Shown here: positions 1 through 64,000 of the stretch, piece by piece
How positions within the stretch are numbered: position 1 is the stretch's first letter
Layout: every line of letters starts with the position of its first letter
Source of the DNA: Escherichia coli
GTDB taxonomy: Bacteria > Pseudomonadota > Gammaproteobacteria > Enterobacterales > Enterobacteriaceae
Assembly: GCF_041248615.1 (NCBI RefSeq)
Contig: NZ_CP158426.1
Strand: one strand, 5' to 3'
DNA: 64,000 nucleotides
Notes under the pieces: model-generated
Told to the model about the DNA's origin: nothing
Seen by the model: the letters and a program-made list of their open reading frames with translations, nothing else
Database searches by the model: none
Made by a program: the position numbers and the translations under genes

Positions 1-264
1 CAGTTTTTCCAGATCTGATTTAAGACTCTTCGCCTGATCAACGAAATCAACAATATTCCGTACACCGGTGGCCGTTGCTAACTGGTCTTTATATGCCTGA
101 ATTTGGCTCTCATAATGCTGCGCTGTTTGTATCCAGCGTTGTGCCTCTTTCAGCCATTCGAGCTCACGTAGTGGGTCAGCATCCACCAGAACAGGGATAC
201 CTGCGTGTGCCATCGGGCTGATGATCACACACGCAATAATTAATGCATGAAAACGCCGTTTCAT
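1..264 (-). CDS. virB5: VirB5/TraC-like T4SS minor pilin, N-terminal part only (gene continues beyond window start)
   Basis: Minus-strand ATG at 264 preceded by AGGAG; translation MKRRFHALIIACVIISPMAHA (signal peptide) then coiled-coil-like QAYKDQLATATG; sits directly downstream of virB4; no stop before position 1. Confidence 0.45.
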   Translation of the reverse strand, partial: MKRRFHALIIACVIISPMAHAGIPVLVDADPLRELEWLKEAQRWIQTAQHYESQIQAYKDQLATATGVRNIVDFVDQAKSLKSDLEKL

Positions 265-284
265 CATGAATCTCCTGTGGATTT

Positions 285-3029
285 TCAGAGTGCCTGAGCC
301 AGGTAAGTATCCAGCCATTCATGGGGCTGCATTCCTTCCCGGTAGAGAGAGTCGAAGATTTCCAGGTTGTCGGCGCTGCCGCTCATGACTTTTGTGTACC
401 TGCCGATCCCGGAAAGATCGAGCGTCACACGTGCAGCAAAACGCTTTATGTCGCCACGTCTAAATTGATTTTTTACCACTACGTACTGACGGGCCTGAGG
501 ATCCAGGGCTTTCACGACGTCGAACACTTCCGGCTCAAACTTCATTCCGTCGACATAGTGTTCCCTGTCAGCACTGGGGTTGGCTGCCAGGATCTGCGTG
601 CCGCACTGCTCAATCACGGCAGGCGCAATTTCATCCCTGATGATCTCCGCCGGGGACTGTGTTCCAACAACCAGCATCCCGTTTAGCTTGCGGATAGTTT
701 TCAGTCGGTTATAGGCGAAATCCTTAAAAACCGGATCCCGTAGCCATTTCCAGAACTCATCCATGAAGATAACCAGTCGACGTCCGTCGAGTAGGCTGGT
801 AATGCGGTACAGCAGATAAAAGGAGATCGGTGCGCAGATATTCGTATCGTCAAGAAACTCTGTGCCGTCAATGCCAAAGTTATCGCAGCGACTGATATCG
901 AAGGTGTCTGATGCGTTATCAAACACCCAGCCAAACTCGCCACCCTGCGCCCACTGTGACAGGCGAATACTCAGGCCATTCTCCTGGGCTTCTCGGGTCG
1001 CAGGCTCCGGAAGATTCTCCAGTAAACGGGTGATCCCATGAATACGGTACTGTGGTTCATTACCGATCACCGCCAGTATGGCATCATTTAGACGTCGTTC
1101 ATTGCGGGGCGTGATGGTCGCACCGTTACGCGTACACAGCAGTTTCATCAGCTGACTGATAAAACTGATATTGCGTTTCGTGGGCGATAGCGAAAATGGG
1201 TTCCACCCGGTGGGCTCTCCATGTGTAATACGGTAATAACGGCCTTGCAATGCCCGGATATTCATTTCAGCGCCACGATCCTTATCCAGATAAACGGTTG
1301 TCAGTCGTTTGGTTTTTGCGTCGGGAGAAAAACTCTCCGTACGGCTATATTTCTGCTGCATGTTTTCCAGAAACGTCATGAGCATGGTTTTACCCGAACC
1401 GTTGGTACCGAGAATGCAGGTACTGGCTGGATTCTTCTCGTTGAATTCATCCTTATCCGCCAGCGTATTGTGAAGGTTCAGATAGTATCCATCCCCTGAT
1501 GGGGCACGCAGTAAGGCCATCGCATCCCCCCAGGGCGCATTATCGCGCTTGCCGGGATAGAAATTGTGTAGCGAAGCCAGCTCGACAAAATTCTGACTGC
1601 TCAGCTCACCCTTGCGGGGCCGCAAATGATAATTGCCAGGCAGTTGCGCCATATACCCGGCTGAAAGAGAAAGCGCGGCGGGAACCGATATAATGCCGAG
1701 GTTGTTCAGGGCATTGCTGATTTCGCTGGTATCGGCTACCAGACTATCCAGCGTCTGGGAAAACACCATGATGGAAAAATGGTGTTTTCCATACGCAATT
1801 TTTCCCGATGTCAGCAGGTCAAGCGCCACATCCAGATCCAGCCGCTGAGACACCGCATCATCATCTGAACTCATTAACAGACGTCGGGTGCGTTTGATGG
1901 CCTTCCGGGCTTCTTCCCGTGACATGCAGGTGTAGGACTGTGTGATGACATAATCACAGGGGGCATAAAGCAGAGAATCCATCATTCCAGTTGCTGTTTC
2001 TTCAGGGAACTCTTTAACTTCCAGACCCCGGAAATACTGGGTGCCGCCGGTATGGTTTATCTGTCCAGACTCCCCGGAGAAAAACAGCGCCGCCGATCCC
2101 ATGACGGAATATGCAGGAGCACGGGTGACGCGGATCCTGCGCCATTGGTGCGTCAAGAGATACTCGTAAAAGGATAACTGGGAGGAGAATACCGCCTGTT
2201 CTTCGCTGAAAGTACCAAGAGAGTGTGCGGCGTAGCGTGACAGAGCGGTATCGAGGGTACCTTTAATTTCCAGCATCCCCTGCAACACACCGTCAAGCTC
2301 TTTCAGTTTCTGGCCGTCTTTCATACGCCGGTGTCCGGCTTTTTCCAGACTGGCAAAAGGGCGGTAGCAGGCAGTCAGGAACAAGCGGTTACGGCGAAAC
2401 GGGTTAGCCTCCAGCGAGGCATAATACAGACGGCTGACTTCATCAGCGTAAGGGTTGCCGGATACCTTATGTAGCGAATCGGTAAATGGCTCCCTTACGT
2501 TATGGATATAGAAGGTGACCGGCATCCCCTCGAAAGAGCGGATAATTCCGTGCAACTGGTTACGGTCAATATTGAGCGTTTCTTCTGATTCACAATCGAA
2601 CGGAGTGCCCGTCAGTTCCCAGGTACAGTAGAGGTCACTATTGGGTGAGCGGACGACATGTTGATGAATATGCGATGAATACGGAATGTATTTCCTGAGC
2701 GTGGCACTCTGATTCAATTTCATGACGTTGAGAAACTCCGTGATATCAACAGCATCATGCTCAATGGGCATAAATGCTGTTGCGCCAAATAGACGGTTTG
2801 CCGCAGGTTTTCCTCTTGCCCTGAGCCAGACGGCTATCAGGCTGAACCGCATGGGTTCATTCTTGGTAAGCGATTTCATCAGCAGAAATTCAATCGGGAG
2901 TAGGGCGAGGAAAGCGACGGAGGTCCAGACAGCAATGATGATGGTGATACCCGTGACAGCCAGTAGAGGCACCATCGGCACTCCCCATAGTGCCGCCGGA
3001 CGTCTCATTGCCTTAAGCAGCTTTGCCAT
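285..3029 (-). CDS. virB4: VirB3-VirB4 fusion, T4SS ATPase
   Basis: 914-aa ORF; N-terminal membrane segment (VirB3-like), Walker A GTNGSGKT, CagE/TrbE/VirB4-like length and layout. Confidence 0.85.
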   Translation of the reverse strand: MAKLLKAMRRPAALWGVPMVPLLAVTGITIIIAVWTSVAFLALLPIEFLLMKSLTKNEPMRFSLIAVWLRARGKPAANRLFGATAFMPIEHDAVDITEFLNVMKLNQSATLRKYIPYSSHIHQHVVRSPNSDLYCTWELTGTPFDCESEETLNIDRNQLHGIIRSFEGMPVTFYIHNVREPFTDSLHKVSGNPYADEVSRLYYASLEANPFRRNRLFLTACYRPFASLEKAGHRRMKDGQKLKELDGVLQGMLEIKGTLDTALSRYAAHSLGTFSEEQAVFSSQLSFYEYLLTHQWRRIRVTRAPAYSVMGSAALFFSGESGQINHTGGTQYFRGLEVKEFPEETATGMMDSLLYAPCDYVITQSYTCMSREEARKAIKRTRRLLMSSDDDAVSQRLDLDVALDLLTSGKIAYGKHHFSIMVFSQTLDSLVADTSEISNALNNLGIISVPAALSLSAGYMAQLPGNYHLRPRKGELSSQNFVELASLHNFYPGKRDNAPWGDAMALLRAPSGDGYYLNLHNTLADKDEFNEKNPASTCILGTNGSGKTMLMTFLENMQQKYSRTESFSPDAKTKRLTTVYLDKDRGAEMNIRALQGRYYRITHGEPTGWNPFSLSPTKRNISFISQLMKLLCTRNGATITPRNERRLNDAILAVIGNEPQYRIHGITRLLENLPEPATREAQENGLSIRLSQWAQGGEFGWVFDNASDTFDISRCDNFGIDGTEFLDDTNICAPISFYLLYRITSLLDGRRLVIFMDEFWKWLRDPVFKDFAYNRLKTIRKLNGMLVVGTQSPAEIIRDEIAPAVIEQCGTQILAANPSADREHYVDGMKFEPEVFDVVKALDPQARQYVVVKNQFRRGDIKRFAARVTLDLSGIGRYTKVMSGSADNLEIFDSLYREGMQPHEWLDTYLAQAL

Positions 3030-3039
3030 AGATAACCTC

Positions 3040-3333
3040 TCAGCTCATCAGCAGTGCGCCGATTTCACTGCCTCCACCAATCAGGATGCCGCCAATGATG
3101 ATGTAGGCGCACTGGGACAGGCTTTCGCCTTTCCAGAGTGTCTTGTAACCTACCCAGATCACGGCCACGGTAATGGTGATGGCCGCCAGGCCATTAAGGC
3201 CGGTGGCGACTTTTTCCATCACGGTATTTGCGCGTTGAAAGCCATCGGCAAAAACCGGAGGTACAGAACAAACGATGAGTGCAAATGCGGAAACATGACT
3301 GAAAGCGGCCTTAAGTTTGCAGCAAAGTGTCAT
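3040..3333 (-). CDS. virB2: VirB2-like pilin
   Basis: 97-aa ORF with signal-like N-terminus and two hydrophobic segments, placed between virB1 and virB3/4. Confidence 0.55.
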   Translation of the reverse strand: MTLCCKLKAAFSHVSAFALIVCSVPPVFADGFQRANTVMEKVATGLNGLAAITITVAVIWVGYKTLWKGESLSQCAYIIIGGILIGGGSEIGALLMS

Positions 3334-4088
3334 TATTCTTTCTCCTCACGGGGTGACAGGGAGAGGCTCCGGCGCAATGACGGCGTAGAGATCTTTTCTA
3401 TGGCAATTTTCTTCTGGCGGAATTTTGAGGGGACGCCACGAACCACGCCCTTCGGCCAGATCACGCAGGGACGTAACTGGTCACCTGCAGGCGTAGGCTT
3501 CAGGAACGGCGGGGGTGTCAATTTATCCTCGTGGGTTCCGGGTACGGCATAGTGGGGAGCAGCAGCGTAACCGATTCGTTGCACATAGCTGGTTCCGGAA
3601 AAAGCCGCTTCCGGCTGTTCTCCGGTACGGAAATTGCCGGAGTAGTAGCAACTCAGTGCTCTTTTCAGCGAGCCGCCGCGTCGGTAACAGTCGTTGAGGA
3701 TGTGTTCGAAAACAGACAAATTGGTACAGGGATCAAGCAGCTCAGAGGCTGTCACACCGTAATGATGGAAATTGGTGCTGGTAATTTGCATCAGCCCCAC
3801 AGAATAACGGCGGCTCTGCGCCATAAGGCGACCTATGATTCGCTCGGCTCTTTCCCGGCTGGTGGGCTGATGAGAAATGATTTTATTGTGACCGAAGGTG
3901 CCTGAGCCCTTTGGGATAATTTCGGCGATCGCATAAGGGTTAAAATTGGACTCCACCCTTACGACGTCGAGTGCTGTGGACGGATGAATGCTGGTGGCAC
4001 ACTGCATGGCCACCGCCAGAAAGGCAGATGTGGAAAGCATAGTAGCCTCGGGAATGCGGGCAGCGTACATAGCCAAAGAACCATGCAT
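3333..4088 (-). CDS. virB1: VirB1-like lytic transglycosylase
   Basis: 251-aa ORF with SLT-type motifs (VESNFNPYA, GLMQI); first gene of the virB cluster; true start may be internal. Confidence 0.7.
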   Translation of the reverse strand: MHGSLAMYAARIPEATMLSTSAFLAVAMQCATSIHPSTALDVVRVESNFNPYAIAEIIPKGSGTFGHNKIISHQPTSRERAERIIGRLMAQSRRYSVGLMQITSTNFHHYGVTASELLDPCTNLSVFEHILNDCYRRGGSLKRALSCYYSGNFRTGEQPEAAFSGTSYVQRIGYAAAPHYAVPGTHEDKLTPPPFLKPTPAGDQLRPCVIWPKGVVRGVPSKFRQKKIAIEKISTPSLRRSLSLSPREEKE

Positions 4089-4677
4089 GCTGAGGGAAAC
4101 TTGAAGGGGTAATGTGTGGTTTCGAGATTGTGAGCACTTTGCGCCGGATTTCCGAAGCCATAATAAAGGGTTTCATGAGATATTCTTTACAGGGCTTTTG
4201 ATTCGGGTAAATGCGGCACTAATGTTTTTGAAGTAGATGTTTTATTTCAGCGTGTCTGTTGAAAATTCAAGACCGACAAAATGATGTCACTTGGTTTTAT
4301 CTGGATAGTCTCTAATCAAAATAATAATTAATGGGTCACATCCCAATTCTGCATTCCGATTTCAACGGGTCAGCGAGAACATTCAGCGGCACACTGAATT
4401 AAGGTTGTGTGATAGCCTGATATAAATTATTAAAGAACGGTGCTCGACCAGGCTGAATAAATGCCTAACTGTCAGGTCGATGAGCAGAAACACTATCAGG
4501 ATGGATTTAATTAATATAAATTGGAATGATAAAGTGAAAATGAAATGATAAGAGTTTTTCGGGGATGAATTTTAGTAGTGTAAGGGGAGGGGGATATAAT
4601 CGATGATTGTGTTTGTACTAATAGTGAAATATAAAGACGTGCGGGGTTTTAATTCCCTGCACGCCTTACTGTTAACA

Positions 4678-4887
4678 TTAGCGTTTACGTCGTTCAAGCA
4701 TTTCCTGGCATTCTCTACACGTTGTTACTCCTGGCAGAGTGTGCCTCCGCTTTTCAGGAATTGGTCTACCGCAGAACTGACAGTGATACAGGGAAGGTGT
4801 TGCTGCTGGTTTGAAACGGCTTTGTTCAATCATTTCCTCCAGACGTTGCTCATTGAATTCCTGGTCGCGATCAACTTCGTCAGGCAT
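4678..4887 (-). CDS. traR: TraR/DksA-family C4 zinc-finger protein
   Basis: Translation MPDEVDRDQEFNEQRLEEMIEQ...CQFCGRPIPEKRRHTLPGVTTCRECQ; CxxC...CxxC motif; start taken at the internal Met of the 88-aa ORF. Confidence 0.7.
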   Translation of the reverse strand: MPDEVDRDQEFNEQRLEEMIEQSRFKPAATPSLYHCQFCGRPIPEKRRHTLPGVTTCRECQEMLERRKR

Positions 4888-4888
4888 A

Positions 4889-5461
4889 TCATGTCCTCCT
4901 GTCTGTCCTTCCCTGCTCGCAAAATGTGATTCGGTTACACACAACAGTGAGTGAGGGGGGATTGGGCTCTGAGGCTAACTCTTCGGTGATCTGCATCATG
5001 ATGTTAATTGCTTCATTAGCATCAGGACTTTTCCCTTTTAACGCCTTCCATCGGCACCATATTGTGGCATCCATGGTTTCATCAGGAAGAGGTGAGCGTC
5101 CATACGGTACAGAGATGCCCTGTAATCTGCGGTTGAAACAGACATCGTTGGAAGTAAGACCAAAATAATGCTTTAGTAAGGCTATAGATCCACCTAACCG
5201 GATCGCCCGATTAATTTGCTGATGATGCTGGGTTTCAGTACGTGCTCTTTCCAGCTGTTTGCGTAAAATGTCATGGTGAATTTTGACTGTAATAAATGAT
5301 GCGGGAGAGTGGCAGATGTTCAATAATACATCAAGTGGTAACTGACTGATTTCGTTTATTTCTTCAAGAGTAAATCCAAGTGTTTCACCATAAGATAAGT
5401 CACCATCCTTCAATGCATAAATTACATCCGTGAGTACGTAATAATTCAGCAAGGGAAACAT
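4889..5461 (-). CDS. Hypothetical protein (element-associated)
   Basis: 190-aa ORF directly between alpA and traR on the same strand; no motif recognised. Confidence 0.4.
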   Translation of the reverse strand: MFPLLNYYVLTDVIYALKDGDLSYGETLGFTLEEINEISQLPLDVLLNICHSPASFITVKIHHDILRKQLERARTETQHHQQINRAIRLGGSIALLKHYFGLTSNDVCFNRRLQGISVPYGRSPLPDETMDATIWCRWKALKGKSPDANEAINIMMQITEELASEPNPPSLTVVCNRITFCEQGRTDRRT

Positions 5462-5478
5462 AAGTTATCTCTCTTATC

Positions 5479-5664
5479 TTAGCGGTTAGCTAATTTACAA
5501 TTAATCCATTCGTCAATCTCCGACTCGAGCCAGGCTACGCTGGCTGGGCCGATTTTTATTGAGAGTGGGAAACGCTTGTCTTTCATATACAGATAGATTT
5601 GTGAGCGTTTAAGACCTGTTTTTTGCTCGACCTGTCTGAGGCGTAATAATTGATGAGATGGCAT
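5479..5664 (-). CDS. alpA: AlpA-family transcriptional regulator / excisionase-like
   Basis: 61-aa ORF; LRLRQVEQKTGLKRSQIYLYMKDKRFP matches the AlpA HTH pattern as I recall it. Confidence 0.75.
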   Translation of the reverse strand: MPSHQLLRLRQVEQKTGLKRSQIYLYMKDKRFPLSIKIGPASVAWLESEIDEWINCKLANR

Positions 5665-5798
5665 TTGTTCCTCCAGGGGCTTATGGCATTGCTATCATAA
5701 AGGAACACAGAATGATGTTTAGATAAAGACAGTGAACCCGTATTACGACATTATTCACCCGTAATACGGATCTCAGAGCTATATACACGAAGGATGTA

Positions 5799-6752
5799 CT
5801 ACTTCACCGTAGTTTTAAACGATAAAGGGGAGCCACGCTCCAGCGCCGTTTTTAGCGTATCACCGCTGAGATGATCGGTGATACCATCAGAGATTGCCCA
5901 TTCCTCAAATATAGACAAGAGTTTGTAGGGTTGTTTCACCAGAGGGCGTATATCATCATTATGATAACAGGCTAGCCAGAACAGCCGGGATAAGGGCGTA
6001 GATATTCTCGTCGGAGATAACTTGGGGTTTTTGTCACTGGTTAGCTTTTCTATCAATCTCTCAATTTCAACACATTTGATAACGAAAAAAGCATCTTGTG
6101 GCAAGTCATGCATTGGGAAGTAGCATGGATCCGCATAGTCCCGCTTTTCATTCCGCAAGGAAGACTCTTTTATTATAGAGGTGGTTTCATTCGATAAGTA
6201 TTTTATCTTGCTCTGAATTTGTTCTTTCCATGATATTTTATTGAAAAGTAAGAAAAGTTCATTTCCACTCGTAACAGTGATGCCAAAATTAATGGTGTCA
6301 GGATTATCAATAGGTAGTGGCATGCTGAGCGAGTCTGCTAGATATCTTTGTATGATAATGTATTCAAATCCAAATAGGTTTGTGTCCAAAATATTCCTGC
6401 GAGATGAAAAGTAATCTCCTTCAGTAGATATGATAAGGTTCCTATTATTTTTGAAACAATGTTTATCAAGAAAGCAGAGTCTCTTTAGCTCTGAATTGTC
6501 CAAGGTAGATATTTTTACTTTTTCTCCATTTTTAGTTATTTTTCGTAATGTCACCGGAGACTGGAAGTAAATGGATAGATTGATTTGCCCATACAGTGCA
6601 CAGCGATATATTGTACTTTCTGTAATTGAAGTATCGAATGTCTCATTAATCACTTGCACAGCTTCGTGTATTGTTAACCAGTTTTTTGCCATAAGCTTGA
6701 GATTGCTATTCCAGGACATAAGTGATTTTCCTTCATTTATTTTCTTTGGCAA
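5799..6752 (-). CDS. Hypothetical protein, possible N-terminal HTH
   Basis: 317-aa ORF, AT-rich; N-terminus LTIHEAVQVINETFD...TIYRCA resembles an HTH; remainder unrecognised. Confidence 0.4.
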   Translation of the reverse strand: MPKKINEGKSLMSWNSNLKLMAKNWLTIHEAVQVINETFDTSITESTIYRCALYGQINLSIYFQSPVTLRKITKNGEKVKISTLDNSELKRLCFLDKHCFKNNRNLIISTEGDYFSSRRNILDTNLFGFEYIIIQRYLADSLSMPLPIDNPDTINFGITVTSGNELFLLFNKISWKEQIQSKIKYLSNETTSIIKESSLRNEKRDYADPCYFPMHDLPQDAFFVIKCVEIERLIEKLTSDKNPKLSPTRISTPLSRLFWLACYHNDDIRPLVKQPYKLLSIFEEWAISDGITDHLSGDTLKTALERGSPLSFKTTVK

Positions 6753-6987
6753 TTATCTGATGCCATAAGTTAATTGATTGCTATCAATGTGAGAAATACC
6801 TCAGCGTTTATAGACATGCGAGGTTCAGAAAAATAAATTATCTTATTGATATTTCTTCTTTATAGCTTGTAAGTGGTAGTCGCCAATGATGCAAGGGAAA
6901 GGGTCTTTATGGGCATATATCCTATCCGTTAATTTCAACCATGTTCTGTTGTCCAGAGTCAGAATACATCTAACTCTGGATACGTTT

Positions 6988-8037
6988 TCACCAGTGATAA
7001 CTTATCCCTGTATCAAGTTTATCTGCACAGTCAATCCCTGCAGGGCTATTTCTGACGTTATTAAATTTATAATCTAAAAATATCTGCATATTTTTGTTGA
7101 AGTAGTAGCTAAAGCCTATTTCTTCATAATCCAGCACTCGGGTTCGTTGGCCAGCGATTGTTTGCGTCAGGTGAGTGTAACCAATGTTGGGCTGAAATCT
7201 GTCGGTCAGCATATACTTAGCCAGGGCTTCATAGCTGAAGGAGTTGGTATTATTGTTGCGAGGTTGGGGGTTGATAGCATTATTACTCTGCGTGAAAACA
7301 GTGGCCAGATAAAGTTTTTTGCTCTGGTACTTGACCCCCTCTGCGAAAGTTCGAATATTTTTTTTGTAACCGGCATTTTGTTGCTGTGAAAATGTGGTCT
7401 CGGAAGATGACGCAGCAAAAATTGCACTGAGCTTTGGCGTAAAGAACCAGGACAGCGAAGTACCAATACCATTGCCGTTCTGTTGTCTTAAGGTACGATT
7501 CTCGTTGTTACTTTTGAACTGGTATTGCATCGCTAATTTCACTGTCTGTTGAAAGACCGAAAATTTTTTTCGCCACGTAATAAGATCAAGGGCTCGGCCA
7601 CGCATGAAGTTGTCAATGTAGTTATAGGACATTTCCCTGAATAAGGGAGAGCGGTCTGTTATTGAGGTAACGTCGTACAGTACCCCCCAGTTCCGACCGA
7701 TATCAAGGCTTCCCCAGTACGGGTTGTCTACACCCAGAAACGCTAGCCGGGTTGCATTTCTGCTGGCATCTGATGCACTAACCGTATATTCCCAATGAGC
7801 GTAGGTTTGCCAGTTGTGGGTAAGTTCATGCTTCCCAATCAACCCAAAATAGAGATAGCTACGATCGCCATCATCTTTTATGTTATTACTGGTAAAACGT
7901 CTCGCAATAATAGTGCCATAAAAATCGAGACTTTTACCGTCCTGGTTCAGAACGTTGACCGCAAAAGAGTAGGGTGAGAAGAGTAGTGTGATTGATATAA
8001 AATAATAGCGTAAGTAATGCAATGTCATGATAAACAT
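6988..8037 (-). CDS. Outer-membrane porin-like beta-barrel protein
   Basis: 349-aa ORF with signal peptide (LLFSPYSFA), alternating amphipathic strands rich in Y/G/N/T, aromatic C-terminus. Confidence 0.55.
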   Translation of the reverse strand: MFIMTLHYLRYYFISITLLFSPYSFAVNVLNQDGKSLDFYGTIIARRFTSNNIKDDGDRSYLYFGLIGKHELTHNWQTYAHWEYTVSASDASRNATRLAFLGVDNPYWGSLDIGRNWGVLYDVTSITDRSPLFREMSYNYIDNFMRGRALDLITWRKKFSVFQQTVKLAMQYQFKSNNENRTLRQQNGNGIGTSLSWFFTPKLSAIFAASSSETTFSQQQNAGYKKNIRTFAEGVKYQSKKLYLATVFTQSNNAINPQPRNNNTNSFSYEALAKYMLTDRFQPNIGYTHLTQTIAGQRTRVLDYEEIGFSYYFNKNMQIFLDYKFNNVRNSPAGIDCADKLDTGISYHW

Positions 8038-8133
8038 CCCTAAAGATGGCTCAGCATCTGAATGGTGGCAGGGTGGACAATTTACCGCGACATATGCTCA
8101 TTGCTTAAATCCAATGGAATGAGATTATTATCG

Positions 8134-8970
8134 TTATGCTGAAGCGTTTTGTTTATGGCTAAAATAACTGATGATGCCATTAGAAATGGCGGATGCAATT
8201 TTGTTGCGGAATGCTGTTGTGCCTAATAATTTCTCCTCCTGTGGGTTGGTGATAAAAGAGGTTTCAATCAGGACAGATGGGATATAGGGTGATTTAAGTA
8301 CGGCAAAAGCTGCCTGTTCTGTATGGTTTGAATGCATATGGTGGACAGGAGAAATATGGTGAACTATATGTGATCCCAGTAAAAGACTTTCCCTGATGGT
8401 TTCAGTCTGTTCAAGATCGAAGATGATTTTGTCGAGATACTTGTCTCTGTGAATGATTCGTTTTCCTGCAATATTATCAGCAGCATTCTCACTTTTAGAT
8501 AGATACCTTGCCATAGCGCTGCTGGCTCCCCGTGTTGAAAGTGCAAAAACGGAAGCGCCATGGGCTGCAGGACTTGCGAAACCATCGGCGTGAATGGACA
8601 TAAATAGATCGGCTTTGTGTGCGTGAGCAATCTGTACGCGATCGTATAGTGGAATAAATGTGTCATCCGATCGCGTCTGGAGTGCATTAATACCGTGGCT
8701 ATTGAGAATGGCTTTTATCTTAGAGGTAATATCCAGTACTACATGTTTTTCCAGCGATCCTTCACAACCCACTGCGCCGGAATCAATACCCCCGTGTCCA
8801 GGATCTAGCATTATCGTAAATTTGCTACGCCCATTTGTTGGGAGGGAGGAATGCTTATGACTTAGCTGAGGTCGCATATGTGCATATGTCAGCGGTATAG
8901 CCAGTGTATTGGCTGCGAGGGCCGCTAAACCAGTAAGAATAAGTTTTCGCCGGGTAATGTTGGTGTTCAA
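8134..8970 (-). CDS. N-acetylmuramoyl-L-alanine amidase (AmiA/AmiC-like)
   Basis: 278-aa ORF; Tat-like signal RRKLILTGLAALAA; amidase_3 motifs (DPGHGG, SIHADG, ETSFITN). Confidence 0.8.
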   Translation of the reverse strand: MNTNITRRKLILTGLAALAANTLAIPLTYAHMRPQLSHKHSSLPTNGRSKFTIMLDPGHGGIDSGAVGCEGSLEKHVVLDITSKIKAILNSHGINALQTRSDDTFIPLYDRVQIAHAHKADLFMSIHADGFASPAAHGASVFALSTRGASSAMARYLSKSENAADNIAGKRIIHRDKYLDKIIFDLEQTETIRESLLLGSHIVHHISPVHHMHSNHTEQAAFAVLKSPYIPSVLIETSFITNPQEEKLLGTTAFRNKIASAISNGIISYFSHKQNASA

Positions 8971-9412
8971 TGTTGACGCCTCATGCTGAATGATTTGTTA
9001 TGTTATAACGTTATGAATTATTTAAGGTCGAGGACTTGAATGTTATTTTTTGTTGCTTCGGGTTACTTAATATTAATCATTGGAAAATCACGAGGCTCCC
9101 AATGTATTGATAAATTGGATTTTTAATACCCATCACTACCTCTCATCGCTTGAATCATGATGACATCAGGCGTCCAGGTATGATCGTAATCTGCAAGAGC
9201 ACTGCTGATTAGCCTTTGTCCCATCTGTTTACTTTAAATCCTGAATTATCAAACAGGACAATGGAGTCCTGCTGGAAACATATTGATATAGATCCTTTCA
9301 AAAGATAATTATTCTCATTATTATTGGTTATGTTATAACGTAACAATTGAGGGTGTGCCGAGATTTAGAATGAGTCTATCCATTATTCGATGACTTATTC
9401 TGGGGAGGAATT

Positions 9413-10795
9413 ATGTCAACTGAACATATCAAAGAAGAAAAACTCAACATTGGTGCTGTGCTGGCTGTATCACTTAGTACAGTGATTGCGATGCTGGACA
9501 GCACTATCGCAAATGTTGCCTTACCTGTTATTGGCAAAGATTTTGCCGTCTCAGAAGCTGCATCCATCATGATAATCAATGCTTACCAGTTTGCTGTGGT
9601 CGCTTCATTGCTGGTATTCGCTGCATTGGGAGGCAAAATAGGTAACAAACGTATTTTTATTCTTGGAGTGATTTTTTTTGCGCTTTCCTCGTTAGGATGT
9701 GCACTTTCTGAAACACTGATGATGCTGACGGCTTTTCGCGTCATTCAGGGCTTTGGGGCTGCGGCCATTCTAAGTGTGAATGCGGTGTTGATTAAAGAGA
9801 TCTATCCTGCCCGGTTGTTAGGTCGTGGATTGGGGATTAATGTAATGGTGGTCTCTGTTTCCGCAGCGGCGGGCCCGTCAATTGCTTCAGCTATTATGTC
9901 AGTTGCGAACTGGAACTGGTTGTTTTCTATTAATGTACCGATCGCTTGTATTTCATTGCTGCTCTGTATTGTATCGTTCAAATCGACGCAACGTACCGAA
10001 AACCGGTTTGATAAAGCGGGTGCGTTGCTGGTTTTCCTGACGTTCGCTTCGTTTTCAACGATGATGCTGGGTCTGGCGAGGAACAACGTGTTAGACGTTA
10101 TCCCAAGCTCGATTATTCTTGTCGTGCTGGCAATCACTTTGTATCTGAATCAAAAAAGAAAGATTACTGATGCTTTGATCCCGGTTGCGATATTTCGCAA
10201 CAGGACATTTTCTCTGTCGTTATTAATGTCTTTGTTATCATATAGTACGCAGTTACTGGCATATGTCTCCTTACCATTTTATTTTCATAATGTATTAAAC
10301 CGCAATGTCGTTGAAATTGGCATGCTGTTAACGGCATGGCCGCTGGCGACAATGTTGACGTCATTGGTCGCGGGTGAACTAATCAAAAAGTTCGAGCCCA
10401 ACCTGGTAGCATTTACCGGACTATTACTACTTTTGATAGGCACTCTTTTAATGACATGGCTGCCCGTACAACCCTCGAATCTGCAGATCCTCTGGCGGAT
10501 CGCTATTTGTGGTTTTGGTTTTGGACTATTCCAGTCCCCTAATAATTTTCTCATTATGACTTCGGTCCCACATGAAAATAGCGGTATTGCCAGCGGATTA
10601 TTAGGCAGTTCACGTCTGATTGGGCAGATTATTGGTTCTGTGCTGGTGGCGTTTTTCTTTAATAACTTTGGGCGTAATGTAACAAATATTAGTCTTTTTG
10701 CCGGAGCATTGTTCTCATTTATGTCTCTGGCGGTGAGTTATCTCCGCTATAAATCTGCTTCTCATGACGTTGGTTTTGTTAAGAAAGTAATATAA
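9413..10795 (+). CDS. MFS transporter (drug:H+ antiporter-like)
   Basis: 460-aa ORF with about 14 hydrophobic segments and an MFS signature-like loop (GKIGNKR). Confidence 0.8.
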   Translation: MSTEHIKEEKLNIGAVLAVSLSTVIAMLDSTIANVALPVIGKDFAVSEAASIMIINAYQFAVVASLLVFAALGGKIGNKRIFILGVIFFALSSLGCALSETLMMLTAFRVIQGFGAAAILSVNAVLIKEIYPARLLGRGLGINVMVVSVSAAAGPSIASAIMSVANWNWLFSINVPIACISLLLCIVSFKSTQRTENRFDKAGALLVFLTFASFSTMMLGLARNNVLDVIPSSIILVVLAITLYLNQKRKITDALIPVAIFRNRTFSLSLLMSLLSYSTQLLAYVSLPFYFHNVLNRNVVEIGMLLTAWPLATMLTSLVAGELIKKFEPNLVAFTGLLLLLIGTLLMTWLPVQPSNLQILWRIAICGFGFGLFQSPNNFLIMTSVPHENSGIASGLLGSSRLIGQIIGSVLVAFFFNNFGRNVTNISLFAGALFSFMSLAVSYLRYKSASHDVGFVKKVI

Positions 10796-10854
10796 GTCTT
10801 TCAATAAAATAATCATGTGATGCTATTAAATTACAATTCATTTAACTCATTGAG

Positions 10855-11943
10855 GTGCTAAGTATGCTTAATGGAAAAATATTATTCTCATTATTCATAT
10901 CATCGATAATATTATTATCAACGGCAAGCTATGCCAATAGTAGTGAGGTGAGTAAGACGATAAATGACCAAAATATGAAAAATACTGAAGAAATACCCAT
11001 AAAATTCAACCGTATTATTATCACCGGCAATTGCCCCTTTGGTGTAATTATGGCAAATGATTTGGCATATAAACATGTTGTGGGCGTAGGACCTTGGGCT
11101 TTTCTGCATTCAAACATGAAACTTCTCAAGGATATGAAGCCAGATATCGACCGTATCACTACTGACTTTATTAATAAAGACTATGTTGTAAATATGGAAT
11201 CCTTACTAAATTTACAACCAGATATTATTTACTATTATGGTAAAAGTCAGAATGATAATCTGCAGCGGGCAGGGATCCCAACTATTAATCTTGATGCTGG
11301 TGGTGACACGAAATTTGAGCCAGTAGTAACGCAAACGTATTGGGAAAACGAATTTAACCAGACGCTTGGTTTACCTCACAGTCACAAATTTTCGGATGCA
11401 TGGAAGAGAAGCCTCAATGAGGCAAAACCATATGCCGAGAAGATCAAATCACAACATATTCGGGCATTATATCTTGAGCAGAGTGATGGGAAAGAGCTCA
11501 AGGTGAGTGGGCCGAAAACATATGGTGATACCTATCTTAAGATGGCGGGGATGGAAAATGTAGCAAGTGATCTGGTGGTAAAAGGGGATGCTGGCAGGTA
11601 CATTAATGTTTCAATGGAGCAAATAATTCAGTGGGATCCCGATGTTGTATTTGTGGTCTTTGGTAGCGCGAAGGATATTCTTAATAATAAAAATCCCGGG
11701 CAAGATTGGCATAATGTTAAAGCATTCAAAGATGGGAAAATATTTTCTACACCCGTAGGACTACATAATTGGGGAGGATTGTCTGCTGAGACTTCGCTAT
11801 TACCATTGTTTATGATTAATAAATTTAACCCTGACTATATAACAGATGCAGAATTGAAAGTTGCAACGCGGTTACACTATAAAAAAGTGTTTGATTATGA
11901 AATTCCGGACGCGCTATTAACCGATGAGTTAAGACAGCGGTAA
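10855..11943 (+). CDS. ABC importer substrate-binding protein (siderophore/heme/B12-type)
   Basis: 362-aa ORF with signal peptide, directly upstream of FecCD-type permease and ATPase genes. Confidence 0.7.
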   Translation: MLSMLNGKILFSLFISSIILLSTASYANSSEVSKTINDQNMKNTEEIPIKFNRIIITGNCPFGVIMANDLAYKHVVGVGPWAFLHSNMKLLKDMKPDIDRITTDFINKDYVVNMESLLNLQPDIIYYYGKSQNDNLQRAGIPTINLDAGGDTKFEPVVTQTYWENEFNQTLGLPHSHKFSDAWKRSLNEAKPYAEKIKSQHIRALYLEQSDGKELKVSGPKTYGDTYLKMAGMENVASDLVVKGDAGRYINVSMEQIIQWDPDVVFVVFGSAKDILNNKNPGQDWHNVKAFKDGKIFSTPVGLHNWGGLSAETSLLPLFMINKFNPDYITDAELKVATRLHYKKVFDYEIPDALLTDELRQR

Positions 11944-11986
11944 TAAAGTAATTCGGCGAATAGGTTTTTATTTTTAAAGGTTAGTT

Positions 11987-13000
11987 ATGCAGGAAAGACA
12001 AAAATACCGCATGCTGATGTGGATTTCAATCGTATTGTTACTGATTGTGGCTATGATTTCTTTGTTCATAGGTCGCTATACATTATCTATCCCCGAAATA
12101 ATGACGGAGGTATTACATGATAATGGTCACCGTTGTTTGAGCGCAGGATTCTCGGTTATATGCAATCTACGGTTGCCAAGGATTATTGCCGTCATGATGG
12201 TAGGGGCAGGGCTATCAGTAGCAGGCGTGACGTATCAAGCGGTGTTGCGAAATGCACTGGCTAGCCCGGATGTGCTCGGTACATCTTCCGCCGCAGCGTT
12301 CGGCGCAGCACTTGGGATACTGCTAGGTTTTCCACTACAACTCAGCGCTTTTTCCTCTTTCTTCTTTGGCATTGTCAGCCTTTTATGCGTGATGGGACTT
12401 TGCCATTTCAAGAAAAACAATGGGGAGCTCACGACTATCCTGTCGGGCATCATAGTGGCTTCGGTGTTTATGTCTTTTGTATCAATCATTAAATATGTTG
12501 CCGATCCACAGGACGAACTCCCGGCTATCGTCTTCTGGCTTATGGGGAGTTTCGCTTCTCTGGTCAAAGAGCAGGTTTATGGACTCATCCCGCTATACAT
12601 CATTTGTTATCTGGCTATTTACAAACTTCGATGGAAAATCAATGTGTTGTCTTTGGGAAATGATGAGGCCAAAATTGCTGGAATGAACCCACAATTGTTG
12701 AATACAGTTTTGCTAATCACAGCCTCAATTTTGGTGGCAGCATCAGTCACCATCGCTGGCGTGGTGGGCTGGGTTGGTCTGGTTATCCCGCATCTGGTTA
12801 GAACGCTGGTCGGGTACAACCATAGCAAGCTGATCCCGGCTTCGGCTGTATGTGGTGCGTTGTTTTTATTGGTCATCGACAACATTGCCAGGACCCTGAC
12901 TTACGCAGAGATCCCCATTGGAATACTTACTGCTCTGGTTGGTGCGCCTTTATTTGCTGTACTGTTCATCATGAGTAACCGATATGATCGAAGTGAATAA
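11987..13000 (+). CDS. ABC importer permease, FecCD/BtuC family
   Basis: 337-aa polytopic ORF with GWVGLVIPHLVR-type motif. Confidence 0.8.
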   Translation: MQERQKYRMLMWISIVLLLIVAMISLFIGRYTLSIPEIMTEVLHDNGHRCLSAGFSVICNLRLPRIIAVMMVGAGLSVAGVTYQAVLRNALASPDVLGTSSAAAFGAALGILLGFPLQLSAFSSFFFGIVSLLCVMGLCHFKKNNGELTTILSGIIVASVFMSFVSIIKYVADPQDELPAIVFWLMGSFASLVKEQVYGLIPLYIICYLAIYKLRWKINVLSLGNDEAKIAGMNPQLLNTVLLITASILVAASVTIAGVVGWVGLVIPHLVRTLVGYNHSKLIPASAVCGALFLLVIDNIARTLTYAEIPIGILTALVGAPLFAVLFIMSNRYDRSE

Positions 13001-13739
13001 TCTGACGTTCGCATTCAAAAAGAGTAAAACTGCCTTTAACAATATCAGCTTCTCCATTGATGAAGGTGAGGTACTGTGCGTATTAGGACCGAATGGTGTT
13101 GGCAAAACAACATTGCTTAAAACGGTTACCGGTCTGTATCAACCGGTTAGTGGCTCATGTCATATTGGCCGAGTGGGAAACCGGAAAGCTCGTATGGCGT
13201 ATGTCCCGCAGGCCAAACGTGTTCACTTTTCTTACAATGTACTCGATTTCATCTCCTTTGGGTGCCCATTACGGGGCGGAATGCTGGCATCTCCTGGGGC
13301 GAGGGACATCGAAAAAGCGGCGCGAATATTGTCGGGACTTGGCGCTTCATATCTTGCAACCAAAGACGTTAACCAGATAAGTGGAGGTGAACTACAGATG
13401 TGCTACATCGCGAAGGCGCTGGTCTCAGAGCCGGACATCCTTGTGCTTGATGAACCTGAATCAAATCTTGATTTTAATAATCAGTCTCTCATTATCAATT
13501 GGTTGCACACGTTGTCGCGAGAGAAAAAAGTTACTATTATCCTGAATACGCACTTCATCAATCATGCAAATAACATTGCAGATAAATGTTTGCTAATGGG
13601 AAAAGATAGTTACTGTTTTGGAACAACACAGAGTGTCTTACAAGAGTCTCTCCTCGCCGATTATTTCCATGTTCCCGTTAAACGCTGTCATTTTGAACAC
13701 AAAGGAATACAGAAAGAATCATTTATTGTTGCAGTGTGA
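12984..13739 (+). CDS. ABC importer ATP-binding protein
   Basis: Walker A GPNGVGKTT, signature LSGGELQM, Walker B LVLDEP; overlaps permease stop (coupled). Confidence 0.85.
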   Translation: MIEVNNLTFAFKKSKTAFNNISFSIDEGEVLCVLGPNGVGKTTLLKTVTGLYQPVSGSCHIGRVGNRKARMAYVPQAKRVHFSYNVLDFISFGCPLRGGMLASPGARDIEKAARILSGLGASYLATKDVNQISGGELQMCYIAKALVSEPDILVLDEPESNLDFNNQSLIINWLHTLSREKKVTIILNTHFINHANNIADKCLLMGKDSYCFGTTQSVLQESLLADYFHVPVKRCHFEHKGIQKESFIVAV

Positions 13740-13934
13740 TAGGTAGCCAATATCGCAGAGAAAATAAGAATTGAGGAATTGTTTATTGCGAAACCGTGCG
13801 AGTAGATGGTAATTCTGGTAGGAATATCATTTACGATTGATCAATTTTCCCACGGACTATATGCGATAAAATAACTTTGTCGATGCATGAAATAGCAGCT
13901 TCATTTTGTTAAAAGTAATAATAAAGGTGTAATT

Positions 13935-14552
13935 ATGATTAAAAAATTCGTTGAAGAATATCTTAATCAGATCTACATAAAAAAATACTCAATTATTACT
14001 ATTAATTCTCTTGATGAAGCTTCAATTATATCTAATATGCCTCATTGTTGGGAGCGTGATTTTCTGAAAAGAGAGCTGCATCTTCGAAGTGATATTGTAT
14101 TGAAAGCTAGAAGTAAAATAACCCCCTTCAAATGGTCTTCTGTAAATGGTAATAATGAAGATCTTAAGGCTTTATCCAATAGGTATAATATTAGCAATGG
14201 GGTGACTTTTGTTATAAAAATAAAACATGATGTCGTGATCTTCACGATGTACTACAATGAGGATGATGAGGATTTCATAAGATACTACTCTAGAAAGAAA
14301 CATAAAATATTGTATGATGTTATGAGTCTTTTTGAATCCCATTATGAACAAACACCCAAACATGTATTCACTGTACGAGAAAAGGAAGTTATGAATTTGC
14401 TGAAGTTTGGAAAAACTTATATTGAAATAGCATTTATTCTTGGTGTAAGTGAAAGGACCGTCAGATTTCATATCAATAATATTCTTGATAAATTGAATGT
14501 GACATCAGTTCGTTATGCGATCTTTAAAGCAGCTTCCGAAGGTTTGATCTGA
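13935..14552 (+). CDS. LuxR-family transcriptional regulator
   Basis: 205-aa ORF; C-terminal LuxR HTH (REKEVMNLLKFGKTYIEIAFILGVSERTVRFHINNILDKLN); AT-rich N-terminal domain. Confidence 0.7.
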   Translation: MIKKFVEEYLNQIYIKKYSIITINSLDEASIISNMPHCWERDFLKRELHLRSDIVLKARSKITPFKWSSVNGNNEDLKALSNRYNISNGVTFVIKIKHDVVIFTMYYNEDDEDFIRYYSRKKHKILYDVMSLFESHYEQTPKHVFTVREKEVMNLLKFGKTYIEIAFILGVSERTVRFHINNILDKLNVTSVRYAIFKAASEGLI

Positions 14553-14883
14553 CAAGGTTTTCCTTGTCAGATCATCTATCAATGACGATAGAATTCTGAA
14601 AGGCGTAATCTCAAGCCATCGGTATCAAATCCATGCGCCCGAATGTGTTCTTCTGGGGTCCAAAATTGTCTGAGCTCCTTTGGTTTTGCACCAATGGACA
14701 AGATTCTGTGAGGTATATCGGACAATGCCTCACCTATAGCATGAATTGTCGTTCCTTCTAGGTATGGTTAACCTAGCCGGTTTATTACTACATGTCGTGG
14801 CAACTCCAGCGGAGTACATAATAGTCCATTCAGCATTGTTACTTTTTGTGAACTAGACTGGAAAAGAACTGGGTCAAATCACA

Positions 14884-16188
14884 TTAAATGAAGATACGTA
14901 GGCCGACCGCCGCCAGATGATCTGATACATTATATGACGCATCAGTGTTACCGCTTGCTTTCTCATAACCGTATTCAATATAGGTCACTGCGTTTTTCCC
15001 CAGCCAGTAATCGGTACCCAGCGTGGTGGACTGGAAGTGTTGACCGTCCATCGCATCACCGCCTTCGGTCCAGTCAAAGTTGGCATAGACGCTCCACTCA
15101 GGGGTAATTTTGAACTGTGAGGCATATTCCAGACCCAGAATCGTTTCTTGGTCGTTAGTCTGTTTGCTGGCGCCGCTGGTTGCTGCCTGAACGTCATCAA
15201 CTTTGTTGATATAGTAAGTCGCTTGCGCGCCGTTATACCAGGTGAAACTATCAAAGCTGGTTGTGTACTTAGCGTTCATCCCCATCGAATAGGTATTACC
15301 GTCATATGAAGGGCCGGTCACCGTTGTAACTGGAACAGTACCACCGTGCGGACCTATGGGCACATCCGTGGTTATGGTACCCTGATTGACAGAATAGTTG
15401 TTATAAGCTGCCGTACCGGAAAGTGAGAAACCATTATCGAAGCGATATTGTGCTGCTAACGCAGCGCCGCCGTGAACAGTCGCGGAACCATCGTGGTACG
15501 CATCATGCATATCCGGTCCGTTGCCGTAACCGCTGCCAAAACCAATTTTATCGACATCGTCATTCCCTTGGCCCATTACACCCACCGTGAAGGCCTTGGT
15601 GTTGTAATAATAAATAACAGCCGAGTTAATAATATCGGTCGACATACCAGTGGTATCATGTTTGGCTTTGCCACCGTATGCATAGGTGGTATCAATTCCC
15701 AGCCCCCAGTCGGTTGGGGAATATTGCTTACCGAAAGTCACCACCCCATATTCATCATTACCTATCCCCGCATACGCCTGACGGGTATAAACATCGTTAC
15801 CCTGATTATCAGTTGCGGAATCCAGACCGTGTATGCCAGTTTCATAATAACCTGCTGCGTAATAGCCTTTGTCATTAATATTGTGTCGTAGTGCGACACC
15901 CAGACGTGAGTCGTTGTTTTGTATATTATGTTCTACACTGTGCGCTGAATCGTTCTTTGCCATGAGACGTAAGGATCCCATAACTGAAATGGCTGTATCA
16001 TCATTTTGATAAATCATCTCCCCCTTGGTCTGTGTAGCAGTATATGCTGGAGCCGTATGTTCCCCGCTACTCACCTGTGCACAGGCAGGTGCGACTATTG
16101 CTGCAGTAATAAGCGGAGCAACAATAAATGGTTTAAGTCTTATATATTTTACGTGCATAGAAACCCCATGATCATTGTTTAAGTTCAT
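14884..16188 (-). CDS. Outer-membrane beta-barrel protein (porin-like)
   Basis: 434-aa ORF, likely start at internal MHVKYIRLKPF (16158); signal peptide, G/Y/T-rich strands, C-terminal ...GLRIFI. Confidence 0.5.
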   Translation of the reverse strand: MNLNNDHGVSMHVKYIRLKPFIVAPLITAAIVAPACAQVSSGEHTAPAYTATQTKGEMIYQNDDTAISVMGSLRLMAKNDSAHSVEHNIQNNDSRLGVALRHNINDKGYYAAGYYETGIHGLDSATDNQGNDVYTRQAYAGIGNDEYGVVTFGKQYSPTDWGLGIDTTYAYGGKAKHDTTGMSTDIINSAVIYYYNTKAFTVGVMGQGNDDVDKIGFGSGYGNGPDMHDAYHDGSATVHGGAALAAQYRFDNGFSLSGTAAYNNYSVNQGTITTDVPIGPHGGTVPVTTVTGPSYDGNTYSMGMNAKYTTSFDSFTWYNGAQATYYINKVDDVQAATSGASKQTNDQETILGLEYASQFKITPEWSVYANFDWTEGGDAMDGQHFQSTTLGTDYWLGKNAVTYIEYGYEKASGNTDASYNVSDHLAAVGLRIFI

Positions 16189-16370
16189 TTTTAGAGTGTT
16201 TTTTAAATATGGAGAGTCTATTAAAAGCTTTTGAATATAAAATAAAACTGTCAGTTCTGACAGGAGTGTTTTTTATTTTCAATTAAATTATTAAGCATTT
16301 TTTCGGAGATGTGGGTTTTTTACACGGTATTAGCGAAACGGTTTGCCATGTAGTTTGGACAAAGTAAAAA

Positions 16371-16400
16371 GCCGCATCAGTCTGCACTGATGCGGCTTTG
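16371..16400. terminator. Hairpin terminator downstream of island integrase
   Basis: Perfect 11-bp stem GCCGCATCAGT/ACTGATGCGGC with 4-nt loop, flanked by A-run and T-run. Confidence 0.55.
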
Positions 16401-16422
16401 ATTTGTCAGGGTGACTAAATCA

Positions 16423-17694
16423 CTAGCCAGCTTGAAGCGTCGTTTTTCCTCTCCCCAGTATGTAGGGCGGTACATAGGATTTGCGGCAAGTATCCAGATA
16501 ATCCGACCACCACTGCATCATTGCCTTTCTTGCTTCCAGATGCTCTGCTCTGTGAATATATGCCTGGCGTACGGAGTTACGTTCCTGGTGGCTCATTTGC
16601 CGTTCAACAGCATCCTGTGACCATATACTGGATTCCATAAGGGCACTGCATGCCATTGTCCTGAAACCGTGACCACAGATTTCCATTTTCGTATCCCAGC
16701 CCATCAGGCGTAGCGCCTTGTTCACCGTATTTTCACACATGGGTTTATACGGATTATGGTCCCCGGGGAACACGAGTGCATTATCTCCTGAGATATCCTT
16801 AATCTTTTTCAAGATCGCGATCGACTGTTGTGAGAGGGGTACGATATGAGGCCTGCGCATTTTGGCACCACGACCAGAGTAACGCACGCCTTCAATAGCT
16901 TCGCGCGTGGCGGGTATTGTCCAGACCTGGTTTCCGAAATCAATTTCATGCCAGCGGGCAAAACGCAATTCACTCGAGCGAATGAACAGATGCAGTGTTA
17001 GCAGGATGGCAAGGCGAGTGAGTTCACGGCACTGCTGAAAACTCTCAATGCTCTCAAGCAGTTCTGGAAGACGCTCCAGTGGTAGAGCGGGGTAGTGTCG
17101 TTTTACTGGTGGAGCCGTCACTCCGTCAAGGTTTGCTGCCGGATTAAAATCGATTAATCCATGATGCACGGCGTAGCGCATGATATTCCGGAGGTGCTGG
17201 CGTGTACGGGATGCAACTTCCAGGAGACCCTTTTCCTCAATTCCTTTTAATAAAGTGATGAAATGGCGGGGTTTCAGTTCTGAAACTGACATGGTGCCAA
17301 TGACTGGGAAGATATGATTATTCATGCTGGCGAGCAAACGGTCGGCGGTGTTCTCTGACCATTTTTTATTGCTCTTGTGCCATGCAAGTGCAACGTTTCT
17401 AAACACTTTCTTTGGCATGCGAGAACTGCGTTCGGCTGCTCGCTGCTCTGCTGGATTGATGTTCAGTACCAGCATTTTGCGAATACCTTCACGTTGACTA
17501 CGGGCGTCTGAGAGGGAGATGACTGGGTAGGCACCGAGTGCAATACGTGATTCTTTACCCTTAATACGGTACTTGAGATACCAGTGACGTGAACCGCCAG
17601 GTTTGACCAAGAGATACAGACCGTGGGAATCGGAAACTTTAAAGGGTTTATCAGATGGTTTGAGACTGCGGATTTTGGTGTCGGTAAGAGACAT
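16423..17694 (-). CDS. Tyrosine integrase, P4/CP4-57 type
   Basis: 423-aa ORF; N-terminus MSLTDTKIRSLKPSDKPFKVSDSHGLYLLVKPGGSRHWYLKYR is typical of P4-like integrases; adjacent to tRNA 3' end. Confidence 0.9.
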   Translation of the reverse strand: MSLTDTKIRSLKPSDKPFKVSDSHGLYLLVKPGGSRHWYLKYRIKGKESRIALGAYPVISLSDARSQREGIRKMLVLNINPAEQRAAERSSRMPKKVFRNVALAWHKSNKKWSENTADRLLASMNNHIFPVIGTMSVSELKPRHFITLLKGIEEKGLLEVASRTRQHLRNIMRYAVHHGLIDFNPAANLDGVTAPPVKRHYPALPLERLPELLESIESFQQCRELTRLAILLTLHLFIRSSELRFARWHEIDFGNQVWTIPATREAIEGVRYSGRGAKMRRPHIVPLSQQSIAILKKIKDISGDNALVFPGDHNPYKPMCENTVNKALRLMGWDTKMEICGHGFRTMACSALMESSIWSQDAVERQMSHQERNSVRQAYIHRAEHLEARKAMMQWWSDYLDTCRKSYVPPYILGRGKTTLQAG

Positions 17695-17855
17695 ATGGGG
17701 TCACTCCATAATAGAACGAACCGGACCCCAGATTTGACCACCAATTTTTCCCGATGCGGAGGATAAAATCAAAATGCATCAGGAGAAGTTTTCACGCTAA
17801 GCTGTTGTATTAAAACCATAGAGGCATTAATGAATGCTGCACGAAAACAAGAATT

Positions 17856-17931
17856 TGGCTCCTCTGACTGGACTCGAACCAGTGACATACGGATTAACAG
17901 TCCGCCGTTCTACCGACTGAACTACAGAGGA
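17856..17931 (-). tRNA. tRNA-Asn (anticodon GTT)
   Basis: Reverse complement reads TCCTCTGTAGTTCAGTCGGTAGAACGGCGGACTGTTAATCCG...GGTTCGAGTCCAGTCAGAGGAGCCA; 76 nt cloverleaf. Confidence 0.9.
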
Positions 17932-18031
17932 ATCGTGTGAACGGGGCGCATATTACTTAGCGGTACCTTGTCTGTCAACACTAAATTTCATAAGCCATTT
18001 CAATTGGTTAATTAATCTGCAAAGTTGTTAA

Positions 18032-18868
18032 TTAATGAACATTCGTCGCCGAAAACGAGTCTGTATCATTAGCGTGATGCAGTCTCTGCAAAGGATCTTG
18101 TTGATAAAATTGGCAGAAACGTTGCCACAATGAAGGGAAACGAGGAGCAAAAAGTTCTGGGGCGCTAAAGAAATATTCAGAAAGTACGGCAAAACACTCA
18201 GCAGGATCACTGGCAGCATAAGCATCGATGCTCGCCGCATTCTCGCCAACTAATTCGATTTCTTCCTGAATGTTGTTCATTGCAGCATGAAGATCGTGTT
18301 CCCAGCTAGCAACCTCACGCAACGGAATAAAGGGAACTCCGCTGGCGCGATCGCCGTTACGGGTGTCCAGCTTATGAGCGACTTCATGAATAATCAGGTT
18401 AAAACCAGAAGCATCAAAAGAATCTTGTATATCCAACCAGTTCAAAACGATAGGCCCTTGCTGCCAGCTCTGACCTGACTGAACAATACGTTGGTTATGC
18501 ACCAGACCGATATCGTCTTCCCATTCGTCATCGACCACAAATGGCGCAGGATAAATTAAGACTTCATGAAAACCATCCAGCCATTCCAGTCCTAACTCCA
18601 GAACGGGCAGGCAAAATAGAAGTGCTATCCGGCAGCTTCTTAATGAATCCAGTTCAAAGCCCTGTAAAGGAACAAGCCGCTTTTGCTGTAAAAAACGTTC
18701 GGCAAGAGTGACTAATTTGCTTTGTTCCTGTTCCGTCAGACACGTTAAAAGGGGGATCGATAGTGCTTCCTGCCAGGGAAGGGCAGTTTGATGTGCTGAT
18801 TCTTGTACTTTCCAGGGCCACTTAATCATCGTTTTGCTCGCAAACTCGTCACTTGAACAAAATTGCAC
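18032..18868 (-). CDS. mtfA: MtfA (Mlc titration factor A, zinc peptidase)
   Basis: 278-aa ORF; HEVAHKLD zinc-binding motif; sequence matches my recollection of E. coli YeeI/MtfA. Confidence 0.85.
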
Positions 18869-18922
18869 GGACAGGGACTGTTAAAATGCCAAATTTCCTG
18901 GCATCATGGCAACCATCTGAAC

Positions 18923-19012
18923 GGAGAGATGCCGGAGCGGCTGAACGGACCGGTCTCGAAAACCGGAGTGGGGGCAACTCCACCGGGGGTTCAAATCCCC
19001 CTCTCTCCGCCA
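18923..19012 (+). tRNA. serU: tRNA-Ser (anticodon CGA), serU-like; 3' half is attL
   Basis: GGAGAGATGCCGGAGCGGCTGAACGGACCGGTCTCGAAAACC...GGGGGTTCAAATCCCCCTCTCTCCGCCA; long variable arm; 90 nt. Confidence 0.9.
18951..19012 (+). repeat. attL (3' portion of tRNA-Ser)
   Basis: 62 bp matching 60161-60222 with two substitutions. Confidence 0.8.
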
Positions 19013-19057
19013 AAATTCAATCACTTACACATCATTAAGTCAGTGACAAAAATCACA

Positions 19058-19090
19058 CTTGGAATTACTTGGAATATTTTCTTGGAATAT
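19058..19090. repeat. Three direct CTTGGAAT repeats in the attL arm (putative Int/Xis arm sites)
   Basis: CTTGGAATTACTTGGAATATTTTCTTGGAATATTTTC overlapping the int 3' end. Confidence 0.4.
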
Positions 19091-20090
19091 TTTCAGGTAA
19101 CGGGACATCAAGTGTTGGTGAAACTTTAACCTTCCTGTCATAGATTAGCACTTGCCCTTCGGTTTTGTGACCAGAGAAAAGTTGCTTATCCCGGCTGCTT
19201 CCTTCATAGTCTGAAATTCCTTTCGCCTTCAGATCATGAAAGGTGAAGTCGGTTAAAATACCTGAAATTTTTCCAGCACGATTTCTTGCATCTACCCACA
19301 TTTCGTTAAAGCCTTTGTACATATATCGGTTGCCGTATTGATTGCTGATCACATAGGCAGATTTTGGTAACTGTTTTGCTTTTTCGATCGCTGCCTGTAA
19401 TCGTGGACTCCATGCTTTTATCTGTTTTTTTCCGGTTTTCCCTTGCTGGATGAATATCCCGTCGTTTCCAATCTGTTCCCATTTCAGCGATAACACATCG
19501 GAAACCCTCGCTGCACACAGATAGGCAATTTCCATTGCGATAAAAACAGGAAGAGGTGCAACGCTTAATACTGCCTGGTATTCTTTGTCGGTTACATATC
19601 GTTCGCGGTTTTTGGCCTTGAATTTACTTACACCTGCACATGGGTTAGCCTTCACGTACCCTCGCTCATACCCCCAACTGTAAACACGGGACATACTGCT
19701 TTTTTCATGGTTGGCTTGCGTTTTACTCTGCTCCCCTCTTTTGTCCATGTATCGACGGATGTGTTCTGGTTTTATGGAATCCGCTGGTACCTTACCGAAT
19801 ACGGCAAGCAACTTTTTTTGATGTTGCAGATAATCTTTTTGTGTTCTTGGACTAAGGTCACTGTAATAGGCGCTGGCGAGGAATTTTTCCCACAAGCGAC
19901 CGAATGTCATTGCACGATCGCGATTATTTACAGTTTCCTCATACTTTTTCCATAAAGCAGCTAAACCATCCTTGATGGCGGTTAGTGTGACAGATTCTCT
20001 GGATGTTGGTTTCCATACATAACTATATTTATTTGGGTATACATTTGGAGGTAATTTTTCGTGTTCAGGATTTTTCCTTCGTCTTCCCAT
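19065..20090 (-). CDS. Phage tyrosine integrase
   Basis: 341-aa ORF adjacent to attL; C-terminal catalytic region with conserved R...H..R...Y spacing. Confidence 0.9.
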   Translation of the reverse strand: MGRRRKNPEHEKLPPNVYPNKYSYVWKPTSRESVTLTAIKDGLAALWKKYEETVNNRDRAMTFGRLWEKFLASAYYSDLSPRTQKDYLQHQKKLLAVFGKVPADSIKPEHIRRYMDKRGEQSKTQANHEKSSMSRVYSWGYERGYVKANPCAGVSKFKAKNRERYVTDKEYQAVLSVAPLPVFIAMEIAYLCAARVSDVLSLKWEQIGNDGIFIQQGKTGKKQIKAWSPRLQAAIEKAKQLPKSAYVISNQYGNRYMYKGFNEMWVDARNRAGKISGILTDFTFHDLKAKGISDYEGSSRDKQLFSGHKTEGQVLIYDRKVKVSPTLDVPLPENIPRKYSK

Positions 20091-20293
20091 CAGATCGCAC
20101 CAAAATTCGGCTCTACCTCGCGTGGTGGTAAAGTTTTATTGCAGGTAAATAGATCCCGGCTGACAATCGGTTTGCCACTACGATTGGTATAGAACGGAAG
20201 CCCGTTTTCCATTAACCATTTTCGCTGGTGGCTTGCATATTTGCAGCCCGTTAATATTAGCAATTCATCTTCGGTTAAAAATAAGCTGCTCAT
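20090..20293 (-). CDS. Excisionase-like protein (DUF4224-like)
   Basis: 67-aa ORF upstream of and overlapping int; LTEDELLILTGCKYASHQRKWLMENGLPF pattern. Confidence 0.6.
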   Translation of the reverse strand: MSSLFLTEDELLILTGCKYASHQRKWLMENGLPFYTNRSGKPIVSRDLFTCNKTLPPREVEPNFGAI

Positions 20294-20351
20294 AGCTATA
20301 TCTCATAACCGCCGCTAACTATATACGGTTAGCGGCAATTAGGGTTGAACA

Positions 20352-22793
20352 TTAAAAATCAGCCTGACTCGGGATCAGTTTTTGCCAGATAGCTGAAACG
20401 TATTTTGCCTGGTAACGAGCGTCATCAAGTGCATTATGGCGCTCACCTTCGAATGGAATAGCCGTTCTGGCATCGAAGTCTATGGCTTTCCCCAGCTCAA
20501 CGATTGTGCGTACATCGCGATCGTTGTAGTAACGCCACGGGCAGGGGATCCCCTGCCGTTCGTATGAACGGCGCAAAATCGTGTTGTCGAAGTTGGCTCC
20601 ATTTCCCCAAACCTGAACAAAAAATTCACCGGAGTTTTCGTCGATAAATTCCCGCAATTGTAACAGTGCATCATCTAACGGGATTTCATCGGTCATAATG
20701 GCAGATTGCGCTTCGCGTGATTGCTTAAGCCACCATTTAATGGTGTCCCGATCAATGACTCCGCCAGCAGTTTCCAGATCGATAGTCTTACTAAATTCCG
20801 GTCCCATATCTCCGGTTTGCGGATCGAAAAATATTGCACCTATTGAGATGATCGGGGCATCAGGATTTTTTCCCATGGTTTCAAGGTCGATCATTAGATG
20901 GTCACACGTCCTGCTGGTGGATGTGATTTCGTGATGACCGTTCACCTTAATTGGGTGATCTGCCGTCTCGCCAGTTTTATTATCGCTGGCGTGATGCTGA
21001 TTGCCGCCAGGGTTCTCCTTGTGTGGATGTTCAGCGCCTTCCATTTCCTCCGGATCATTTTCCTGAACTTCAACCTGATTCTCTTCATCGAATGTTTCCT
21101 GGTATGTTGCGTCGCCCATCACCGCGCCACAATCAGGGCAGTTGCCGCCACCGCTCTGACCGCAGGCGGTGCAGACTTTTTCCGGTTCCTGTTGCGCTAC
21201 TGGTTCGGATTGTTTCGTTTCTGGCTCGTTTTGTAACGCATTTGGGCTGTTTTGTTCCGCTTTTTGGTCGTTCCGTTCCGATTCATGCTGGTTCTGGTTC
21301 ACAGAATCGCGAGTCTGGATCCCCTTGACCCATTTCGGATCATTAGGGTCGCTAATCCCCTCAACAAATTCACCACGCGATACAGCAAGTAACTTATCGG
21401 CGTCAGGCTGGCTGATATTGGCTGCCTGCATAATTTTGTTTACTTCGTCAGCGGTGACTTTTACTTGGTTAGCGGAACTCACCTGCGACTGAGCATCCAG
21501 CGACTGCGCGTTCTGGCCATGTTCAGTTGTATCCGGTTCCATTGTTTCAGTTGTTGCCTGTTCACCTGCCATTGCGTCAGATGGTTGTGGTTTTTCTTCT
21601 TCTGTTTCACGCTCAGTAACCACCTCGCGGTTAATTTCTTCCAGGATATCTTTTTCCGGCGTATGCCGGGCAGCTGTGAGAGTTTCCTTGCTGGGGTTCT
21701 CGTGATCAGTTTCCGTCAAATAGGCGTTGATATACCCCTGAAGGCGTCCCGGGTAGTGATAAAATTCAGGGTGTGCGCTTCGGATAAGTGCAAAAATAGC
21801 GGCGCGGGAATAGTCCAGAATACCCGGGGTTGCACGAAGTGCTGCGGACCATTCTTTGAACGGACTTTCTTTGTTCAGGACTACTTCTTTTGCGCGACGA
21901 TAAACGCTGCCCGGAATTTCATAAATATTAAAATCCATCGGAAGTGTGGCTGCTGCAATCTCCACATCCAGTGTGTCGAGGGTGTGTACTAAATTCGGAT
22001 TGCGATCGGTTTTGTTCCCACCGCCAGCATTAGCACCGGAAGCCGTGCGGGTGATGCGTGAAACACGATTTCCTTTCATCCACTCTTTTGTCAGCAGACC
22101 CCGATCAGTGTAGTCAGCGTCCAGGTATGCTTCGAAAAAAGCAGTTATTAGTCCCAGGTCTGAATTACCAGGATTAGGGAAAACTTTGTCAGTGTCACGA
22201 ACCAGTTTGTGGAGGTCGCGAATCTCCAGCGAGTCGAGCAGACTGGTTTTATGCGAAATAGCCAGGGCAGTAACAGCCGGTAGTTCTTCAGCCCGTGCAA
22301 TGTGTAATGCCTGGAGTTCGTCGCGTGAAACGTGCGTTACTGGTTTTTCGCTGCCGTGTTGAGCAAGCCAACGAATGGGCAGTTCCTGACCGGAGACAGG
22401 CAGAAGCATGCTCTCCTCAATCTCAGTCATGTCTTCGCCGTTGATGTTGGTATTGTCAGTGCTGGCTGGTTTGTCCTGAACAGAGGGGGAAGGGCCGATA
22501 AATGTCATTGTGATGCCATCTTTCCCGCCTTTTTCATAGCGGTTGCAGAATTCAGTATCAAACACGCCTTCTGGCGGAAGGTCGTCAACAACGGGCAAAT
22601 TGACGCGGACGGGTTTTTTAAAGTCGTCTTCATCATAATCGTTGTCATCCATTGCGGTAATGCAGCGGGAGATTGCAACAGATAATTTTTTTGCTGTAGT
22701 CCAGTAAAAACCACCTTTAATTCCCAGGCGTTTTCTTACTTTGTCATTTTTTGCTTCGCAATATAGTGCAAATTCTTCTTTATCAGTGCTCAT
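20352..22793 (-). CDS. Large early protein with C-terminal DnaQ-like 3'-5' exonuclease domain (intact YdfE-like)
   Basis: 813-aa ORF; C-terminal MIDLETMG ... WGNGANFD ... HNALDDA (DEDDh motifs); central [16 protein letters not shown] zinc ribbon; acidic low-complexity linker. Confidence 0.7.
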
Positions 22794-22886
22794 TATTGGT
22801 AAACCTCATCACAGATTTAAGGGTGAACAAATCTCTGCCATTGCTGACATATAAGAATGAAACTGGATATTTATTACGGTGCTGTT

Positions 22887-23078
22887 TTAAAATCCTGCCG
22901 GGATTTCGTTATTATCCTGGTGAATAACTTTATCGACCGGATAACAGTTGCCTGGAATTTTCTGTTCGGTTGCTGCTGCCATACATTCCTGCTTTGTTCT
23001 GTGAACACTGACTGCAATATCAACTGGCCCTCCGGAAACAAGAAAAACCGTCAGAATAAGTGCAAATACTGGATTCAT
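22887..23078 (-). CDS. ydfD: YdfD-like small protein (63 aa)
   Basis: Start at MNPVF with AAGGA RBS; hydrophobic N-terminus; 4-bp overlap with dicB stop; position matches the Qin ydfD slot. Confidence 0.5.
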   Translation of the reverse strand: MNPVFALILTVFLVSGGPVDIAVSVHRTKQECMAAATEQKIPGNCYPVDKVIHQDNNEIPAGF

Positions 23079-23263
23079 TGTGCACATCCTTTTGGCATCA
23101 GACGTAAACGGGCCAGCATTGAAACAATGCATACTTTATTTAATAACTCCCGTTCGTGTTTTCTTTTGTTAATGGCATCTTCAGTAAATACAGGATTACT
23201 GATAGTGACACCAATTTCAAAACAACCTTCAGACGTATTAACGTTTGGTAATAACGTTTTCAT
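23075..23263 (-). CDS. dicB: DicB cell-division inhibitor (62 aa)
   Basis: MKTLLPNVNTSEGCFEIGVTISNPVFTEDAINKRKHERELLNKVCIVSMLARLRLMPKGCAQ, close to E. coli DicB as I recall it; GAGGG RBS. Confidence 0.75.
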   Translation of the reverse strand: MKTLLPNVNTSEGCFEIGVTISNPVFTEDAINKRKHERELLNKVCIVSMLARLRLMPKGCAQ

Positions 23264-23432
23264 TATCGCGCCCTCAACAATGAGTTTTGTGATGCGGTGC
23301 CTGGTGCCTCCAGGTGACGTTAACCAGTTAACAATTAACGCCGGATACAGAGAATCCACCCATAACACTGTTTTTGGTTTTAACTGTTCCGCGTGCGCTT
23401 AGCCGCATTCACCGCATCACAAAATTCACTTT

Positions 23433-23490
23433 AAAAAGGGCGGCAGAGCAGTCACGGAGTAAAACTGATACCGCCAAACGTCACCAGAAA
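23433..23490 (-). ncRNA. dicF: DicF small RNA
   Basis: Minus strand reads TTTCTGGTGACGTTTGGCGGTATCAGTTTTACTCCGTGACTGCTCTGCCGCCCTTTTT, matching DicF from memory, with intrinsic terminator; lies between ydfC and dicB. Confidence 0.7.
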
Positions 23491-23830
23491 ATTGATAACA
23501 GAGGGCGTTGCAGCGGGGTTGTCACTTAAGCGTATGGTCAACCTGACAACCCGGTGTCCTCAACGGGGAAGGAATAACCCCGCCATACTTACCGCCGCGC
23601 CATTTCGCGGAGTGCCACAACCGGAAGCGCACGGTCGACGAAAATTTAACGACAGGCTATCTATGAACCAGCTACCTCGCCGTGCGCTTTCGCGTTATGG
23701 TCTGACTTTTCAGGGAAATATCCTTTCAGTAAACTGTCAGTGCCGGATGCTCACCCGTGTCCGGCGCACGCACTCCACCTCACCCGTGGAGAACTCCTTA
23801 ATTACCAACCTTAGCTTCGTTGGTTAGCTA

Positions 23831-24049
23831 TTAACGCGGGTATGTAATCATTCTGGCAATGCTTAATGCCGCTGCTTTTTCCAGATTGGTGATATCCTGC
23901 TCCAGAGCGGACAGATTTTCAGCCTGCTTAGCCCTGGCTTCATTAGCCCATTTCAGATCCTGCGCTGCATTAATTTTCTGGCGCATCCACTCATAAAGTT
24001 CATCATCGGTATAGTCTGGCGCGATTATGACGGGTTCTCGTTTCTGCAT
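23831..24049 (-). CDS. ydfC: YdfC-like protein (72 aa)
   Basis: 72-aa ORF in the expected operon position. Confidence 0.55.
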   Translation of the reverse strand: MQKREPVIIAPDYTDDELYEWMRQKINAAQDLKWANEARAKQAENLSALEQDITNLEKAAALSIARMITYPR

Positions 24050-24078
24050 ACTGATTCCTCGCGGTGCTACTTCGCTTA

Positions 24079-24207
24079 TCAGCCGTTAGATTTTGCCGAG
24101 CTGGAAAGCGCCTGTTTAAACTCACTGAAGCTGAGAGCTTCTTCGCCTTCGGCAAGGTCTTCGAAGTATTCTTCGTAAGCCTTTTCCATGATTGTGTCGA
24201 AATCCAT
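24079..24207 (-). CDS. ydfB: YdfB-like small protein (42 aa)
   Basis: Hand-translated MDFDTIMEKAYEEYFEDLAEGEEALSFSEFKQALSSSAKSNG; too short for the ORF track. Confidence 0.45.
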   Translation of the reverse strand: MDFDTIMEKAYEEYFEDLAEGEEALSFSEFKQALSSSAKSNG

Positions 24208-24208
24208 A

Positions 24209-24364
24209 TCACTCACCTGAGTTTCTTTCCAGCCAGCGACGGGCACCATTTTCGGTTTTAAACGTTTTGCTTTTGGTATACGTCATCGCGGTGAACGTGC
24301 CGTCCTGGTTGGGAAACACGCCGTACACCAGAGATTCGTTGTTGCCAAGATCGATAGTATCCAT
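24209..24364 (-). CDS. ydfA: YdfA-like protein (51 aa)
   Basis: Internal start MDTIDLGNNESLVYGVFPNQDGTFTAMTYTKSKTFKTENGARRWLERNSGE. Confidence 0.55.
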   Translation of the reverse strand: MDTIDLGNNESLVYGVFPNQDGTFTAMTYTKSKTFKTENGARRWLERNSGE

Positions 24365-24550
24365 GCTGACCTCATTTCCCCTTAACGCCGGGGTAGCGGA
24401 ACAAAAACCTGCTGCATAGTTATTAAAGTTGAACCCTGCCGTCATGTTCTTACGCCTCGGGCTGGCTACTTAACCCCTGACCACTGCCTGGTAACTCGAA
24501 GTATTGCCCTGCATTCTGTGGGGCGGGGTGGGTTGGTATGAAAAGAAGGA

Positions 24551-24586
24551 TACCCATAGGTATTTAAAAAGTAAATACCCATGGGT
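24551..24586. promoter_or_regulatory. Paired operator-like palindromes upstream of the early-left operon
   Basis: TACCCATAGGTA (24551-24562) and TACCCATGGGTA (24575-24586), 24 bp apart. Confidence 0.45.
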
Positions 24587-24629
24587 AACTTTTTGCGGTG
24601 TCTTAACTGGTGACTAGTTGTTTGGTGAG

Positions 24630-25049
24630 CTATGATGCGTTTTGTGCTTTCTTTTTACGGATTTCTTCGTAGATCATATTGTAATACTGTTTTTTCTCTT
24701 CAAGAGTTTTTAATAAGTTATCCGCTTCACTTTCTGGCAGTTCGTCTAAGAGATCTAAAAAAATACGTTGTCGTGGCGTTAGAACCCTTGTTTCATAACT
24801 GGAGGCTGTGTTCGTTGATGATGAAACGATACCATCCATCCATCCCCGGGGTAACCCAAAGGACTCTTCGATAATCTCCACCATATCATCAGCGATCCGT
24901 TTTTTTCCCTTTTTCCCCTCTGGGTACAACATTCTTGATACATAAGAAGGCTCGCGCCCGATCTTTCTGGCCACGTTAACCGCTTTACCATCGCATTTCT
25001 CATCACGAATTTTGATGAGTTGCTGTCGTCTAAATTCATATTTGTCCAT
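24630..25049 (-). CDS. Prophage repressor (DicA/RacR-like HTH protein)
   Basis: 139-aa ORF divergent from cro-like gene; HTH AVNVARKIGREPSYVSRML; C-terminal LPESEADNLLKTLEE. Confidence 0.65.
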   Translation of the reverse strand: MDKYEFRRQQLIKIRDEKCDGKAVNVARKIGREPSYVSRMLYPEGKKGKKRIADDMVEIIEESFGLPRGWMDGIVSSSTNTASSYETRVLTPRQRIFLDLLDELPESEADNLLKTLEEKKQYYNMIYEEIRKKKAQNAS

Positions 25050-25149
25050 AGGTAAATAATAGATGCGATTACCGCAAGGTAAACAACCTGTGGGTATTGA
25101 CTTTTGTTTACCTGCGGGTATTCTTTACTGTGTTTACTAAGGAGTAGCT
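25050..25149. promoter_or_regulatory. Divergent immunity promoter/operator region
   Basis: Inverted repeats built on GGTA/TACC half-sites (GGTAAATAATAGATGCGATTACC; AGGTAAACA...TGTTTACCT); TTGACT-16 nt-TATTCT promoter-like; AGGAG RBS before 25150. Confidence 0.5.
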
Positions 25150-25431
25150 ATGGAAGAATTAAGAATATTTCTCAATTCTCTTTCGTCAGATGAACAGCGT
25201 ATGTTTGCATGCGAGTGTGGTACCAGCATCGGTTATCTAAGAAAGGCATTGAGTAAAGGTCAAGTGTTAGGGGCATCGTTATGTGTCCTTATTGAGCGAG
25301 CCAGTAATGGTGAAGTTACACGTCAGCAACTAAGGCCTTTTGATTGGATGAATATTTGGCCCGAGCTGGAAGATACCAAAACGTTAACACAACCACTTTC
25401 TAGGAGCTTGATTCATGAAAATCAAGCATGA
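25150..25431 (+). CDS. Cro-like HTH regulator (YdaS-family-like)
   Basis: 93-aa ORF, first rightward gene; HTH-like CGTSIGYLRKALSKGQ. Confidence 0.55.
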   Translation: MEELRIFLNSLSSDEQRMFACECGTSIGYLRKALSKGQVLGASLCVLIERASNGEVTRQQLRPFDWMNIWPELEDTKTLTQPLSRSLIHENQA

Positions 25432-25840
25432 ACACATCCGCATGGCGATGAATGCCTGGGCGCATCCGGACGGTGAAAAAGTTCCGGCAGCTGAAATAAC
25501 CAGGGCTTATTTTGAACTGGGTATGACGTTCCCAGAACTGTATGACGACAGCCATCCGGAAGCCCTGGCTCGCAATACCCAGAAAATTTTCCGCTGGGTA
25601 GAGAAAGACACCCCTGATGCAGTTGAAAAAATTCAGGCGTTGTTACCAGCGATCGAAAAGGCAATGCCACCTTTGCTGGTGGCCAGAATGCGCAGCCACA
25701 GTTCAGCTTATTTTCGGGAACTGGTGGAGACGCGGGAGCGACTGGTGAGAGACGCTGATGATTTTGTCGCAGTGGCAATCGCCGGTTTCAATCAGATGAA
25801 CCGTGGTGGCCCGGCAGGAAATGCTGTGGCAGTACATTGA
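25415..25840 (+). CDS. YdaT-like protein (cII-position gene)
   Basis: 141-aa ORF beginning MKIKHEHI, which I associate with YdaT. Confidence 0.5.
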   Translation: MKIKHEHIRMAMNAWAHPDGEKVPAAEITRAYFELGMTFPELYDDSHPEALARNTQKIFRWVEKDTPDAVEKIQALLPAIEKAMPPLLVARMRSHSSAYFRELVETRERLVRDADDFVAVAIAGFNQMNRGGPAGNAVAVH

Positions 25841-27000
25841 CTGACAATAGCCATATCGAATCGCTTCCGGCAACTCGTGAGGAAAAAGATTCGGTATCAG
25901 AAGAGGTGAGTATGGCTAACGCCTGGCTCAGATTATGGCATGACATGCCAAATGACCCTAAGTGGCGAACAATTGCCAGGGTGTCAGGGCAGCCAATTGC
26001 AACAGTGATGGCAGTGTATATCCACCTCCTGGTGAGCGCGTCACGAAATGTCACGCGAGGTCACATTGATGTCACGACAGAAGATTTGGCAAGTGCGCTC
26101 GACGTGACAGAAGAGGTAATTGATTCAATTTTGCAGACGATGCAGGGGCGGGTACTTGATGGTGATTTAATCACTGGATGGGAAAAACGCCAGGTGCTTA
26201 AAGAGGACAACGGCAATATTTCGCAAACCGCAAAATCTCCTGCAGAGCGCAAGAGGGCGCAGCGAGAGAGGGAAAGAAAGCGGGAACAAAATGGCGATTG
26301 TCACGGCGCGTCACGAAATGTCACGCACATGTCACGACGAGTCACGACAGATAAAGATACAGATAAAGATACAGATAAAGATACAGATACAGATCAAGAA
26401 GATCAAAACACTATGGTCCATGGCGTAAAAAACGCCACGAACCAGGCAGGGGATGTTCAGACCGTCAATCTTGGTCAGCCAGCAGGCACGACACCGGAAG
26501 CCGATTCAGCGTATGCGCTGAAAGCCGATTCGGGCGCTGTGCAGCAGGTGATGACCGCAAGGCCGGAGCAATCACACCAACTGCAGCAGCCTGAAGCCGA
26601 TTCCGCCATTCAGCGGGAAGCCGATCGGGTAGTCCCGGAAAACACCGGGCAGCCTGTGGGACGAGTAGATTATCCGGATGTGTTCGAACAGGTCTGGCGG
26701 GAATACCCGTTGCGTGCTGGGGCAAACCCGAAGAAATCCGCTTTCAGTGCTTGGAAGGCCAGATTACGCGAGGGGGTGCCACCAGAGGCCATGCTGGATG
26801 GTGTGAGGCGTTACGCAAGATACCTGGCGGCTACCGGGAAAACGGGAACGGAATTTGTTCAGCGAGCGACGACGTTTTTTGGACCGGACCGGAATTTTGA
26901 AAACCCCTGGTTTCTCCCGGTAAGCAGTACGAACAACCAGCGTTGTGTGAATCATATTTCTGAACCGGATACCGAAATTCCACCGGGCTTCAGGGGGTAA
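25837..27000 (+). CDS. Replication initiator (O-like N-terminus, DUF1376/YdaU-like C-terminus)
   Basis: 387-aa ORF; N-terminal ANAWLRLWHDMPNDPKWRTIARVSG; iteron arrays inside the coding sequence; DKDT repeats. Confidence 0.7.
   Translation: MTDNSHIESLPATREEKDSVSEEVSMANAWLRLWHDMPNDPKWRTIARVSGQPIATVMAVYIHLLVSASRNVTRGHIDVTTEDLASALDVTEEVIDSILQTMQGRVLDGDLITGWEKRQVLKEDNGNISQTAKSPAERKRAQRERERKREQNGDCHGASRNVTHMSRRVTTDKDTDKDTDKDTDTDQEDQNTMVHGVKNATNQAGDVQTVNLGQPAGTTPEADSAYALKADSGAVQQVMTARPEQSHQLQQPEADSAIQREADRVVPENTGQPVGRVDYPDVFEQVWREYPLRAGANPKKSAFSAWKARLREGVPPEAMLDGVRRYARYLAATGKTGTEFVQRATTFFGPDRNFENPWFLPVSSTNNQRCVNHISEPDTEIPPGFRG
26040..26385. repeat. Phage origin: two GTCACG iteron arrays plus 3x12-bp AT-rich repeats
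   Basis: GTCACG at 26040, 26050, 26060 (GTCACA), 26071 and at 26300, 26310, 26320, 26331, 26341 (10-11 bp phasing); GATAAAGATACA x3 at 26350-26385. Confidence 0.65.
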
Positions 27001-27040
27001 GTGTGTATTTCTGGTCATGAGGTAATTTTCAGGAGGGCTT

Positions 27041-27463
27041 GTGGCAAAAGTTTTTACACAAGAAGAGCGGGAAAAAATTAAAGGGCAGGTTCTTGAACTC
27101 GTACGCCAGAGTGGGCGCGAGACGTTACGACAACTGGAAGCTAAAACTGGGGCAACAAGATATCTGATGAGCGTTCTGGCCAGAGAGCTGGTTGCCAGTG
27201 GCGATGTATACAACTCTGGTTACGGGTTATTCCCGTCTGAACAGGCGCGTAAGGACTGGCAAAATGCCCGTAAAAAGCTCTCAAGGGCAAAGCTGAAGAA
27301 ACCATCTGCGGTTGATCCGGACCTTATCTGGTCATTACCTGATGGAGAAATACGTCGTTACGACAGGCGTCATAATATAATTTGTACTGAGTGTCGTAAA
27401 AGCGAAGTTATGCAGCGGATATTGTCGTTTTATCAGGGGGATGTTCGGTATTTTTTGAAGTGA
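27041..27463 (+). CDS. Hypothetical protein, possible winged-helix
   Basis: 140-aa ORF after the replication gene; C-terminal CxxC; function unclear. Confidence 0.45.
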   Translation: MAKVFTQEEREKIKGQVLELVRQSGRETLRQLEAKTGATRYLMSVLARELVASGDVYNSGYGLFPSEQARKDWQNARKKLSRAKLKKPSAVDPDLIWSLPDGEIRRYDRRHNIICTECRKSEVMQRILSFYQGDVRYFLK

Positions 27464-27701
27464 CGAGATTAAAGTGCATTAGTTCAGATGTAAATTGACA
27501 TTTTGTGGCACAGGGTAGAGCTAGCGTGGTTGTCCGCTTTGTGCCAAAAGCAGACATTGATAACATTGAGATATGTTAATTTATAGGGAGCAGCTCAAGG
27601 CCCACTGGAACTTCCAGTTTTTGCCCCTGAAACCGTTCCCAATGAGCACTTCCATCTGAAGACTGCGCAGTCTTAGTTTTCGTTGCCTTTAGTTTATCCC
27701 T

Positions 27702-29036
27702 TTATGATACCGATAAAAACTTTGTTGCAATTTCTGCTGCCGTTTTCTCCATGCTGGGATATACAGTGCTTTCGGATATATTAAGCTGCGCCAGCTCTTC
27801 CAGAATTTTATTTTTGTTCGCTATCTCCACTCTGTTAAGAGGAAACTCAGCATCTGTTTCCGGTAAAATGGGATCAAGTCCGAACAGAAGAAAAGCTCCT
27901 GCCTGAGATTGTATGCGTTCATTATTTATTTTAGCCTTAAGGAAAACAACTTTCCTTAAGTCATCAGGAATTATTCTGTTTCTGAAATATGATTTTTCAT
28001 TCTGTATAAGGTCTGCAAGTTTATCCGTGAGTTCAGATAACTCCATATTACCTTTTCTGGAATCAGAGGAGGACAATTTTTCCAACTCTTCGTAAGATAA
28101 AAGTGATAAGTTTGCTATACAGCTCACTGTATCTGAGTCGAAATATTTAATTTTCTTTCTATTTGTTGAAAACGAAATCACCTGTCCGTTTTCATCGGGG
28201 TTCGAACAGCAAGCAAAATATAATGCTATCAGTGGGTTAGATGTAATGTCTAAGAGTCTTGTAGGCAAGCCATAATGCTGCATGCGGACAAGTTTATCAA
28301 TCGTAAATTTATCCTCCTTAAATTCATTTGGTCTTGCGCTGAGTATTTCACGTACTAAATCAGATTCTGAAGCAAGATGCCTGTACGTCCCGTTTTGATT
28401 TTTTCTGTAAAGAGAGGGGACAAGCTCATATGAGCTTTTAGAGTGTCCACGATAAAAGGTAATGAGACCATCACGAAAGTTTTTCTTTATGAAATTAAGA
28501 TAATCTATAATATTCTCGACTACTGGGTATGTTTGTTTTTTTAATTTGATTGTACCTTTCAGTTGGCTATTTTGTTTGTTTAAACCAAGTGATTCCAGAA
28601 CAATATTTAAATCCTTATTTTTTACTGCCCAATGTGTACGACTTAACCCGAAAGATCCTAGCCCTAGGGTTTCTTTATATAATGTCGTTTGGGGATTCGT
28701 TATTTCTCCAAAATTATGATTAATCTTGAAAGAAAATAAAATATCGCCACCATCTTTACGTAAGTTTCTTATTTCCCCAAGTCTGATCCTGATGTACTTG
28801 TTTGTATCATATTCATCATCTTTTGTATAAGTTTCGGTCATGAACAATACTGGTAGCTTGGCGAGTTCTCTTAAGGTATCGGGTCTTATTGGTGTTAATT
28901 TACTGTAAATATCGCTTGGGGTGCCTTCCAGCATGCGGGACATCGAGAATCTTTCCTCGCCTTCTTTAAGCCCAGGGTCCATACACGGCCAGCGGTCAAA
29001 AACGTCCGGTTCTCCGGCCATGATTAAGCTAAACAT
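27702..29036 (-). CDS. FRG-domain protein (candidate anti-phage/abortive-infection moron)
   Basis: 444-aa ORF on the opposite strand to neighbours, in ~1.9 kb AT-rich block; motifs FYRGHS, LVPSLYR, QHYGLPTRLLDITSNPLIALYFA fit the FRG domain as I recall it; palindromic hairpin at its 3' end. Confidence 0.6.
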   Translation of the reverse strand: MFSLIMAGEPDVFDRWPCMDPGLKEGEERFSMSRMLEGTPSDIYSKLTPIRPDTLRELAKLPVLFMTETYTKDDEYDTNKYIRIRLGEIRNLRKDGGDILFSFKINHNFGEITNPQTTLYKETLGLGSFGLSRTHWAVKNKDLNIVLESLGLNKQNSQLKGTIKLKKQTYPVVENIIDYLNFIKKNFRDGLITFYRGHSKSSYELVPSLYRKNQNGTYRHLASESDLVREILSARPNEFKEDKFTIDKLVRMQHYGLPTRLLDITSNPLIALYFACCSNPDENGQVISFSTNRKKIKYFDSDTVSCIANLSLLSYEELEKLSSSDSRKGNMELSELTDKLADLIQNEKSYFRNRIIPDDLRKVVFLKAKINNERIQSQAGAFLLFGLDPILPETDAEFPLNRVEIANKNKILEELAQLNISESTVYPSMEKTAAEIATKFLSVS

Positions 29037-29324
29037 CGCAATCTCCTAAATTTACTTGCTAAAGTCAGTGTACTTTTATCATGTTGCTTCATTGTGTATG
29101 AAAGTAACATTGGTTGTCCATGCTCGTTTGTCTCTCATAATTCACAAATTTGCGAATATTTTTTATAAAAAATTCAAAACAGATAGGTTGACACAATCAA
29201 AATTCACAAAGGGCACCTGCTTCTAATGTGGTTACGGCCCGATCATACGGGCAATGTCTTTCCATTATTGAAAACTCCGGGATCAACCATGATATATGAA
29301 GTCTCTTGCTATCCAGTTAAGTAA

Positions 29325-29615
29325 ATGTCTGCTTCTCGCTCAAAGCGGGCTAGAAGGTTAGCTTGCGTCGGACTTGGCGTATTTAAAGAAGTGCTGGTGG
29401 TGACAGGTTATTATGTTCCATTTCTACAGAACAAAATCACAGAAACTATACCCAATAGTTGTATTGAATCACTGACGAGACATCCTCATATTTATCAGGA
29501 CTGGTGTACGTCCAATACAGGAGGTTGTGGTGCTGGTTCTCAAATGTGCGCTGGCTATTGCTGCTGTAATGGCAATTTATTGCCTTGCTGTTGTTCTTAT
29601 GGATCGCCTTTCTGA
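29325..29615 (+). CDS. Possible small Cys-rich protein (uncertain)
   Basis: 96-aa ORF ending GGCGAGSQMCAGYCCCNGNLLPCCCSYGSPF; no convincing RBS; divergent from the FRG gene. Confidence 0.25.
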   Translation: MSASRSKRARRLACVGLGVFKEVLVVTGYYVPFLQNKITETIPNSCIESLTRHPHIYQDWCTSNTGGCGAGSQMCAGYCCCNGNLLPCCCSYGSPF

Positions 29616-29830
29616 TTGATTTTATATTGGCGAGGTGACGTGAGTTAAGTAGAATTGCTGCGGGTGCTTGAGGCTATCTGCCTCAGGCATGAACACCAAA
29701 GGCAGATAGAGAAAAGCCCCAGTTAACATTACGCGTCCTGCAAGACGCTTAACATTAATCTGAGGCTCAATCTATGAACGGCAAATCTAGGTTAGCCTCT
29801 TACGTGCCGAAAGGCAAGGAGAAGCAGGCT

Positions 29831-29986
29831 ATGAAGCAGCAAAAGGCGATGTTAATCGCCCTGATCGTCATCTGTTTAACCGTCATTGTGACGGCACTGG
29901 TAACGAGGAAAGACCTCTGCGAGGTACGAATCCGAACCGGCCAGACGGAGGTCGCTGTCTTCACAGCTTACGAACCTGAGGAGTAA
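29831..29986 (+). CDS. hokD: Hok/Gef-family type I toxin (HokD-like), with overlapping mok frame from 29774
   Basis: MKQQKAMLIALIVICLTVIVTALVTRKDLCEVRIRTGQTEVAVFTAYEPEE; upstream leader stem-loop CTATCTGCCT...AGGCAGATAG. Confidence 0.85.
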   Translation: MKQQKAMLIALIVICLTVIVTALVTRKDLCEVRIRTGQTEVAVFTAYEPEE

Positions 29987-30129
29987 GAGACCTGGCGGGG
30001 GAGAAATCCCTCGCCACCTCTGATGTGTCAGGCATCCTCAACGCACCCGCACTTAACCCGCTTCGGCGTTTTTTCCGTTGATTAACTCTAGTTATTAGAG
30101 AACCGAACTTTTATTGATGGGGCAGGGAG

Positions 30130-30522
30130 ATGAAGAAACTTGTTTTAGTCGCAGGTGTAATGATTGCAACAGTAATGTTGGGAGGGTGTGCAGCAAAGGT
30201 CGATCCAGCGTTGAAAGCAGAAGCAATGAAGCCACTAACATGTAATGATGAAAAGCAATGTGACTTTTATTGGAAACGAGCGCAATTCTGGTTGGCTAAT
30301 AATTCCTCATGGAAAATTCAAACGGCGACAGACACGCTAATTTCCACTTATAATCCCTCTCCAAATAGTCCATTCCTCGCTTATCAAGTGAGTAAAATGC
30401 CAAATGAAGATGGATCCTCAAGAATTTTCATCAAGCCTTTTTGCGATAATATGTTTGGCTGTCAACCAAACCCCTATCAGGCAGTTGTTTCCTTTAAAAA
30501 CTTCGTTAAAACAGGGCAGTAG
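30130..30522 (+). CDS. Prophage lipoprotein
   Basis: 130-aa ORF with lipobox LGGC after a hydrophobic signal; Cys-containing mature part. Confidence 0.6.
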   Translation: MKKLVLVAGVMIATVMLGGCAAKVDPALKAEAMKPLTCNDEKQCDFYWKRAQFWLANNSSWKIQTATDTLISTYNPSPNSPFLAYQVSKMPNEDGSSRIFIKPFCDNMFGCQPNPYQAVVSFKNFVKTGQ

Positions 30523-30720
30523 TGTATAGCTTGGACGATAAATTATTAGTGAAAACGCCGTAAACCCTCACCCAATGTGGACTAAGCCTATCAAACATGA
30601 CTGTGATGATTAGTCCGTAGTTGTTGCCTATGAAATCTGGATTGAGTCAGGGTTTAATCCAATAATTATTCTATCGTTCCTTTACAAGTCTGGTATATTA
30701 CTTTCAGTTTGTTTTAGCAT

Positions 30721-30747
30721 ACCCGCTTCGGCGGGTTTTGTTTTTTC
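30721..30747 (+). terminator. Intrinsic terminator
   Basis: ACCCGC-TTCG-GCGGGT hairpin followed by TTTGTTTTTT. Confidence 0.5.
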
Positions 30748-30818
30748 CTGGCATTCTGGTTTACAATTCGCACGCCAGCCTGAACAACTGGCACCTGCTG
30801 CGCCAGCAGAGACAACCG

Positions 30819-31097
30819 ATGGCGCACGATACCAAATTACACAATTCTGATGATTCTGCCGTCTTTGCCAGCAGGCACGGGCGACGTTCCCGCACTTTCA
30901 AATCTGACTGGTTCCAGCATGATCCATGTACTGAAGAACAGGCCGAATGGCTAATTCATAACTATCGCAGACGCGGATACGAGATTAAGAAAGCCCTCAG
31001 CCTCGATTATCGTCACTGGATAATCTATGTCAGGCTCCCTTATTCCGAACGCCCACCGCGCCCATCCCGCACATACCAGCAACGGATCTGGAGGTAA
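30819..31097 (+). CDS. Hypothetical protein (92 aa)
   Basis: Start at internal Met MAHDTKLH after the terminator; basic C-terminus. Confidence 0.35.
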   Translation: MAHDTKLHNSDDSAVFASRHGRRSRTFKSDWFQHDPCTEEQAEWLIHNYRRRGYEIKKALSLDYRHWIIYVRLPYSERPPRPSRTYQQRIWR

Positions 31098-31170
31098 CGT
31101 GCGGATATTACTTCGACCTGTTCTGGTACCGGAACTCGGGCTGGTGGTCCTTAGGCCGGGCCGTGAATCC

Positions 31171-32154
31171 ATGCAAGTATTTCATAACCCTCGAGTGCTG
31201 GTGGAGCCTGAACCGAAAAGCATGCGCGGTCTGCCGTCCGGAGTCGTCCCTGCCGTTCGCCAGCCGCTGGCGGAGGATAAATCATTACTGCCATTTTTCA
31301 GCGATGAGCGGGTGATTCGTGCTGCTGGCGGCGCTGGGGCACTGTCTGACTGGCTGTTGCGTCATGTCAAATCCTGCCAGTGGCCTCATGGTGACTATCA
31401 TCACAGTGAAATCGTCATACATCGTTACGGTACCGGCGCGATGGTGTTGTGCTGGCACTGCGACAACCAGTTGCGTGACCAGACATCCGAATCACTCGGG
31501 CAACTTGCTCATCAAAACCTGTCAGCATGGATGATTGACGTCATACGCCATGCAATGAATGGCACGCAGGAGCGGGAATTGTCGCTGGCTGAATTATCCT
31601 GGTGGGCGGTCTGCAATCAGGTGGCGGACGCGCTTCCGGAGGCAGTATTACGTCGTTCTCTGGGGTTACGTGCGGAAAAAATCCGCTCCTTGTACCGCGA
31701 AAGCGACATCGTACTGGGAGAGCAGACCGCCACCAGCATACTGAAGCAGCGCACAAAAAATCTTGCGCCGTTGCCTCATGCCCACCAGCAAAACCCGCCA
31801 CAGGAAAAGACGGTGGTCAGCATTGCCGTTGATCCGGAGTCACCGGCTCAGTATCTCCAGCGCCAGAAACCACAACGGGAAGAGATGCCTGTATACACGC
31901 GTTGGGTAAAAACGCAGAAATGCATGACGTGCGGTAATCAGGCAGATGATCCGCATCACATCATTGGTCATGGACTGGGAGGGATGGGAACAAAGGCTGA
32001 TGATTTGTTTGTTATTCCGCTGTGCCGTAAATGTCATAACGAACTGCACGCCGGGGTAAAAGATTTTGAAGAAAAACACGGCAGCCAGCTGTTGTTGCTG
32101 ATTCGTTTTTTAATGCACGCGAGAAATTCGGGTGTCCTGAAGTGGAAAGCATGA
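31171..32154 (+). CDS. DUF968-family protein (YdfU-like)
   Basis: Start at MQVFHNP; C-terminal CxxC...HH..CRKCHNELH zinc-binding/HNH-like motif; upstream of rusA and Q. Confidence 0.6.
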   Translation: MQVFHNPRVLVEPEPKSMRGLPSGVVPAVRQPLAEDKSLLPFFSDERVIRAAGGAGALSDWLLRHVKSCQWPHGDYHHSEIVIHRYGTGAMVLCWHCDNQLRDQTSESLGQLAHQNLSAWMIDVIRHAMNGTQERELSLAELSWWAVCNQVADALPEAVLRRSLGLRAEKIRSLYRESDIVLGEQTATSILKQRTKNLAPLPHAHQQNPPQEKTVVSIAVDPESPAQYLQRQKPQREEMPVYTRWVKTQKCMTCGNQADDPHHIIGHGLGGMGTKADDLFVIPLCRKCHNELHAGVKDFEEKHGSQLLLLIRFLMHARNSGVLKWKA

Positions 32155-32520
32155 ATGACTGAACGCATAGAATTTGTTTTGCCTTACCCGCCGACGGTGA
32201 ATACCTACTGGCGACGTCATGGCAATACGTATTTCATCTCGGAAGCCGGAAAGCGTTATCGCCGTGATGTGGCGCTAATTGTTCGCCAGCAGCGGCTGAA
32301 ATTAAGCCTGTCCGGAAGGCTGGCGATAAAGATTATTGCAGAGCCACCGGATAAGCGCCGCCGCGACCTGGACAATATCCTGAAGGCACCACTGGATGCG
32401 CTGACGCATGCCGGACTACTTATAGACGACGAGCAGTTTGATGAAATCAATATTGTGCGCGGTCAGCTCGTTCCTGGTGGGCGGCTGGGGATAAAAATCA
32501 CAGAACTGGAGTGCGCATGA
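32155..32520 (+). CDS. rusA: RusA Holliday-junction resolvase
   Basis: 121-aa ORF MTERIEFVLPYPPTVNTYWRRHG...DLDNILKAPLDALTHAGLLIDD. Confidence 0.85.
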   Translation: MTERIEFVLPYPPTVNTYWRRHGNTYFISEAGKRYRRDVALIVRQQRLKLSLSGRLAIKIIAEPPDKRRRDLDNILKAPLDALTHAGLLIDDEQFDEINIVRGQLVPGGRLGIKITELECA

Positions 32521-33206
32521 ATAACCAGTATTTACAGTTTGTGCGTGAGCAGCTCATTATCGCCACCGCTGATTTGAGTGGGGCAACAAAAGGTCAGCTT
32601 GAAGCCTGGCAAGAGAATGCCATGTTCGATACAGGGCGTTACAGGCGAAAAAAAATCCGGTACCGCGATGAAGTGACTGGAAAAATGATAACGCGGGATA
32701 ATCCACCAATCCCGGGAAAGCAATCGCTGGCGAAGGGGACGTCAATTCCTCTGGTCAGTCCGGTTGAGTTTTCGACATCATCGTGGCGGCGGGCTGTTCT
32801 GTCTCTTGAAGAACATCATAAAGCCTGGTTGTTGTGGTGTTACAGCGGGAGTATTTGTTGGGAATATCAGATCGCGATAACACAGTGGGCGTGGAATGAA
32901 TTTAATACTCAATCCGGTACCAGAAAAATTGCAGGGAAAACGCAGGAACGCCTGAAAAAATTAATCTGGCTGGCGGCGCAGGCAGTAAAAGCAGAACTTT
33001 TTGGTGGGGAAGGTTATGAATACCAGGAGCTGGCATTACTGGCGGGAGTGACAACTAAAAACTGGTCCAAAACATTTACTCGTCACTGGGTTGCAATGAA
33101 ACACATTTTTCACCGACTTGATAGTGAGGCTTTATTGTTTGTAATGAGAACACGTTCAAAACAAAAGGCGGCATTTTCAAAGCAAAGTATTGCAAAAGTA
33201 GATTGA
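32511..33206 (+). CDS. Late-gene antiterminator Q-like protein
   Basis: 231-aa ORF after rusA and before tR'-like terminator, tRNAs and lysis genes; family assigned by position and length. Confidence 0.6.
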   Translation: MRMNNQYLQFVREQLIIATADLSGATKGQLEAWQENAMFDTGRYRRKKIRYRDEVTGKMITRDNPPIPGKQSLAKGTSIPLVSPVEFSTSSWRRAVLSLEEHHKAWLLWCYSGSICWEYQIAITQWAWNEFNTQSGTRKIAGKTQERLKKLIWLAAQAVKAELFGGEGYEYQELALLAGVTTKNWSKTFTRHWVAMKHIFHRLDSEALLFVMRTRSKQKAAFSKQSIAKVD

Positions 33207-33273
33207 AAGGCATATATTTCATGCAAATCTGATATTTTGCCGATTTTGTACGTGATGGCAAAAGCAAACAAAA

Positions 33274-33295
33274 CCCGCCCACAAGCGGGTTTTTT
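33274..33295 (+). terminator. tR'-like intrinsic terminator after Q
   Basis: CCCGC-CCACAA-GCGGG hairpin followed by TTTTTTG. Confidence 0.55.
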
Positions 33296-33401
33296 GTGCC
33301 ACTTATCTCGGATAGACATGGTGAATGCGCTAGTGGAGGAGATAAGGGTGATTTTTGAATGCTTGCAACATTGATTTCGTAACGTTATTATCCTGCGCCC
33401 G

Positions 33402-33477
33402 GCCCTTTAGCTCAGTGGTGAGAGCGAGCGACTCATAATCGCCAGGTCGCTGGTTCAAATCCAGCAAGGGCCACCAG
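33402..33477 (+). tRNA. tRNA with CAT anticodon (Met or Ile2, ileZ-like)
   Basis: GGCCCTTTAGCTCAGTGGTGAGAGC...CTCATAATCGC...GGTTCAAATCCAGCAAGGGCCACCA. Confidence 0.8.
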
Positions 33478-33478
33478 C

Positions 33479-33555
33479 CGCCACTAGCTCATCAGGAAAG
33501 AGCGTCAACCCTTTAAGTTGAGTGTGCGAGGTTCGAGTCCCCGGTGGCGGTCCAG
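33479..33555 (+). tRNA. tRNA-like gene, anticodon ambiguous (loop CCTTTAA, nominal TTT)
   Basis: 7-bp acceptor stem CCGCCAC/GTGGCGG, D and T arms present, CCA end; atypical C at position 33; T-stem has one A-C mismatch. Confidence 0.5.
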
Positions 33556-33556
33556 T

Positions 33557-33633
<77 letters not shown>

Positions 33634-33635
33634 AT

Positions 33636-33711
<76 letters not shown>

Positions 33712-33916
33712 TTAGAGTCTTTCAGTCTGCGATGATGGGAAATCCCGGAGTGACTGAAAGACGTTTAAGTTATGAATGATCGCTTTTTTTGCAAAATTGC
33801 TGTGCAGAAATACTAACCTTCGGGCAGGCGATCATTCATAAGCACTCTGCTTTTATTCCGATTAACTGTGGGTGGTTTGTTGGATAGAGTGCTTCCCTTA
33901 CTGTATATATCGTTTC

Positions 33917-33940
33917 GCCCGCTTTTGCGGGTTTTTCTTT
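33917..33940 (+). terminator. Intrinsic terminator upstream of holin
   Basis: GCCCGC-TTTT-GCGGG hairpin plus TTTTTCTTTTC. Confidence 0.5.
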
Positions 33941-34001
33941 TCAAATCCCTTTCATTTCTCAGTGTAAAACTACGCCATCCGTTATTTGCGGAGGTGAGGC
34001 T

Positions 34002-34217
34002 ATGAAATCCATGGACAAAATTTCAACGGGCATTGCCTACGGCACCTCCGCAGGCAGTGCTGGCTACTGGTTTTTACAGTGGCTTGATCAGGTCAGTCCG
34101 TCACAGTGGGCTGCGATTGGTGTACTGGGGAGTCTGGTTCTGGGCTTCCTGACTTATCTGACAAATCTGTACTTCAAAATCAGAGAAGACAAGCGTAAGG
34201 CTGCACGGGGAGAGTAA
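34002..34217 (+). CDS. Holin, phage 21 S-like pinholin (dual start MKSM/MDKI)
   Basis: 71-aa [32 protein letters not shown]...; two TM segments; GAGG RBS. Confidence 0.8.
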
Positions 34218-34221
34218 TTCA

Positions 34222-34572
34222 ATGACTCAAAACTATGAACTGATTGTGAAAGGGATCCGCAATTTTGAGAATAAAGTTACGGTAACTTTAGCGTTACGGG
34301 ACAAAAAACGCTTTGACGGCGAAATTTTTGACCTGGACATCTCGCTGGACCGTGTTGAAGGTGCCGCGCTGGAGTTTTATGAGGCAGCAGCCAGAAGGAG
34401 CATCAGACAGGTCTTCCTGGATGTTGCTGCCGGGTTATGTGAAGGGGATGAGCAGTCGCCGGAAAAGCGCCCCGTAATTTTAGAGGCGCAGAATGTGTGG
34501 ATAACCTACAAAGGAAAGCTACCAGGAAGAATTACTGGTTCTCTGAAGACTCCTCCGGAATCACAACCTTAA
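34222..34572 (+). CDS. YdfR-like protein between holin and endolysin
   Basis: 116-aa ORF in the slot YdfR occupies in Qin as I recall; no catalytic motif. Confidence 0.45.
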   Translation: MTQNYELIVKGIRNFENKVTVTLALRDKKRFDGEIFDLDISLDRVEGAALEFYEAAARRSIRQVFLDVAAGLCEGDEQSPEKRPVILEAQNVWITYKGKLPGRITGSLKTPPESQP

Positions 34573-34635
34573 GTCACTGACCGGAACAGATAAACCTGTC
34601 CGTGGGCAGAAACCGATAAATCCTGATAAATATCC

Positions 34636-35169
34636 ATGAACGCAATAATCAGATACGGCCTGTCGGCTGCCGTTCTGGCACTGATTGCCGTCGGTGCGCC
34701 CGCGCCTGATATTCTCGACCAGTTTCTGGATGAAAAAGAAGGTAACCACACAACGGCATACCGCGATGGTTCCGGCATCTGGACCATCTGTCGGGGTGCC
34801 ACGATGGTGGATGGAAAACCCGTTTTTCCCGGTATGAAACTGTCGAAGGAAAAATGCGACCAGGTCAACGCCATTGAGCGTGATAAGGCGCTGGCATGGG
34901 TGGAGCGCAATATTAAAGTACCACTGACCGAACCACAAAAAGCGGGTATCGCGTCATTTTGTCCCTATAACATTGGCCCCGGTAAGTGTTTTCCATCGAC
35001 GTTTTATAAGCGGCTGAATGCTGGTGATCGTAAGGGCGCATGCGAGGCGATTCGCTGGTGGATAAAAGATGGTGGGCGCGATTGCCGCATACGTTCAAAT
35101 AACTGCTATGGACAGGTTATTCGTCGTGACCAGGAAAGCGCATTAGCCTGTTGGGGAATAGATCAGTGA
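34636..35169 (+). CDS. SAR endolysin (T4-type lysozyme fold)
   Basis: 177-aa ORF; N-terminal SAR-like [18 protein letters not shown]; EG..T catalytic region ([22 protein letters not shown]). Confidence 0.85.
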
Positions 35170-35633
35170 GCAGAGTCGCCGCGATTATTTATGCTCTGGT
35201 TATCTGCATCATCGTCTGCCTGTCGTGGGCGGTCAATCATTACCGTGATAACGCCATCACCTACAAAGAACAGCGTGATAAAAAAGTCAGTGAGCTGAAG
35301 CAGCTGACCGCCACCATCGCTGACATGCAGCAGCGTCAGCGTGATGTTGCTGCGCTCGATGCAAAGTACTCGAGAGAATTAGCCAATGCGAAAGCTGAAA
35401 ATGAAACTCTGCGCGCTGATGTTGCCGCTGGTCGTAAGCGCCTGCGGGTCAATGCCAGTTGCTCCGCAGCCGTGCGTGAAGCCACCGGACCCACCAGCGT
35501 GGATAATGCAACCAGCCCCAGACTGGCAGACACCGCTGAACGGGATTATTTCACCCTCAGAGAACGGTTGATGACGATGCAGAAGCAACTGGAAGGGGCA
35601 CAGCTATACATTCGTGAGCAATGTCTCAGATAA
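35151..35633 (+). CDS. Rz i-spanin (start may be GTG at 35166)
   Basis: N-terminal TM, coiled-coil body; overlaps endolysin stop. Confidence 0.75.
35386..35571 (+). CDS. Rz1 o-spanin lipoprotein, embedded in Rz in the +1 frame
   Basis: [24 protein letters not shown]... lipobox VVSAC, Pro-rich mature part. Confidence 0.65.
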
Positions 35634-35788
35634 AAACCGGCCAAGGATAATCCGCTAAAGATTCGCCGGTGGCGAAAGAGAGCCAAGGTGTCAACCTACG
35701 CTATTACTTATGATAATGCAACAGACGAAGCGGGACATATTGGCGCATAACAAATCAGTGCAGGCTAACTGCAGGAAGAACTTAGGGC

Positions 35789-36055
35789 GTGAACGTAGAA
35801 AACCTAAGTAACGCACATTACATCTATAACGAGATGAAAGAGCTACAGCGACAGAAAGGTATACTGGAAAGTGGTGCAGGGCTTGGTGTGACAATCCAGT
35901 CTGCCTATCAATATAGTGCTTTTCTTGAGGCCATACGCCCGCATGCAGTTGCTGAACTTAACAGCCGTATTGAGGAAAAGAAATCCGCGCTGGTTAATTT
36001 GGGTGCTTCCTTCTCTATATACGAGCATAATAAGGCGGGTTGGAAACCCGCCTAA
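35789..36055 (+). CDS. Hypothetical protein (88 aa)
   Basis: ORF between lysis cassette and packaging genes; no motif recognised. Confidence 0.35.
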   Translation: MNVENLSNAHYIYNEMKELQRQKGILESGAGLGVTIQSAYQYSAFLEAIRPHAVAELNSRIEEKKSALVNLGASFSIYEHNKAGWKPA

Positions 36056-36060
36056 AGCAC

Positions 36061-36600
36061 TTAGAAACTGCGTGGAGCTGTGGAAAGAATGGATGTCAGT
36101 TCTTCCTTCGATAAATCCCAGCTTCGATTTACAGCGTCAATTTTCTTAAACTCATCAAGCATTGCGTTATAGAGATGTTCTGTACGTGAATGAGTATTGG
36201 CAATGGGCTGTTTCTGTTCGGGGAAGCGATCAATTTTCTGATATGCCTCAATGATACTGAAGTAATCGCATTCATTATGACCGTCGAAACCTGGGAGCTG
36301 AATTTCCCCATCATGTATTTTTAGATGATGGTCACGGACTAATTCTTTTTGCTCGTCATCACTAAGTTTCCTGAAAGCATTGGAAAGTCCGCGGTACATA
36401 TTCAAGACAGCAGTAACAAAATCACGATCTTCTTTACTTGGTTCATCAACATCCAAATGTGAATATTCGGCCTTCATAACCCAATCATTACCAGATGACA
36501 CAGCATATTTTACAAGCTGTGGATCAATATCAGTTTCGATACCTAGGTGGATGGCAATGTCACATAACAAAATGGTATTGATTTTATCCTTAATATCCAT
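36061..36600 (-). CDS. YfbU-family (UPF0304)-like protein, opposite-strand moron
   Basis: 179-aa ORF; resemblance to E. coli YfbU in the C-terminal half is by recollection only. Confidence 0.45.
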   Translation of the reverse strand: MDIKDKINTILLCDIAIHLGIETDIDPQLVKYAVSSGNDWVMKAEYSHLDVDEPSKEDRDFVTAVLNMYRGLSNAFRKLSDDEQKELVRDHHLKIHDGEIQLPGFDGHNECDYFSIIEAYQKIDRFPEQKQPIANTHSRTEHLYNAMLDEFKKIDAVNRSWDLSKEELTSILSTAPRSF

Positions 36601-36738
36601 GAGTTAACCCTCTGAAGTAAAAAGTAATATCTACACCCGTTAGCTCATGAAGTCTATTGATCTGGCTCATATCAGCGGCAAATCTATTTCATGGAGATAC
36701 TCAATGCAGGTCACTTTTGATTTATATAAGGGCGAAAC

Positions 36739-37089
36739 ATGCCAGCACTAATCCCACGAGCCTGCCGTAAACGTGGATGTGCAGGTACAACCACAGACAG
36801 TTCTGGTTACTGCGATAAACATCGTGGCGAAGGATGGGTACAGCATCAGCGCGGACTGAGTCGCCACCAGCGTGGCTATGGCTCGAAATGGGATGCCATA
36901 CGTGCGCGCATACTGAAGCGTGATAATCATCTGTGTCAGAACTGCCTGCGCAATGGGAGAGCCGTTGAAGCCAGAACTGTGGACCACATCATTCCGAAAG
37001 CTCATGGTGGCACGGATGCAGACAGTAACCTGCAGAGTCTGTGCTGGCCCTGTCATAAAGCAAAAACAGCGCGCGAACGCATCAATTGA
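36739..37089 (+). CDS. HNH endonuclease (packaging-associated)
   Basis: CxxC...HIIPKAHGGTDADSNLQSLCWPCHKAK motif; directly upstream of terminase. Confidence 0.8.
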   Translation: MPALIPRACRKRGCAGTTTDSSGYCDKHRGEGWVQHQRGLSRHQRGYGSKWDAIRARILKRDNHLCQNCLRNGRAVEARTVDHIIPKAHGGTDADSNLQSLCWPCHKAKTARERIN

Positions 37090-37237
37090 TAACAGTTCCC
37101 ATCTGTAGGGGAGGGGCGGGTCAAATCTCTGCAACCCTGGCTGCTCAGTACCGCCGCCTGACCCTTCCTCACATCGCCGCAGGTTCGAAAACTTTTTTTT
37201 GGAAATGTGAACAAACGATTGATAGGTAAGACCGATT

Positions 37238-37720
37238 ATGTCAGGACCTCCGAAAACCCCGCCACGCCTGCATTTGATTCGAGGCAACCCCTCAAAGCGC
37301 CCCGTTAAAGACCACAAAAAAACCGCTAAAAAGGATGAAAAAGGTCTTCCTAAAATTCCGCAGCATTTAGGGGCTCAGGGGAAGTACTGGTTCAGGCGAA
37401 TGGCGGAAGAGCTGAATGCGGAAGGGATCATTTCTCAGCTTGATGCGCGTGCGCTCGAGTTGCTGGTGGAAGCCTACACCGAATATCGGCATCACTGCGA
37501 AACACTCGATGTTGAGGGGTATACCTACCGCACGGAAACGCAGAGCGGTGATGTACTGATTAAGGCGCACCCCGCGGCGGCAATGAAAGCGGATGCCTGG
37601 AAGCGGATCCGGGCAATGCTTGCAGAGTTTGGTATGTCACCGGCAAGCCGGGCTAAAGTAAATATCGCCGGACCGGATGATGTTGATCCGCTGGCGGAGC
37701 TTTTAAAAGCGAGAGACTGA
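37238..37720 (+). CDS. Terminase small subunit
   Basis: 160-aa ORF immediately upstream of and coupled to terminase large subunit. Confidence 0.75.
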   Translation: MSGPPKTPPRLHLIRGNPSKRPVKDHKKTAKKDEKGLPKIPQHLGAQGKYWFRRMAEELNAEGIISQLDARALELLVEAYTEYRHHCETLDVEGYTYRTETQSGDVLIKAHPAAAMKADAWKRIRAMLAEFGMSPASRAKVNIAGPDDVDPLAELLKARD

Positions 37721-39477
37721 TGGCAAAAGTGGCTGACGGGATCCGCTACGCCGAACGTGTTGTTGCAGGAGAAATTGTTGCTGGCGAATTTGTCCGCCTG
37801 GCCTGCCAGCGTTTTCTTGATGATCTGAAGTACGGCGAAGAGCGGGGGATTTATTTCAGTGAACCCCGTGCGCAGCACATCCTGAATTTCTACAAATTTG
37901 TGCCTCATGTAAAAGGGGCGCTGGCAGGCCAGCCCATTGAGTTGATGGACTGGCATGTATTTATCCTCATTAATATTTTTGGTTTTGTCATTCCGCTGGT
38001 CAATGAAGAGACCGGGGAAGTTGTCATGCGCAGCGATGGCAGCGGACGTCCGGTGATGGTGCGCCGGTTCCGGACGGCGTACAACGAAGTCGCCCGTAAA
38101 AACGCAAAATCAACTCTGTCATCGGGTATCGGCCTGTATATGACGGGGGCAGATGGTGAAGGCGGAGCTGAGGTGTATTCAGCCGCAACCACGCGTGACC
38201 AGGCCAGAATCGTGTTTGAAGACGCCAAAAATATGGTCAGAAAAGCCCGGTCGACACTCGGGCGGTTGTTTGATTTCAACAAGCTGGCGATTTACCAGGA
38301 GCAGAGCGCATCAAAATTTGAACCGCTTTCTTCGGATGCAAACAACCTGGATGGTCTGAACATCCACTGCGCCATTATTGATGAGCTGCATGCACATAAA
38401 ACTCGTGACGTGTGGGACGTTCTGGAAACGGCAACCGGTGCCCGTCTGCAGTCCCTTTTATTTGGTATCACCACGGCAGGGTTTAACAAGGAAGGGATTT
38501 GTTACGAGCAGCGTGATTACGCCATCAAGGTATTGCGTGGCTATAACAGCGACGTGGAGGGCGCGGTAAAAGACGACTCCTACTTTGCGATTATTTACAC
38601 CCTCGATGAGGGAGATGATCCGTTTGATGAAACGGTCTGGCAGAAAGCGAATCCCGGCCTGGGCATCTGTAAACGCTGGGATGATCTGCGTCGCCTGGCG
38701 AAAAAAGCGAAAGAACAGGTCTCTGCGCGGGTGAATTTTTTTACCAAACACATGAATGTGTGGGTAACAGCAGAGTCTGCCTGGATGGACATGATTAAGT
38801 GGGATAAGTGCGAATACATTGCCCCACGACATGAGCTGAAAACGTATCCCATGTGGGTCGGCGTTGACCTTGCTCATAAGATTGATATCTGTGCGGCGGC
38901 AAAACTCTGGCGAACGGATAACGGGCATGTTCATGCCGATTTTAAATTCTGGCTTCCGGAAGGACGGCTGGAACGATGCTCGCGGCAGCAGGCAGAACTT
39001 TACCGGAAGTGGGCGGAGATGGATAAGCTGATTCTGACGGATGGTGATGTTATCGATCATGCTCAGATAAAAAGTGACTTACTGGAATGGATTGGTGGTG
39101 AAAACCTCAGGGAACTGGGATTTGACCCGTGGAGCGCGATGCAGTTCAGCCTGGCACTGGCTGAAGAAGGGATACCGCTGGTGGAGGTTCCGCAGACGGT
39201 TCGCAATCTGTCAGAGGCCATGAAGGAAACGGAATCACTGGTCTATGCCGGGCGTTTCCATCACAGCAATCATCCGGTCATGAACTGGATGATGTCTAAC
39301 GTTACGGTAAAACCGGACAAAAACGACAATATCTTCCCGAATAAATCCACGCTGGAAGCCAAAATCGACGGCCCTGTTGCGATGTTTACAGCAATGAGCC
39401 GGATGCTGGTCAATGGTGGTGAACCGGAGCTGGATCTGTCTGAACATCTGGTCAGCGTGGGCATCCGCTCGCTTTAA
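37720..39477 (+). CDS. Terminase large subunit
   Basis: 585-aa ORF with ATPase and nuclease-domain motifs (IIDELHA; [10 protein letters not shown]). Confidence 0.9.
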
Positions 39478-39488
39478 CCGAGGTCATT

Positions 39489-39671
39489 ATGTTTCTGATA
39501 ATTCTCGCGCCACTGGTGGGCGTGCTGGGGGCGCTTTTGCTGGCGTATGGTGCCTGGCTGATTTATCCCCCGGCGGGTTTTGTTGTTGCCGGGGTGCTGT
39601 GCCTGTTCTGGTCGTGGCTGGTGGCGCGATATCTCGACCGTACACAGCCGTCTGTCGGCGGAGGTAAATAG
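39489..39671 (+). CDS. Small two-TM membrane protein between terminase and portal
   Basis: 60-aa [29 protein letters not shown]...; abuts portal start. Confidence 0.4.
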
Positions 39672-40912
39672 TGTTCTTTTCGGGATTATTTCAACGAAAA
39701 AGTGATGCGCCGGTGACCACGCCAGCAGAGCTGGCGGATGCCATCGGGTTGTCTTACGACACCTATACCGGAAAGCAGATCAGCAGTCAGCGGGCCATGC
39801 GACTGACGGCGGTTTTTTCCTGCGTCAGAGTGCTGGCAGAGTCGGTCGGGATGTTGCCCTGCAATCTGTATCACCTGAACGGCAGCCTGAAACAGAGGGC
39901 CACCGGCGAACGTCTGCATAAGCTGATCTCCACGCATCCCAATGGCTATATGACGCCGCAGGAGTTCTGGGAGCTGGTGGTCACCTGTCTGTGCCTGAGG
40001 GGAAACTTTTACGCCTACAAAGTGAAAGCATTTGGCGAAGTGGCTGAACTGCTGCCCGTCGATCCCGGTTGTGTGGTACCGAAGCTTAACAGTCGCTGGG
40101 AGCCGGTCTATCAGGTCACATTCCCGGACGGTTCCACGGATGTACTGAGCCAGGAAGATATCTGGCATGTGCGCACGCTGACGCTGGACGGTCTGGTGGG
40201 ACTGAATCCCATCGCCTATGCCCGCGAGGCAATATCGCTGGCAGCAGCGACCGAAGAGCACGGGGCCAGACTGTTCAGCAATGGTGCGGTGACGTCCGGT
40301 GTGTTGCGTACAGAACAGACGCTGTCGGATCAGGCTTATGAGCGCCTGAAGAAAGATTTTGAGGAGCGTCACACCGGGCTTGGCAATGCTCACCGCCCGA
40401 TGATCCTTGAGATGGGGCTGGACTGGAAGTCGATGGCGCTGAACGCCGAGGACAGCCAGTTCCTGGAAACCCGCAAGTTTCAGCTTGAAGAAATCTGTCG
40501 TCTGTTCCGGGTGCCGTTGCACATGGTGCAGAACACCGATCGCGCCACCTTCAACAATATCGAAGAGCTGGGGCTGGGATTTATCAACTATTCACTGGTG
40601 CCGTATCTGACCCGCATCGAACAGCGGATCAACACCGGACTGGTACGAAAAAGTAAGCAGGGCGTTTATTACGCCAAATTTAACGCCGGGGCGTTACTGC
40701 GCGGGGATATGAAGTCCCGTTTTGAAGCCTACGCCACCGGGATCAACTGGGGAATTTACTCTCCCAATGACTGCCGCGACCTGGAAGATATGAATCCGCG
40801 TCCCGGTGGGGATGTCTATCTCACACCGATGAACATGACCACGAAACCCTCCGATGGCAGTAAAGCCGGTAAGCAGAAGGATAACGCCAATGCAGACGAA
40901 ACAACGTCTTGA
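39671..40912 (+). CDS. Portal protein (HK97-like)
   Basis: 413-aa ORF following terminase; portal-like length and position. Confidence 0.85.
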   Translation: MFFSGLFQRKSDAPVTTPAELADAIGLSYDTYTGKQISSQRAMRLTAVFSCVRVLAESVGMLPCNLYHLNGSLKQRATGERLHKLISTHPNGYMTPQEFWELVVTCLCLRGNFYAYKVKAFGEVAELLPVDPGCVVPKLNSRWEPVYQVTFPDGSTDVLSQEDIWHVRTLTLDGLVGLNPIAYAREAISLAAATEEHGARLFSNGAVTSGVLRTEQTLSDQAYERLKKDFEERHTGLGNAHRPMILEMGLDWKSMALNAEDSQFLETRKFQLEEICRLFRVPLHMVQNTDRATFNNIEELGLGFINYSLVPYLTRIEQRINTGLVRKSKQGVYYAKFNAGALLRGDMKSRFEAYATGINWGIYSPNDCRDLEDMNPRPGGDVYLTPMNMTTKPSDGSKAGKQKDNANADETTS

Positions 40913-41540
40913 TGTACCGCTGAGTCTGAAATCTGTCAGTGACTCCGGTGAGTTTGAAGGGTATGGCTCCGTCTTTGGTGTAAAGGACAGCCACGATGAT
41001 GTGGTGATGTCCGGGGCATTTGCTGCTTCCCTGCGGGCGTGGAGTGACAGAAAAGCGTTACCTGCGCTGCTCTGGCAGCACCGCATGGATGAACCCATCG
41101 GTGTTTACACCGAAATGAAGGAAGACGATGTCGGGCTTTACGTCAGGGGACGGTTGCTTATTGATGATGATCCCCTCGCAAAACGCGCACATGCACACAT
41201 GAAGGCCGGTTCGTTAACCGGCCTTTCTATTGGGTACGTCCTGAAAGACTGGGAATACGACCGGAGCAAAGAAGCCTTTCTGCTGAAAGAAATCGACCTC
41301 TGGGAAGTCAGCCTGGTGACGTTCCCGTCTAACGACGAGGCGCGGATCAGCGACGTCAAGAACGCACTGGCCCGCGGGGAAATCCCCGAACAGAAAAAAA
41401 TCGAAAGAGTCCTGCGTGATGTCGGACTCTCCCGTACCCAGGCCAAAGCATTCATGGCCGGGGGCTATGGCGCACTGTCCCTGCGCGACGCTGAGGATGT
41501 GGGCTCTGCACTGAATGCACTGAAAAATCTGAACTTCTAA
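40890..41540 (+). CDS. Prohead protease (HK97-like)
   Basis: Start at MQTKQRL; catalytic-region motifs; overlaps portal 3' end. Confidence 0.8.
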   Translation: MQTKQRLDVPLSLKSVSDSGEFEGYGSVFGVKDSHDDVVMSGAFAASLRAWSDRKALPALLWQHRMDEPIGVYTEMKEDDVGLYVRGRLLIDDDPLAKRAHAHMKAGSLTGLSIGYVLKDWEYDRSKEAFLLKEIDLWEVSLVTFPSNDEARISDVKNALARGEIPEQKKIERVLRDVGLSRTQAKAFMAGGYGALSLRDAEDVGSALNALKNLNF

Positions 41541-41554
41541 TCAGGAGAAATACG

Positions 41555-42760
41555 ATGGCGGTTGATATTAAAGATGTCGAACAGGTCGCGCAGGAGCTGC
41601 AGCAGAAGTTTGACGACTTCAAAGCAAAGAACGACAAGCGCGTGGATGCGATTGAGCAGGAAAAAGGCAAACTTGCCGGGCAGGTGGAAACCCTGAACGG
41701 GAAACTCAGCGAGCTGGAAAACCTCAAAAGCGATCTTGAAAAAGAGCTGCTTGAGCTGAAACGTCCGGCAGGTGGTGCGCAAAATAAACTGGCCACCGAG
41801 CATAAAGAAGCGTTTGTGGGCTTCCTGCGTAAAGGCCGTGAAGATGGTCTGCGCGATCTGGAGCGCAAGGCATTACAGGTGGGCACCGATGAAGACGGCG
41901 GCTATGCCGTGCCGGAAGCACTGGATCGCAACATTCTCACCCTGCTGAAAGATGAAGTGGTGATGCGCCAGGAAGCCACGGTGATCAGCGTTGGTGGTTC
42001 CGACTACAAAAAACTGGTGAATCTGGGCGGCACGGCTTCCGGATGGGTTGGCGAGACTGACGCGCGCTCCCAGACTGCCACCTCAAAACTGGGCCTGATT
42101 GAACCTTTCATGGGGGAAATCTACGGTAACCCGCAGGCCACCCAGAAAATGCTGGATGATGCCTTTTTCAACGTGGAAGCATGGATCAACAGCGAGCTGG
42201 CAACCGAATTTGCCGAACAGGAAGAAATTGCCTTTACCACCGGCGATGGTACCAAGAAGCCGAAAGGGTTCCTGGCGTATGAGTCCACGGATGAAACAGA
42301 CAAGGTCCGGGCGTTCGGCAAACTTCAGCATATTGTATCCGGCGAAGCGACGGCGGTGACCGCAGATGCCATTATCAAACTGATTTACACGCTGCGTAAG
42401 GCACACCGCACTGGCGCGAAGTTCATGATGAACAACAACAGTCTGTTTGCCATCCGTCTGCTGAAAGACAGTGAGGGTAACTATCTGTGGCGTCCGGGGC
42501 TGGAGCTGGGGCAGCCGTCCTCTCTGGCGGGTTACGCTATCGCTGAAAACGAACAGATGCCGGATATTGCCGCTGATGCGAAAGCCATTGCATTTGGTAA
42601 CTTCAAACGGGGTTACACCATCGTTGACCGTATCGGTACCCGCATTCTGCGTGACCCGTACACCAATAAACCGTTTGTCGGTTTTTATACCACCAAGCGC
42701 ACCGGCGGCATGCTGGTCGATTCGCAGGCCATCAAACTGCTGAAGATTGCAGCGGCGTAA
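41555..42760 (+). CDS. Major capsid protein (HK97 fold)
   Basis: 401-aa ORF with N-terminal coiled-coil delta domain then capsid core. Confidence 0.85.
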   Translation: MAVDIKDVEQVAQELQQKFDDFKAKNDKRVDAIEQEKGKLAGQVETLNGKLSELENLKSDLEKELLELKRPAGGAQNKLATEHKEAFVGFLRKGREDGLRDLERKALQVGTDEDGGYAVPEALDRNILTLLKDEVVMRQEATVISVGGSDYKKLVNLGGTASGWVGETDARSQTATSKLGLIEPFMGEIYGNPQATQKMLDDAFFNVEAWINSELATEFAEQEEIAFTTGDGTKKPKGFLAYESTDETDKVRAFGKLQHIVSGEATAVTADAIIKLIYTLRKAHRTGAKFMMNNNSLFAIRLLKDSEGNYLWRPGLELGQPSSLAGYAIAENEQMPDIAADAKAIAFGNFKRGYTIVDRIGTRILRDPYTNKPFVGFYTTKRTGGMLVDSQAIKLLKIAAA

Positions 42761-42766
42761 TCATTC

Positions 42767-43000
42767 ATGGGGCGCAGAAGTGCGCCCCCTGTTCTGACAG
42801 GTGAAAGAATCATGATCCTGAAACAAGATCTGAAATGGTCACCGGACGGTATGCGTGTTGAGATTATTCGGGCCGGTGAGTATGAAGATAAAGAATTACC
42901 CGAACGGGTACGCGAAATTGCCACTGCAGCTGGGATTGTCTCTGATAAGAGAACACCTGTTGCGCGGGGGGCTGATAAGTCTAAAAAACAGCATTCATAG
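42767..43000 (+). CDS. Hypothetical small protein after capsid
   Basis: 77-aa ORF, start uncertain (alternative Met at 42812). Confidence 0.3.
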   Translation: MGRRSAPPVLTGERIMILKQDLKWSPDGMRVEIIRAGEYEDKELPERVREIATAAGIVSDKRTPVARGADKSKKQHS

Positions 43001-43011
43001 AGGTTGCCCAA

Positions 43012-43317
43012 ATGATGCCCACTCTGGAAGAGCTTCGTGTTCAGTGCCGGATTGATGATGACAATGAACAGGAGAATTCTCTTCTTATGATGTATCTGGC
43101 TGCTGCCAGGGAAGAGGCTGAAAAGTTTTTAAACCGGACGCTTTACGATGAAACTGTTTCTGAGCAGGATACGACCGGGCTTGTAATAACACCTCTGATA
43201 AAACTGCGTCTTATGCAACTGGTTGGCTACTGGTACGAGAACAGGGAAATGCAGGATGCAGTGCCTGATTTTTTCTATACCGGACTGCGGATGTATCGAT
43301 TTCATCCCGGAACATAG
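43012..43317 (+). CDS. Head-tail connector (gp6-like)
   Basis: 101-aa ORF in the conserved position. Confidence 0.65.
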   Translation: MMPTLEELRVQCRIDDDNEQENSLLMMYLAAAREEAEKFLNRTLYDETVSEQDTTGLVITPLIKLRLMQLVGYWYENREMQDAVPDFFYTGLRMYRFHPGT

Positions 43318-43325
43318 GAGGATTC

Positions 43326-43664
43326 ATGCAGGCAGGAAGATTACGTGATCGTGTGGTTATTCTGAATGCCACCACCGTTCGGTCTCCGTCAGGGCACCCT
43401 GTGGAAACAATGACGGAGGGGGCAACCATATGGGCAGAAGTTAAGGGGATCAGTGGCAGGGAGAGAATATCCGGAGGCGCAGAAACTGCTCAGGCTACAG
43501 TGAGGGTCTGGATGAGATTCCGGCGAGATGTAACAGCAACTTCATGTCTGAAAGTGCTGACTGGTGCATTCAAAGGCGCGATTCTGAGTATAGACGGTCC
43601 GCCGATACCGGATGCTCGTGCCACACGGCTTGAGATACTCTGTTCTCAGAAGGGGAATGTGTGA
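43326..43664 (+). CDS. Head closure protein
   Basis: 112-aa ORF in conserved order. Confidence 0.65.
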   Translation: MQAGRLRDRVVILNATTVRSPSGHPVETMTEGATIWAEVKGISGRERISGGAETAQATVRVWMRFRRDVTATSCLKVLTGAFKGAILSIDGPPIPDARATRLEILCSQKGNV

Positions 43665-44110
43665 TGGATTTCAGTCTTGATTTTTCAGGTCTGGCGGATA
43701 TTGCACGGGATCTGGAGACGCTCAGCAGGGCAGAAAATAATAAGGTACTGCGCGATGCCACCCGTGCCGGTGCTGAAGTTATGCGGGATGCAGTTGTTGA
43801 ACGTGCGCCGGAGCGAACCGGGAAACTGAAGAAAAATGTGGTTGTTCTCACTCAGCGTTCAAAGCGTCGCGGGGAAATTATCTCGGGTGTCCACATTCGT
43901 GGACGGAATCTGCGAACCGGAAACAGTGATAACAGCATGAAAGCCAGTGATCCCCGAAATGCGTTTTACTGGCGCTTTGTGGAGCTGGGAACGATAAACA
44001 TGCCCGCGCATCCGTTCATTCGCCCGGCTTTCGATACGACAGAGGAACTGGCAGCACAGATTGCCATACAGCGAATGAATCAGGCTATTGATGAGGTCTT
44101 AAGTAAATGA
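43661..44110 (+). CDS. HK97 gp10-like tail/neck component
   Basis: 149-aa ORF, overlapping stop/start with neighbours. Confidence 0.6.
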   Translation: MMDFSLDFSGLADIARDLETLSRAENNKVLRDATRAGAEVMRDAVVERAPERTGKLKKNVVVLTQRSKRRGEIISGVHIRGRNLRTGNSDNSMKASDPRNAFYWRFVELGTINMPAHPFIRPAFDTTEELAAQIAIQRMNQAIDEVLSK

Positions 44111-44451
44111 GAGAGACCACACTGTATTCCCTGCTGTCTCAACTGGCCGGAGGACAGGTTTATCCTTATGTGGTCCCGCTGACGGAGGGAAAGCCTGCGG
44201 TATCTCCGCCATGGCTGGTATTTTCTGTGGTGTCTGACACTGCGTCTGATGTGCTTGATGGTCAGGCTGAATCCAGAATTACCGTGCAGATCGATGTCTG
44301 GGCAACAGTACCTGATGACGCAGATGATATCCGTGAGCAGGCGCTTGATGCGGTAAGGCAACTTGCACCCTCCGTTATTTCTAAAACTCAGGGTTATGAT
44401 CCTGATTCCCGTCTGAGCAGAGCCACGCTTGAATTTCAGGTAATAGCCTGA
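44107..44451 (+). CDS. Tail completion protein
   Basis: 114-aa ORF preceding major tail gene. Confidence 0.55.
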   Translation: MRETTLYSLLSQLAGGQVYPYVVPLTEGKPAVSPPWLVFSVVSDTASDVLDGQAESRITVQIDVWATVPDDADDIREQALDAVRQLAPSVISKTQGYDPDSRLSRATLEFQVIA

Positions 44452-44472
44452 GGTCGTTAATGATTTTACCCA

Positions 44473-44498
44473 CCCGCCGCTGGCGGGTTTTTTATTTT
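44473..44498 (+). terminator. Strong hairpin plus T-run upstream of major tail gene
   Basis: CCCGCC-GCT-GGCGGG then TTTTTTATTTT. Confidence 0.5.
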
Positions 44499-44510
44499 CA
44501 GGAGACGAGT

Positions 44511-45215
44511 ATGTCCTCTAATTTTGAGCGTTCGCAACTGACGAAAATTATGATTTCGTCTGCACCGGTAACAGCAGAAACCCTGGATTCTGCCAGCTAT
44601 CTTGGCCTGAGCTGTACAATCAAAGAGGTGCAGTTTACCGCAGGACAAAAGCAGGATATTGATGTCACCACGCTGTGTTCTGTTGAGCAGGAAAATATTA
44701 ACGGCCTTGGTGCCGCGTCAGAGATTTCCATGTCAGGCAACTTTTACCTCAATGCTGCCCAGAACGCGTTGCGCAGTGCCTATGACAATGACACCACGTA
44801 TGGCTTTAAAGTTATTTTTCCGTCAGGCAACGGATTTACCTTTATGGCAGAGGTGCGTCAGCATACCTGGTCTGCAGGAACTAATGGTGTTGTGGCTGCA
44901 ACGTTTTCCCTGCGCCTGAAAGGTAAACCTGTGCTGACGACAGAGCCGCTGAAAGTGAAGGTCGATTTAAACAGCACGCTGCAGGTTTCTGCCGGAGCGA
45001 AACTCGAAATGGTGGTTGAGGCTGCCGGTGGTGTGCCGCCTTATTCTTATGTCTGGAAGAAAGGTAGTTCTCCTGTTTCCGGACAGACGGCGGCAACATT
45101 CAGTAAGGCATCAGCAGCATCAGGTGATGCCGGTGCGTATACCTGCGAGATTTCTGATTCAGCAAGCCCTGTTAACAAGGTGACCTCCACTTCCTGCACT
45201 GTTACCGTCAGTTAA
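44511..45215 (+). CDS. Major tail protein with C-terminal Ig-like domain
   Basis: Start MSSNFERS; C-terminal ~90 aa with Ig-like pattern (LQVSAGAKLEMVVEAAGGVPPYSYVWKKG...YTCEISD). Confidence 0.8.
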   Translation: MSSNFERSQLTKIMISSAPVTAETLDSASYLGLSCTIKEVQFTAGQKQDIDVTTLCSVEQENINGLGAASEISMSGNFYLNAAQNALRSAYDNDTTYGFKVIFPSGNGFTFMAEVRQHTWSAGTNGVVAATFSLRLKGKPVLTTEPLKVKVDLNSTLQVSAGAKLEMVVEAAGGVPPYSYVWKKGSSPVSGQTAATFSKASAASGDAGAYTCEISDSASPVNKVTSTSCTVTVS

Positions 45216-45229
45216 TGAGGATAGATGTG

Positions 45230-45601
45230 ATGACTAAAAATATCCGCAATCTGGCACTGGCAACGATGTCGGGGTTTCGCCACAAAACTGTTGATGTGCC
45301 TGAATGGGAAGGGGCAACGGTTGTATTACGGGAACCTTCTGCAGAAGCCTGGTTGCGCTGGCAGGAGATCGTTAAAGCAAAAGATGATGAGACACCGTTA
45401 TCCGTTGCGGAGCGCGCCCGCCGAAATCTGGAGGCAGATGTTGAACTGTTCATTGATGTTCTGTGTGATACCGGACTGCAACCTGTATTTTCAGAGGATG
45501 ATCGTGAACAGGTGATTGCCGTGTATGGCCCGGTGCATGCGCGGCTTCTTCGGCAGTCTCTGGAACTGATCAGTGATGCCGGCGAGGTTAAAAAAAAGTA
45601 G
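45230..45601 (+). CDS. G: Tail assembly chaperone G
   Basis: Start MTKNIRN with GAGGA RBS; ends ...GEVKKK at the slippery A-run. Confidence 0.75.
   Translation: MTKNIRNLALATMSGFRHKTVDVPEWEGATVVLREPSAEAWLRWQEIVKAKDDETPLSVAERARRNLEADVELFIDVLCDTGLQPVFSEDDREQVIAVYGPVHARLLRQSLELISDAGEVKKK
45588..45598 (+). other. Programmed -1 ribosomal frameshift site (G to GT)
   Basis: A-run GTTAAAAAAAAG at end of G; -1 frame opens right after TAA at 45589-45591 and continues to 45903. Confidence 0.55.
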
Positions 45602-45903
45602 AGCTTCCGGGGATGCGTTTTCTGATGATGCTGGCGCTCAGGATGGGGCGCACATTGTCAGAGTTACGCCGGGAAATGTCCGCATCAGAAATCATGATGT
45701 GGGCAGAATTTGACAGGTTCAGCCCGCTGGGTGACGAGCGGGCTGATATCCGGGCTGCCCAGATAGTTTCTGCGGTTTACGGTGCGCAGGGTGTCAAAGT
45801 CCCACTGAATGATGCGCTTCTTCAGTGGGAACAAGAGCAGACAGAAGGCGTCTCAGATCCATTTGCCGGACTGGAAAACGCGCTTTTAATAGTGTCTCAG
45901 TGA
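45592..45903 (+). CDS. T segment of the GT frameshift chaperone
   Basis: -1 frame relative to G; KKVELPGMRFLMMLALRMGRTLSELRREMSASEIMMWAEFDRF... Confidence 0.6.
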   Translation, partial: KKVELPGMRFLMMLALRMGRTLSELRREMSASEIMMWAEFDRFSPLGDERADIRAAQIVSAVYGAQGVKVPLNDALLQWEQEQTEGVSDPFAGLENALLIVSQ

Positions 45904-45911
45904 GTCAACAT

Positions 45912-45932
45912 AACCGCTTCGGCGGTTTTTTT
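45912..45932 (+). terminator. Hairpin plus T-run between GT and tape-measure gene
   Basis: ACCGC-TTCG-GCGGT then TTTTTTT. Confidence 0.45.
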
Positions 45933-45948
45933 CGTCCGGAGAACGAGT

Positions 45949-48900
45949 GTGGCGACATTACGTGAACTGATTATTAAAATCTCGGCAAATTCCCGGTCAT
46001 TCCAGTCAGAGATCTCCCGGGCTTCGCGTATGGGGCAGGATTACTACCGTACCATGCAGAACGGAGGCCGGCAGTCCGCTGCTGCATCCCGTGAAATGCG
46101 GCGTGCACTGGCAGAAGTGACGGATCAGATAAATACAGCTAAATCTTCGGCACTGAATATGGCGGGGGCATTTGCCGGAGCTTTTGCTACCGGTCATCTT
46201 ATTTCTCTCGCCGATGAGTGGAATTCAGTAAATGCCCGTCTGAAGCAGGCTTCACAGTCCAGTGATGATTTTCGGGTATCACAACGTGAATTAATGGCAA
46301 TCAGCCAGAGAACGGGAACGGCGTTTTCTGATAACGCCAGCCTTTTTGCCCGCTCTGCAGCTTCCATGCGGGAGTATGGCTACAGTTCTGAGGAGGTACT
46401 GAAAGTCACCGAGGCGATCTCCACGGGCCTGAAATTATCCGGTGCCAGTACAGCAGAAGCCAGTTCGGTGATCACGCAGTTCAGTCAGGCACTGGCGCAG
46501 GGAGTGCTGCGCGGTGAAGAATTTAACTCTGTGAATGAGAACGGCGATCGTGTTATTCGTGCGCTGGCTGCGGGAATGGGTGTTGCCCGTAAGGATCTGA
46601 AGGCCATGGCGGATAACGGAAAACTGACCGCCGATAAGGTTGTTCCTGCACTGATTAGTCAGCTTGGGGCGTTGCGTGATGAATATGCAGCAATGCCTGA
46701 TACTGTTTCATCCTCTGCAACCAAAGTTGAAAACGCCTTTATGGCCTGGGTTGGTGGTGCGAACGAGGCAAGCGGAGTGACAAAGACACTCACCGGGGTG
46801 TTGAATGGTGTTGCAGACAATATTGATACCGTGGCTGCTGCAGCTGGCGCACTGGTTGCCGTCGGGGTAGCCCGATATTTTGGCAATATGGCGTCGTCTG
46901 CTGGATCTGCAACTGCCGGATTAATTACTGCAGCCAGAAACGAAGTGGCTCTTGCTGAAGCGCAACTTCGGGGGACACAGATAGCAACCGCCAGGGCGCG
47001 TGCGGCGGTTTATCGTGCGCAACAGGCGGTTGTTGCTGCTCGCGGTACCGAAAGGCAGGCCGCAGCAGAAGCGAAGCTGACAGCTGCCCAGGCGTCACTT
47101 ACCCGTAATATTGCGGCCAGAACAGCGGCACAGACAACGCTGAATACTGTCACGTCAGTGGGGAGTCGTCTGTTAAGTGGTGCGCTGGGGTTGGTTGGTG
47201 GTGTGCCGGGACTAGTCATGCTGGGGGCGACGGCCTGGTACACGATGTATCAGAATCAGGAGCAGGCCAGAGAATCTGCACGCCAGTATGCCGCAACAAT
47301 CGACGAAATTCGCCAGAAAACGTCGGCAATGTCGCTTCCTGAAGCGTCAGATAATGAGGAAAAGACGCGGCAGGCACTTGATGAGCAAAACAGGTTAATT
47401 GACGAGCAGAAAAGTAAGATTAAATCCTTACAGGAAAAAATTGCTGGCTATCAGTATGTGCTGGCAAACCCGGGCTGGACAACCGATAACGGTTTTATGA
47501 TTAACCACATGACGTCGGTAAAAACTGTCACAGAAGGGCTTGCAGAAGCAACAAATCAACTGGCAGTTGAACAGTCCCGTCTCACACAAATGCAGGGCAA
47601 AGCGCAATCCATTCAGGATGTGCTTGCCGGGCTGGAGGAGCGACGGGTGGCGTTGATCCGTCAACAGGCCGCGGAACAAAACAAAGCGTATCAGTCCCTG
47701 TTGATCATGAATGGGCAGCATACCGAGTTTAATCGCCTTCTCGGGCTCGGTAATGAATTACTTCAGCAGCGACAGGGGCTGGTGAATGTACCGTTACGGC
47801 TACCACAGGCAACCCTGGATGATAAACAGCAGACCGCACTGAATAACAGCGAGCGCGAACTGGCTCTGTCCCGCCTGAAGGGGGAAGCCCGTGAGCGTGC
47901 CCGCCTGGGTTATGCTGCGGATGATCTCGGCTTTGTGGGAGAGGCGTATCAGACAGCCAGACAGAATTATATCAATAACTCACTGGATGCCTGGCGAAAT
48001 AACCAGGCAAATAAACCCAAAGCGCATAAAAAGACCGAAGCGGAAAAAACAGAAGATATTTATAAACGGCTGATTAAACAGCAAAAAGAACAAATAGCAC
48101 TGGCAGGGCAGAATACTGAACTGGCTAAGATGAAATATCAGGTCAGTCAGGGCGAATTATCAACCCTGTCAGAAGCGCAGAAAAAAACGCTTTTGCAGAA
48201 TGCAGCACTCATCGACCAGAAAAAGATTCGTGAGCAGCTTGCTGCGTATGAGAGCAGTCTGGCGGACAGTAATGCCAGTGCCCGGGCATCTGACGAAGCG
48301 CAGTTGCTGGGATATGGTGAAGGCTCACGGATGCGTGAACGACTCCAGGAAATGTGGAGTATCCGGCAGGCGTTTGAGCAGAAAAATAACGAGCTGCTGA
48401 GACAGTATCAGGCCGGAGAAATTGAAGAAGCCCTGTGGAAACAGGAGAAAGAACTGAATAAAAAATATCTGGAAGAGCGTCTCAGCGATCAGCAGGATTA
48501 TTATGCAAAGGCCGATGCTTTACGTAATAACTGGAATGCCGGACTCCAGGAGGGACTGACCAACTGGGCAGACAGTGCTACCGATTATGCTTCACAGGCG
48601 GCAGATGCTGTCGTTTCCACGATGGACGGGCTGGTATCAAATATTTCCGATGCACTGGCCGGGAATGTTGTGGACTGGAGGAACTGGGGGAGTTCAGTTC
48701 TCCGGGAAGTTTCAAAAATTCTGATGAATGCAGCCATTGTTAACGGACTGAAATCACTCTCCGGTGCCGGAGGGTGGCTTGGTACGGTCGGCGGATGGAT
48801 TTCGGGGGCAGTGGCAAACGCAAAAGGTGGTGTTTACACATCGGCAAATCTGAGTGCTTACAGTAACACTATTGTGGATACACCGACGTATTTTGCTTTT

Positions 48901-49176
48901 GCGAAAGGTGCCGGGTTGATGGGCGAGGCCGGGCCTGAAGCAATCATGCCACTGACACGGGCAGCGGACGGCTCTCTTGGGGTCAGGGCCATTGGAAATG
49001 TGAATGGTGGCGGTGGATTTGTTTATTCTCCCGTGTATCACATCAGCATTCAGAATCAAGGGAGCAATGGCGAGATAGATGCGCGCTCAGCCAGGGGACT
49101 GGTGGATCTGATCGACAGCAGGGTTGTGTCAATTATGCAGTCATCGCGTCGGGATGGAGGATTGTACAGTGCCTGA
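45949..49176 (+). CDS. H: Tail tape measure protein (lambda H-like)
   Basis: 1075-aa ORF, coiled-coil/Ala-Gln-rich, position after G/GT. Confidence 0.9.
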   Translation: MATLRELIIKISANSRSFQSEISRASRMGQDYYRTMQNGGRQSAAASREMRRALAEVTDQINTAKSSALNMAGAFAGAFATGHLISLADEWNSVNARLKQASQSSDDFRVSQRELMAISQRTGTAFSDNASLFARSAASMREYGYSSEEVLKVTEAISTGLKLSGASTAEASSVITQFSQALAQGVLRGEEFNSVNENGDRVIRALAAGMGVARKDLKAMADNGKLTADKVVPALISQLGALRDEYAAMPDTVSSSATKVENAFMAWVGGANEASGVTKTLTGVLNGVADNIDTVAAAAGALVAVGVARYFGNMASSAGSATAGLITAARNEVALAEAQLRGTQIATARARAAVYRAQQAVVAARGTERQAAAEAKLTAAQASLTRNIAARTAAQTTLNTVTSVGSRLLSGALGLVGGVPGLVMLGATAWYTMYQNQEQARESARQYAATIDEIRQKTSAMSLPEASDNEEKTRQALDEQNRLIDEQKSKIKSLQEKIAGYQYVLANPGWTTDNGFMINHMTSVKTVTEGLAEATNQLAVEQSRLTQMQGKAQSIQDVLAGLEERRVALIRQQAAEQNKAYQSLLIMNGQHTEFNRLLGLGNELLQQRQGLVNVPLRLPQATLDDKQQTALNNSERELALSRLKGEARERARLGYAADDLGFVGEAYQTARQNYINNSLDAWRNNQANKPKAHKKTEAEKTEDIYKRLIKQQKEQIALAGQNTELAKMKYQVSQGELSTLSEAQKKTLLQNAALIDQKKIREQLAAYESSLADSNASARASDEAQLLGYGEGSRMRERLQEMWSIRQAFEQKNNELLRQYQAGEIEEALWKQEKELNKKYLEERLSDQQDYYAKADALRNNWNAGLQEGLTNWADSATDYASQAADAVVSTMDGLVSNISDALAGNVVDWRNWGSSVLREVSKILMNAAIVNGLKSLSGAGGWLGTVGGWISGAVANAKGGVYTSANLSAYSNTIVDTPTYFAFAKGAGLMGEAGPEAIMPLTRAADGSLGVRAIGNVNGGGGFVYSPVYHISIQNQGSNGEIDARSARGLVDLIDSRVVSIMQSSRRDGGLYSA

Positions 49177-49510
49177 GCCTGAAGTTTTTAACTGGATCCC
49201 CCGTGAGGGGATGGAGACGACACGAAAGCCATCAGTTATTACGGTAAAGTTTGGTGACGGATATGAACAGCGACGGGCTGGTGGTCTGAATGCGGATCTG
49301 AAAACGTTTAAACCGGTATTTCGTGTCACAGATGAATATTCCCGTGCCGCGCTGGACAGTTTTTTATCCCGTCATGCCGGGATTCGTGCTTTTTTGTGGC
49401 GTCCGCCAAAACACAACAGGACTGTCCGGGTTGTCTGCAGGGAGTGGAGCATTTCGGATAATGCCATGTATACCGATTTTAACTGTACCTTTGAAGAGGT
49501 CACTCACTGA
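49154..49510 (+). CDS. M: Minor tail protein M
   Basis: VKFGDGYEQRRAGGLNADLKTFKPV and FLWRPP resemble lambda M; start among three in-frame Met uncertain. Confidence 0.8.
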   Translation: MEDCTVPEPEVFNWIPREGMETTRKPSVITVKFGDGYEQRRAGGLNADLKTFKPVFRVTDEYSRAALDSFLSRHAGIRAFLWRPPKHNRTVRVVCREWSISDNAMYTDFNCTFEEVTH

Positions 49511-50208
49511 TGCAGGATATACAGCAGGATACACTCAATGAGTGCACTAAAACGGAGCAATCCGCGCTGGTCGTGCTCTGGGAAATTGATCTGACAGAGG
49601 TCGGCGGAGATCGTTATTTCTTCTGTAATGAGCAGAACGAAAAAGGTGAACCAGTCACCTGGCAGGGGCGGCAGTATCAGGCTTATCCCATTCAGGGAAG
49701 CGGATTTGAGATGAACGGCAAAGGAGCCAGTGCAAGGCCAACGCTTAAAGTCTCTAACCTGTACGGCATGGTCACCGGGATGGCGGAAGATCTGCAGAGT
49801 CTGGTCGGCGGAACGGTGGTCCGGCGTAAGGTTTACGCCCGTTTTCTGGATGCGGTGAACTTCGTCAACGGAAACAGTGACGCCGATCCGGAGCAGGAGG
49901 TGATCAGCCGCTGGCGCATCGAACAGTGCAGCGAACTGAGCGCGGTGAGTGCCTCTTTTGTGCTGTCCACACCGACGGAAACGGATGGCGCTGTTTTTCC
50001 GGGGCGCATCATGCTGGCCAACACCTGCACCTGGATCTACCGCGGCGATGAGTGCGGTTATGATGGCCCGGCGGTCGCGGATGAATATGACCAGCCAACG
50101 TCCGATATCACGAAGGATAAGTGCAGCAAATGCCTGAGTGGTTGCAAGTTCCGCAATAATGTCGGCAATTTTGGCGGCTACCTTTCCATTAACAAACTTT
50201 CGCAGTAA
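49510..50208 (+). CDS. L: Minor tail protein L
   Basis: 232-aa ORF with C-terminal Cys cluster, lambda L-like. Confidence 0.9.
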   Translation: MQDIQQDTLNECTKTEQSALVVLWEIDLTEVGGDRYFFCNEQNEKGEPVTWQGRQYQAYPIQGSGFEMNGKGASARPTLKVSNLYGMVTGMAEDLQSLVGGTVVRRKVYARFLDAVNFVNGNSDADPEQEVISRWRIEQCSELSAVSASFVLSTPTETDGAVFPGRIMLANTCTWIYRGDECGYDGPAVADEYDQPTSDITKDKCSKCLSGCKFRNNVGNFGGYLSINKLSQ

Positions 50209-50212
50209 ACCC

Positions 50213-50956
50213 ATGACAGAGACAGAATCAGCGATTCTGGCGCACGCCCGGCGATGTGCGCCAGCGGAGTCGTGCGGCTTCGTGGTGAGAACGCCGGAGG
50301 GGGTCAGATATTTTCCCTGCGTGAATATCTCCGGTGAGCCGGAGGCGTATTTCCGGATGTCGCCGGAGGACTGGCTGCGTGCACAAATGCAGGGGGAGGT
50401 TGTGGCACTGGTCCACAGCCACCCCGGTGGTCTGCCCTGGCTGAGTGAGGCTGACAGGCGGCTGCAGGTGCAGAGTGATTTGCCGTGGTGGCTGGTCTGC
50501 CGGGGGGCGATTCACAAGTTCCGCTGTGTGCCACATCTTACCGGGCGGCGCTTTGAGCACGGGGTGACGGACTGTTACACGCTGTTCCGGGATGCATACC
50601 ATCTGGCGGAAATTGAGATGCCGGATTTTTATCGCGGGGATGACTGGTGGCGTAACGGCCAGAATCTCTATCTTGAAAATATGGAGGCGACTGGTTTTTA
50701 CCGTGTCGCACTGACAGAGGCGCAGCCGGGCGATGTGCTGCTGTGCTGTTTTGGTTCATCGGTGCCGAATCATGCCGCCATTTACTGCGGCGACGGCGAG
50801 CTGCTGCACCATATTCCTGAACAACTGAGCAAACGAGAGAGGTATACCGACAAATGGCAGCGACGCACACACTCCCTCTGGCGTCACCGGGCATGGCACG
50901 CATCTGCCTTTACGGGAATTTACAACGATTTGGCCGCCGCATCGACCTTCGTGTGA
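50213..50956 (+). CDS. K: Tail assembly protein K (MPN/JAB plus NlpC/P60 domains)
   Basis: Start MTETESAILAHARRC; HSHP motif; lambda K-like. Confidence 0.85.
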   Translation: MTETESAILAHARRCAPAESCGFVVRTPEGVRYFPCVNISGEPEAYFRMSPEDWLRAQMQGEVVALVHSHPGGLPWLSEADRRLQVQSDLPWWLVCRGAIHKFRCVPHLTGRRFEHGVTDCYTLFRDAYHLAEIEMPDFYRGDDWWRNGQNLYLENMEATGFYRVALTEAQPGDVLLCCFGSSVPNHAAIYCGDGELLHHIPEQLSKRERYTDKWQRRTHSLWRHRAWHASAFTGIYNDLAAASTFV

Positions 50957-51501
50957 AAACGGGGGCCGAAGCCATCCGGGCGCTGGCCATGCAGATCCCG
51001 GCGTTTCGTCAGAAACTGAGTGACGGCTGGTATCAGGTACGGATTGCCGGGCGTGATGCAGGTGAAACCGAATTGTCTGCCCGTCTTAATGAGCCGCTGG
51101 CAAATGGTGCCGTGATCCACATCGTTCCGCGTCTGGAGGGGGCCAAAAGTGGCGGTGTGTTTCAGGCGGTGCTGGGTGCGGCGCTGATTGCGGTGGCATG
51201 GTGGAACCCTGTAGGCTGGCTGGGGGCCGCGGCTGTATCGGGTATGTATGCAGCAGGGGCCAGTATGATCCTGGGTGGTGTGGCGCAGATGCTGGCACCG
51301 AAAGCCCGGACGCCCACGGCAGCCAGTACAGATAACGGCAAACAGAACACGTATTTCTCGTCACTGGATAACATGGTTGCCCAGGGCAATGTTCTGCCCG
51401 TTCTGTACGGTGAAATGCGTGTGGGGTCGCGGGTGGTATCTCAGGAGATCAGCACGGCAGATGAAGGTGATGGTGGTCAGGTTGTGGTGATTGGTCGCTG
51501 A
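50854..51501 (+). CDS. I: Tail assembly protein I
   Basis: MAATHTLPLASPGMARICLYGNLQRFGRRIDLRVKTGAEAIRALA... close to lambda I as I recall it. Confidence 0.9.
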   Translation: MAATHTLPLASPGMARICLYGNLQRFGRRIDLRVKTGAEAIRALAMQIPAFRQKLSDGWYQVRIAGRDAGETELSARLNEPLANGAVIHIVPRLEGAKSGGVFQAVLGAALIAVAWWNPVGWLGAAAVSGMYAAGASMILGGVAQMLAPKARTPTAASTDNGKQNTYFSSLDNMVAQGNVLPVLYGEMRVGSRVVSQEISTADEGDGGQVVVIGR

Positions 51502-51520
51502 TGAAAAATGTTTTATGTGA

Positions 51521-51547
51521 AACCGCCTGCGGGCGGTTTTGTCGTTT
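51521..51547 (+). terminator. Hairpin plus T-run upstream of J
   Basis: ACCGCC-TGCG-GGCGGT then TTTTGTCGTTT. Confidence 0.4.
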
Positions 51548-51561
51548 ATGGAGCGTGAGGA

Positions 51562-54500
51562 ATGGGTAAAGGCAGCAGTAAGGGGCATACCCCGCGCGAA
51601 GCGAAGGACAACCTGAAGTCCACGCAGTTGCTGAGTGTGATCGATGCCATCAGCGAAGGGCCGATTGACGGTCCGGTGGATGGATTAAAAAGCGTGCTGC
51701 TGAACAGTACGCCAGTGCTGGACAGTGAGGGGAATACCAATATCTCCGGTGTCACGGTGGTGTTCCGGGCAGGTGAGCAGGAGCAGACACCGCCGGAGGG
51801 ATTTGAATCCTCCGGCTCCGAGACGGTGCTGGGTACGGAAGTGAAATACGACACGCCGATCACCCGGACCATCACGTCGGCAAACATTGACCGACTGCGT
51901 TTTACCTTCGGCGTGCAGGCACTGGTGGAAACCACCTCAAAGGGGGACAGGAATCCGTCGGAAGTCCGCCTGCTGGTTCAGATACAACGTAACGGTGGCT
52001 GGGTGACGGAAAAAGACATCACCATTAAAGGCAAAACCACCTCACAGTATCTGGCCTCGGTGGTGGTGGATAACCTGCCGCCGCGCCCGTTTAATATCCG
52101 GATGCGCAGGATGACGCCGGACAGCACCACAGACCAGCTGCAGAACAAAACGCTCTGGTCGTCATACACCGAAATTATCGATGTGAAACAGTGCTACCCG
52201 AACACGGCACTGGTCGGCGTGCAGGTGGATTCGGAGCAGTTCGGCAGCCAGCAGGTGAGCCGTAATTATCATCTGCGCGGGCGTATTCTGCAGGTGCCGT
52301 CGAATTATAATCCGCAGACGCGGCAATACAGCGGTATCTGGGACGGAACGTTTAAACCGGCATACAGCAACAACATGGCATGGTGTCTGTGGGATATGCT
52401 GACCCACCCGCGCTACGGCATGGGGAAACGTCTTGGTGCGGCGGATGTGGACAAATGGGCGCTGTATGTCATCGGCCAGTATTGCGACCAGTCGGTGCCG
52501 GACGGTTTTGGCGGCACGGAGCCGCGCATCACCTGTAACGCTTACCTGACCACACAGCGTAAGGCGTGGGATGTGCTCAGTGATTTCTGCTCGGCGATGC
52601 GCTGTATGCCGGTATGGAACGGGCAGACGCTGACGTTCGTGCAGGACCGACCGTCGGATAAGGTGTGGACCTATAACCGCAGTAATGTGGTGATGCCGGA
52701 TGATGGCGCGCCGTTCCGCTACAGTTTCAGCGCCCTGAAGGACCGCCATAATGCCGTTGAGGTGAACTGGATTGACCCGGATAACGGCTGGGAAACGGCA
52801 ACAGAGCTTGTGGAGGACACGCAGGCCATTGCCCGTTACGGTCGTAATGTCACGAAGATGGATGCCTTTGGCTGTACCAGTCGGGGGCAGGCGCACCGCG
52901 CCGGGCTGTGGCTGATTAAAACGGAACTGCTGGAAACGCAGACCGTGGACTTCAGCGTGGGTGCGGAAGGGCTTCGCCATGTACCGGGGGATGTCATTGA
53001 AATCTGCGATGATGACTATGCGGGTATCAGCACCGGCGGGCGCGTGCTGGCGGTGAACAGCCAGACCCGGACGCTGACGCTCGACCGTGAAATCACGCTG
53101 CCATCCTCCGGTATCACGCTGATAAGCCTGGTTGACGGAAGTGGCAATCCGGTCAGCGTGGAGGTTCAGTCCGTCACCGACGGCGTGAAGGTAAAAGTGA
53201 GCCGTGTTCCTGACGGTGTTGCTGAATACAGCGTATGGGGGCTGAAGCTGCCGACGCTGCGCCAGCGACTGTTCCGCTGCGTGAGTATCCGTGAGAACGA
53301 CGACGGCACGTATGCCATCACTGCCGTGCAGCATGTACCGGAGAAAGAAGCCATCGTGGATAACGGGGCGTACTTTGACGGCGACCAGAGCGGAACGGTG
53401 AACGGTGTCACGCCGCCCGCGGTGCAGCACCTGACTGCAGAAGTCACCGCAGACAGCGGGGAATACCAGGTGCTGGCGCGCTGGGACACGCCGAAGGTGG
53501 TGAAGGGGGTGAGCTTTATGCTTCGCCTGACCGTGGCAGCGGATGACGGCAGTGAGCGGCTGGTCAGCACGGCCAGGACGACGGAAACCACATACCGCTT
53601 CAGGCAACTGGCGCTGGGGCGTTACACGCTGACGGTCCGGGCGGTAAATGCGTGGGGACAGCAGGGCGATCCGGCATCGGTATCGTTCCGGATTGCCGCA
53701 CCGGCAGCGCCGTCGCGGATTGAGCTGACGCCGGGCTATTTTCAGATAACTGCCACGCCGCATCTTGCGGTTTATGATCCGACGGTACAGTTTGAGTTCT
53801 GGTTCTCGGAAAAGCGGATTGCGGATATCAGGCAGGTTGAAGCCAGCGCGCGTTATCTTGGTACGGCGCTGTACTGGATAGCCGCCAGTATCAATATCAA
53901 ACCGGGCCATGATTATTATTTTTACATTCGCAGTGTGAACACCGTTGGCAAATCGGCATTCGTGGAGGCTGTTGGCCAGCCGAGTGATGATGCATCCGGC
54001 TATCTGGATTTTTTCAAAGGCGAGATAGGGAAAACCCATCTGGCTCAGGAGCTGTGGACGCAGATTGATAACGGTCAGCTTGCGCCTGACCTGGCTGAAA
54101 TCAGGACGTCCATTACGGATGTCAGCAATGAAGTCACGCAGACCGTCAATAAGAAACTGGAAGACCAGAGTGCGGCAATTCAGCAGATACAGAAGGTTCA
54201 GGTTGATACAAATAATAACCTGAACAGCATGTGGGCTGTGAAGCTGCAGCAGATGCAGGACGGACGCCTTTATATCGCGGGTATTGGTGCCGGTATTGAG
54301 AATACCCCTGACGGCATGCAGAGTCAGGTGCTGCTGGCGGCGGACAGGATTGCGATGGTTAATCCTGCGAATGGCAACACAAAGCCGATGTTTGTTGGTC
54401 AGGGCGATCAGATATTCATGAACGAAGTGTTCCTGAAATATCTGACGGCTCCCACCATTACCAGCGGCGGTAATCCTCCGGCATTTTCCCTGACACCGGA

Positions 54501-55041
54501 CGGGCGGCTGACGGCGAAAAATGCCGATATCAGCGGTAACGTGAATGCGAACTCCGGGACGCTCAACAACGTCACGATTAACGAGAACTGCCGGGTTCTG
54601 GGAAAACTGTCCGCGAACCAGATTGAAGGCGATCTCGTTAAAACAGTGGGCAAAGCTTTCCCCCGGGACTCCCGTGCACCGGAACGCTGGCCATCAGGGA
54701 CCATTACCGTCAGGATTTATGACGATCAGCCGTTTGACCGGCAGATTGTTATTCCGGCGGTGGCATTCAGCGGCGCTAAGCATGAGAGAGAGCATACTGA
54801 TATTTACTCCTCATGCCGTCTGATAGTGCGGAAAAACGGTGCTGAAATTTATAACCGTACCGCGCTGGATAATACGCTGATTTACAGTGGCGTTATTGAT
54901 ATGCCTGCCGGTCACGGTCACATGACGCTGGAGTTTTCGGTGTCAGCATGGCTGGTAAATGACTGGTATCCCACAGCAAGTATCAGCGATTTGCTGGTTG
55001 TGGTGATGAAGAAAGCCACCGCAGGCATCAGTATCAGCTGA
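51562..55041 (+). CDS. J: Host specificity protein J (central tail fibre)
   Basis: 1159-aa ORF, lambda J-like position and length. Confidence 0.9.
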
Positions 55042-55060
55042 ATTTTATAACCCCAATACG

Positions 55061-55087
55061 GGCGTCAGAAATGACGCCTTTTTTATT
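55061..55087 (+). terminator. Intrinsic terminator after J
   Basis: GGCGTCA-GAAA-TGACGCC then TTTTTT. Confidence 0.55.
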
Positions 55088-55108
55088 GCAGAAAAGCGAG
55101 AGGTAATT

Positions 55109-55708
55109 ATGCGTAAATTATGTGCTGTTATTCTGTCCGCAGTAGTCTGGCTGGTTGCCGCTGGTACGCCAGCGAGCGCAGCAGAGCATCAGTCCACACT
55201 AAGCGCCGGGTATCTTCAGACCCATACTGATATGCCAGGCAGTGATGACCTGAAGGGCATTAACGTGAAATACCGTTATGAATTTACGGACACGCTGGGG
55301 CTGGTGACGTCATTCAGTTATGCCAATGCCAAAGATGAGCAAAAAACGCATTACAGCGATACCCGCTGGCATGAAGATTCAGTGCGTAACCGCTGGTTCA
55401 GCATGATGGCGGGGCCATCTGTACGCGTGAATGAATGGTTCAGTGCTTATGCGATGGCAGGTGTGGCTTACAGCCGTGTTTCGACGTTCTCCGGGGATTA
55501 TCTCCGCGTAACTGACAACAAGGGGAAAACGCACGATGTGCTGACCGGAAGTGATGACGGTCGCCACAGCAACACGTCTCTGGCGTGGGGAGCTGGCGTG
55601 CAGTTTAACCCGACCGAATCCGTGGCCATTGATATTGCTTATGAAGGCTCCGGCAGTGGTGACTGGCGCACTGACGGTTTCATCGTGGGTGTCGGTTATA
55701 AATTCTGA
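55109..55708 (+). CDS. lom: Lom/Ail-family outer-membrane protein
   Basis: 199-aa ORF with signal peptide and 8-strand beta-barrel pattern, C-terminal GVGYKF. Confidence 0.85.
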   Translation: MRKLCAVILSAVVWLVAAGTPASAAEHQSTLSAGYLQTHTDMPGSDDLKGINVKYRYEFTDTLGLVTSFSYANAKDEQKTHYSDTRWHEDSVRNRWFSMMAGPSVRVNEWFSAYAMAGVAYSRVSTFSGDYLRVTDNKGKTHDVLTGSDDGRHSNTSLAWGAGVQFNPTESVAIDIAYEGSGSGDWRTDGFIVGVGYKF

Positions 55709-55734
55709 TTAGCCAGGTAACACAGTGTTATGAC

Positions 55735-55761
55735 AGCCCGCCGGTTCAGGCGGGCTTTTTT
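55735..55761 (+). terminator. Intrinsic terminator after lom
   Basis: AGCCCGCC-GGTTCA-GGCGGGCT then TTTTTT. Confidence 0.55.
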
Positions 55762-55766
55762 GTGGA

Positions 55767-58151
55767 GTGGATATGGCAGCAGTAAAAATCTCAGGTGTGC
55801 TGAAAGATGGTGCGGGAAAACCAATACAGAACTGCACTATTCAACTGAAGGCAAAGCGTAACAGCACCACGGTACTGGTGAACACGGTGGCTTCTGAAAA
55901 TCCGGATGAAGCCGGACGTTACAGCATGGATGTTGAGTATGGCCAGTACAGCGTCACCCTGCTGGTTGAAGGTTTTCCGCCTTCACATGCCGGGACCATT
56001 ACCGTCTATGAAGGTTCCAGACCAGGTACGCTGAATGATTTTCTCGGTGCCATGACGGAAGATGATGTCATGCCGGAGGCATTGCGTCGTTTTGAGGCAA
56101 TGGTGGAAGAAGCGGCACGCAACGCCGAAGCCGCCTCTCAGAGCGCAGCGGCGGCAAAGAAATCCGAAACTGCAGCGGCATCATCGAAGAACGCGGCGAA
56201 AACCTCAGAAACGAATGCAGCTAACAGCGCACAGGCGGCAGCGACCTCACAGACTGCATCGGCAAACTCCGCGACAGCAGCCAAAAAATCAGAAACCAAC
56301 GCGAAAAACAGCGAGACAGCCGCAAAGACGAGCGAAACCAACGCAAAGTCCAGCCAGACGGCAGCGAAGACCAGCGAAACGAATGCCAAAGCCAGTGAAA
56401 CTGCGGCAAAAAACAGCCAGGTTGCAGCAGCCCAAAGCGAGAGCGCGGCAGCCGGTTCTGCGACTTCAGCAGCCGGATCAGCAACTGCTGCGGCTAACAG
56501 CCAGAAAGCTGCGAAGACGAGTGAAACTAACGCAAAGTCCAGCCAGACGGCAGCGAAGACCAGCGAAACGAATGCCAAAGCCAGTGAAACTGCGGCGAAA
56601 AACAGTCAGGATGCTGCAGCCCAAAGCGAGAGTGCCGCAGCTGGTTCTGCAAGTGCGGCGGCTTCTTCTGCCACTGCATCAGCCAACAGTCAAAAAGCTG
56701 CAAAAACCAGTGAAACCAACGCAAAGGCGAGCGAGACTGCGGCGGCTAACTCGGCGAAAGCATCCGCTGCAAGCCAGACGGCTGCAAAAGCAAGTGAAGA
56801 CGCAGCCAGAGAGTATGCAAGCCAGGCTGCGGAGCCGTATAAACAAGTTTTGCAGCCGCTTCCCGATGTGTGGATACCGTTTAACGATTCACTGGATATG
56901 ATTACGGGCTTTTCGCCATCATATAAAAAGATTGTTATTGGCGACGACGAAATAACGATGCCTGGTGACAAGGTTGTTAAGTTTAAACGCGCATCGAAAG
57001 CAACCTATATTAATAAATCTGGTGTACTGACAGAGGCTGCCATTGACGAGCCGCGATTTGAACGTGATGGCCTGCTTATTGAGGGGCAAAGAACTAATCT
57101 TCTGCTTAATTCAACAAATCCATCTAAATGGAATAAGTCAGGCAATCTGGAACTCACAGAAATATCCACGGATTCTTTTAATTTTACTTATGGGAGATTT
57201 ACTGTAAAAGATACTCTTATTGATCAGACAAGTGCGATTAATATCGTAACGGTTTCTGGCAGTAAAGGATTTGATGTCACAGGTGATGAAAAATATGTGA
57301 CCATTTCATGCCGTGTCAGAAGTGATGTTGAAAATATAAGGTGTCGTTTAAGATTTGAACATCATGATGGTTCTACTTACACTTTTTTGGGAGATGCTTA
57401 CCTCAATTTATCAACACTTGTAATTGATAAGACTGGTGGTGCAGCAAATCGTATTATTGCAAAGGCTGTAAAAGATGAGGCTACTGGTTGGATTTTCTAT
57501 CAGGCTACAATTAATGCACTAGATACAGAGAGCATGATTGGTGCGATGGTTCAATATGCTCCAGTAAAAGGTTCAGGCACAGCATCTGGAGACTATCTGG
57601 ATATCGCAACTCCACAAGTGGAAGGTGGATCAAGTGCTTCGTCATTTATTGTAACTGATATAATTGCAAGCACTCGCGCAAGCGATATGGTGACAGTCCC
57701 AATCAAGAATAACCTTTATAATCTTCCTTTTACAGTTCTTTGTGAGGTACATAAGAACTGGTATAAAACGCCAAATGCAGCACCGCGTGTTTTTGATACC
57801 GGCGGTCATCAAACCGGAGCGGCTATTATTCTTGGCTTCGGTCGTTCAACAGATTACGACGGATTTCCTTATTGCGATATAGGTTTGGCTAACAGACGGG
57901 TAAACGAAAACGCATCGCTTGAAAAAATGGTTATGGGGATGCGTGTAAAGTCAGATCAGTCTACGTGCTCAGTAAGTAACGGGCGTATATCCAGCGAAAA
58001 GAAAGCCACATGGTCCTATATTCAGAACACCGCAATTATCCGTATTGGAGGCCAGACTACAGCCGGGTTGCGTCATTTATTTGGTCATGTCAGGAATTTC
58101 AGAATATGGCACAAGGCATTGACTGATGCTCAGGTGGGGGAGTCAATCTAA
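55767..58151 (+). CDS. stf: Side tail fibre (Stf-like) with Ala-rich repeat region
   Basis: N-terminus MAAVKISGVLKDGAGKPIQNCTIQLKAKRNSTTVLVNTV close to lambda Stf; variable C-terminal half. Confidence 0.8.
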   Translation: MDMAAVKISGVLKDGAGKPIQNCTIQLKAKRNSTTVLVNTVASENPDEAGRYSMDVEYGQYSVTLLVEGFPPSHAGTITVYEGSRPGTLNDFLGAMTEDDVMPEALRRFEAMVEEAARNAEAASQSAAAAKKSETAAASSKNAAKTSETNAANSAQAAATSQTASANSATAAKKSETNAKNSETAAKTSETNAKSSQTAAKTSETNAKASETAAKNSQVAAAQSESAAAGSATSAAGSATAAANSQKAAKTSETNAKSSQTAAKTSETNAKASETAAKNSQDAAAQSESAAAGSASAAASSATASANSQKAAKTSETNAKASETAAANSAKASAASQTAAKASEDAAREYASQAAEPYKQVLQPLPDVWIPFNDSLDMITGFSPSYKKIVIGDDEITMPGDKVVKFKRASKATYINKSGVLTEAAIDEPRFERDGLLIEGQRTNLLLNSTNPSKWNKSGNLELTEISTDSFNFTYGRFTVKDTLIDQTSAINIVTVSGSKGFDVTGDEKYVTISCRVRSDVENIRCRLRFEHHDGSTYTFLGDAYLNLSTLVIDKTGGAANRIIAKAVKDEATGWIFYQATINALDTESMIGAMVQYAPVKGSGTASGDYLDIATPQVEGGSSASSFIVTDIIASTRASDMVTVPIKNNLYNLPFTVLCEVHKNWYKTPNAAPRVFDTGGHQTGAAIILGFGRSTDYDGFPYCDIGLANRRVNENASLEKMVMGMRVKSDQSTCSVSNGRISSEKKATWSYIQNTAIIRIGGQTTAGLRHLFGHVRNFRIWHKALTDAQVGESI
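56322..56700 (+). repeat. Tandem duplication (~2 x 189 bp) inside stf
   Basis: Near-identical units starting at 56322 and 56511, encoding KTSETNAKSSQTAAKTSETNAKASETAAKNSQ.AAAQSESAAAGSA. Confidence 0.6.
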
Positions 58152-58432
58152 TGAAAGATTTAACACTCAAATTTGCCGACAGGGCCGACTTTTCGGCCTT
58201 TATGGAGAGTGCCGGCTATTATGATGACGAGTCGATGCAGGATGATATTCTTATTGACGTGATAGGTAACGTGTACAAAGAAACCGGAGAACTTACCGAA
58301 GATGGCGAGCCGGTATGTGTTAAGGAAGACGGATATTTTGTAAACGTGCGCATCATTAATGATGCAAAAAAATCGTCAATATTCGATGAATACGTGGTTG
58401 CTGTTGAGCATCAACTTCGTGGCTGGATGTGA
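58151..58432 (+). CDS. Hypothetical protein (93 aa), coupled to stf
   Basis: ATG overlaps stf stop; acidic protein; unlike known Tfa chaperones to my recollection. Confidence 0.4.
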   Translation: MKDLTLKFADRADFSAFMESAGYYDDESMQDDILIDVIGNVYKETGELTEDGEPVCVKEDGYFVNVRIINDAKKSSIFDEYVVAVEHQLRGWM

Positions 58433-58441
58433 GGAAGAAAA

Positions 58442-59482
58442 ATGGCTACATCGACAGTAATTCCTGAAGACATCAAAACGCTAAAATCCGACGTTAGCAA
58501 ATTAAAAAACGATCAAGGAAGCTACGCAACAAAATCATATGTAGACAATAAAACAACATGGAATAGTTATTGCAATGTAATCTATGATCAAAAGACATTG
58601 CCGACCACTGGAACTATATTTAGCGGTAAGATTCACTTGTCAAATAAGACAGGAGAAACCGAAAACGCTTATAGTGAGATGTACACTAGAAAAAATATTG
58701 ACGGTACAAAAGATACAATGACAAGGATTGTCACACACAATGGAACAAAAGGTATCTTTTGGGATTTTAGCGATCTTTACGGTGGAACATTAATTTTTCC
58801 AGGCAGTGATGGTTACCTTAAGATGGGGAACTGTCTCATGTCGTATGGTGTGCGGGGAAGTAACGCGCTTATTAAGTTTGACTGCACAGACACATTACAA
58901 ATCAAATATGCCAATCATGGGTCAACCATGACAATCAACACACAGGGAACCGCTCATTCTGGCGCTACTACTAGTTTGTGGGGTAACTCTACCCGTCCGG
59001 TTGTATATGAAGTTGGTGCTGATGGTGGCGCTTATATGTTCTATGCGCAGAAAAATACCGATAACACCTATATGTTAAGCGTTAATGGTGCATGTCATGC
59101 CACCGCATTTAACCAGCATTCCGACCGGGATCTGAAAGACAACATTCAGGTGATCGATAATGCAACCGACCGCATCCGTAAAATGAACGGCTATACATAC
59201 ACGCTTAAAGAAAACGGTATGCCCTATGCTGGTGTCATTGCACAGGAAGCTCTGGAAGCAATCCCAGAAGTTGTAGGTTCCGCAATGAAATATCAGGACG
59301 GTGCAAGCGGATCGGAAGGTGAAGAAGGTGAACGTTATTACACAGTAGATTATTCTGGTGTTACTGGCTTGCTTGTTCAGGTAGCCAGAGAGTCAGACGA
59401 CAGAATAACAGCACTGGAAGAAGAAAACGCAGAATTAAGACAAAGATTATCTGCAATTGAGGCGGCGCTTGCGTCTAAATAA
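58442..59482 (+). CDS. Tail fibre/tailspike-like protein with C-terminal intramolecular chaperone (S74-like) domain
   Basis: C-terminal DRDLKDNIQVIDNATDRIRKMNGYTYTLKENGMPYAGVIAQEALEAIPEVV...RITALEEENAELRQRL. Confidence 0.65.
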   Translation: MATSTVIPEDIKTLKSDVSKLKNDQGSYATKSYVDNKTTWNSYCNVIYDQKTLPTTGTIFSGKIHLSNKTGETENAYSEMYTRKNIDGTKDTMTRIVTHNGTKGIFWDFSDLYGGTLIFPGSDGYLKMGNCLMSYGVRGSNALIKFDCTDTLQIKYANHGSTMTINTQGTAHSGATTSLWGNSTRPVVYEVGADGGAYMFYAQKNTDNTYMLSVNGACHATAFNQHSDRDLKDNIQVIDNATDRIRKMNGYTYTLKENGMPYAGVIAQEALEAIPEVVGSAMKYQDGASGSEGEEGERYYTVDYSGVTGLLVQVARESDDRITALEEENAELRQRLSAIEAALASK

Positions 59483-59488
59483 TATCAA

Positions 59489-59511
59489 GGGGCCGAGCGC
59501 CCCGTTTTATT
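59489..59511 (+). terminator. Intrinsic terminator after tail fibre gene
   Basis: GGGGC-CGAGC-GCCCC then GTTTTATT. Confidence 0.45.
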
Positions 59512-59812
59512 GGGTAGGATGAAAATGGATATAACACCTTTCCTTCATGCGCTTTGTGCTGTGGCTGCGCAGCTACTGATTGGTCTTTTTACCGGGAACT
59601 GGGCTTACGGGGCGATAGCCGGTTGTACGTTCTTCATTGCGCGTGAACACACCCAGGCAGAATATCGCTGGATTGAAATGTTTGGGCATGGCAAGAGGAT
59701 TAACATGCCGTGGTGGGGCGGTTTTGATCCGCGCGTGTGGGATGTGGCAAGCCTGATGGATTTTGCTGTGCCGGTGGTGGCGTGTCTGCTGATCTGGATG
59801 TTGATCCGTTAA
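59510..59812 (+). CDS. Small membrane protein at prophage right end
   Basis: 100-aa ORF with 2-3 hydrophobic segments; last ORF before attR. Confidence 0.4.
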   Translation: MGRMKMDITPFLHALCAVAAQLLIGLFTGNWAYGAIAGCTFFIAREHTQAEYRWIEMFGHGKRINMPWWGGFDPRVWDVASLMDFAVPVVACLLIWMLIR

Positions 59813-60160
59813 ATATAAAAAGTAAAAAGCCGCAGTAACTTGTCATGATAGGATACTGCGGCTGGCTGGTTAACTTTCGATAGTGCGAGTATTGAATGAT
59901 TTCCAGCCGTTACCGATTTTATATAACTGCAGTGGAATTATTCAACACACAGGCAAAACGGAATAAGCTGAGAAAAAAGCGTGCTTACCCAATCTGGGGT
60001 AAATCACGTCTGAATGACACCTGAAAACAGGTGGTGGCCTCAAGAAGGCTTGGAATATTCTTCTTTAATGTTATGTAATTTATTGATTTTTCGTGTACGA
60101 TTTTAAGACATTTATTCCAAGAAAAGTTTTTAACTCTTTGATTTTTCGACTCTGTATCAT

Positions 60161-60222
60161 CGGTCTCGAAAACCGGAGTAGGGGCAACTCTACCGGGGGT
60201 TCAAATCCCCCTCTCTCCGCCA
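60161..60222 (+). repeat. attR (displaced 3' fragment of tRNA-Ser)
   Basis: 62 bp matching attL/tRNA 3' half with two substitutions (GAGTAGGGG...CTCTACC versus GAGTGGGGG...CTCCACC). Confidence 0.8.
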
Positions 60223-60776
60223 CTTTATCAATGACTTATCTCCCGATTTCCCGCCTTGCTTTTCCTAAACAGAACAATCGTAGAATATTCTTGAAGGGTT
60301 AGATCGTCACTGTTTTCTGTTCGATACTGTGACATTCAGCACTTGATTCGCTATGGATCTGACAGGAAGCTTTCGAGCGAAAATCTGCAGTTATTCAGTC
60401 GTTTTCTTATCGGTCACCATTATTCTTTTAGACATTGATCCTACAAAGCTGCCGCAAAGTTGGTGGTGGGAACTGAAGTTGCGTAGAGAAGGGGGCAATA
60501 ATTGAGCAAAAAAAGGAACGCGGCCGTCAGATTAAAGCCGCGGGACAAAGTCCATAATTTCCAAGAGTTGTTGAATTTCCCAGCTTTTTTGAAAGCCTTT
60601 GTATCATACTAACAAGTAAAAAAGGTTTAAATACCAAAATTAACCTATATTTCTGGTTAGCTTTACCATGACAGATGACTTGCTCCTGGAGACATTGGCG
60701 CAGCCAGTCTGTATTGGTGAGTTGTGTATTTATTGTTCGCCGTTTTCTCAGTTTTTTCTACAGACATAATAAAAAA

Positions 60777-60806
60777 GACACGTCTCAAGCATGAGCGTGT
60801 CTGAGT
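60777..60806 (-). terminator. Putative zinT terminator
   Basis: Imperfect hairpin GACACGTCTC...GAGCGTGTC followed on the minus strand by a T-run. Confidence 0.4.
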
Positions 60807-60890
60807 TTGTCTTATTTATTTGTCTTGGTAAATTATTGTCGTTACTACCAGGCACTATTCTGTTAAATAATTGAAGTCAGCGCAAAAAAA

Positions 60891-61541
60891 TCAATGAGAC
60901 ATCATTTCCTCGACCACTTCTTCGCTACTCAACTGATACGGATAATACGTTGGCCAGTTTTCCATTTCATTCAATAAAGATTGCTGTGAATCATTACCCA
61001 TAAAAATGTGAAAATGAGATGATTTTCGTGGTGCAATTATATGATCGCTAAATTGAATATATTTAGGGGCTTTGCTTTCAGGATCTTTACATTCGAATAA
61101 GTAACGAACGCCTTTCTTGCCTGATTTATAGGTGAGTATTTTGTATCCCTCGTAATCATATTTACAGGATATTGTTGAATTATTTCTATGGAATTCAACA
61201 ATGCCGTCCTCAATGCCAATCATCTCGATATCTGTCACATAACCTTTGCGATAATAATCTTTAATTTCAGCAAATGTTTTAGTTTTATCTGCATCCGCTT
61301 TCTTCTGAAAGACGGGGTCAAGTTTGCCACTTTGCAGTAAAGGATAAACGGATTGCCAGACTCCATCCCAGTCACTTAGCGTTCGGTTTTGTACATTGGC
61401 ATCATCAAAAACACCATTAGCAGCTTTTTGTTCGACCTCTGTTAAGGGTTTGCCGTGTGAGTGATGACCATGCGAAAAGGCAGGAGCGCTAACAATAAAG
61501 ACACCTAAAGCAACAGCCAGTTTATGAAGACGAATCGCCAA
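60891..61541 (-). CDS. zinT: ZinT (YodA) periplasmic zinc/cadmium-binding protein
   Basis: 216-aa ORF; signal peptide and His-rich HGHHSHGKP metal site. Confidence 0.85.
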
Positions 61542-61797
61542 AACAGTTTCCTCCAGAGTTAATGTATATGATGTGTAATGTTATATTGTAACATATAACA
61601 AAATGCAACAACTCTTAGGAGACAAGAGAATAGTTCTCTCAGGTGTGCTTAGCTATCTTATTGAAATAAAATAAATTATGTCGATGATTTGAGGTTGATG
61701 ACAAACGAAACATAACTTGATGCGATCTGTGTGGGCCGGATAGGGCGCTCGCGCCGCATCCGGCAGGGATAACGCGTACTTTGTCGGCAATATGAAG

Positions 61798-62433
61798 TTA
61801 TAGAGATAATTTGTTGTGAACCTGCTTGCGTAACCGGTTGAAAAAGGAAAGCAACTTCTTATACCGTAAGGCTAAAAGCAGTACCGCCAGCCCAGCGTAG
61901 ATGAGTGGCTGCGGTGAAATAATCTTCACTGACCACAGATAATGTATTGGGGCCAGGATCGCGACAAGATAGACGAAGTTATGCAACTGTTGCCAGTGTT
62001 TACCGAGTTTTCGCTGCATCGCCTGGGTTGAAGTAAACGCTAAAGCAAGCAAAATAACCCAGCTGATAATTCCTAACGTTAAATAAGGCCGGGTAATTAA
62101 CTCCTTACCTAATAACGCCAGATTATTCACGCCCAGCTCCAGTAATGCGTAACTGGTTAAATGCAGTGTCGCCCAGGCAAAGCACCATAAGCCTAACAGG
62201 CGGCGAGTGCGTATCAATAACGGCTGTTTTGCGTAGCGTGCCAGAGGTGTGATTAACAAGGTCGCCAGCAAAAATTTCAGTGCAGTGCGACCAGTAAAAT
62301 GCTGAATATCTTTCACCGGATCGGCACCCAATCCACCGTGATTAATCGCCCAGACCAGCCAGAGAAACGGCAACAATCCGGCAAGATGCAGGCAAACTTT
62401 CAGCCATGTCACCTGTTTTGCTGTCAGACGCAT
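61798..62433 (-). CDS. msrQ: MsrQ (YedZ) heme-binding membrane subunit
   Basis: 211-aa polytopic ORF, stop abutting msrP start. Confidence 0.85.
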
Positions 62434-63444
<1,011 letters not shown>

Positions 63445-63546
63445 TCACACTTTTTTGTCGTTAGCCAGCAAGAGCCGTTTACTGTTAATCTGTCAGGGAG
63501 TGTCCTCCCTAACAGTAGCAGAGAGCTGCTTTTACATATTTATGCA

Positions 63547-63960
63547 TTAACTGCCACGATAGGTTGAATACCCATATTGGCTAAGTAATAAAGGCACATG
63601 ATAATGCTCGTTCACTTTATTAATATGAAATTCAACGGGGATCTCAGGGAAGAAACTTTCAAGATTTTGTTTCTTGAAATAGTCCCCGGTTTTAAATACG
63701 ACACGGTAATCGCCCGTAGTCGCAGTTTGCTCGGGCCACAGTGCCTTAATTCGTCCATCCTTATCTGTTTTGGCGGTATTAAGTTGTAACCAGCCGTTAT
63801 CCGCTTTCTTTTCAAGAGTGACTGTCACGTCGGCAGCGGGTTTTCCTGTTTGCTGGTTCAAAATGTGCACGCTAAGAATGTTTTGTTGTGCAGCATAGAC
63901 CAAAGAAGGTAATGAAAATGCAGCCGTTACTACGGAGAGTACTAAATAACGCTTTAACAT
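63547..63960 (-). CDS. hiuH: HiuH (YedX) 5-hydroxyisourate hydrolase, transthyretin-like
   Basis: 137-aa ORF with signal peptide and C-terminal YRGS. Confidence 0.85.
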
Positions 63961-64000
63961 GTTTATATCCTTGTCATGTGAATGAGTTTTGAGGATAGCG

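Follow-up and report, generated by a model that had tools for sequence, protein, structure and literature searches.

A stretch of DNA that reads like protein and has no start codon raises the question of whether it is the remains of a gene, a small gene in its own right or a product of chance, and of what event left it in place. Such a frame lies on the minus strand of the window, a 64-kb stretch of Escherichia coli DNA, between an intact LuxR-family gene (13935–14552, plus strand) and a porin gene with its stop codon at 14884 (minus strand), which is where the initial annotation had located it, between a LuxR gene and an outer-membrane protein gene. The strand and the reading frame of that annotation held up, and the peptide given there is the exact translation of the frame; however, the length and coordinates (59 codons, 14590–14766) had to be corrected to 62 codons at 14582–14767. 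The translation is PYLEGTTIHAIGEALSDIPHRILSIGAKPKELRQFWTPEEHIRAHGFDTDGLRLRLSEFYRH, followed by a TGA stop codon (14579–14581). As had been noted, a stop codon (TAA, 14768–14770) lies immediately upstream and there is no in-frame ATG, and we found no in-frame GTG either; the sole possible start codon is a TTG at 14725, which would yield a 48-aa ORF. The ORF listing for the same 6 kb contains numerous spurious ORFs of 40–110 aa, and the length of the frame alone is thus not beyond chance.

We searched 5,426 complete E. coli genomes by megablast using window positions 14400–15000 as the query, and found five matching records. Four of these, representing three strains (2018-06-4CC with two assemblies, YF-1 and NRZ14408), were 100% identical over the whole query. 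In the fifth, E. coli A38, only window positions 14400–14769 were matched (93%), and the matching gene is annotated there as 'transketolase family protein'. BLASTP aligned the 62 codons with residues 248–309 of the 309-aa A38 protein (54/62 identical, E = 7e-38), and the remnant is syntenic with positions 9183–9368 of the A38 locus (hereafter L001); the TGA stop codon aligns with that of the A38 gene (L001 9180–9182), and is thus the native stop of the gene, kept in the window. We regard the remnant as real because of this homology, collinear with the C-terminus of the A38 protein, and not because of its length, and in this respect the earlier description of the frame as genuine protein sequence proved correct. 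That the frame is open by chance, as ORFs of similar length in the region commonly are, or results from faulty assembly, has almost no probability left: the first is refuted by the match to the syntenic gene, and the second by the identical junction in four independently assembled complete-genome records. In all four, the remnant is left unannotated by RefSeq/PGAP. A search of positions 14400–15000 against Rfam yielded no credible RNA; the best hit, to a eukaryotic snoRNA model, scored 15.7 bits against a gathering score of 75 bits and is attributable to chance.

The parent gene encodes the C-subunit of a split transketolase (TktC). In the A38 protein, the Transket_pyr domain (PF02779) was detected with 90.9 bits, and residues 16–295 align with the C-terminal component of the solved split-chain transketolase of Carboxydothermus hydrogenoformans (6yaj/6yak; E = 1.8e-24 for 6yaj). 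As in that type, the gene for the Transket_pyr protein immediately follows a separate gene for a Transketolase_N subunit (TktN); unlike 6yaj/6yak, it belongs to an operon of secondary-metabolite type and not to pentose-phosphate metabolism. The remnant represents the final part of the C-terminal domain, in which the conserved GV, GTP and GL positions lie. Proteins of approximately 309 aa belonging to the same family occur in Citrobacter, Klebsiella, Salmonella, Dickeya, Serratia and Xenorhabdus, and in actinomycetes at 55–64% identity; the full-length parent used as a query against a database of 5.8 billion proteins returned more than 7,700 relatives. The 62-aa fragment returned a single match from the same database, a yield that reflects the limited sensitivity of a word index for short queries. 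This match, a 35-aa entry named 'transketolase, partial', is partial only because its contig ends within the remnant, and it says nothing on the presence or absence of the operon there. The fragment alone produced no domain match in Pfam, and PF02780 was not reached at E ≤ 0.01 even by the C-terminal domain of the parent, which is too divergent. The homology of the remnant to the C-terminal domain of the family is nevertheless clear from its identity with A38 and from its alignment with 46 homologues. Compared with 6yaj/6yak, the window retains only the last 62 codons: the Pyr domain (PF02779) is encoded by codons 1–247, which fall within the deleted segment described below, and the locus contains neither a complete ORF of approximately 300 aa with a start codon nor an adjacent N-subunit gene.

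We then compared the window with L001 by blastn and obtained two collinear blocks, in which window positions 8000–14769 correspond to 2601–9370 and positions 14769–17879 to 15194–18299. Measured against A38, 5,823 bp (L001 9371–15193) are absent from the window, comprising the first 247 codons of the C-subunit gene, six upstream genes and 143 bp upstream of the AfsA start codon. The in-register partial homology to an intact syntenic gene and the collinearity of the flanks on both sides are the hallmarks of a pseudogene produced by deletion. The blocks meet at 14769, and base-level comparison placed the junction at 14769/14770 with 1 bp of microhomology. At this joint an in-frame TAA (14768–14770, minus strand) is formed from a T on the porin side, the shared A and an A on the tktC side, where the intact gene reads GAA. 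The missing start codon and the adjacent upstream stop are therefore explained together, since the joint falls before codon 248 and creates the TAA. No repeats, insertion sequences or substantial microhomology beyond this 1 bp were found at the breakpoints; the single shared base and the lack of flanking direct repeats or an insertion sequence indicate illegitimate recombination. A38 is approximately 6% diverged from the window, so that the ancestral breakpoint sequences are approximations. A 6-bp inverted repeat, CTAGGT-N7-ACCTAG, arose with the joint and spans it (14758–14776), and is followed by CCGGTTTATT; the site was scored as weakly terminator-like on the plus strand, and the repeat is probably fortuitous.

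In A38, the LuxR-family gene is faced convergently by a seven-gene minus-strand operon that ends in TktC. In the order of transcription, its genes encode an AfsA-related hotdog protein, an acyl carrier protein (ACP), a β-ketoacyl-ACP synthase (KAS), a HAD hydrolase, an MFS transporter, TktN and TktC (309 aa). Pfam confirmed AfsA, Transketolase_N and Transket_pyr among the products; the AfsA hotdog domain (PF03756) scored 86 bits in two stretches, with the ACP and KAS genes adjacent. An AfsA-type cluster, defined by PF03756 together with acyl-carrier machinery, is accordingly present in A38, Citrobacter and Dickeya and is lacking in the window, where the segment is deleted. The operon and the convergent LuxR gene are kept together in a conjugative element of the same type from Citrobacter, in the Dickeya chromosome and in closer relatives of the locus (L009–L011); the plasmid collection contained no copy of the operon. 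The intact parent gene, which the initial annotation had proposed to look for, was thus found at the syntenic position in A38 and in other genera.

These comparisons also bear on the direction of the change. It could be supposed that the short arrangement came first and that the operon was inserted later in A38 and the other long forms, and the short allele is indeed the commoner one among complete E. coli genomes (four records versus one). However, the short allele already holds the last 62 codons of the final operon gene, in register and beside the native stop, which an insertion could not generate, and the complete operon, together with its convergent LuxR gene, is shared between genera (Citrobacter, Dickeya and elements of the same type). 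For both reasons the long form is taken to be ancestral, and the insertion reading, effectively refuted by the in-register partial gene, retains a vanishingly small probability. We infer a deletion, and a single one.

The operon has been damaged independently and repeatedly in different hosts. In Citrobacter portucalensis, an insertion of an IS3-family transposase cuts the C-subunit gene to 199 aa (L009 10001–11904) and the MFS gene is shortened to 264 aa (L009 8127–8921), and in L011, a Logan contig, the MFS reading frame is broken into parts of 264 and 122 aa (5259–6418). Together with the deletion in the window, this damage supports the earlier suggestion of cargo turnover in the island. 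L009, L010 and L011 differ further from A38 and the window, in that an 86-aa ORF and a GNAT acetyltransferase gene (approximately 1.8 kb; L010 3042–4910) lie between the porin gene and afsA. The junction of this indel lies approximately 5–10 bp from the endpoint of the 5.8-kb deletion (window 14770–14843; L001 15194–15268). Of the 114 bp left downstream of the porin stop in the window (14770–14883, minus strand), positions 14844–14883 are common to all related elements, and positions 14770–14843 show high identity only with A38; in L010 they correspond, in diverged form, to the beginning of the GNAT segment. The shared absence of the GNAT segment from A38 and the window, together with the proximity of the two breakpoints, argues that the window derives from an A38-like arrangement and that the same spot has served as a breakpoint twice.

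We further analyzed whether the remnant still evolves as protein-coding sequence. Relative to A38, it shows eight synonymous and eight non-synonymous codon differences, with a dN/dS of 0.24 compared with 0.09–0.17 in the neighbouring intact genes, a gap that is not significant with 17 differences; much of this divergence probably predates the deletion. As the dN/dS comparison involves too few sites, we used a test based on invariant sites. Three private substitutions of the remnant, V27A, G36W and L47F, fall at sites that are invariant in 46/46 intact homologues and are conserved also in 6yaj. Among the 46 intact proteins, 42 carry no private change at an invariant site and four carry one, compared with three in the remnant. 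These three substitutions indicate that the remnant is drifting without constraint at the protein level, and constraint is thus relaxed, as expected of a pseudogene.

Could the fragment nevertheless encode a functional small protein, namely the 48-aa ORF from the TTG at 14725? A GGTGAGG motif lies just upstream of this in-frame TTG; however, these bases simply encode part of the parent protein (the IGEAL/IAEVL codons), and the GAGG within them is only 2 nt from the TTG, poorly spaced for a Shine-Dalgarno sequence. Moreover, such a product would comprise just the last part of a transketolase C-terminal domain, with neither the remainder of that domain nor the Pyr domain, it carries radical changes at invariant residues, including G36W, and no protein started at the TTG is on record, the sole database entry being the 35-aa piece cut by the contig end. 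We therefore consider a functional small protein very improbable. Judged from its sequence, the fragment appears to be neither translated nor functional.

A non-coding role has also to be weighed, in which the remnant DNA would be retained because the convergent LuxR and porin transcripts use it as a 3΄ untranslated region or end in it. Between the stops of the convergent LuxR and tktC genes, and overlapping the LuxR stop, lies a hairpin (14545–14574) with a 13-bp stem, TGATCTGACAAGG-TTTT-CCTTGTCAGATCA, which has a predicted RNA folding energy of approximately –22 kcal/mol on either strand and whose stem is preserved in A38, Citrobacter (L005) and Dickeya (L007/L008). The hairpin has no T-tract and was not called by the terminator search; as a candidate bidirectional element, it may end both convergent transcripts. 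Its arms hold the words CTGACA and TGTCAG, which resemble half-sites of the palindrome upstream of the porin gene, described below, in everted order, a likeness that may be a coincidence. The conservation of this hairpin in all relatives fits a transcript-end role, as does the lack of any detected minus-strand terminator from the porin stop to the remnant, through which porin transcripts may therefore run. The hairpin lies outside the remnant, however, and a need for 186 nt of former coding sequence is unsupported; in addition, substitutions accumulate freely in the remnant, and chance explains the position of the breakpoint equally well. A retained transcript-end function of the remnant is therefore unlikely, although less so than a small protein.

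Taken together, the frame is almost certainly a non-functional 3΄ pseudogene scar of the split-transketolase C-subunit gene, left by one deletion in the seven-gene operon. The proposed course of events is as follows. The ancestral element, a conjugative element integrating at tRNA-Asn, would have carried the seven-gene operon as cargo, transcribed toward the convergent LuxR-family gene. One deletion by illegitimate recombination would then have taken the region with the operon promoter and palindrome, the first six genes completely and the seventh up to codon 247, and the joint would by chance have put a TAA directly before codon 248. The fragment would subsequently have drifted, gaining changes at residues invariant in the family, and the deleted element would have stayed mobile, reaching two different tRNA-Asn sites. 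The proposal of a decayed gene fragment is thereby borne out by the intact syntenic parent in A38, the clean 5,823-bp deletion and the substitutions at invariant sites; a lack of any protein homologue or a random-like composition would have spoken against it, and neither was found, given the homologue at E = 7e-38. The remnant shares with ordinary pseudogene fragments and deletion scars in island cargo its partial in-register homology, synteny, lost start and relaxed constraint, and differs from them in nothing essential; it is an unannotated example of a well-known kind of feature, produced by ordinary gene decay.

The locus is cargo of a conjugative element with a VirB-type type IV secretion system, MobC, a coupling protein, AlpA, DUF2857 and a tyrosine integrase (16423–17694, minus strand; ORF listing and annotation). 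The attachment site is a tRNA-Asn (GTT) gene (17856–17931, minus strand), identified by ARAGORN and annotated in the matching genome NRZ14408. There and in the window, the element occupies a tRNA-Asn adjoining mtfA and a tRNA-Ser(CGA) gene (serU; 18923–19012), and in 2018-06-4CC and YF-1 it occupies a tRNA-Asn adjoining nac/cbl; the window and 2018-06-4CC are collinear only to position 17955 (loci compared: L002, L012 and L013). We considered the tRNA-Ser at 18923–19012 as a possible false positive inside nac and rejected this: it is real, and the chromosomal context of the window differs from that of genome H1. The identical junction at two attachment sites indicates that at least one transfer or integration event came after the deletion and that the deleted variant stayed mobile. 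The junction 5΄-CTTCTAGGTATGGTTAACCTAGCCGGTTTAT-3΄ (window 14755–14785) is thus a precise lineage marker for this variant of the element. Other cargo is retained in all variants (window 8000–13739; L003 30009–36760) and comprises a second porin, an AmiA-type amidase, an MFS transporter and an ABC uptake system of the FecB/FecCD/ATPase type.

What the lost operon made can be approached by analogy. In A-factor biosynthesis, AfsA condenses a β-ketoacyl-ACP with dihydroxyacetone phosphate, and a phosphatase step comes next. By this chemistry, a butenolide- or butyrolactone-like molecule is a plausible product of the AfsA-ACP-KAS-HAD set, and the MFS protein would export it. Homologues of AfsA/Spt9 with adjacent ACP genes have been noted in Citrobacter koseri and Dickeya sp. 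(Creamer et al. 2021, PMC8209734), a report in which no product is assigned to the clusters and in which LuxR and transketolase genes go unmentioned. The lost operon likewise starts with a gene for an AfsA-domain protein followed by an ACP gene, and, unlike in those clusters, in the window the entire operon is gone.

The convergent partner of the lost operon has remained intact. The LuxR-family regulator (205 aa, 13935–14552, plus strand) has the same length as in all relatives, and is thus full length although it is left without a neighbouring AfsA-type operon. Pfam detected the two domains expected of a LuxR-type quorum-sensing receptor, the GerE helix-turn-helix domain (HTH) with 56.2 bits against a cut-off of 23.5 bits and the autoinducer-binding domain (Autoind_bind) at a borderline 23.6 bits against a cut-off of 23 bits; precomputed orthologue matches agree. 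Compared with A38, the dN/dS of the gene is 0.15; the changes private to it are conservative throughout and spare the HTH. Receptors that lack a cognate synthase are known as LuxR 'solos', examples being SdiA of E. coli and PluR/PauR of Photorhabdus. The window gene is likewise intact and without a neighbouring putative synthase operon; unlike in these solos, its solo state is recent and due to deletion, and the presumed ligand would come from the AfsA pathway, in contrast to AHLs, pyrones and dialkylresorcinols.

The porin gene flanking the deletion (14884–16158, minus strand) encodes 424 aa from an MHVKY start, with the ORF open to 16188; the 424-aa form (MHVKYIRL...) has a signal-peptide-like sequence at its start. 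The annotated porins are 359 aa (A38 and YF-1) and 424 aa (2018-06-4CC and NRZ14408), and the longest ORF is 434 aa. A frameshift as the cause of this difference was rejected, since the frame is open throughout in the window (14884–16188) and in L001 (15308–16582), and the choice of start codon accounts for it. A segment of approximately 85 bp upstream of the porin gene (16218–16302) has a counterpart before afsA in every intact locus, with approximately 80% identity between the two. It contains the palindrome CTGTCAGAACTGACAG (16248–16263, minus strand), which is identical to the copy upstream of AfsA in the intact loci and overlaps the –35 region of a promoter-like site. The form CCTGTCAGAA(C/T)TGACAG was invariant in 7/7 aligned promoters, and the palindrome occurs once in the 64-kb window, where 0.07 occurrences are expected by chance. 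Every intact locus, whether in E. coli, Citrobacter or Dickeya, has it ahead of afsA (segment or palindrome at L001 15081–15161; L010 4948–5028 and 1622–1637; L005 4985–5000; L007 4984–4999), and the copy on the AfsA side was removed by the deletion.

On these grounds, CTGTCAGAAYTGACAG is a candidate lux-box-like operator, through which the LuxR-family protein may control both the operon and the porin gene. The deletion would then have taken the synthase side of a putative module and left the receptor and one target, as the arrangement suggests. More broadly, it is conceivable, although we hold it rather doubtful, that the lost operon, the LuxR-family gene and the palindrome form an uncharacterised cell-cell signalling module on mobile elements of Enterobacterales. 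A search of the literature with the terms AfsA, LuxR, transketolase and Enterobacter found no description of a module of an AfsA-type synthase and a LuxR-type receptor, nor of AfsA with a 'LuxR solo'.

The scar is of little importance in itself: it records a deletion of cargo in the form of an unannotated pseudogene fragment, and adds a missing pseudogene to the annotation. It reveals, however, a past AfsA-type operon paired with a LuxR-family regulator, which has been noted only in passing in the literature (PMC8209734). The pairs of intact and deleted loci (A38 versus NRZ14408, 2018-06-4CC and YF-1) would be natural material for studying the product of the operon and control by the LuxR-family protein. 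The receptors of actinomycete butyrolactone systems are of the TetR type. If the tentative module is real, a small molecule of the AfsA pathway would be sensed by a LuxR-type rather than a TetR-type receptor, and the element in the window would be a natural signal-negative, receptor-positive variant that responds to the signal of others via the porin promoter. Such a receptor-only variant would then have spread to at least two chromosomal sites.

Follow-up and report, generated by a model that had tools for sequence, protein, structure and literature searches.

An Sp14-type prophage in serU of Escherichia coli whose attachment-site repeats differ at one base pair of the tRNA variable arm

The serU locus of this Escherichia coli genome raises the question of which part of its tRNA gene belongs to the chromosome and which was brought in by a phage. 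In the window (the whole 64-kb stretch of DNA that was analyzed), an intact tRNA-Ser(CGA) gene, recognized by both ARAGORN and PGAP, lies at one end of a prophage, and a block corresponding to its positions 29-90 recurs at the other end (Table 1). This pair of 62-bp direct repeats is the only long-range repeat that brackets the region. In our reading, to which we assign a probability of about 0.93, an Sp14-type lambdoid prophage was inserted into serU by lambda-style site-specific recombination, and the copy that the phage supplied is the one with a G-C pair in the variable arm. The locus is an ordinary and well-explained feature, which combines a textbook mechanism with a prophage type already described as Sp14 in O157 Sakai, and the current understanding of tRNA-targeting integrases is unchanged by it.

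Table 1 Features of the serU prophage and its flanks; coordinates refer to the window.
Feature	Coordinates	Strand	Basis
mtfA, chromosomal left flank	18032..18829	-	PGAP annotation
serU tRNA-Ser(CGA), intact but chimeric	18923..19012	+	ARAGORN, RNAfold, allele counts, attP contigs
attL copy of the 62-bp identity block (tRNA positions 29-90; 18970 G, 18981 C)	18951..19012	+	
Interval inferred to contain the strand-exchange site, anticodon stem-loop	18951..18969	+	SNP segregation between attL, attR, attP
Lambdoid prophage body, about 41.1 kb	19013..60160	.	PGAP annotation, NZ_LT599825.1
Three tandem predicted arm-type repeats CTTGGAAT(A/T), P' arm, at 19058, 19068, 19081	19058..19090	+	
int, 341-aa tyrosine recombinase, lambda Int family, N-terminal arm-binding region	19065..20090	-	Pfam, PDB, PHROG, alignment
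Putative excisionase (recombination directionality factor), 67 aa, DUF4224	20090..20293	-	Pfam, PHROG
Predicted arm-type repeat CTTGGAAT, P arm	60049..60056	+	conserved in attP contigs
Predicted arm-type repeat CTTGGAAT, P arm, inverted orientation	60114..60121	-	conserved in attP contigs
attR copy, displaced original chromosomal serU 3' part (60180 A, 60191 T)	60161..60222	+	
zinT, chromosomal right flank	60891..61541	-	PGAP annotation

Chromosomal and phage-borne versions of serU

The two repeat copies agree at 60 of 62 positions. Their mismatches (18970 against 60180, and 18981 against 60191) correspond to tRNA positions 48 and 59, which pair with each other in the RNAfold structures of both versions. 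This pair, the third in the stem of the variable arm, is G-C in the intact tRNA and A-T in the displaced fragment. The two compensatory substitutions described in the initial annotation are thereby borne out. The predicted folding energy is -42.6 kcal/mol for the G-C version and -40.6 kcal/mol for the A-U version. Relative to the common E. coli allele, the phage copy is changed at both members of the pair (A-U to G-C), the stem is still paired, and the chimeric tRNA with G-C should be functional.

The distribution of the two versions among E. coli genomes identifies the chromosomal one. The A-T version found at attR matches serU exactly and over its full length in 4161 E. coli records, among them K-12 BW25113, and the G-C version is found exactly in 1178. 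Given roughly 5400 records, about a fifth of the complete E. coli genomes carry the chimeric serU sequence, a share that is too high because O157:H7 has been sampled so heavily. We additionally reconstructed the empty site from the left flank, the attR copy and the right flank. It was contiguous in 3856 of 5426 complete genomes, in one of them with 100% identity, and zinT adjoins serU in prophage-free genomes.

The phage-borne version is evident from free attP sequences. Two independent IMG/VR contigs contain a contiguous attP, consisting of P arm, core, P' arm and int; both carry G-C, encode a 341-aa Int that is 99% identical to the one described here, and share the same five CTTGGAAT repeats. 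Prophage Sp14 of strain Sakai is integrated at serU (PMC8190617), and its excised circle was detected after mitomycin C treatment (PMC2669165). The sequenced attP of this circle has G-C, while the displaced junction has A-T (PMC2669165, Fig. S5). The kind of excision PCR that had been proposed as a check on the present locus is thus already published for Sp14, and circles were obtained although the Sakai paper judged the Sp14 Xis to be probably non-functional (PMC2669165). The att sequences are displayed in that paper, which leaves the mismatches and their pairing unmentioned (Asadulghani et al. 2009, PMC2669165). Both natural forms of the site, the empty attB and the free attP, therefore exist. 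Completion of the interrupted gene by the attP site is a published observation (PMC12884075), and at the present locus the attP block is shared with the 3' part of the tRNA and integration restores the full gene.

For a direct comparison we used the serU prophage of the O157:H7 strain PV15-279, taken as Sp14-type. Its Int is 97% identical, and the tRNA together with the P' arm is identical at 200 of 200 positions. Int identity, P' arm and the published allele pattern of the junctions all match an Sp14-type int and att module at serU.

These comparisons support three statements of the initial annotation, namely that the attR fragment is the original chromosomal 3' end, that the functional tRNA has a phage-supplied 3' part, and that the prophage boundaries are fixed, which they are exactly. 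The comparison with prophage-free serU genes, which it had proposed as a check, turned out in its favor for the A-T majority; however, in about 108 E. coli records (roughly 2%) G-C directly adjoins the flanking chromosome, mostly at prophage-free sites that match the attL copy. The G-C allele is thus not exclusively linked to the prophage. This minority leaves the assignment intact here, because the chromosomal-side copy of this genome is A-T and attP is G-C.

Integration and the origin of the G-C pair

In the preferred model, attP contains a 62-bp copy of tRNA positions 29-90 and, on either side of it, predicted Int arm-type sites (P arm, two; P' arm, three), with int and xis adjoining the P' arm. 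Int would exchange strands in the anticodon stem-loop. The promoter and the 5' part of the expressed tRNA would stay chromosomal, the 3' part would come from the phage, and the original serU 3' part would persist as the 62-bp attR copy at the opposite prophage end. Since attP has G-C and attR has A-T, strand exchange should have occurred in the anticodon stem-loop, 5' of position 48. As judged from this segregation of the two alleles, the exact crossover point would lie within 19 bp (Table 1). The hairpin located there has a 5-bp stem (CCGGT, 18950-18954, with ACCGG, 18962-18966) and a 7-nt loop (CTCGAAA, 18955-18961). Lambda-type integrases exchange strands in an overlap of 6-8 bp between inverted core sites, which here would correspond to the anticodon loop and its stem. 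In this strain, the expressed serU tRNA is consequently a host-phage chimera, whose 5' part is chromosomal and whose phage-supplied 3' part covers at least positions 48-90, including G48-C59 in the variable-arm stem. The compensated base pair serves as a natural marker, which reveals the partner from which each att half originates and bounds the crossover to the anticodon stem-loop.

Where the G-C pair arose is a separate matter. It might originally have been a bacterial serU allele, the compensatory change having occurred in the host tRNA gene, and have been acquired secondarily by the phage lineage, for example through excision from a G-C host that was homologous and not site-specific. We regard this origin as rather unlikely, yet it has several observations on its side. 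Among the best 60 of the matches with G-C joined to the flank, 56 are full tRNAs at unoccupied sites, and two G-C empty-site strains differ by 3.3% in their flanks. Moreover, the attP sites of the isolated phages KpF5 and Chris1 are A-T, and the G-C allele is therefore not fixed in the element family. Against a host origin stands the rarity of the allele elsewhere: only three of 100,044 species representatives have a full tRNA with G-C, in each case followed by P'-arm-like DNA, and two of these three also have C-terminal remnants of Int. In E. coli, a large number of the empty sites with G-C also appear to be clonal, as their genome sizes and coordinates are similar.

A related proposal is that serU phages act as vectors of lasting tRNA allele replacement, the phage-made G-C persisting after the prophage is lost, and we consider the odds for and against it to be even. 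A possible route would be homologous recombination of one att repeat with the other at a point 3' of the variant pair. If true, such replacement would account for the approximately 108 E. coli records with G-C at the flank and for three other genera in which G-C adjoins decayed element remnants (P' arm, int). The G-C/A-T pair also lends itself to tracing past lysogeny at serU loci that now lack a prophage.

Traffic in the opposite direction was observed as well. The phages ev099, mEp332 and PhiR70_1 carry a fossil attR, made up of the P arm, a host-type A-T fragment and, directly after this core, 278 bp of flanking E. coli chromosome. We had considered these phages as sources of a serU attP since P arm and core are present, but rejected them because they encode lambda Int itself and contain this fossil attR in place of a serU attP. 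ON470583 and ON470580 were likewise discarded as attP evidence: they are the best matches, but they contain asnT, mtfA and full serU and are thus prophage excerpts from bacterial genomes. A preprint tied to these two accessions describes prophages in clinical isolates.

The remaining explanations fare considerably worse. The reverse assignment, in which the G-C of attL is native and the A-T of attR is phage-borne, needs a crossover 3' of the variant pair. It could invoke the minority of prophage-free strains with G-C, but it conflicts with the G-C of the attP contigs and of the published Sp14 attP and with the prevalence of A-T, K-12 included; in addition, the attR copy runs into the chromosomal flank exactly as at empty sites. 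We therefore consider it highly improbable. Equally hard to credit is a merely coincidental pairing of the two substitutions. The sample is small, consisting of two substitutions only, but simulated pairs of random substitutions in the block hit one base pair and kept it Watson-Crick with a probability of 0.0025 (0.0035 when G-U was allowed), and according to RNAfold the A-C single mutant misfolds whereas the G-U intermediate retains the cloverleaf. That both differences are mutations acquired by this strain after integration, and thus uninformative about the phage copy, is least credible of all, as the same two bases are present in 1178 records, in attP contigs from unrelated samples and in O157:H7.

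The recombination module and its relatives

Of the six copies of CTTGGAAT in the window, five are no farther than about 115 bp from the identity block. A stretch of 64 kb is expected to contain 3.0 copies, and the Poisson probability of finding at least five in 2 x 180 bp is about 1e-11. The initial annotation had noted three direct repeats in the attL arm, and their positions were correct; the total is five, as two more are located in the other arm. The three P'-arm repeats extend into the 3' end of int, with its final codons and stop codon, and are identical in the attP contigs and the O157 prophage. With an N-terminal arm-binding domain in Int and repeats on both sides of the core, the five repeats are, as far as sequence can tell, predicted arm-type sites to which the N-terminus of Int may bind.

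Int is assigned to the tyrosine recombinases by Pfam PF00589 (1.7e-11, above the cut-off) and matches integrases in PHROG. Its homology to lambda Int starts at residue 1 (MGRRR...LPPN.Y) and extends over residues 1-313 of PDB 1z1b (E=1e-12). Of the catalytic set, Arg-I, Lys, His, His and Tyr (LIYDRK, 24 residues before the stop) are present, and Arg-II (R311 in lambda) is replaced by Lys (FHDLKAKG), a replacement conserved in the Ints of KpF5 and Chris1. PGAP flags int as a frameshifted pseudogene, which is probably an annotation artefact, as the 341-aa ORF is conserved in the attP contigs and the C-terminal tails of homologues vary. The 67-aa ORF matches DUF4224 (1.9e-15) and phrog_1266 'excisionase' (3e-21). 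NCBIfam provided no family-level name for either protein, and scans for promoters and terminators around the two junctions yielded no more than expected from shuffled sequence. The prophage body is arranged as int-xis, exonuclease, dicB, ydfABC, a regulatory/replication region, an FRG-domain gene, hokD, RusA and Q; four tRNAs, lysis genes, HNH-terminase, HK97-type head, tail, J, Lom and tail fibres follow.

The closest known relative is Sp14 (lambdoid, O157:H7 Sakai), with which the prophage shares the serU site, the 62-bp block boundary and the G-C/A-T difference between the att junctions. The Sp14-type prophage of PV15-279 likewise has the three P'-arm repeats and a DUF4224 gene upstream of int; its int is split by IS1203, whereas the gene is uninterrupted here. 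Sp14 differs in its cargo and late regions, lambdoid phages being mosaic.

The Klebsiella phage KpF5 and the Citrobacter phage Chris1, both isolated phages with a serU-type attP, share the block boundary and the position of Int next to attP. Their Ints are 57-59% identical to the one described here. In contrast to the G-C of the present element, they carry the A-T allele in attP, and the P' arm of KpF5 has another repeat motif (GAGAAAA type).

Elements that use tRNA genes reportedly cross over in the anticodon loop, as Reiter in 1989, Campbell, and Williams in 2002 are said to have described, and sublocation classes of integration sites are distinguished at the tRNA anticodon loop. The serU prophage agrees with such integrators in a block that starts at the anticodon stem and continues to the CCA end, in an Int that adjoins the restored 3' end, and in a distal displaced fragment. 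Nothing essential sets it apart from them; its block includes a base-pair difference that is compensated.

The attP of lambda has five arm-type sites, two in the P arm and three in tandem in the P' arm, and the predicted layout of the serU prophage is the same. Also shared are the full-length homology of Int, including the N-terminal arm-binding domain, and the location of int and xis beside attP. In contrast, lambda targets the intergenic attB between gal and bio rather than a tRNA gene, and its identity block comprises 15 bp instead of 62 bp. The serU prophage furthermore differs from lambda in the sequence of its arm-type sites, in the Lys at Arg-II, and in an Xis of the DUF4224 family.

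The serU att repeats and the origin of each allele

The ~41-kb lambdoid prophage in serU (body 19013-60160) is bracketed by two copies of a 62-bp block, one within the intact tRNA (attL copy) and one displaced to the far end (attR copy), which form the sole long-range repeat bracketing this region within the window. The copies differ at two positions (18970 G/60180 A and 18981 C/60191 T), corresponding to tRNA positions 48 and 59. RNAfold cloverleaf predictions pair these bases with each other in both versions, at the third position of the long stem of the variable arm: the intact tRNA has G-C there (-42.6 kcal/mol), and one rebuilt with the displaced copy has A-U (-40.6 kcal/mol). Of the single mutants, G-U retained the cloverleaf and A-C misfolded. 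When two substitutions were placed at random in the block in a simulation, the chance that they altered one pair and kept it Watson-Crick was 0.0025. The compensated difference is genuine and no chance pattern; coordinates, identity and predicted pairing all agree with the initial annotation, which had noted two compensatory variable-arm changes.

Coordinates of features in the window
Feature	Position	Strand	Remarks
tRNA-Ser(CGA), serU	18923-19012	+	
62-bp direct repeat	18951-19012 and 60161-60222		60/62 identity
CTTGGAAT, P' arm (int side)	19058, 19068, 19081		three tandem copies; overlap int stop codon
CTTGGAAT, P arm (other side)	60049, 60114	+, -	two copies
Int, 341 aa	19065-20090	-	Pfam PF00589 passed
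67-aa ORF upstream of int	20090-20293		DUF4224; matches PHROG excisionase families
Second integrated element	1-17931		at neighbouring tRNA-Asn
tRNA-Asn	17856-17931	-	
423-aa integrase of second element	16423-17694		
FRG-domain protein, 444 aa	27702-29036	opposite	prophage early region
Four phage-borne tRNA genes	33401-33710		downstream of Q: CAT, Lys-TTT, Thr-TGT, Gly-TCC
Tail-fibre gene	55767-58151		nested tandem repeats at 56265-56744

In order to identify the native allele, we rebuilt the empty site from the left flank, the 5' tRNA part, the attR copy and the right flank. Of 5426 complete E. coli genomes, 3856 hold this sequence contiguously (100% identical in one). The 90-nt tRNA with A-T was found exactly in 4161 E. 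coli records, including K-12 BW25113, compared to 1178 for G-C. Among the matches listed, every G-C record showed two or three serU-like places; O157:H7 accounted for several of these records. The attR copy is therefore the common chromosomal allele, bearing out the earlier view of the displaced fragment as the original chromosomal 3' end.

A pattern scan of IMG/VR for P-arm/core/P'-arm junctions revealed a contiguous phage site (attP) in two contigs, one from a metagenome and one of 43.7 kb from an isolate. Both carry G-C, and each adjoins a 99% identical 341-aa int. ON470583 and ON470580 were rejected as phage attP, being prophage excerpts still with asnT, mtfA and whole serU. Sp14 of E. coli O157:H7 Sakai is located at serU (PMC8190617). 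In an O157:H7 serU prophage, Int is 97% identical, and tRNA and P' arm are identical over 200 bp. The Sp14 circle was seen after mitomycin C and its attP sequenced by Asadulghani et al. 2009 (PMC2669165), whose Figure S5 (machine-read text, a few letters dropped) has G...C in attP and the intact-tRNA junction and A...T in the displaced junction; the two mismatches were left uncommented. The proposed phage-supplied 3' half of the functional tRNA is thus upheld by these attP sequences.

The element belongs to the Sp14-type serU prophages. Prophages and islands have a documented hot spot in serU (PMC7067040, PMC8065619, PMC7074111), and completion of the interrupted gene by attP is likewise established (PMC12884075). 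The compensated pair is a neat detail, apparently uncommented before and unsurprising to a specialist, which serves as a useful marker.

Possible allele traffic at serU

We additionally searched E. coli records with the G-C core joined to the chromosomal right flank, and 104-108 matched at >=99%. The best 60 were all 100% identical; in 56 of them a full tRNA runs straight into the flank, and 4 are attR fragments. Most of the ~108 lie at prophage-free serU and many look clonal; in a few cases the match is the attR fragment of another prophage, e.g. a cdt-carrying one (SCU-115 is also among these genomes). By annotation, KBN10P04869 and O99:H6 CU42ET-1 both have mtfA-serU-zinT without insert; their right flanks differ by 3.3%. 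Uninfected serU matching the attL copy, named initially as evidence against a phage-supplied half, thus occurs in a minority of strains, at the G-C empty sites among the ~108 records; the reading of the present genome is not overturned by it.

In a set of 100,044 species representatives, just three have a full tRNA with G-C, namely a Pluralibacter MAG, Enterobacillus tribolii and Entomohabitans teleogrylli. In all three it is followed by decayed P'-arm-like DNA, and the first two retain an int C-terminal remnant (…VLVYDRKVKVSPTL…). Judging from these remains, the phage-donated tRNA half appears to have outlived the element. In Klebsiella phage KpF5 and Citrobacter phage Chris1, the genuine attPs have the same block boundary, but A-T. 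G-C at empty E. coli sites and in three other genera, together with A-T in these attPs, suggests phage-host allele traffic at pair 48/59, in either direction.

The free phages ev099, mEp332 and PhiR70_1 were discarded as sources of a serU attP, since their integrase is lambda Int and their serU sequence is a 535-bp fossil attR (ev099 LR597635 ~24370-24904, matching window 59966-60500). It consists of 195 bp of P arm, the tRNA fragment in its host-type A-T form and 278 bp of flank from the E. coli chromosome; beyond it lie IS fragments and a regulator of the AraC family. Another EDL933 prophage contains a comparable module, again with the AraC gene. The fossil looks like a lambda-bio-style capture that has since been passed on.

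Just 3' of CCA (19013-19027 vs 60223-60240), the E. coli chromosomal flank has T.TCAA..ACTTA in common with every phage P' arm (11/15 positions alike in this window's own pair), so the likeness reaches past the 62-bp block, perhaps as a relic of attP origin or of an older integration.

Other features of the region

The CAT tRNA of the phage-borne cluster is called Met by ARAGORN and Ile by PGAP. The tail-fibre repeats have 21-nt periodicity, with two 189-nt units 84% identical. The FRG-domain gene is a possible moron or defence gene; the prophage also has hokD and dicB. The element at tRNA-Asn encodes porins, an iron-type ABC transporter and VirB-type type IV secretion genes, and looks like an integrative conjugative element.

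Strand exchange and the recombination module

The phage alleles sit in attL and the chromosomal ones in attR, and G-C returns to attP on excision; the strands must therefore be exchanged 5' of position 48 of the tRNA, in the interval 18951-18969. This is the anticodon stem-loop (CCGGT/CTCGAAA/ACCGG), a 5-bp inverted repeat around 7 nt, a geometry that would be expected of core-type sites flanking an overlap region. Some serU junctions in other E. coli genomes differ in block boundary, their matches starting at tRNA position 20 or 77, not 29; several unrelated integrases therefore use different serU sublocations.

Int aligns to lambda Int from residue 1 and therefore includes the arm-binding N-terminus. 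Its catalytic set includes Arg-I, Lys, His, His and Tyr; Arg-II (lambda R311) is replaced by Lys (FHDLKAKG codons, 19150-19170), as in the KpF5 and Chris1 Ints (57-59% identity). PGAP marks int (19040-20090) as a frameshifted pseudogene, which we consider a probable artefact because the contigs that bear attP conserve the 341-aa ORF and homologue C-terminal tails vary in length. The arm-type repeats overlap the last int codons, so that variation in repeat number would alter this tail and may explain the flag.

Six copies of CTTGGAAT occur in the window, five of them flanking the core (clustering P ~1e-11), and all five are kept in the attP contigs. The three direct repeats described initially in the attL arm are real, but that set was incomplete. 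Overall, the recombination genes fit a lambda-like system, and the Int/Xis module would work like that of lambda with the tRNA anticodon loop as its target. The arm sites of lambda are P1, P2 and P'1-3, a 2 + 3 layout that is mirrored by the putative arm sites here.

Follow-up and report, generated by a model that had tools for sequence, protein, structure and literature searches.

Gene content of the locus

The window, i.e. the whole 64-kb stretch of Escherichia coli DNA that was analysed, carries the dicB/DicF operon (ydfABC-DicF-dicB-ydfD), a well-known cell-division-inhibition module of lambda-like prophages in E. coli. On the minus strand, ydfA, ydfB, ydfC, DicF, dicB and ydfD, in this order, are followed by an uninterrupted open reading frame (ORF) of 813 amino acids (aa), an excisionase gene, an integrase gene and tRNA-Ser. 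The features of this arm of the prophage are the following:

18923-19009, plus strand: tRNA-Ser, adjoining the integrase gene; attachment site
19065-20090, minus strand: tyrosine integrase, 341-aa ORF (Pfam Phage_integrase)
20090-20293, minus strand: excisionase-like DUF4224 protein, 67 aa (Pfam DUF4224, E 1.9e-15)
20352-22793, minus strand: putative mosaic exonuclease, 813 aa, uninterrupted ORF with three regions
22887-23078, minus strand: ydfD, 63 aa (Pfam DUF1482, E 1.4e-24; 54/63 residues shared with K-12 YdfD)
23075-23263, minus strand: dicB, cell-division inhibitor, 62 aa (Pfam DicB and NCBIfam NF049927)
23286-23426, minus strand: DicF-dicB intergenic leader; STnc100, an sRNA family of Rfam, matches weakly and below threshold
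23438-23490, minus strand: DicF sRNA including the terminator hairpin (Rfam RF00039); the U-tail extends to about 23433
23831-24049, minus strand: ydfC, 72 aa (72/72, identical to K-12 YdfC)
24079-24207, minus strand: ydfB, 42 aa (41/42 shared with K-12 YdfB); annotated as ydfB in an identical stretch of strain 201609
24209-24364, minus strand: ydfA, first gene of the operon, 51 aa, DUF1391 (Pfam; 51/51, identical to K-12 YdfA)

The genes from ydfA to ydfD all lie on a single strand and reproduce the genes, order and spacing of the dicB (dicBF) operon of the K-12 cryptic prophage Qin. The ydfA-to-ydfD block spans 1478 nt both in the window and in the MG1655 Qin prophage, with 96.9% identity and no indels, and the proteins of the operon are 86–100% identical to their K-12 counterparts. 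The start of ydfD and the stop of dicB overlap by 4 nt. The similarity to Qin ends at both edges of this block: upstream, it begins approximately 40 nt before the ATG of ydfA, and downstream, it stops exactly at the start codon of the 813-aa gene. The presence of a Qin-type dicB/DicF module, which had been proposed in a sequence-only reading of this DNA, is borne out by the shared genes, their order and the identity of the block; the end of the operon given in that reading (24445) is the ATG of an extended 78-aa ORF that lies outside the Qin-conserved block, the conserved start being at 24364.

The two elements of the operon for which the module is named are intact in sequence. The DicF covariance model (RF00039) matches positions 23438-23489 over its full extent (model positions 1-52 of 52) with 76.7 bits (E 3.6e-15), compared with the gathering score of 48 bits; the 53-nt MG1655 dicF sequence is found without change at 23438-23490, and its 3' hairpin followed by U5 folds as an intrinsic terminator. 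The sequence-only reading had placed DicF at 23433-23490, with the correct 5' end and 5 extra nucleotides of the U-tail. The leader between DicF and dicB is nearly identical to that in K-12, and its match to STnc100 (RF02076) reaches 38.8 bits (E 5.6e-6), below the gathering score of 47. DicB, also anticipated as a 62-aa protein, is matched by Pfam PF05358 over residues 1-62 of 62 (135.4 bits, cutoff 27, E 5e-40) and by NCBIfam NF049927 (134.3 bits, cutoff 100), and shares 60 of its 62 residues with K-12 DicB.

The resemblance to Qin is limited to the module. The two prophages differ in the integrase and in the attachment site (tRNA-Ser in the window, rspB for Qin), in the control region with its repressor/Cro pair, and in the N-terminal third of the protein encoded downstream of ydfD. 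Furthermore, Qin is decayed whereas the prophage in the window is seemingly complete, judging from its gene content: it keeps the Q, lysis, terminase, head, tail and tail-fibre genes, and the other side of the operon is occupied by cro-like, cII-like, replication, Q, lysis and structural genes. The competence of the prophage is unproven because the integrase gene is marked as frameshifted by PGAP in one near-identical genome (strain 201609) and a search for att repeats found none.

Immunity region and operators

Upstream of ydfA lies a compact immunity region with the following features:

24547-24587, minus strand: putative PL-like (early-left) promoter, read from the sequence with inferred hexamers, and its two operators
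24630-25049, minus strand: 139-aa prophage repressor, analogue of CI/DicA (PHROG 5736, transcriptional regulator, E 4e-70)
25056-25124, divergent: PRM-like/PR-like promoter region with three operators (25070-25081; 25085-25096, with one mismatch; 25109-25120)
25150-25431, plus strand: Cro/YdaS-like regulator, 93 aa (PHROG; Pfam YdaS_toxin below cutoff)
25415-25840, after the Cro-like gene: CII/YdaT-like protein (PHROG)

The putative operators of the PL-like site are the palindromes TACCCATGGGTA (24576-24587) and TACCTATGGGTA (24551-24562), which bracket and overlap a -35 hexamer TTTACT (24570-24575) and a -10 hexamer TATCCT (24547-24552) separated by a 17-nt spacer; the two hexamers match the consensus in 8 of 12 positions, under the threshold of the promoter scanner. 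The sequence TACCNNNNGGTA has four exact matches in the 64 kb, all within the immunity region (24551-24587 and 25070-25120), and a fifth copy, with one mismatch, is located at 25085. In the divergent region, promoter-like sites are found on the minus strand (25083-25056) and on the plus strand (25097-25124). The operator copies overlap promoter-like hexamers. The repressor gene and the dicB operon are transcribed in the same direction. The inverted repeat at the PL-like site was also flagged as terminator-like and could simply end the repressor gene.

The DicA/DicC control that characterizes the dicB operon of Qin is not found in this immunity region, so that the label 'Qin-type' fits the gene module but not its regulation. 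The identification of the 139-aa repressor as DicA was rejected given that only the C-terminal 46 aa are alike (32.6% identity, E 1e-7) and that the NCBIfam DicA model scores 23.9 bits against a cutoff of 101; the protein is 39% identical to a repressor in a Rac-like prophage. The 93-aa Cro-like protein shows no similarity to DicC. The Cro-like and CII-like assignments come from PHROG 35 and PHROG 163.

The exonuclease encoded downstream of ydfD

The 813-aa protein consists of a folded RecE-type N-terminal region (residues 1-380), an acidic disordered linker (approximately 396-626) and a DEDDh 3'-5' exonuclease domain (632-803). Its Pfam matches are Exonuc_VIII (PF06630) and Rv2179c-like (PF16473), the latter scoring 228 bits against a cutoff of 27. 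All five catalytic residues (D636, E638, D736, H786 and D791) are intact and align with the motifs of the phage T4 exonuclease DexA, in agreement with the proposal, made from the sequence alone, of a full-length ORF with C-terminal DEDDh motifs. The 'zinc ribbon' of the same proposal corresponds to a motif in the linker, C541-x2-C-x7-C-x2-C555, which is present in the sequence as a motif only, in a region of low confidence in the AlphaFold2 model.

With this model as the query, the top Foldseek hits are all DnaQ-fold DEDDh nucleases (the DnaQ domain, DexA, RNase T and Orn; probability 1.00), the pLDDT of the DEDDh domain being moderate. DexA (PDB 8KEL), which shares the DnaQ fold and the full catalytic pentad with this domain, is the only match of the 813-aa protein in a PDB sequence search (E 1.8e-6). 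Stand-alone DEDDh exonucleases of the PF16473 (Rv2179c-like) family are encoded by many phages, e.g. mEp235, with 58.7% identity; unlike in DexA and these stand-alone enzymes, the domain here forms the C-terminal quarter of a much longer protein. The Pfam name of the domain is that of an exoribonuclease; DexA and homologous enzymes act as exonucleases on DNA (PMC12153337).

The composition of the 813-aa protein appears to be one of several within a family. Cluster representatives (50% identity, at least 480 aa) that match the N-terminal region were probed with BLASTP, and 14 were found to have a DEDDh C-terminus, 22 a RecE-type catalytic region (some of these matches being weak or internal), and 47 matched neither probe. 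Among 10 of these 47 unmatched representatives searched against Pfam, three contain a PDDEXK domain (DUF3799), one is a RecT fusion, and six show no C-terminal domain. From these comparisons, we infer that the 813-aa product belongs, as a recombinant, to a mosaic family of prophage exonucleases in which a RecE-type N-terminal region and a long, disordered acidic linker would be joined to a swappable nuclease domain. In the present case, the nuclease would be of the DEDDh 3'-5' type, with the T4 DexA/RNase T fold, rather than the PD-(D/E)XK 5'-3' exonuclease of RecE, and the protein most likely acts in lytic growth by degrading the 3' ends of DNA, with recombination, scavenging and exclusion as candidate roles. 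An extension of this scheme, rather doubtful at present, is that the RecE-type N-terminal region is a general carrier for interchangeable nucleases (PD-(D/E)XK, DEDDh and, occasionally, RecT fusions), and that the DEDDh version works without an annealase, not as a recombination exonuclease but as a DexA-like degrader of DNA ends for host-DNA scavenging or exclusion of competitor phages, co-expressed with the DicF/DicB division block.

Alternative identities of the exonuclease

The sequence-only reading took the 813-aa gene for the undisrupted counterpart of K-12 ydfE, which would make the locus simply an intact Qin. The gene indeed sits where ydfE does, directly between ydfD and xis/int, PGAP names both genes 'exonuclease', and the true undisrupted ydfE, an 823-aa protein (WP_000048318.1) encoded in the same slot after ydfD where an intact Qin prophage occupies rspB, is 70% identical to the protein in the window over residues 270-812 of the latter, i.e. 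the linker, the region of the Cys motif and the DEDDh domain. Residues 1-269, however, are unrelated to residues 1-244 of YdfE, the part that survives in K-12, and BLASTP detects no significant similarity to the 306-aa MG1655 product (best E 4.0) or to the 258-aa YdfE fragment annotated by PGAP in K-12 (best E 3.2). The existence of a real intact ydfE in strain 573, with residues 1-256 of the 823-aa protein 100% identical to MG1655 YdfE, the end of Qin homology at the start codon of the 813-aa gene, and the unlike immunity region, integrase and integration site (tRNA-Ser, not rspB) all speak against orthology as well. For the N-terminal third, this identity is largely refuted, and for the gene as a whole it is quite unlikely; a mosaic relative in the same slot is the more plausible description. 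Far less probable still is that the protein is RecE (exodeoxyribonuclease VIII) and drives RecET-type recombination. 'Exodeoxyribonuclease VIII' is its name in phage and JGI records, Pfam Exonuc_VIII matches, and the identity to RecE of prophage Rac is 58.6% between residues 58-617 of the protein in the window and 50-592 of RecE, but this match is confined to the non-catalytic N-terminal region, the BLASTP alignment ending at RecE residue 592, with the nuclease domain at approximately 564-866. The NCBIfam equivalog model NF007259 yields 942 bits against a cutoff of 1269 and covers only profile positions 1-600 of 877; the C-terminus is a DEDDh domain in place of the PD-(D/E)XK nuclease domain of RecE, and the PDB sequence search returned two DexA sequences only, with no RecE nuclease structure reaching the threshold. 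Whereas RecE has a recT partner, no gene for RecT or another annealase lies downstream of the 813-aa gene; the DUF4224 excisionase-like gene comes next and then the integrase gene.

The likeness to DexA raises a different question, that of function. An E. coli DexA homologue, EcD, is reported to protect against T4 (PMC12153337), and the 813-aa protein might be a prophage-borne anti-phage nuclease of the same kind (the DexA homologue 'HREX'/EcD), destroying the modified DNA of superinfecting T-even phages; the homology of the C-terminal domain to T4 DexA, found both by sequence (E 1.8e-6) and with Foldseek, and the intact catalytic residues are compatible with such a role. Against it, the DexA insertions and the residues reported to contact 5hmC are not kept, W152 aligning with Y756 and D169 falling into a deletion (the pairwise alignment is weak there), and the tetramer residue D90, which is alanine in EcD, is still present as D708 (criteria from PMC12153337). 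PADLOC gave no match, and the gene sits inside an early-left operon that would be repressed, with no promoter of its own recognised. Dedicated anti-phage defence is accordingly given little probability.

Proposed expression of the module and its significance

The explanation that best accounts for the locus, with a probability of roughly 0.85, is an early-left unit under a non-DicA repressor that combines the dicBF module with a mosaic DEDDh exonuclease. A lambda-like prophage inserted at tRNA-Ser, beside mtfA, would have this region as its early-left (PL-type) transcription unit. In the lysogen, the 139-aa repressor is predicted to bind the TACC-N4-GGTA operators that overlap the leftward promoter and so to keep the unit silent; upon derepression, transcription would proceed through ydfA, ydfB and ydfC, and at the DicF hairpin the transcript would be either terminated or processed, giving rise to the 53-nt DicF sRNA. 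Given the identity to the K-12 RNA, DicF is expected to base-pair with host mRNAs, among them that of ftsZ. The genes further along (dicB, ydfD, the 813-aa exonuclease gene, xis and int) would be expressed by read-through or from an internal promoter; as no N-like antiterminator gene was recognised, work on K-12 is the basis for assuming that transcription continues beyond the DicF terminator. By their sequence identity to the K-12 proteins, DicB probably inhibits division together with MinC, and YdfD is probably a lysis protein that is counteracted by DicB; in K-12, whose genes are nearly the same, these roles of DicF, DicB and YdfD are established.

The dicBF module itself is a textbook prophage element, and its biology and its spread in Qin-like and EHEC prophages are published (PMC5069750, PMC11430063). 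The discovery value of the locus is small, with the module well known and the exact exonuclease already in public databases. What changes is, in part, annotation: the distal gene appears to be neither an intact ydfE nor recE, though both ideas are in use in database records. The function of the RecE N-terminal domain is unknown (PMC11611040), and its occurrence in a mosaic family with swappable nucleases provides a comparative handle on its role.

The distribution of the module also bears on an earlier statement. A 2016 paper reported finding nothing like dicB or dicF among the sequenced genomes of phages (PMC5069750). This can now be corrected: 60 phage records contain the module, and in the window it belongs to a prophage that seems complete and whose repressor is not DicA. 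Some match to the module is found in 4902 of the 5426 complete E. coli genomes, and at least 80% of its 4.7 kb in 753 of the 5426; the exact 813-aa protein is encoded on 177 public contigs.

The dicB/DicF cassette and its Qin counterpart

The minus-strand gene run in the ORF list spans 19065-24445 and includes the ydfA-ydfB-ydfC-dicF-dicB-ydfD cassette known from Qin, the cryptic prophage of Escherichia coli K-12. The main features of the locus and of the adjoining control region are:

20352-22793, minus: uninterrupted 813-aa ORF, distal to the cassette
22887-23078, minus: YdfD, DUF1482 (Pfam/NCBIfam)
23075-23263, minus: DicB, 62 aa (Pfam and NCBIfam)
23438-23489, minus: DicF sRNA (Rfam)
ATG at 24364, minus: conserved start of YdfA, DUF1391 (Pfam/NCBIfam and Qin alignment)
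24630-25049, minus: 139-aa repressor, replacing the dicA/dicC locus of Qin
25150-25431, plus: 93-aa Cro/YdaS-like protein, adjacent to the repressor gene
25415-25840, plus: CII/YdaT-like protein, the third non-Qin gene at the dicA/dicC position

The sequence-only reading of this locus as an intact Qin-type dicB operon followed by an exonuclease gene holds as an observation. The gathering-threshold Rfam scan of the whole window yields a single DicF match, which covers model positions 1-52 of 52 with 76.7 bits (gathering score 48), is reproduced by a permissive re-scan of 20000-25500 and folds into a hairpin with a U5 tail, typical of an intrinsic terminator. With this covariance match and a sequence identical to that of MG1655, DicF is present as claimed, and so are the 62-aa DicB and the uninterrupted 813-aa ORF. 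The operon had been extended to 24445, and an ATG does exist there, but it falls outside the block aligned with Qin, the conserved YdfA start being at 24364. In the leader between DicF and dicB (23286-23426, minus), there is a sub-threshold Rfam match to the STnc100 sRNA family (38.8 bits, gathering score 47, E 5.6e-6).

The window was aligned first to a K-12-like genome and then to MG1655. Over the stretch bounded by the start codon of ydfA and the stop codon of ydfD, the window and MG1655 both have 1478 nt, 96.9% identical and without indels, and the encoded proteins are nearly the same as in K-12 (identical residues: YdfA 51/51, YdfB 41/42, YdfC 72/72, DicB 60/62, YdfD 54/63). The homology sets in some 40 nt ahead of ydfA and stops precisely at the start codon of the distal gene. 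Judged by this alignment, the cassette only is Qin-type and the flanks are not, so that the earlier description stands for ydfA-ydfD and fails for the control region and the distal gene.

The distal gene encodes a predicted mosaic exonuclease

The 813-aa protein had been taken for the undisrupted counterpart of YdfE, which is truncated in the Qin of K-12. BLASTP finds no significant similarity between the two (E 3.2 to 4.0). The intact Qin exonuclease is an 823-aa protein, encoded in a complete Qin prophage at the rspB site of E. coli strain 573, and its residues 1-256 are those of MG1655 YdfE (100% identity). It matches the 813-aa protein at 70% identity over residues 270-812 only; these comparisons speak against an intact ydfE. 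RecE is the other candidate, as residues 58-617 align with RecE 50-592 at 58.6% identity (BLASTP) and Pfam places Exonuc_VIII at residues 57-189. This candidate is rejected: the NCBIfam RecE equivalog matches at positions 1-600 of 877 only, with 942 bits (cutoff 1269), and the C-terminus is of the DEDDh type. The DEDDh exonuclease motifs claimed for the C-terminus are borne out by an Rv2179c-like DEDDh domain at residues 632-803 (Pfam, 228 bits) and by the alignment with DexA, the phage T4 DEDDh exonuclease (8KEL, E 1.8e-6, the sole PDB sequence match), which gives D636, E638, D736, H786 and D791 as the catalytic residues. In the AlphaFold2 model, residues 1-380 are of high confidence, approximately 396-626 are disordered, with the motif C541-x2-C-x7-C-x2-C555 within this stretch, and the C-terminal domain has the DnaQ fold; the top Foldseek matches in the PDB are a DnaQ domain, DexA, RNase T and oligoribonuclease. 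The combined BLASTP, NCBIfam, PDB, AlphaFold2 and Foldseek pattern indicates that the protein is neither intact YdfE nor RecE. As predicted from sequence and model, it is a mosaic of a RecE-type N-terminal region, a long acidic linker and a DEDDh 3'-5' exonuclease. It is followed not by an annealase gene but by the genes for a DUF4224 excisionase-like protein and the integrase.

An anti-phage role like that of HREX/EcD, the defensive homologues of DexA, is unsupported. The residue criteria for these proteins (PMC12153337) were checked by alignment to T4 DexA: D90 is kept, W152 aligns with Y756 and D169 falls in a deletion. PADLOC assigns neither the operon proteins nor the exonuclease to a defence-system family, its sole match being a negligible one of YdfA to AbiEi (E 0.009).

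When residues 1-392 are used as the query, a full HMMER scan gives 215 clusters at 50% identity. Among the cluster representatives of at least 480 aa (83 homologues), in which the C-termini were typed by BLASTP probes, 14 have a DEDDh C-terminus, 22 match the RecE-type catalytic region (part of these matches being weak or internal) and 47 match neither. Of ten unmatched representatives analysed with Pfam, three have PDDEXK/DUF3799 and one is a RecT fusion; the other six show no C-terminal domain that Pfam recognises.

Control region and expected function

The 139-aa repressor resembles DicA over the C-terminal 46 aa only (32.6% identity, below the NCBIfam cutoff) and is 39% identical to a repressor of a Rac-like prophage. 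Only four exact copies of the palindrome TACC-N4-GGTA are present in the 64-kb window, two at 24551-24587, separating the repressor gene from ydfA, and two at 25070-25120, in the gap between the repressor gene and the cro-like gene; one further copy, with one mismatch, is at 25085. These sites overlap promoter-like hexamers: PR-like and PRM-like sites were found by the promoter scanner, and a PL-like promoter (8/12 consensus match) by hand reading. At the scanner's threshold, neither ydfA nor the exonuclease gene is preceded by a strong sigma-70 promoter. The palindromes are putative OL and OR operators of a distinct immunity type, although the leftward inverted repeat could alternatively be the terminator of the repressor gene. 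With these putative operators, the cassette is, by sequence, under a non-DicA immunity system.

In K-12, one promoter lies after dicA and internal ones precede dicF and dicB, that before dicB driving dicB, ydfD and ydfE through to intQ; DicF pairs with the ftsZ, xylR and pykA mRNAs, DicB inhibits division via MinC, and YdfD causes cell lysis unless DicB is co-expressed (PMC5069750, PMC11430063). Because the genes are near-identical, these functions can be carried over to the window, where DicF, DicB and YdfD would act as in K-12, under a different repressor. The 813-aa exonuclease would degrade nucleic-acid ends in the 3'-5' direction during lytic development; DNA is the most likely substrate, given the analogy with DexA.

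Distribution

The dicB/DicF cassette with a distal exonuclease is already known and ordinary. The 4.7-kb query has some match in 4902 of the 5426 complete E. coli genomes and matches over at least 80% of its length in 753. The exact 813-aa sequence is present in 177 public contigs. In addition, there are many one-residue variants, labelled ‘exonuclease', ‘3'-5' exoribonuclease' or ‘exodeoxyribonuclease VIII'. The presence of dicBF was reported for several prophages of the Qin-like and EHEC kinds, and DicB/DicF-like sequences were said to be absent from approximately 2,000 phage genomes (Balasubramanian et al. 2016, PMC5069750). The latter statement is superseded, because present collections hold matches to the ydfA-ydfD block in 60 phage records, five with at least 80% coverage, including phage Tritos, the record of which annotates DicF, and vB_EcoS-689R5. 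In the vB_EcoS-640R1 record, the arrangement is the same and the 813-aa gene is 98.6% identical. What is worth recording is the correction that the distal gene is a predicted RecE-N/DEDDh mosaic, not an intact ydfE, and that the cassette is under apparent non-DicA immunity.

The surrounding prophage

The prophage extends from tRNA-Ser/mtfA to roughly 59.9 kb and looks complete because it carries replication, Q, lysis, terminase, portal, capsid, tail and tail-fibre genes, along with four tRNAs; its ends are only approximately placed because no flanking att direct repeats of at least 14 nt were found. The integrase (about 19040-20090, minus), with its 3' end adjoining tRNA-Ser, is encoded by an ORF of 341 aa that has no interruption and includes the Phage_integrase catalytic domain. 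A functional prophage is plausible. In strain 201609, the nearest complete genome, the copy of the integrase is labelled ‘frameshifted' by PGAP; identity to the window is 100% over 20000-24700 only, and collinearity is broken at 27558-29597.

Several other features accompany the prophage. Candidate origin iterons occur in the 387-aa O-like replication ORF (25837-27000, plus): the exact 21-mer GCGCGTCACGAAATGTCACGC twice, 270 nt apart (26036, 26306), and a 12-nt tandem repeat, ACAGATAAAGAT (26347-26394, three overlapping 24-nt copies), coding for TDKD repeats. An ORF of 444 aa with an FRG domain (27702-29036, minus; Pfam E 2.6e-22) occupies the ‘moron' (accessory-gene) slot that separates the replication genes from hok/sok, where strain 201609 has QueH. 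The hokD/sok type I toxin-antitoxin is inside the prophage (29597-29836, plus; Rfam sok 111.7 bits), and the four phage-borne tRNA genes (33401-33707, plus), annotated in a related genome as Ile, Lys, Thr and Gly, are downstream of the Q antiterminator. Just outside the prophage, a second integrase (423 aa, 16423-17694, minus), which we read as P4-type, lies beside tRNA-Asn (17859-17931, minus) and suggests another integrative element upstream; its counterpart gene in strain 201609 is truncated and adjoins an IS3 element. The tail-fibre region at 56265-56744 (plus) has degenerate 21-nt and 189-nt tandem repeats that yield a repetitive Ser/Ala/Lys/Thr-rich coding sequence.

Follow-up and report, generated by a model that had tools for sequence, protein, structure and literature searches.

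Palindromic sites either side of a short prophage repressor gene in Escherichia coli are very probably the left and right operators of a lambda-style switch

The window analysed here is a 64-kb stretch of Escherichia coli DNA. In an E. coli genome that is 100% identical to the window over positions 24000-26000, a lambdoid prophage adjoins mtfA and a tRNA-Ser gene, and we can say with good confidence that the locus represents the immunity region of such a prophage, which is of the Qin/CP-933P type and inserted beside these two genes. The following genes and features were identified around it:

24630-25049, minus strand: repressor gene, an open reading frame of 139 aa (PHROG 5736)
25150-25431, plus strand: cro-like gene of the YdaS family, 93 aa (PHROG 35; weak Pfam YdaS match)
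25415-25840, plus strand: ydaT, encoding a CII-like regulator of 141 aa (Pfam YdaT_toxin)
23438-23489: DicF RNA (Rfam match)
25408-25425: TTGATTCATGAAAATCAA, exact CP-933P YdaT motif at the cro/ydaT junction, just outside the immunity cassette delimited below

To the left of the repressor gene, and on the same strand, lie ydfA, ydfB, ydfC, the DicF RNA, dicB and the genes for an 813-aa exonuclease and an integrase; comparison with K-12 places the repressor directly upstream of the ydfABC-dicF-dicB operon. The repressor and cro genes are divergent, and the gap between them holds two back-to-back promoters, PRM and PR, both picked up by the promoter scan. The YdaT protein is near-identical to PDB 3c4r and matches 8bt1, the YdaT of CP-933P, with an E-value of 1e-80. 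The published CP-933P YdaT motif is TTGATT-N6-AATCAA, located at the end of ydaS (PMC9986795). It has a single exact match in the whole window, the one at 25408, which is also carried by phage Tritos.

The repressor can be divided into a putative N-terminal helix-turn-helix domain (approximately residues 1-72) and a DicA-type C-terminal domain that is predicted to be helical (approximately 89-139), with a disordered linker (76-87) between them. It matches PHROG 5736, annotated as transcriptional regulator, with an E-value of 4e-70. The Pfam search gave no match even at E<=10, and the Peptidase S24 domain (PF00717), to which the same N-terminal domain is fused elsewhere, was absent from the 139 residues. 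The NCBIfam model for DicA (NF007257) aligned residues 86-136 with profile positions 81-131 (E 2.8e-5), and the whole-protein DicA model was missed by a wide gap (23.9 bits vs the NCBIfam cut-off of 101). BLASTP against DicA returned 33% identity (E 3e-7), the C-terminal domain being the related part, and against the CI of Tritos the E-value was 6e-23 overall, with a near-identical tail. Over its first 75 residues or so the protein has 65-85% identity with the N-terminal domains of numerous S24-bearing CI proteins of 220-245 aa from Salmonella, Klebsiella, Pantoea, Edwardsiella, Yersinia and others. Among the best 120 homologues, 89 match the N-terminal part only and 29 match both parts, a split from which it follows that the repressor is a domain chimera; judging from these alignments it joins an N-terminal domain of the mEp043 type to a C-terminal domain of the DicA type. 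Since it fails the whole-protein DicA model and carries no S24 domain, it can be classed neither as DicA nor as a classical CI. By the type of its C-terminal domain and by its place in the genome it falls into the class of short non-cleavable prophage repressors, and its DNA-binding module is the one common to the mEp043 group.

The AlphaFold model of the protein (pLDDT 83.7) shows N-terminal helices at residues 3-18, 23-30, 34-40 and 54-63, followed by a helical hairpin formed by residues 92-103 and 106-138. The best Foldseek matches were the Rep protein of Salmonella phage SPC32H, the 434 repressor domain and controller proteins of restriction-modification systems, all of them XRE-type helix-turn-helix proteins, with weak E-values (3e-3 at best); a sequence search of solved structures with the repressor gave insignificant matches only. 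The SPC32H Rep (PDB 5d50/5d4z), the best structural match, is a short phage repressor crystallised with an antirepressor, and the match is a weak one (E 3e-3, 16-22% identity). DicA too has a known antirepressor, Rem (PMC10448788). In the window no antirepressor was identified, and a search there for a Rem homologue returned none. The predicted recognition helix with its surroundings, REPSYVSRMLY, is nearly invariant in the family.

The predicted promoters and the palindromic sites that accompany them are as follows:

25097-25124, plus strand: predicted PR, TTGACT, 16-nt spacer, TATTCT (promoter scan)
25056-25083, minus strand: predicted PRM, -35 TTTACC (25083-25078, inside OR3), 16-nt spacer, -10 TATTAT (25061-25056) (promoter scan)
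24547-24575, minus strand: predicted PL, -35 TTTACT (24575-24570), 17-nt spacer, -10 TATCCT (24552-24547) (read from the sequence)
24551-24562: putative OL1, TACCCATAGGTA, exact match, in the PL spacer, its last two bases starting the -10 hexamer
24576-24587: putative OL2, TACCCATGGGTA, exact match, a perfect palindrome abutting the PL -35 hexamer
25070-25081: putative OR3, TACCGCAAGGTA, exact match, overlapping the PRM -35 and spacer
25085-25096: putative OR2, AACCTGTGGGTA, one mismatch, abutting the PR -35
25109-25120: putative OR1, TACCTGCGGGTA, exact match, in the PR spacer, its last two bases starting the -10 hexamer

The promoter scan returned PR and PRM and nothing else in the region. 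PL agrees with the consensus at 8 of 12 positions, which is under the scan threshold, so that it was not reported by the scan; nevertheless PL with its OL sites is a recognisably inverted copy of PR with its OR sites, and its geometry is alike in all relatives. PR would drive cro and ydaT, and PL would drive ydfA-ydfB-ydfC-dicF-dicB together with further genes to the left. The PRM start is predicted to be the A of the repressor ATG (25049). As no Shine-Dalgarno sequence lies before this ATG, the PRM transcript would be leaderless, and such transcripts are known for lambda cI and for paaR2 of CP-933P (PMC8630535). Relative to the predicted PRM start the operator centres lie at -26.5 (OR3), -41.5 (OR2) and -65.5 (OR1), and the OR2 centre is at -40.5 from the predicted PR start.

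A previous sequence-only reading of this DNA had described palindromes on both sides of the repressor gene, and every sequence that it quoted was found where it had placed it. On the left it had reported TACCCATAGGTA and TACCCATGGGTA as 24 bp apart; both palindromes are present, and their spacing is 25 bp from start to start, with 13 nt between them. On the right it had noticed a promoter-like pair, TTGACT (25097-25102) and TATTCT (25119-25124), which is there with a 16-nt spacer and was recovered independently by the promoter scan as PR. Around this pair it had parsed two long inverted repeats, GGTAA-N13-TTACC and AGGTAAACA with TGTTTACCT. The elements exist (GGTAA at 25051-25055 and TTACC at 25069-25073; AGGTAAACA at 25077-25085 and TGTTTACCT at 25105-25113), and it is their parsing as inverted repeats that has to be corrected: the right side consists of three 12-bp sites, and the two long repeats are assembled from the outward-facing half-sites of neighbours together with their flanking bases. 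The GGTAA at 25051 is part of TGTCCATAGGTA (25043-25054), which we considered as a fourth right-hand site and discarded as a pseudo-site, specific to the window and not kept in relatives.

Using the full palindrome TACCCATGGGTA with two mismatches as the search pattern recovered only the two left sites, at chance level. The informative pattern is given by the half-sites with a free centre, TACC-N4-GGTA (TACCNNNNGGTA), which has four exact matches in the 64-kb window against 0.44 expected, a count reached by none of 100 shuffles. These matches start at 24551, 24576, 25070 and 25109, all of them within 570 bp around the repressor gene, and the remaining 63 kb of the window contain no exact match. 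Such a pattern goes far beyond what chance would give, and the evidence for the palindromes is stronger than was originally stated. When one mismatch was allowed, 19 sites were found over the window against 13.5 expected, that is, no enrichment. This last figure, and the fact that short palindromes are common in AT-rich intergenic DNA, would be in line with palindromes arisen by chance, or bound by some other regulator such as the CII-like YdaT; we consider this extremely improbable, as the exact motif is clustered and is conserved across genera, and TACC sites persist in loci with other CII types and no YdaT. YdaT was rejected as the reader of the TACC sites, its own published motif being found exactly once, at 25408-25425. 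The half-site of the CP-933P repeats, GTTTAGTAA, was also searched for, and with at most one mismatch it gave 10 matches against 10.9 expected, one of them near OR.

Conservation of the motif in related prophages was examined in eight diverged homologue loci retrieved by exact protein look-ups; a scan of viral contigs with an alignment of the N-terminal domain yielded identical E. coli copies only and was useless for this purpose. The layout is kept in seven of the eight loci, which come from Salmonella, Pantoea, Yersinia, Edwardsiella, Serratia, Klebsiella aerogenes and a metagenome. In each of the seven, exact OR1 and OR3 sites 40 bp apart enclose a degenerate OR2, and two further exact sites, spaced 25-26 bp, lie downstream. 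The eighth, the Klebsiella locus L086, is a remnant beside a host gene with one site on each side, and was not counted as support. The only sequenced phages with a close N-terminal domain are mEp043 and CharmingMan, and both have the five sites, two of them at PL and the remaining three between cI and cro. Over 10 loci the spacing is 25-26 bp for OL1-OL2, 24-25 bp for OR1-OR2 (24 bp in the window and 25 bp elsewhere) and always 15 bp for OR2-OR3. In the alignments of OR (A2) and OL (A3) from these 10 loci the TACC and GGTA halves are invariant, as are the TTG of the -35 element, the last T of the -10 element and the PRM -10, whereas variation is seen in the four central base pairs and in the remainder of the spacers. 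The left half of OR2 is degenerate in nearly all relatives. Pooling 50 sites gave the extended consensus wTACCyr.yrGGTAw. More distant phages, namely Mannheimia phage 587AP2, Xanthomonas phage Rb1 and Pseudomonas phage JBD68 (35-50% identity), retain in the gap sites of the form (T/A)ACC-N4-GGT(A/T), and have a further pair spaced 25-26 bp.

Phage Tritos shares with the window the left flank including the ydfA side, the repressor C-terminal domain and ydaT, whereas the N-terminal domain and Cro differ. No TACC-N4-GGTA is present in 4.3 kb of Tritos, and GTAC-type palindromes stand at the corresponding place. This comparison delimits an immunity cassette:

24534-25402: PL/OL, repressor, OR/PRM/PR and cro

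Identity to Tritos is 98% up to 24533 and 96% from 25403, and the interior is unrelated to it except for the part encoding the repressor C-terminal domain (24631-24746, 76%). The left edge of the cassette nearly coincides with the predicted PL start and the right edge lies five bases before the YdaT site. In Qin the corresponding sequence is TGTTAG..CTAACA, found in the dicC/dicA gap and at dicBp. The motif follows the repressor N-terminal domain and Cro, and is independent of the C-terminal type (DicA-like or S24), of the CII type (YdaT, Phage_CII or CP76) and of the content of the left operon. The interpretation of the palindromes as an OL/OR arrangement, already put forward in the sequence-only reading, is thus supported by sites that follow the DNA-binding domain and Cro, that stand in a fixed promoter register and that are replaced in Tritos and Qin. 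It is very probable that the palindromes flanking the repressor gene serve it as left and right operators in a switch of the lambda style.

The position of the left pair, which begins 43 nt past the repressor stop codon with no other terminator-like element between, admits another function. In RNA the two OL sites pair into a 16-bp stem followed by the U-run UCCUUCUUUU; the terminator scan reports this hairpin on the minus strand (24587-24551 plus tail), and its fold energy is -22.9 kcal/mol (z = -6.0). The pair could thus be mainly an intrinsic terminator of the repressor transcript that shields the toxic dicF-dicB operon from PRM read-through, a role that need not exclude that of an operator. 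As the main function we regard it as unlikely. Any two similar palindromes yield such a hairpin (-11.6 to -24.6 kcal/mol in the relatives), only 5 of the 16 stem pairs are G-C, and the T-runs of the relatives are weaker and are simply the -10 element. Moreover, in the relatives as much as 1.9 kb can separate the OL pair from the repressor gene, yet its register with a -35/-10 pair is kept throughout, and the same pair geometry is found at PR, where a terminator makes no sense. The hairpin may still help to stop PRM transcripts.

Taking the sites as operators, the region is in all likelihood a lambdoid immunity cassette that would control the ydfABC-dicF-dicB operon on one side and cro-ydaT on the other through binding by the repressor and, probably, Cro. 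The steps of the mechanism that we propose are drawn from the anatomy of the region, from lambda, from the footprinted CP-933P (PMC8630535) and from the genetics of Qin (PMC10448788). Dimers of the 139-aa repressor would read TACC-N4-GGTA through the XRE-type helix-turn-helix, with residues 34-40 (PSYVSRM) as the predicted recognition helix. PR and PL are built alike: one site (OR1 or OL1) fills the spacer into the -10 element and a second one (OR2 or OL2), 24-25 bp upstream, abuts the -35 element, and with this geometry bound repressor would exclude RNA polymerase. Repression would silence the rightward cro-ydaT-replication genes and the leftward ydfABC-dicF-dicB-exonuclease-int genes. Because its left half is weak, OR2 probably depends on cooperativity with OR1, mediated by the helical C-terminal domain. 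Placed at -41.5 of the leaderless PRM, OR2 could activate this promoter in the manner of lambda CI. As OR3 overlaps the PRM -35 element, bound Cro or an excess of repressor would shut off repressor synthesis. Induction should take place by a route other than RecA-mediated cleavage, since a repressor that has no S24 peptidase is not expected to undergo it.

The operators are probably recognised by the Cro homologue as well as by the repressor. Cro is homologous in every motif-bearing locus and is co-inherited with the repressor N-terminal domain in all loci examined, so that sequence alone cannot separate which of the two proteins reads the sites. As both are always inherited together with the sites, the data would also fit binding by the Cro-like protein alone or by the repressor alone, and the logic of the switch would then be unlike that of lambda; in CP-933P the exact target sequences of PaaR2 and YdaS are undetermined, though their footprints overlap (PMC8630535). 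We find such a single reader improbable. In lambda and in CP-933P (PMC8630535) the footprints of repressor and Cro as a rule overlap, a prophage repressor lacking sites at PR and PL would be unable to maintain lysogeny, and the predicted recognition helix of the N-terminal domain is near-invariant over all the motif-bearing loci.

By analogy, the region would work like the switches of lambda, Qin and CP-933P. Lambda has the same divergent repressor and cro genes, the three sites across PR and PRM, the second cluster at PL, and a leaderless PRM transcript such as is predicted for the window. In lambda too, a distance of 24-25 bp separates the adjacent sites of a lytic promoter, and OR2 is found close to -42 of PRM. 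The differences are that the sites in the window are of 12-14 bp rather than 17 bp, that there are two OL sites and not OL1-3, that OL and OR are only about 530 bp apart, that the repressor has no S24 domain and that the CII function comes from YdaT. The distance between OR2 and OR3 is 23 bp in lambda and only 15 bp in the window, and the detailed logic of lambda may therefore not transfer.

The Qin region with its DicA/DicC pair shows the same gene order, in which a cro-like gene and a divergent short repressor gene are followed by ydfA-ydfB-ydfC-dicF-dicB on the repressor strand. DicA resembles the repressor of the window in being short (135-139 aa), in having no S24 domain and in its related C-terminal domain. 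As at the window locus, the palindromic sites of Qin lie both between the divergent genes and at the dicB operon promoter (PMC10448788). However, the N-terminal domain of DicA is a Pfam HTH_3 domain (E 1e-16) whereas that of the window repressor has no Pfam match, the sites differ (TGTTAG..CTAACA vs TACC-N4-GGTA), and DicC is unrelated to the Cro of the window.

CP-933P has been footprinted and combines a short repressor, a YdaS-type Cro, a YdaT-type CII, OR and OL clusters and a leaderless repressor mRNA (PMC8630535). It shares with the window a nearly identical YdaT and the TTGATT-N6-AATCAA motif at the same place, the end of cro/ydaS. It is set apart by its repeats, which use the half-site GTTTAGTAA in place of that of the window operators, and by its toxin-antitoxin pair paaA2-parE2, which is absent after the window repressor.

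The DNA-binding module has a close counterpart in phage mEp043, whose repressor N-terminal domain is 76% identical, including the REPSYVSRMLYPEG segment, and whose Cro is 73% identical. The same five-site layout is present, with PL standing there upstream of gene N, and we infer that mEp043 and the prophage of the window probably share their immunity specificity. The proteins part in their second half, the CI of mEp043 being of 228 aa with an S24 C-terminal domain and presumably cleavable by RecA, whereas the window protein ends in the helical tail of the DicA type. We found no published operator study of mEp043 in the searchable literature.

The sequence-only reading had also suggested a novel immunity specificity. 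This holds in so far as the specificity is experimentally undescribed and distinct from those of Qin/DicA and CP-933P/PaaR2; a description of TACC-N4-GGTA operators was not found in the searchable literature, subscription-only journals lying outside its scope. It does not hold in the sense of a unique specificity, since it recurs in phages mEp043 and CharmingMan, in many prophages and in 15% of the complete E. coli genomes. In kind this is a standard lambdoid switch, with a specificity that is undescribed rather than unique.

Tentatively, and with no stronger claim than that it is quite possible, we suggest that the N-terminal domain, Cro and the sites form one old immunity module with no Pfam family, whose specificity seems almost frozen over phages from Enterobacterales, Pasteurellales, Pseudomonadales and Xanthomonadales while the C-terminal half (S24 or DicA-type) is swapped freely. 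If this were true, prophages like the present one would give cross-immunity to mEp043-like phages and answer a different induction signal, and the shared operators would allow induction routes to be compared directly. The same DNA-binding domain occurs naturally with a cleavable tail and with a non-cleavable one, a combination that lends itself to the study of how such prophages are induced. The operator consensus, the promoter map and the cassette boundaries make this unannotated region testable.

Of 5,426 complete E. coli genomes, 821 carry the cassette, and in them the repressor is annotated merely as a hypothetical protein. Some of the E. coli alleles of the repressor gene are frameshifted, and the switch is therefore not intact everywhere.

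Besides the candidate operators that flank the repressor gene, a further operator-like sequence was found where this gene begins:

25043-25054, TGTCCATAGGTA, overlapping the repressor start codon

This sequence is similar to the left operator OL1, CCATAGGTA being common to both. Because its GGTA half is not kept in relatives, TGTCCATAGGTA may be a weak site specific to the window, placed at the start of the predicted promoter PRM, or it may be there by mere chance. In phage mEp043 an additional inverted repeat, TTACCTG-N10-11-CAGGTAA (about 1640-1665 of its locus, L002), carries the operator half-sites at a wider spacing. This repeat, which is absent from the window, also occurs in the related loci L085, L087 and L091, 25-50 bp upstream of OL2, and it may represent a split third left operator.

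Repressor alleles with a frameshift were found in some E. coli strains (proteins P0012, P0015 and P0018, which correspond to 24779-25039 of the window, minus strand, alternative frame). Their first 40-50 residues are read from another frame, and therefore the DNA-binding domain has probably been lost in these alleles.

At the junction of cro and ydaT, TTGATTCATGAAAATCAA (25408-25425) matches exactly the YdaT motif TTGATT-N6-AATCAA published for prophage CP-933P; the window contains no other exact match. This candidate YdaT site overlaps the ydaT start codon as well as the 3' end of cro; phage Tritos, which has the same flanking genes and another repressor DNA-binding domain, also has the match.

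Within the putative replication gene (387 aa), GTCACG repeats are clustered in two blocks (26036-26081 and 26306-26351) with a cross-match of 85%. These blocks look like origin iterons lying inside the initiator gene, as is the case for the origin iterons of lambda O. The same ORF also contains a tandem repeat of the GATAAAGATACA type (about 26345-26400) that codes for a run of DKDT repeats.

Other features of the window are:

23438-23489, minus strand, full-length DicF small RNA (Rfam RF00039, 76.7 bits)
27702-29036, minus strand, 444-aa ORF in the early-right region, where the surrounding genes lie on the opposite strand
16423-17694, minus strand, 423-aa ORF, the second integrase-like one, just to the left of mtfA and of the prophage

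DicF is placed between ydfC and dicB, within the operon that the predicted promoter PL would drive. At roughly the position of the 444-aa ORF, the prophage of NZ_CP048107, which is nearly identical in other respects, has an annotated QueH gene; the ORF may be accessory cargo. The protein encoded by the 423-aa ORF begins with MSLTDTKIRSLKPSDKPF, which is typical of P4-family integrases, and the position of this ORF suggests that a further integrated element is present in the first 17 kb of the window.

Follow-up and report, generated by a model that had tools for sequence, protein, structure and literature searches.

Two arrays of GTCACG repeats and an adjoining A-rich tract probably form the origin from which a lambda-like E. 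coli prophage replicates vegetatively, located inside the coding sequence of its own initiator gene (rep). This reading, which was drawn from sequence comparison, is based on a clustering and phasing of the repeats far beyond chance, also when the protein sequence is taken as given. It is further based on the behavior of the repeated hexamer in related phages, where it co-varies with the N-terminal domain of the initiator, where both arrays change together, and where synonymous sites within the hexamers are frozen. The elements follow the order known from ori-lambda (PMC6022878) and SPP1 oriL (PMC5737612), with iterons ahead of an A-rich tract in the middle, linker-coding part of the gene. Finally, no gene for a helicase loader was found in 104 E. 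coli loci or in phage genome records such as Tritos, in contrast to the relatives L213, L214 and 75/02.

This kind of origin is already known, from the lambda origin in gene O and SPP1 oriL in gene 38. For the present sequence family, a literature search returned no paper on GTCACG iterons, and no binding or origin experiment on any member. The region offers a concrete, testable origin for a replication module that is very common in E. coli and Shigella prophages. One cluster of Rep proteins at 90% identity holds 5786 sequences, and in some genomes the RefSeq label for rep is still "hypothetical protein".

The window (the whole stretch of DNA that was analyzed, 64,000 nucleotides) contains this region within a lambda-like prophage inserted beside tRNA-Ser and mtfA, and the region is 100% identical to that of strain SJC33 and several other genomes. 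The listed gene order begins with the repressor gene (24630-25049, minus strand), followed on the plus strand by a cro-like YdaS gene (25150-25431), a cII-like YdaT gene (25415-25840), rep (25912-27000, 362 aa) and a gene of the DUF977 type, also named LygF or 'Ren-like' (27041-27463; Pfam PF06163, E=2e-29; PHROG 142). The start of rep, with the Shine-Dalgarno sequence GAGGTG, agrees with that of RefSeq WP_021549782.1 from an identical genome. Judging from this gene order, with the cro-like and cII-like genes upstream of rep, early rightward transcription would pass through the origin. The 140-aa ORF that had been noted after the initiator gene is present and corresponds to the DUF977 protein, the N-terminus of which is DNA-binding-like (PHROG 2391). 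Beyond it follow an FRG-domain gene on the opposite strand, hok/sok, DUF968, RusA and Q.

Repeat arrays, A-rich tract and palindrome within rep

Exact copies of GTCACG start on the plus strand at positions 26040, 26050, 26071, 26300, 26310, 26320, 26331 and 26341. They form array 1 (26040-26076), with spacings of 10, 10 and 11 bp, and array 2 (26300-26346), with spacings of 10, 10, 11 and 10 bp. The preliminary description had listed four copies in the first array and five in the second, at a helical phasing of 10-11 bp. The phasing and the five exact copies of array 2 were recovered as described, whereas in array 1 only three copies are exact, and the remaining one, at 26060, is the variant GTCACA. 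That description had missed a single inverted copy (26103-26108, minus strand), which lies inside GACGTGACA, the coding sequence for D-V-T, and also a palindrome at 26414-26444. In total, rep contains nine direct iterons, spaced at 10-11 bp, and one inverted iteron.

Nine of the 30 GTCACG sites in the window are packed into 307 bp, where 0.12 would be expected (Poisson P about 1e-14), and no second cluster occurs anywhere in the window outside the rep arrays. When the synonymous codons of rep were permuted with the protein held fixed, the hexamer appeared on average 2.4 times and at most six times in 2000 trials, against the nine copies observed. The hexamers start at codon offsets 2, 0, 1, 0 in array 1 and 1, 2, 0, 2, 0 in array 2. 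Since all three reading frames are used, the repeat is one of DNA and not of peptide. A 19-bp block, GCGTCACGAAATGTCACGC, is found exactly at both 26038 and 26308, in frame, and encodes ASRNVT both times. The SRNVT peptide segments to which the preliminary description had drawn attention are therefore encoded as it said, but are a by-product of the DNA repeat. A nearby repeat provides a contrast: GAAGCCGAT occurs four times at spacings of 24, 72 and 24, in frame, and encodes EADS. In its more general form, (G/A)AAGCCGAT, the four in-frame copies (26497-26625, same spacings) encode EADS or KADS, and a similar repeat is present in 75/02 Stx. This looks like a peptide-level repeat within a disordered linker.

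The iteron core is an asymmetric hexamer arranged in direct repeats, without the 18-19 bp dyad iterons of the lambda type. DnaA boxes were searched for in 25900-27000, and none was found at up to one mismatch; a DnaA-assisted model was dropped for this reason.

Directly 3' of array 2 lies the A-rich tract (26347-26410), a putative DNA unwinding element of 64 bp with 28% GC and hexamer units of GATAAA/GATACA; on its top strand A outnumbers T by 37 to 9. A counterpart tract is found in relatives, and in the more distant ones array 2 is followed by (T)AGATAAAGA and a purine-rich run. The three tandem 12-bp units reported earlier are indeed present within the tract, as GATAAAGATACA repeated three times at 26350-26385. 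Across E. coli prophages the length of the GATAAA/GATACA tract ranges from 12 to 48 bp; it is most often 24 bp, and is 42 bp here. The iteron count is constant at 4 + 5 across the same prophages. On this comparison the triple unit is an expansion specific to this strain, within a polymorphic hexamer repeat that has two units in most E. coli alleles, and slippage is a possible source of the exact number.

The A-rich tract is directly followed by the palindrome (26414-26444), which comprises 31 bp in the form TGGTCCATGGCGT-AAAAA-ACGCCACGAACCA, with arms of 13 bp, a loop of 5 nt and one arm mismatch in the copy of the window. 75/02 Stx, L213 and L214, among them phages with other initiator N-termini, have kept it together with the C-terminal module, and variants of its arms remain paired (TGGTTC/GAACCA, GGTCC/GGACC). 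The conserved palindrome may complete the origin element, although its role is much less certain than the origin reading. A promoter and terminator scan remained at background level, with the palindrome as its sole useful product; on the minus strand it has some resemblance to a weak terminator.

Iterons and initiator modules in related phages

Rep is a mosaic protein: array 2 and the A-rich tract are flanked by two breaks in its homology to other initiators, at residues ~138 and ~164. Over residues 1-138 it shares about 70% identity with Pseudomonas phage initiators that have an unrelated C-terminus. Residues 164-362 match initiators of E. coli and Shigella phages (75/02 Stx, SfV, ST64B, Stx phages) that have unrelated N-termini.

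For the comparison of iterons, relatives were retrieved by protein similarity only, independently of the iteron pattern. In Pseudomonas phage phita81A (N-terminal domain 73% identical) GTCACG occurs in 4 + 4 copies at the same two places, and the inverted copy and AGATAAAGATACAGA are kept; Aeromonas pAEv1818 (74%) likewise has GTCACG arrays at both places and the inverted copy. L213 and L214, which are related over the full length (45-47%), carry GTAACG arrays at both places. The hexamer is GCAACG (5 + 4) in Ralstonia phage Firinga (N-terminal domain 38% identical), and CGAACG (3 + 5) in ct2G2228, a metagenome-assembled phage from Manatee Spring (48% in this domain). Three more distant relatives (32-47% in this domain) have various iterons and the linker array only, and Mwe-JY25 (35% in this domain) has no clear iteron and no clear array. 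Array 2 was found at the equivalent position in 10 of the 11 relatives retrieved by protein. In initiators that have only the C-terminal half in common with Rep (75/02 Stx, SfV), GTCACG arrays are absent. Since the hexamer tracks the N-terminal domain and is missing where only the C-terminal half is shared, the repeat travels with this domain, and both arrays change together. The natural initiator-iteron pairs (GTCACG, GTAACG, GCAACG and CGAACG) would be suited to the study of how binding specificity changes.

A pattern-based scan detected more than 120 loci, but these are circular as evidence for iteron conservation, and the codon test was therefore redone on the protein-retrieved pairs. At conserved amino acids, codons are identical between Rep and phita81A at 10 of 10 iteron positions compared with 29 of 73 elsewhere (P=2.6e-4), and between Rep and pAEv1818 at 9 of 10 compared with 25 of 74 (P=1e-3). 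A larger test with nine sequences gave 0.91 for iterons against 0.39, values that are biased by the choice of loci through the iteron pattern itself. A protein-based scan of viral contigs returned only E. coli loci of 100% identity, and served for the copy-number counts.

Within the predicted winged-helix domain, array 1 encodes the last part of the helix at residues 29-45 and the loop at residues 46-55. The loop tolerates insertions, common variants having gained exactly 21 bp, i.e. two iterons and seven codons, and in another subfamily the array is placed in a different loop. The hexamer is retained even where the encoded peptide differs. Putative binding sites of a protein, inserted into the loop-coding parts of that protein's own gene, would represent an unusually clear overlap of DNA and protein constraint. 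Co-variation, concerted arrays and frozen synonymous sites argue for the lambda-like arrangement with different iterons that the preliminary description had proposed.

A search of plasmids for a minimal replicon of this type yielded only large records and two Pseudomonas elements of ~51 kb. The latter (CP137943.1 and CP124671.1, from P. aeruginosa, about 50.9 kb, filed as plasmids) carry an initiator of the phita81A type, and may be circular phage genomes or phage-plasmids.

Rep domains and helicase loading

NCBI names Rep a 'phage replisome organizer', and PHROG 3729 ('replication initiation protein') covers the whole protein, with residues 1-362 aligned to profile positions 1-356 at E=7e-254. 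A Pfam search found no family at E<=0.01, the lambda O family (Phage_rep_O) included. The replisome-organizer N-terminal model (TIGR01714/PF09681), whose curated cut-off is 49.8 bits, aligned to aa 5-125 below this threshold, at a score of 15.4 (E=0.016). The repeats had been assigned to an O-like initiator ORF; their location inside the initiator gene is correct, but by these searches Rep does not belong to the lambda O family.

In an AlphaFold model for which 21 relatives were used, a domain of putative winged-helix fold was predicted with confidence at aa 4-97. After a basic helix (aa 110-126) the model has a long linker without order (aa 128-249), then a C-terminal domain of helices (aa 250-335), and it ends in a disordered tail (aa 339-362). 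The N-terminal domain with the putative winged-helix fold (aa 1-97, 25912-26202, plus strand) is the part that co-varies with the iteron sequence. Its third helix was predicted to be acidic, and in DnaD the matching domain oligomerizes rather than binds DNA. The basic helix (about aa 107-126, ERKRAQRERERKR; 26230-26289, plus strand) contains a motif conserved across the family (RQPKRED...ERKR.QRER), and is a candidate for the DNA-contacting arm in the predicted structure. The disordered interdomain linker is encoded by the part of rep that contains array 2, the A-rich tract and the palindrome. The helical C-terminal domain (26659-26916, plus strand; PHROG 1701, 26426, 270, 9327) is a shuffled module, common to initiators with different N-termini.

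The last 20 residues of Rep (QRCVNHISEPDTEIPPGFRG; 26938-26997, plus strand) match the C-terminal tail of E. coli DnaT, primosomal protein I, with 14 of 20 residues identical to DnaT residues 160-179 (70%), a conserved form ...SEPD..IPPGFRG, and an alignment to positions 157-179 of the NCBIfam DnaT model. The likeness is limited to the tail: Pfam did not detect the DNA-binding domain of DnaT, a three-helix bundle (PF17948), in Rep, phmmer and BLASTP aligned the tail only, and the helical C-terminal domain has no match in DnaT. Sister initiators with the same N-terminus carry the whole PF17948.

No loader of the DnaC or P type had been seen downstream of the initiator, and a search elsewhere agreed with this: the annotation of the whole prophage contains no DnaB, DnaC or P-like gene, and neither does that of the 13.7-kb early region of Tritos from integrase to Q. 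In all 104 E. coli loci with this type of Rep the next gene is DUF977, with no loader there. In relatives of the same C-terminal type (L213, L214, 75/02 Stx, Rac) rep is immediately followed by a DnaC-like gene. With other C-terminal types, the gene in this place is P-like or encodes either a DnaB-like helicase or a primase/helicase; in SfV a loader is absent too. With no loader encoded, and DnaC-like genes present in close relatives, the host DnaB-DnaC would have to serve, and the match of the tail to DnaT likewise suggests that the host loading machinery is used; the tail of Rep may dock onto host loading proteins.

No role for the DnaT tail was found stated in the literature consulted, and how DnaT recruits DnaB-DnaC was still called unknown in a structural study of 2026 (PMC13377028). 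It is conceivable, albeit doubtful, that the 20-residue tail acts as a transferable motif for docking to helicase-loading machinery of the DnaC type or to PriA, through which a phage initiator without a loader plugs its origin complex into the DnaT-DnaC route of the host. If this were true, phage initiators having only the tail would mark the part of DnaT that recruits DnaB-DnaC. The loader-less layout with its DnaT-like tail lends itself to the study of host helicase recruitment. DnaT itself acts at forks marked by PriA/PriB and not at a sequence-specific origin (PMC13377028). The gene order in relatives, a rep with this tail followed by a dnaC-like gene, mirrors the host dnaT-dnaC operon (PMC5778457). 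In DopC, an O-like N-terminus is fused to the C-terminal motif of DnaT, and no iterons were found at dopC (PMC5509034).

Comparison with known origins and alternative explanations

In lambda, the iterons and then an AT-rich unwinding tract lie in the middle of gene O, the iterons are bound by the N-terminal part of O, and in-frame deletions within the AT-rich tract abolish ori but leave the protein functional; each iteron is 18-19 bp long and has internal dyad symmetry (PMC6022878). The present region shares with ori-lambda the layout of an origin in the middle of the initiator gene and, like it, lies downstream of cro and cII in the early right operon. Unlike ori-lambda, it has a direct 6-bp core that recurs every 10-11 bp; the copies are divided between two clusters, separated by about 260 bp, of which one lies in a domain-coding part. 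Rep is also without detectable Pfam similarity to the O family, and there is no P gene.

SPP1 oriL is located inside gene 38, where AB boxes bound by G38P adjoin an AT-rich unwinding element, and a 356-bp piece is sufficient in vitro (PMC5737612). As in SPP1, the origin would be embedded in the organizer gene, and Rep has the same NCBI family name; SPP1 differs in encoding a loader (G39P) and a helicase (G40P), in its Gram-positive host, and in that G38P belongs to pfam09524, to which Rep has no match. Short repeats in two groups, both recognized by one initiator, are also found in the SaPI ori and in P1 incC/incA, but there they lie outside the coding sequence of the initiator, and the initiators are unrelated.

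The Rac prophage of E. coli K-12 (ydaS-ydaT-ydaU-ydaV-ydaW) has the same flanking genes of the YdaS, YdaT and DUF977 types. Its YdaU ends in ...PDSAIPPGFRG (...VSLPDSAIPPGFRG), again a DnaT-like tail, and in the middle of ydaU (2620-3477 of the Rac record) direct and inverted repeats of the type TGTTCAA are followed by AATAAAGATACAGATAAAGAT, nearly the same A-rich element. Unlike Rep, YdaU has a DUF1376 N-terminus, the repeats are of the TGTTCAA type and not GTCACG, and a DnaC-like protein, YdaV, is encoded. The origin oriJ is active in Rac (PMC3945230). The primers that have been published for 'oriJ' amplify a piece within ydaV, about 0.7 kb from the ydaU repeats, and the region of repeats and A-rich element in ydaU is probably the origin region of Rac.

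After induction, rightward transcription would yield Rep, whose N-terminal part (putative winged helix and basic helix) would bind head-to-tail to one face of the DNA at both arrays. Given the distance of about 260 bp from one array to the other, the DNA may form a loop or wrap. The resulting strain would open the A-rich tract, for which the palindrome may offer a structured entry site, and the C-terminal domain with its DnaT-like tail would then recruit the helicase, i.e. the host DnaB-DnaC. Binding, looping, the role of the palindrome and the partner of the tail are much less certain than the origin reading. The points that speak against the latter are the acidic third helix, the lack of a DnaA box, a possibly defective prophage, and Mwe-JY25 with no clear array.

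Plasmids show a pattern of origin iterons plus separate control iterons, which the two arrays of the same iteron recall. It is unlikely, however, that the arrays are Rep sites for control only, i.e. for autorepression by a roadblock in the gene or for copy-number control by array pairing as in P1 incA, with the true origin elsewhere. Array 1 has no adjoining A-rich tract, and from the three distant relatives with the linker array only it may be accessory; behind array 2, on the other hand, there is in every case an A-rich tract with a purine skew, a standard sign of an unwinding element, and the window contains no other GTCACG cluster. A control role would in any case be compatible with origin function. 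Recognition of the hexamers by another protein instead of Rep, either the neighboring winged-helix protein of the DUF977 type or a host factor, appears very improbable. The constant position of DUF977 after rep in the 104 E. coli loci and its DNA-binding-like N-terminus are in its favor, but the iteron type follows the N-terminal domain of Rep. Moreover, arrays occur in Pseudomonas, Ralstonia and Aeromonas phages in which the annotated gene after rep is a helicase, primase/helicase or loader with no DUF977 listed, while DUF977 also follows the 75/02 Stx and Rac initiators, which have no GTCACG arrays.

The breaks in homology that flank array 2 and the A-rich tract, together with the several C-terminal modules joined to this N-terminus, would also fit a region that is mainly a recombination junction between initiator modules, with repeats kept for promoting module exchange. 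This explanation has a very slight probability: it accounts neither for the helical phasing, nor for the concerted change of the arrays, nor for the location of array 1 inside a domain, and junctions at origins, as among lambdoid O genes, are an expected by-product; it is also compatible with origin activity. Least probable is a coding feature with no DNA role, i.e. low-complexity peptide repeats arising from slippage. The hexamer units encoding DKDT vary in copy number like a microsatellite, and ASRNVT is encoded twice in frame, but codon permutation failed to reach the observed hexamer count and the hexamer is kept despite differing peptides. For the GTCACG arrays a peptide repeat was rejected on the use of all three frames and the frozen synonymous sites.

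Several other features were observed around the replication module. In the identical reference genome the integrase ORF (about 19040-20090 of the window) carries a frameshift according to the annotation, and the present copy of the prophage may therefore be defective or may not excise. The DicF small RNA (23438-23489, minus strand) lies close to dicB, ydfB and ydfC, which makes the left arm of the prophage Qin/Rac-like. Between the replication module and hok/sok, the minus strand encodes the FRG-domain protein of 444 aa (27702-29036), which belongs to a PHROG family without known function and may be a moron or a defense gene. It is followed by a toxin-antitoxin pair of the hok/sok type (29662-29986), in which the sok RNA (Rfam, 111.7 bits) overlaps a hokD-like ORF. 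Just downstream of the Q antiterminator gene, four tRNA genes are arranged in a row (33401-33707), and the RefSeq annotation of the identical genome assigns them to Ile, Lys, Thr and Gly.
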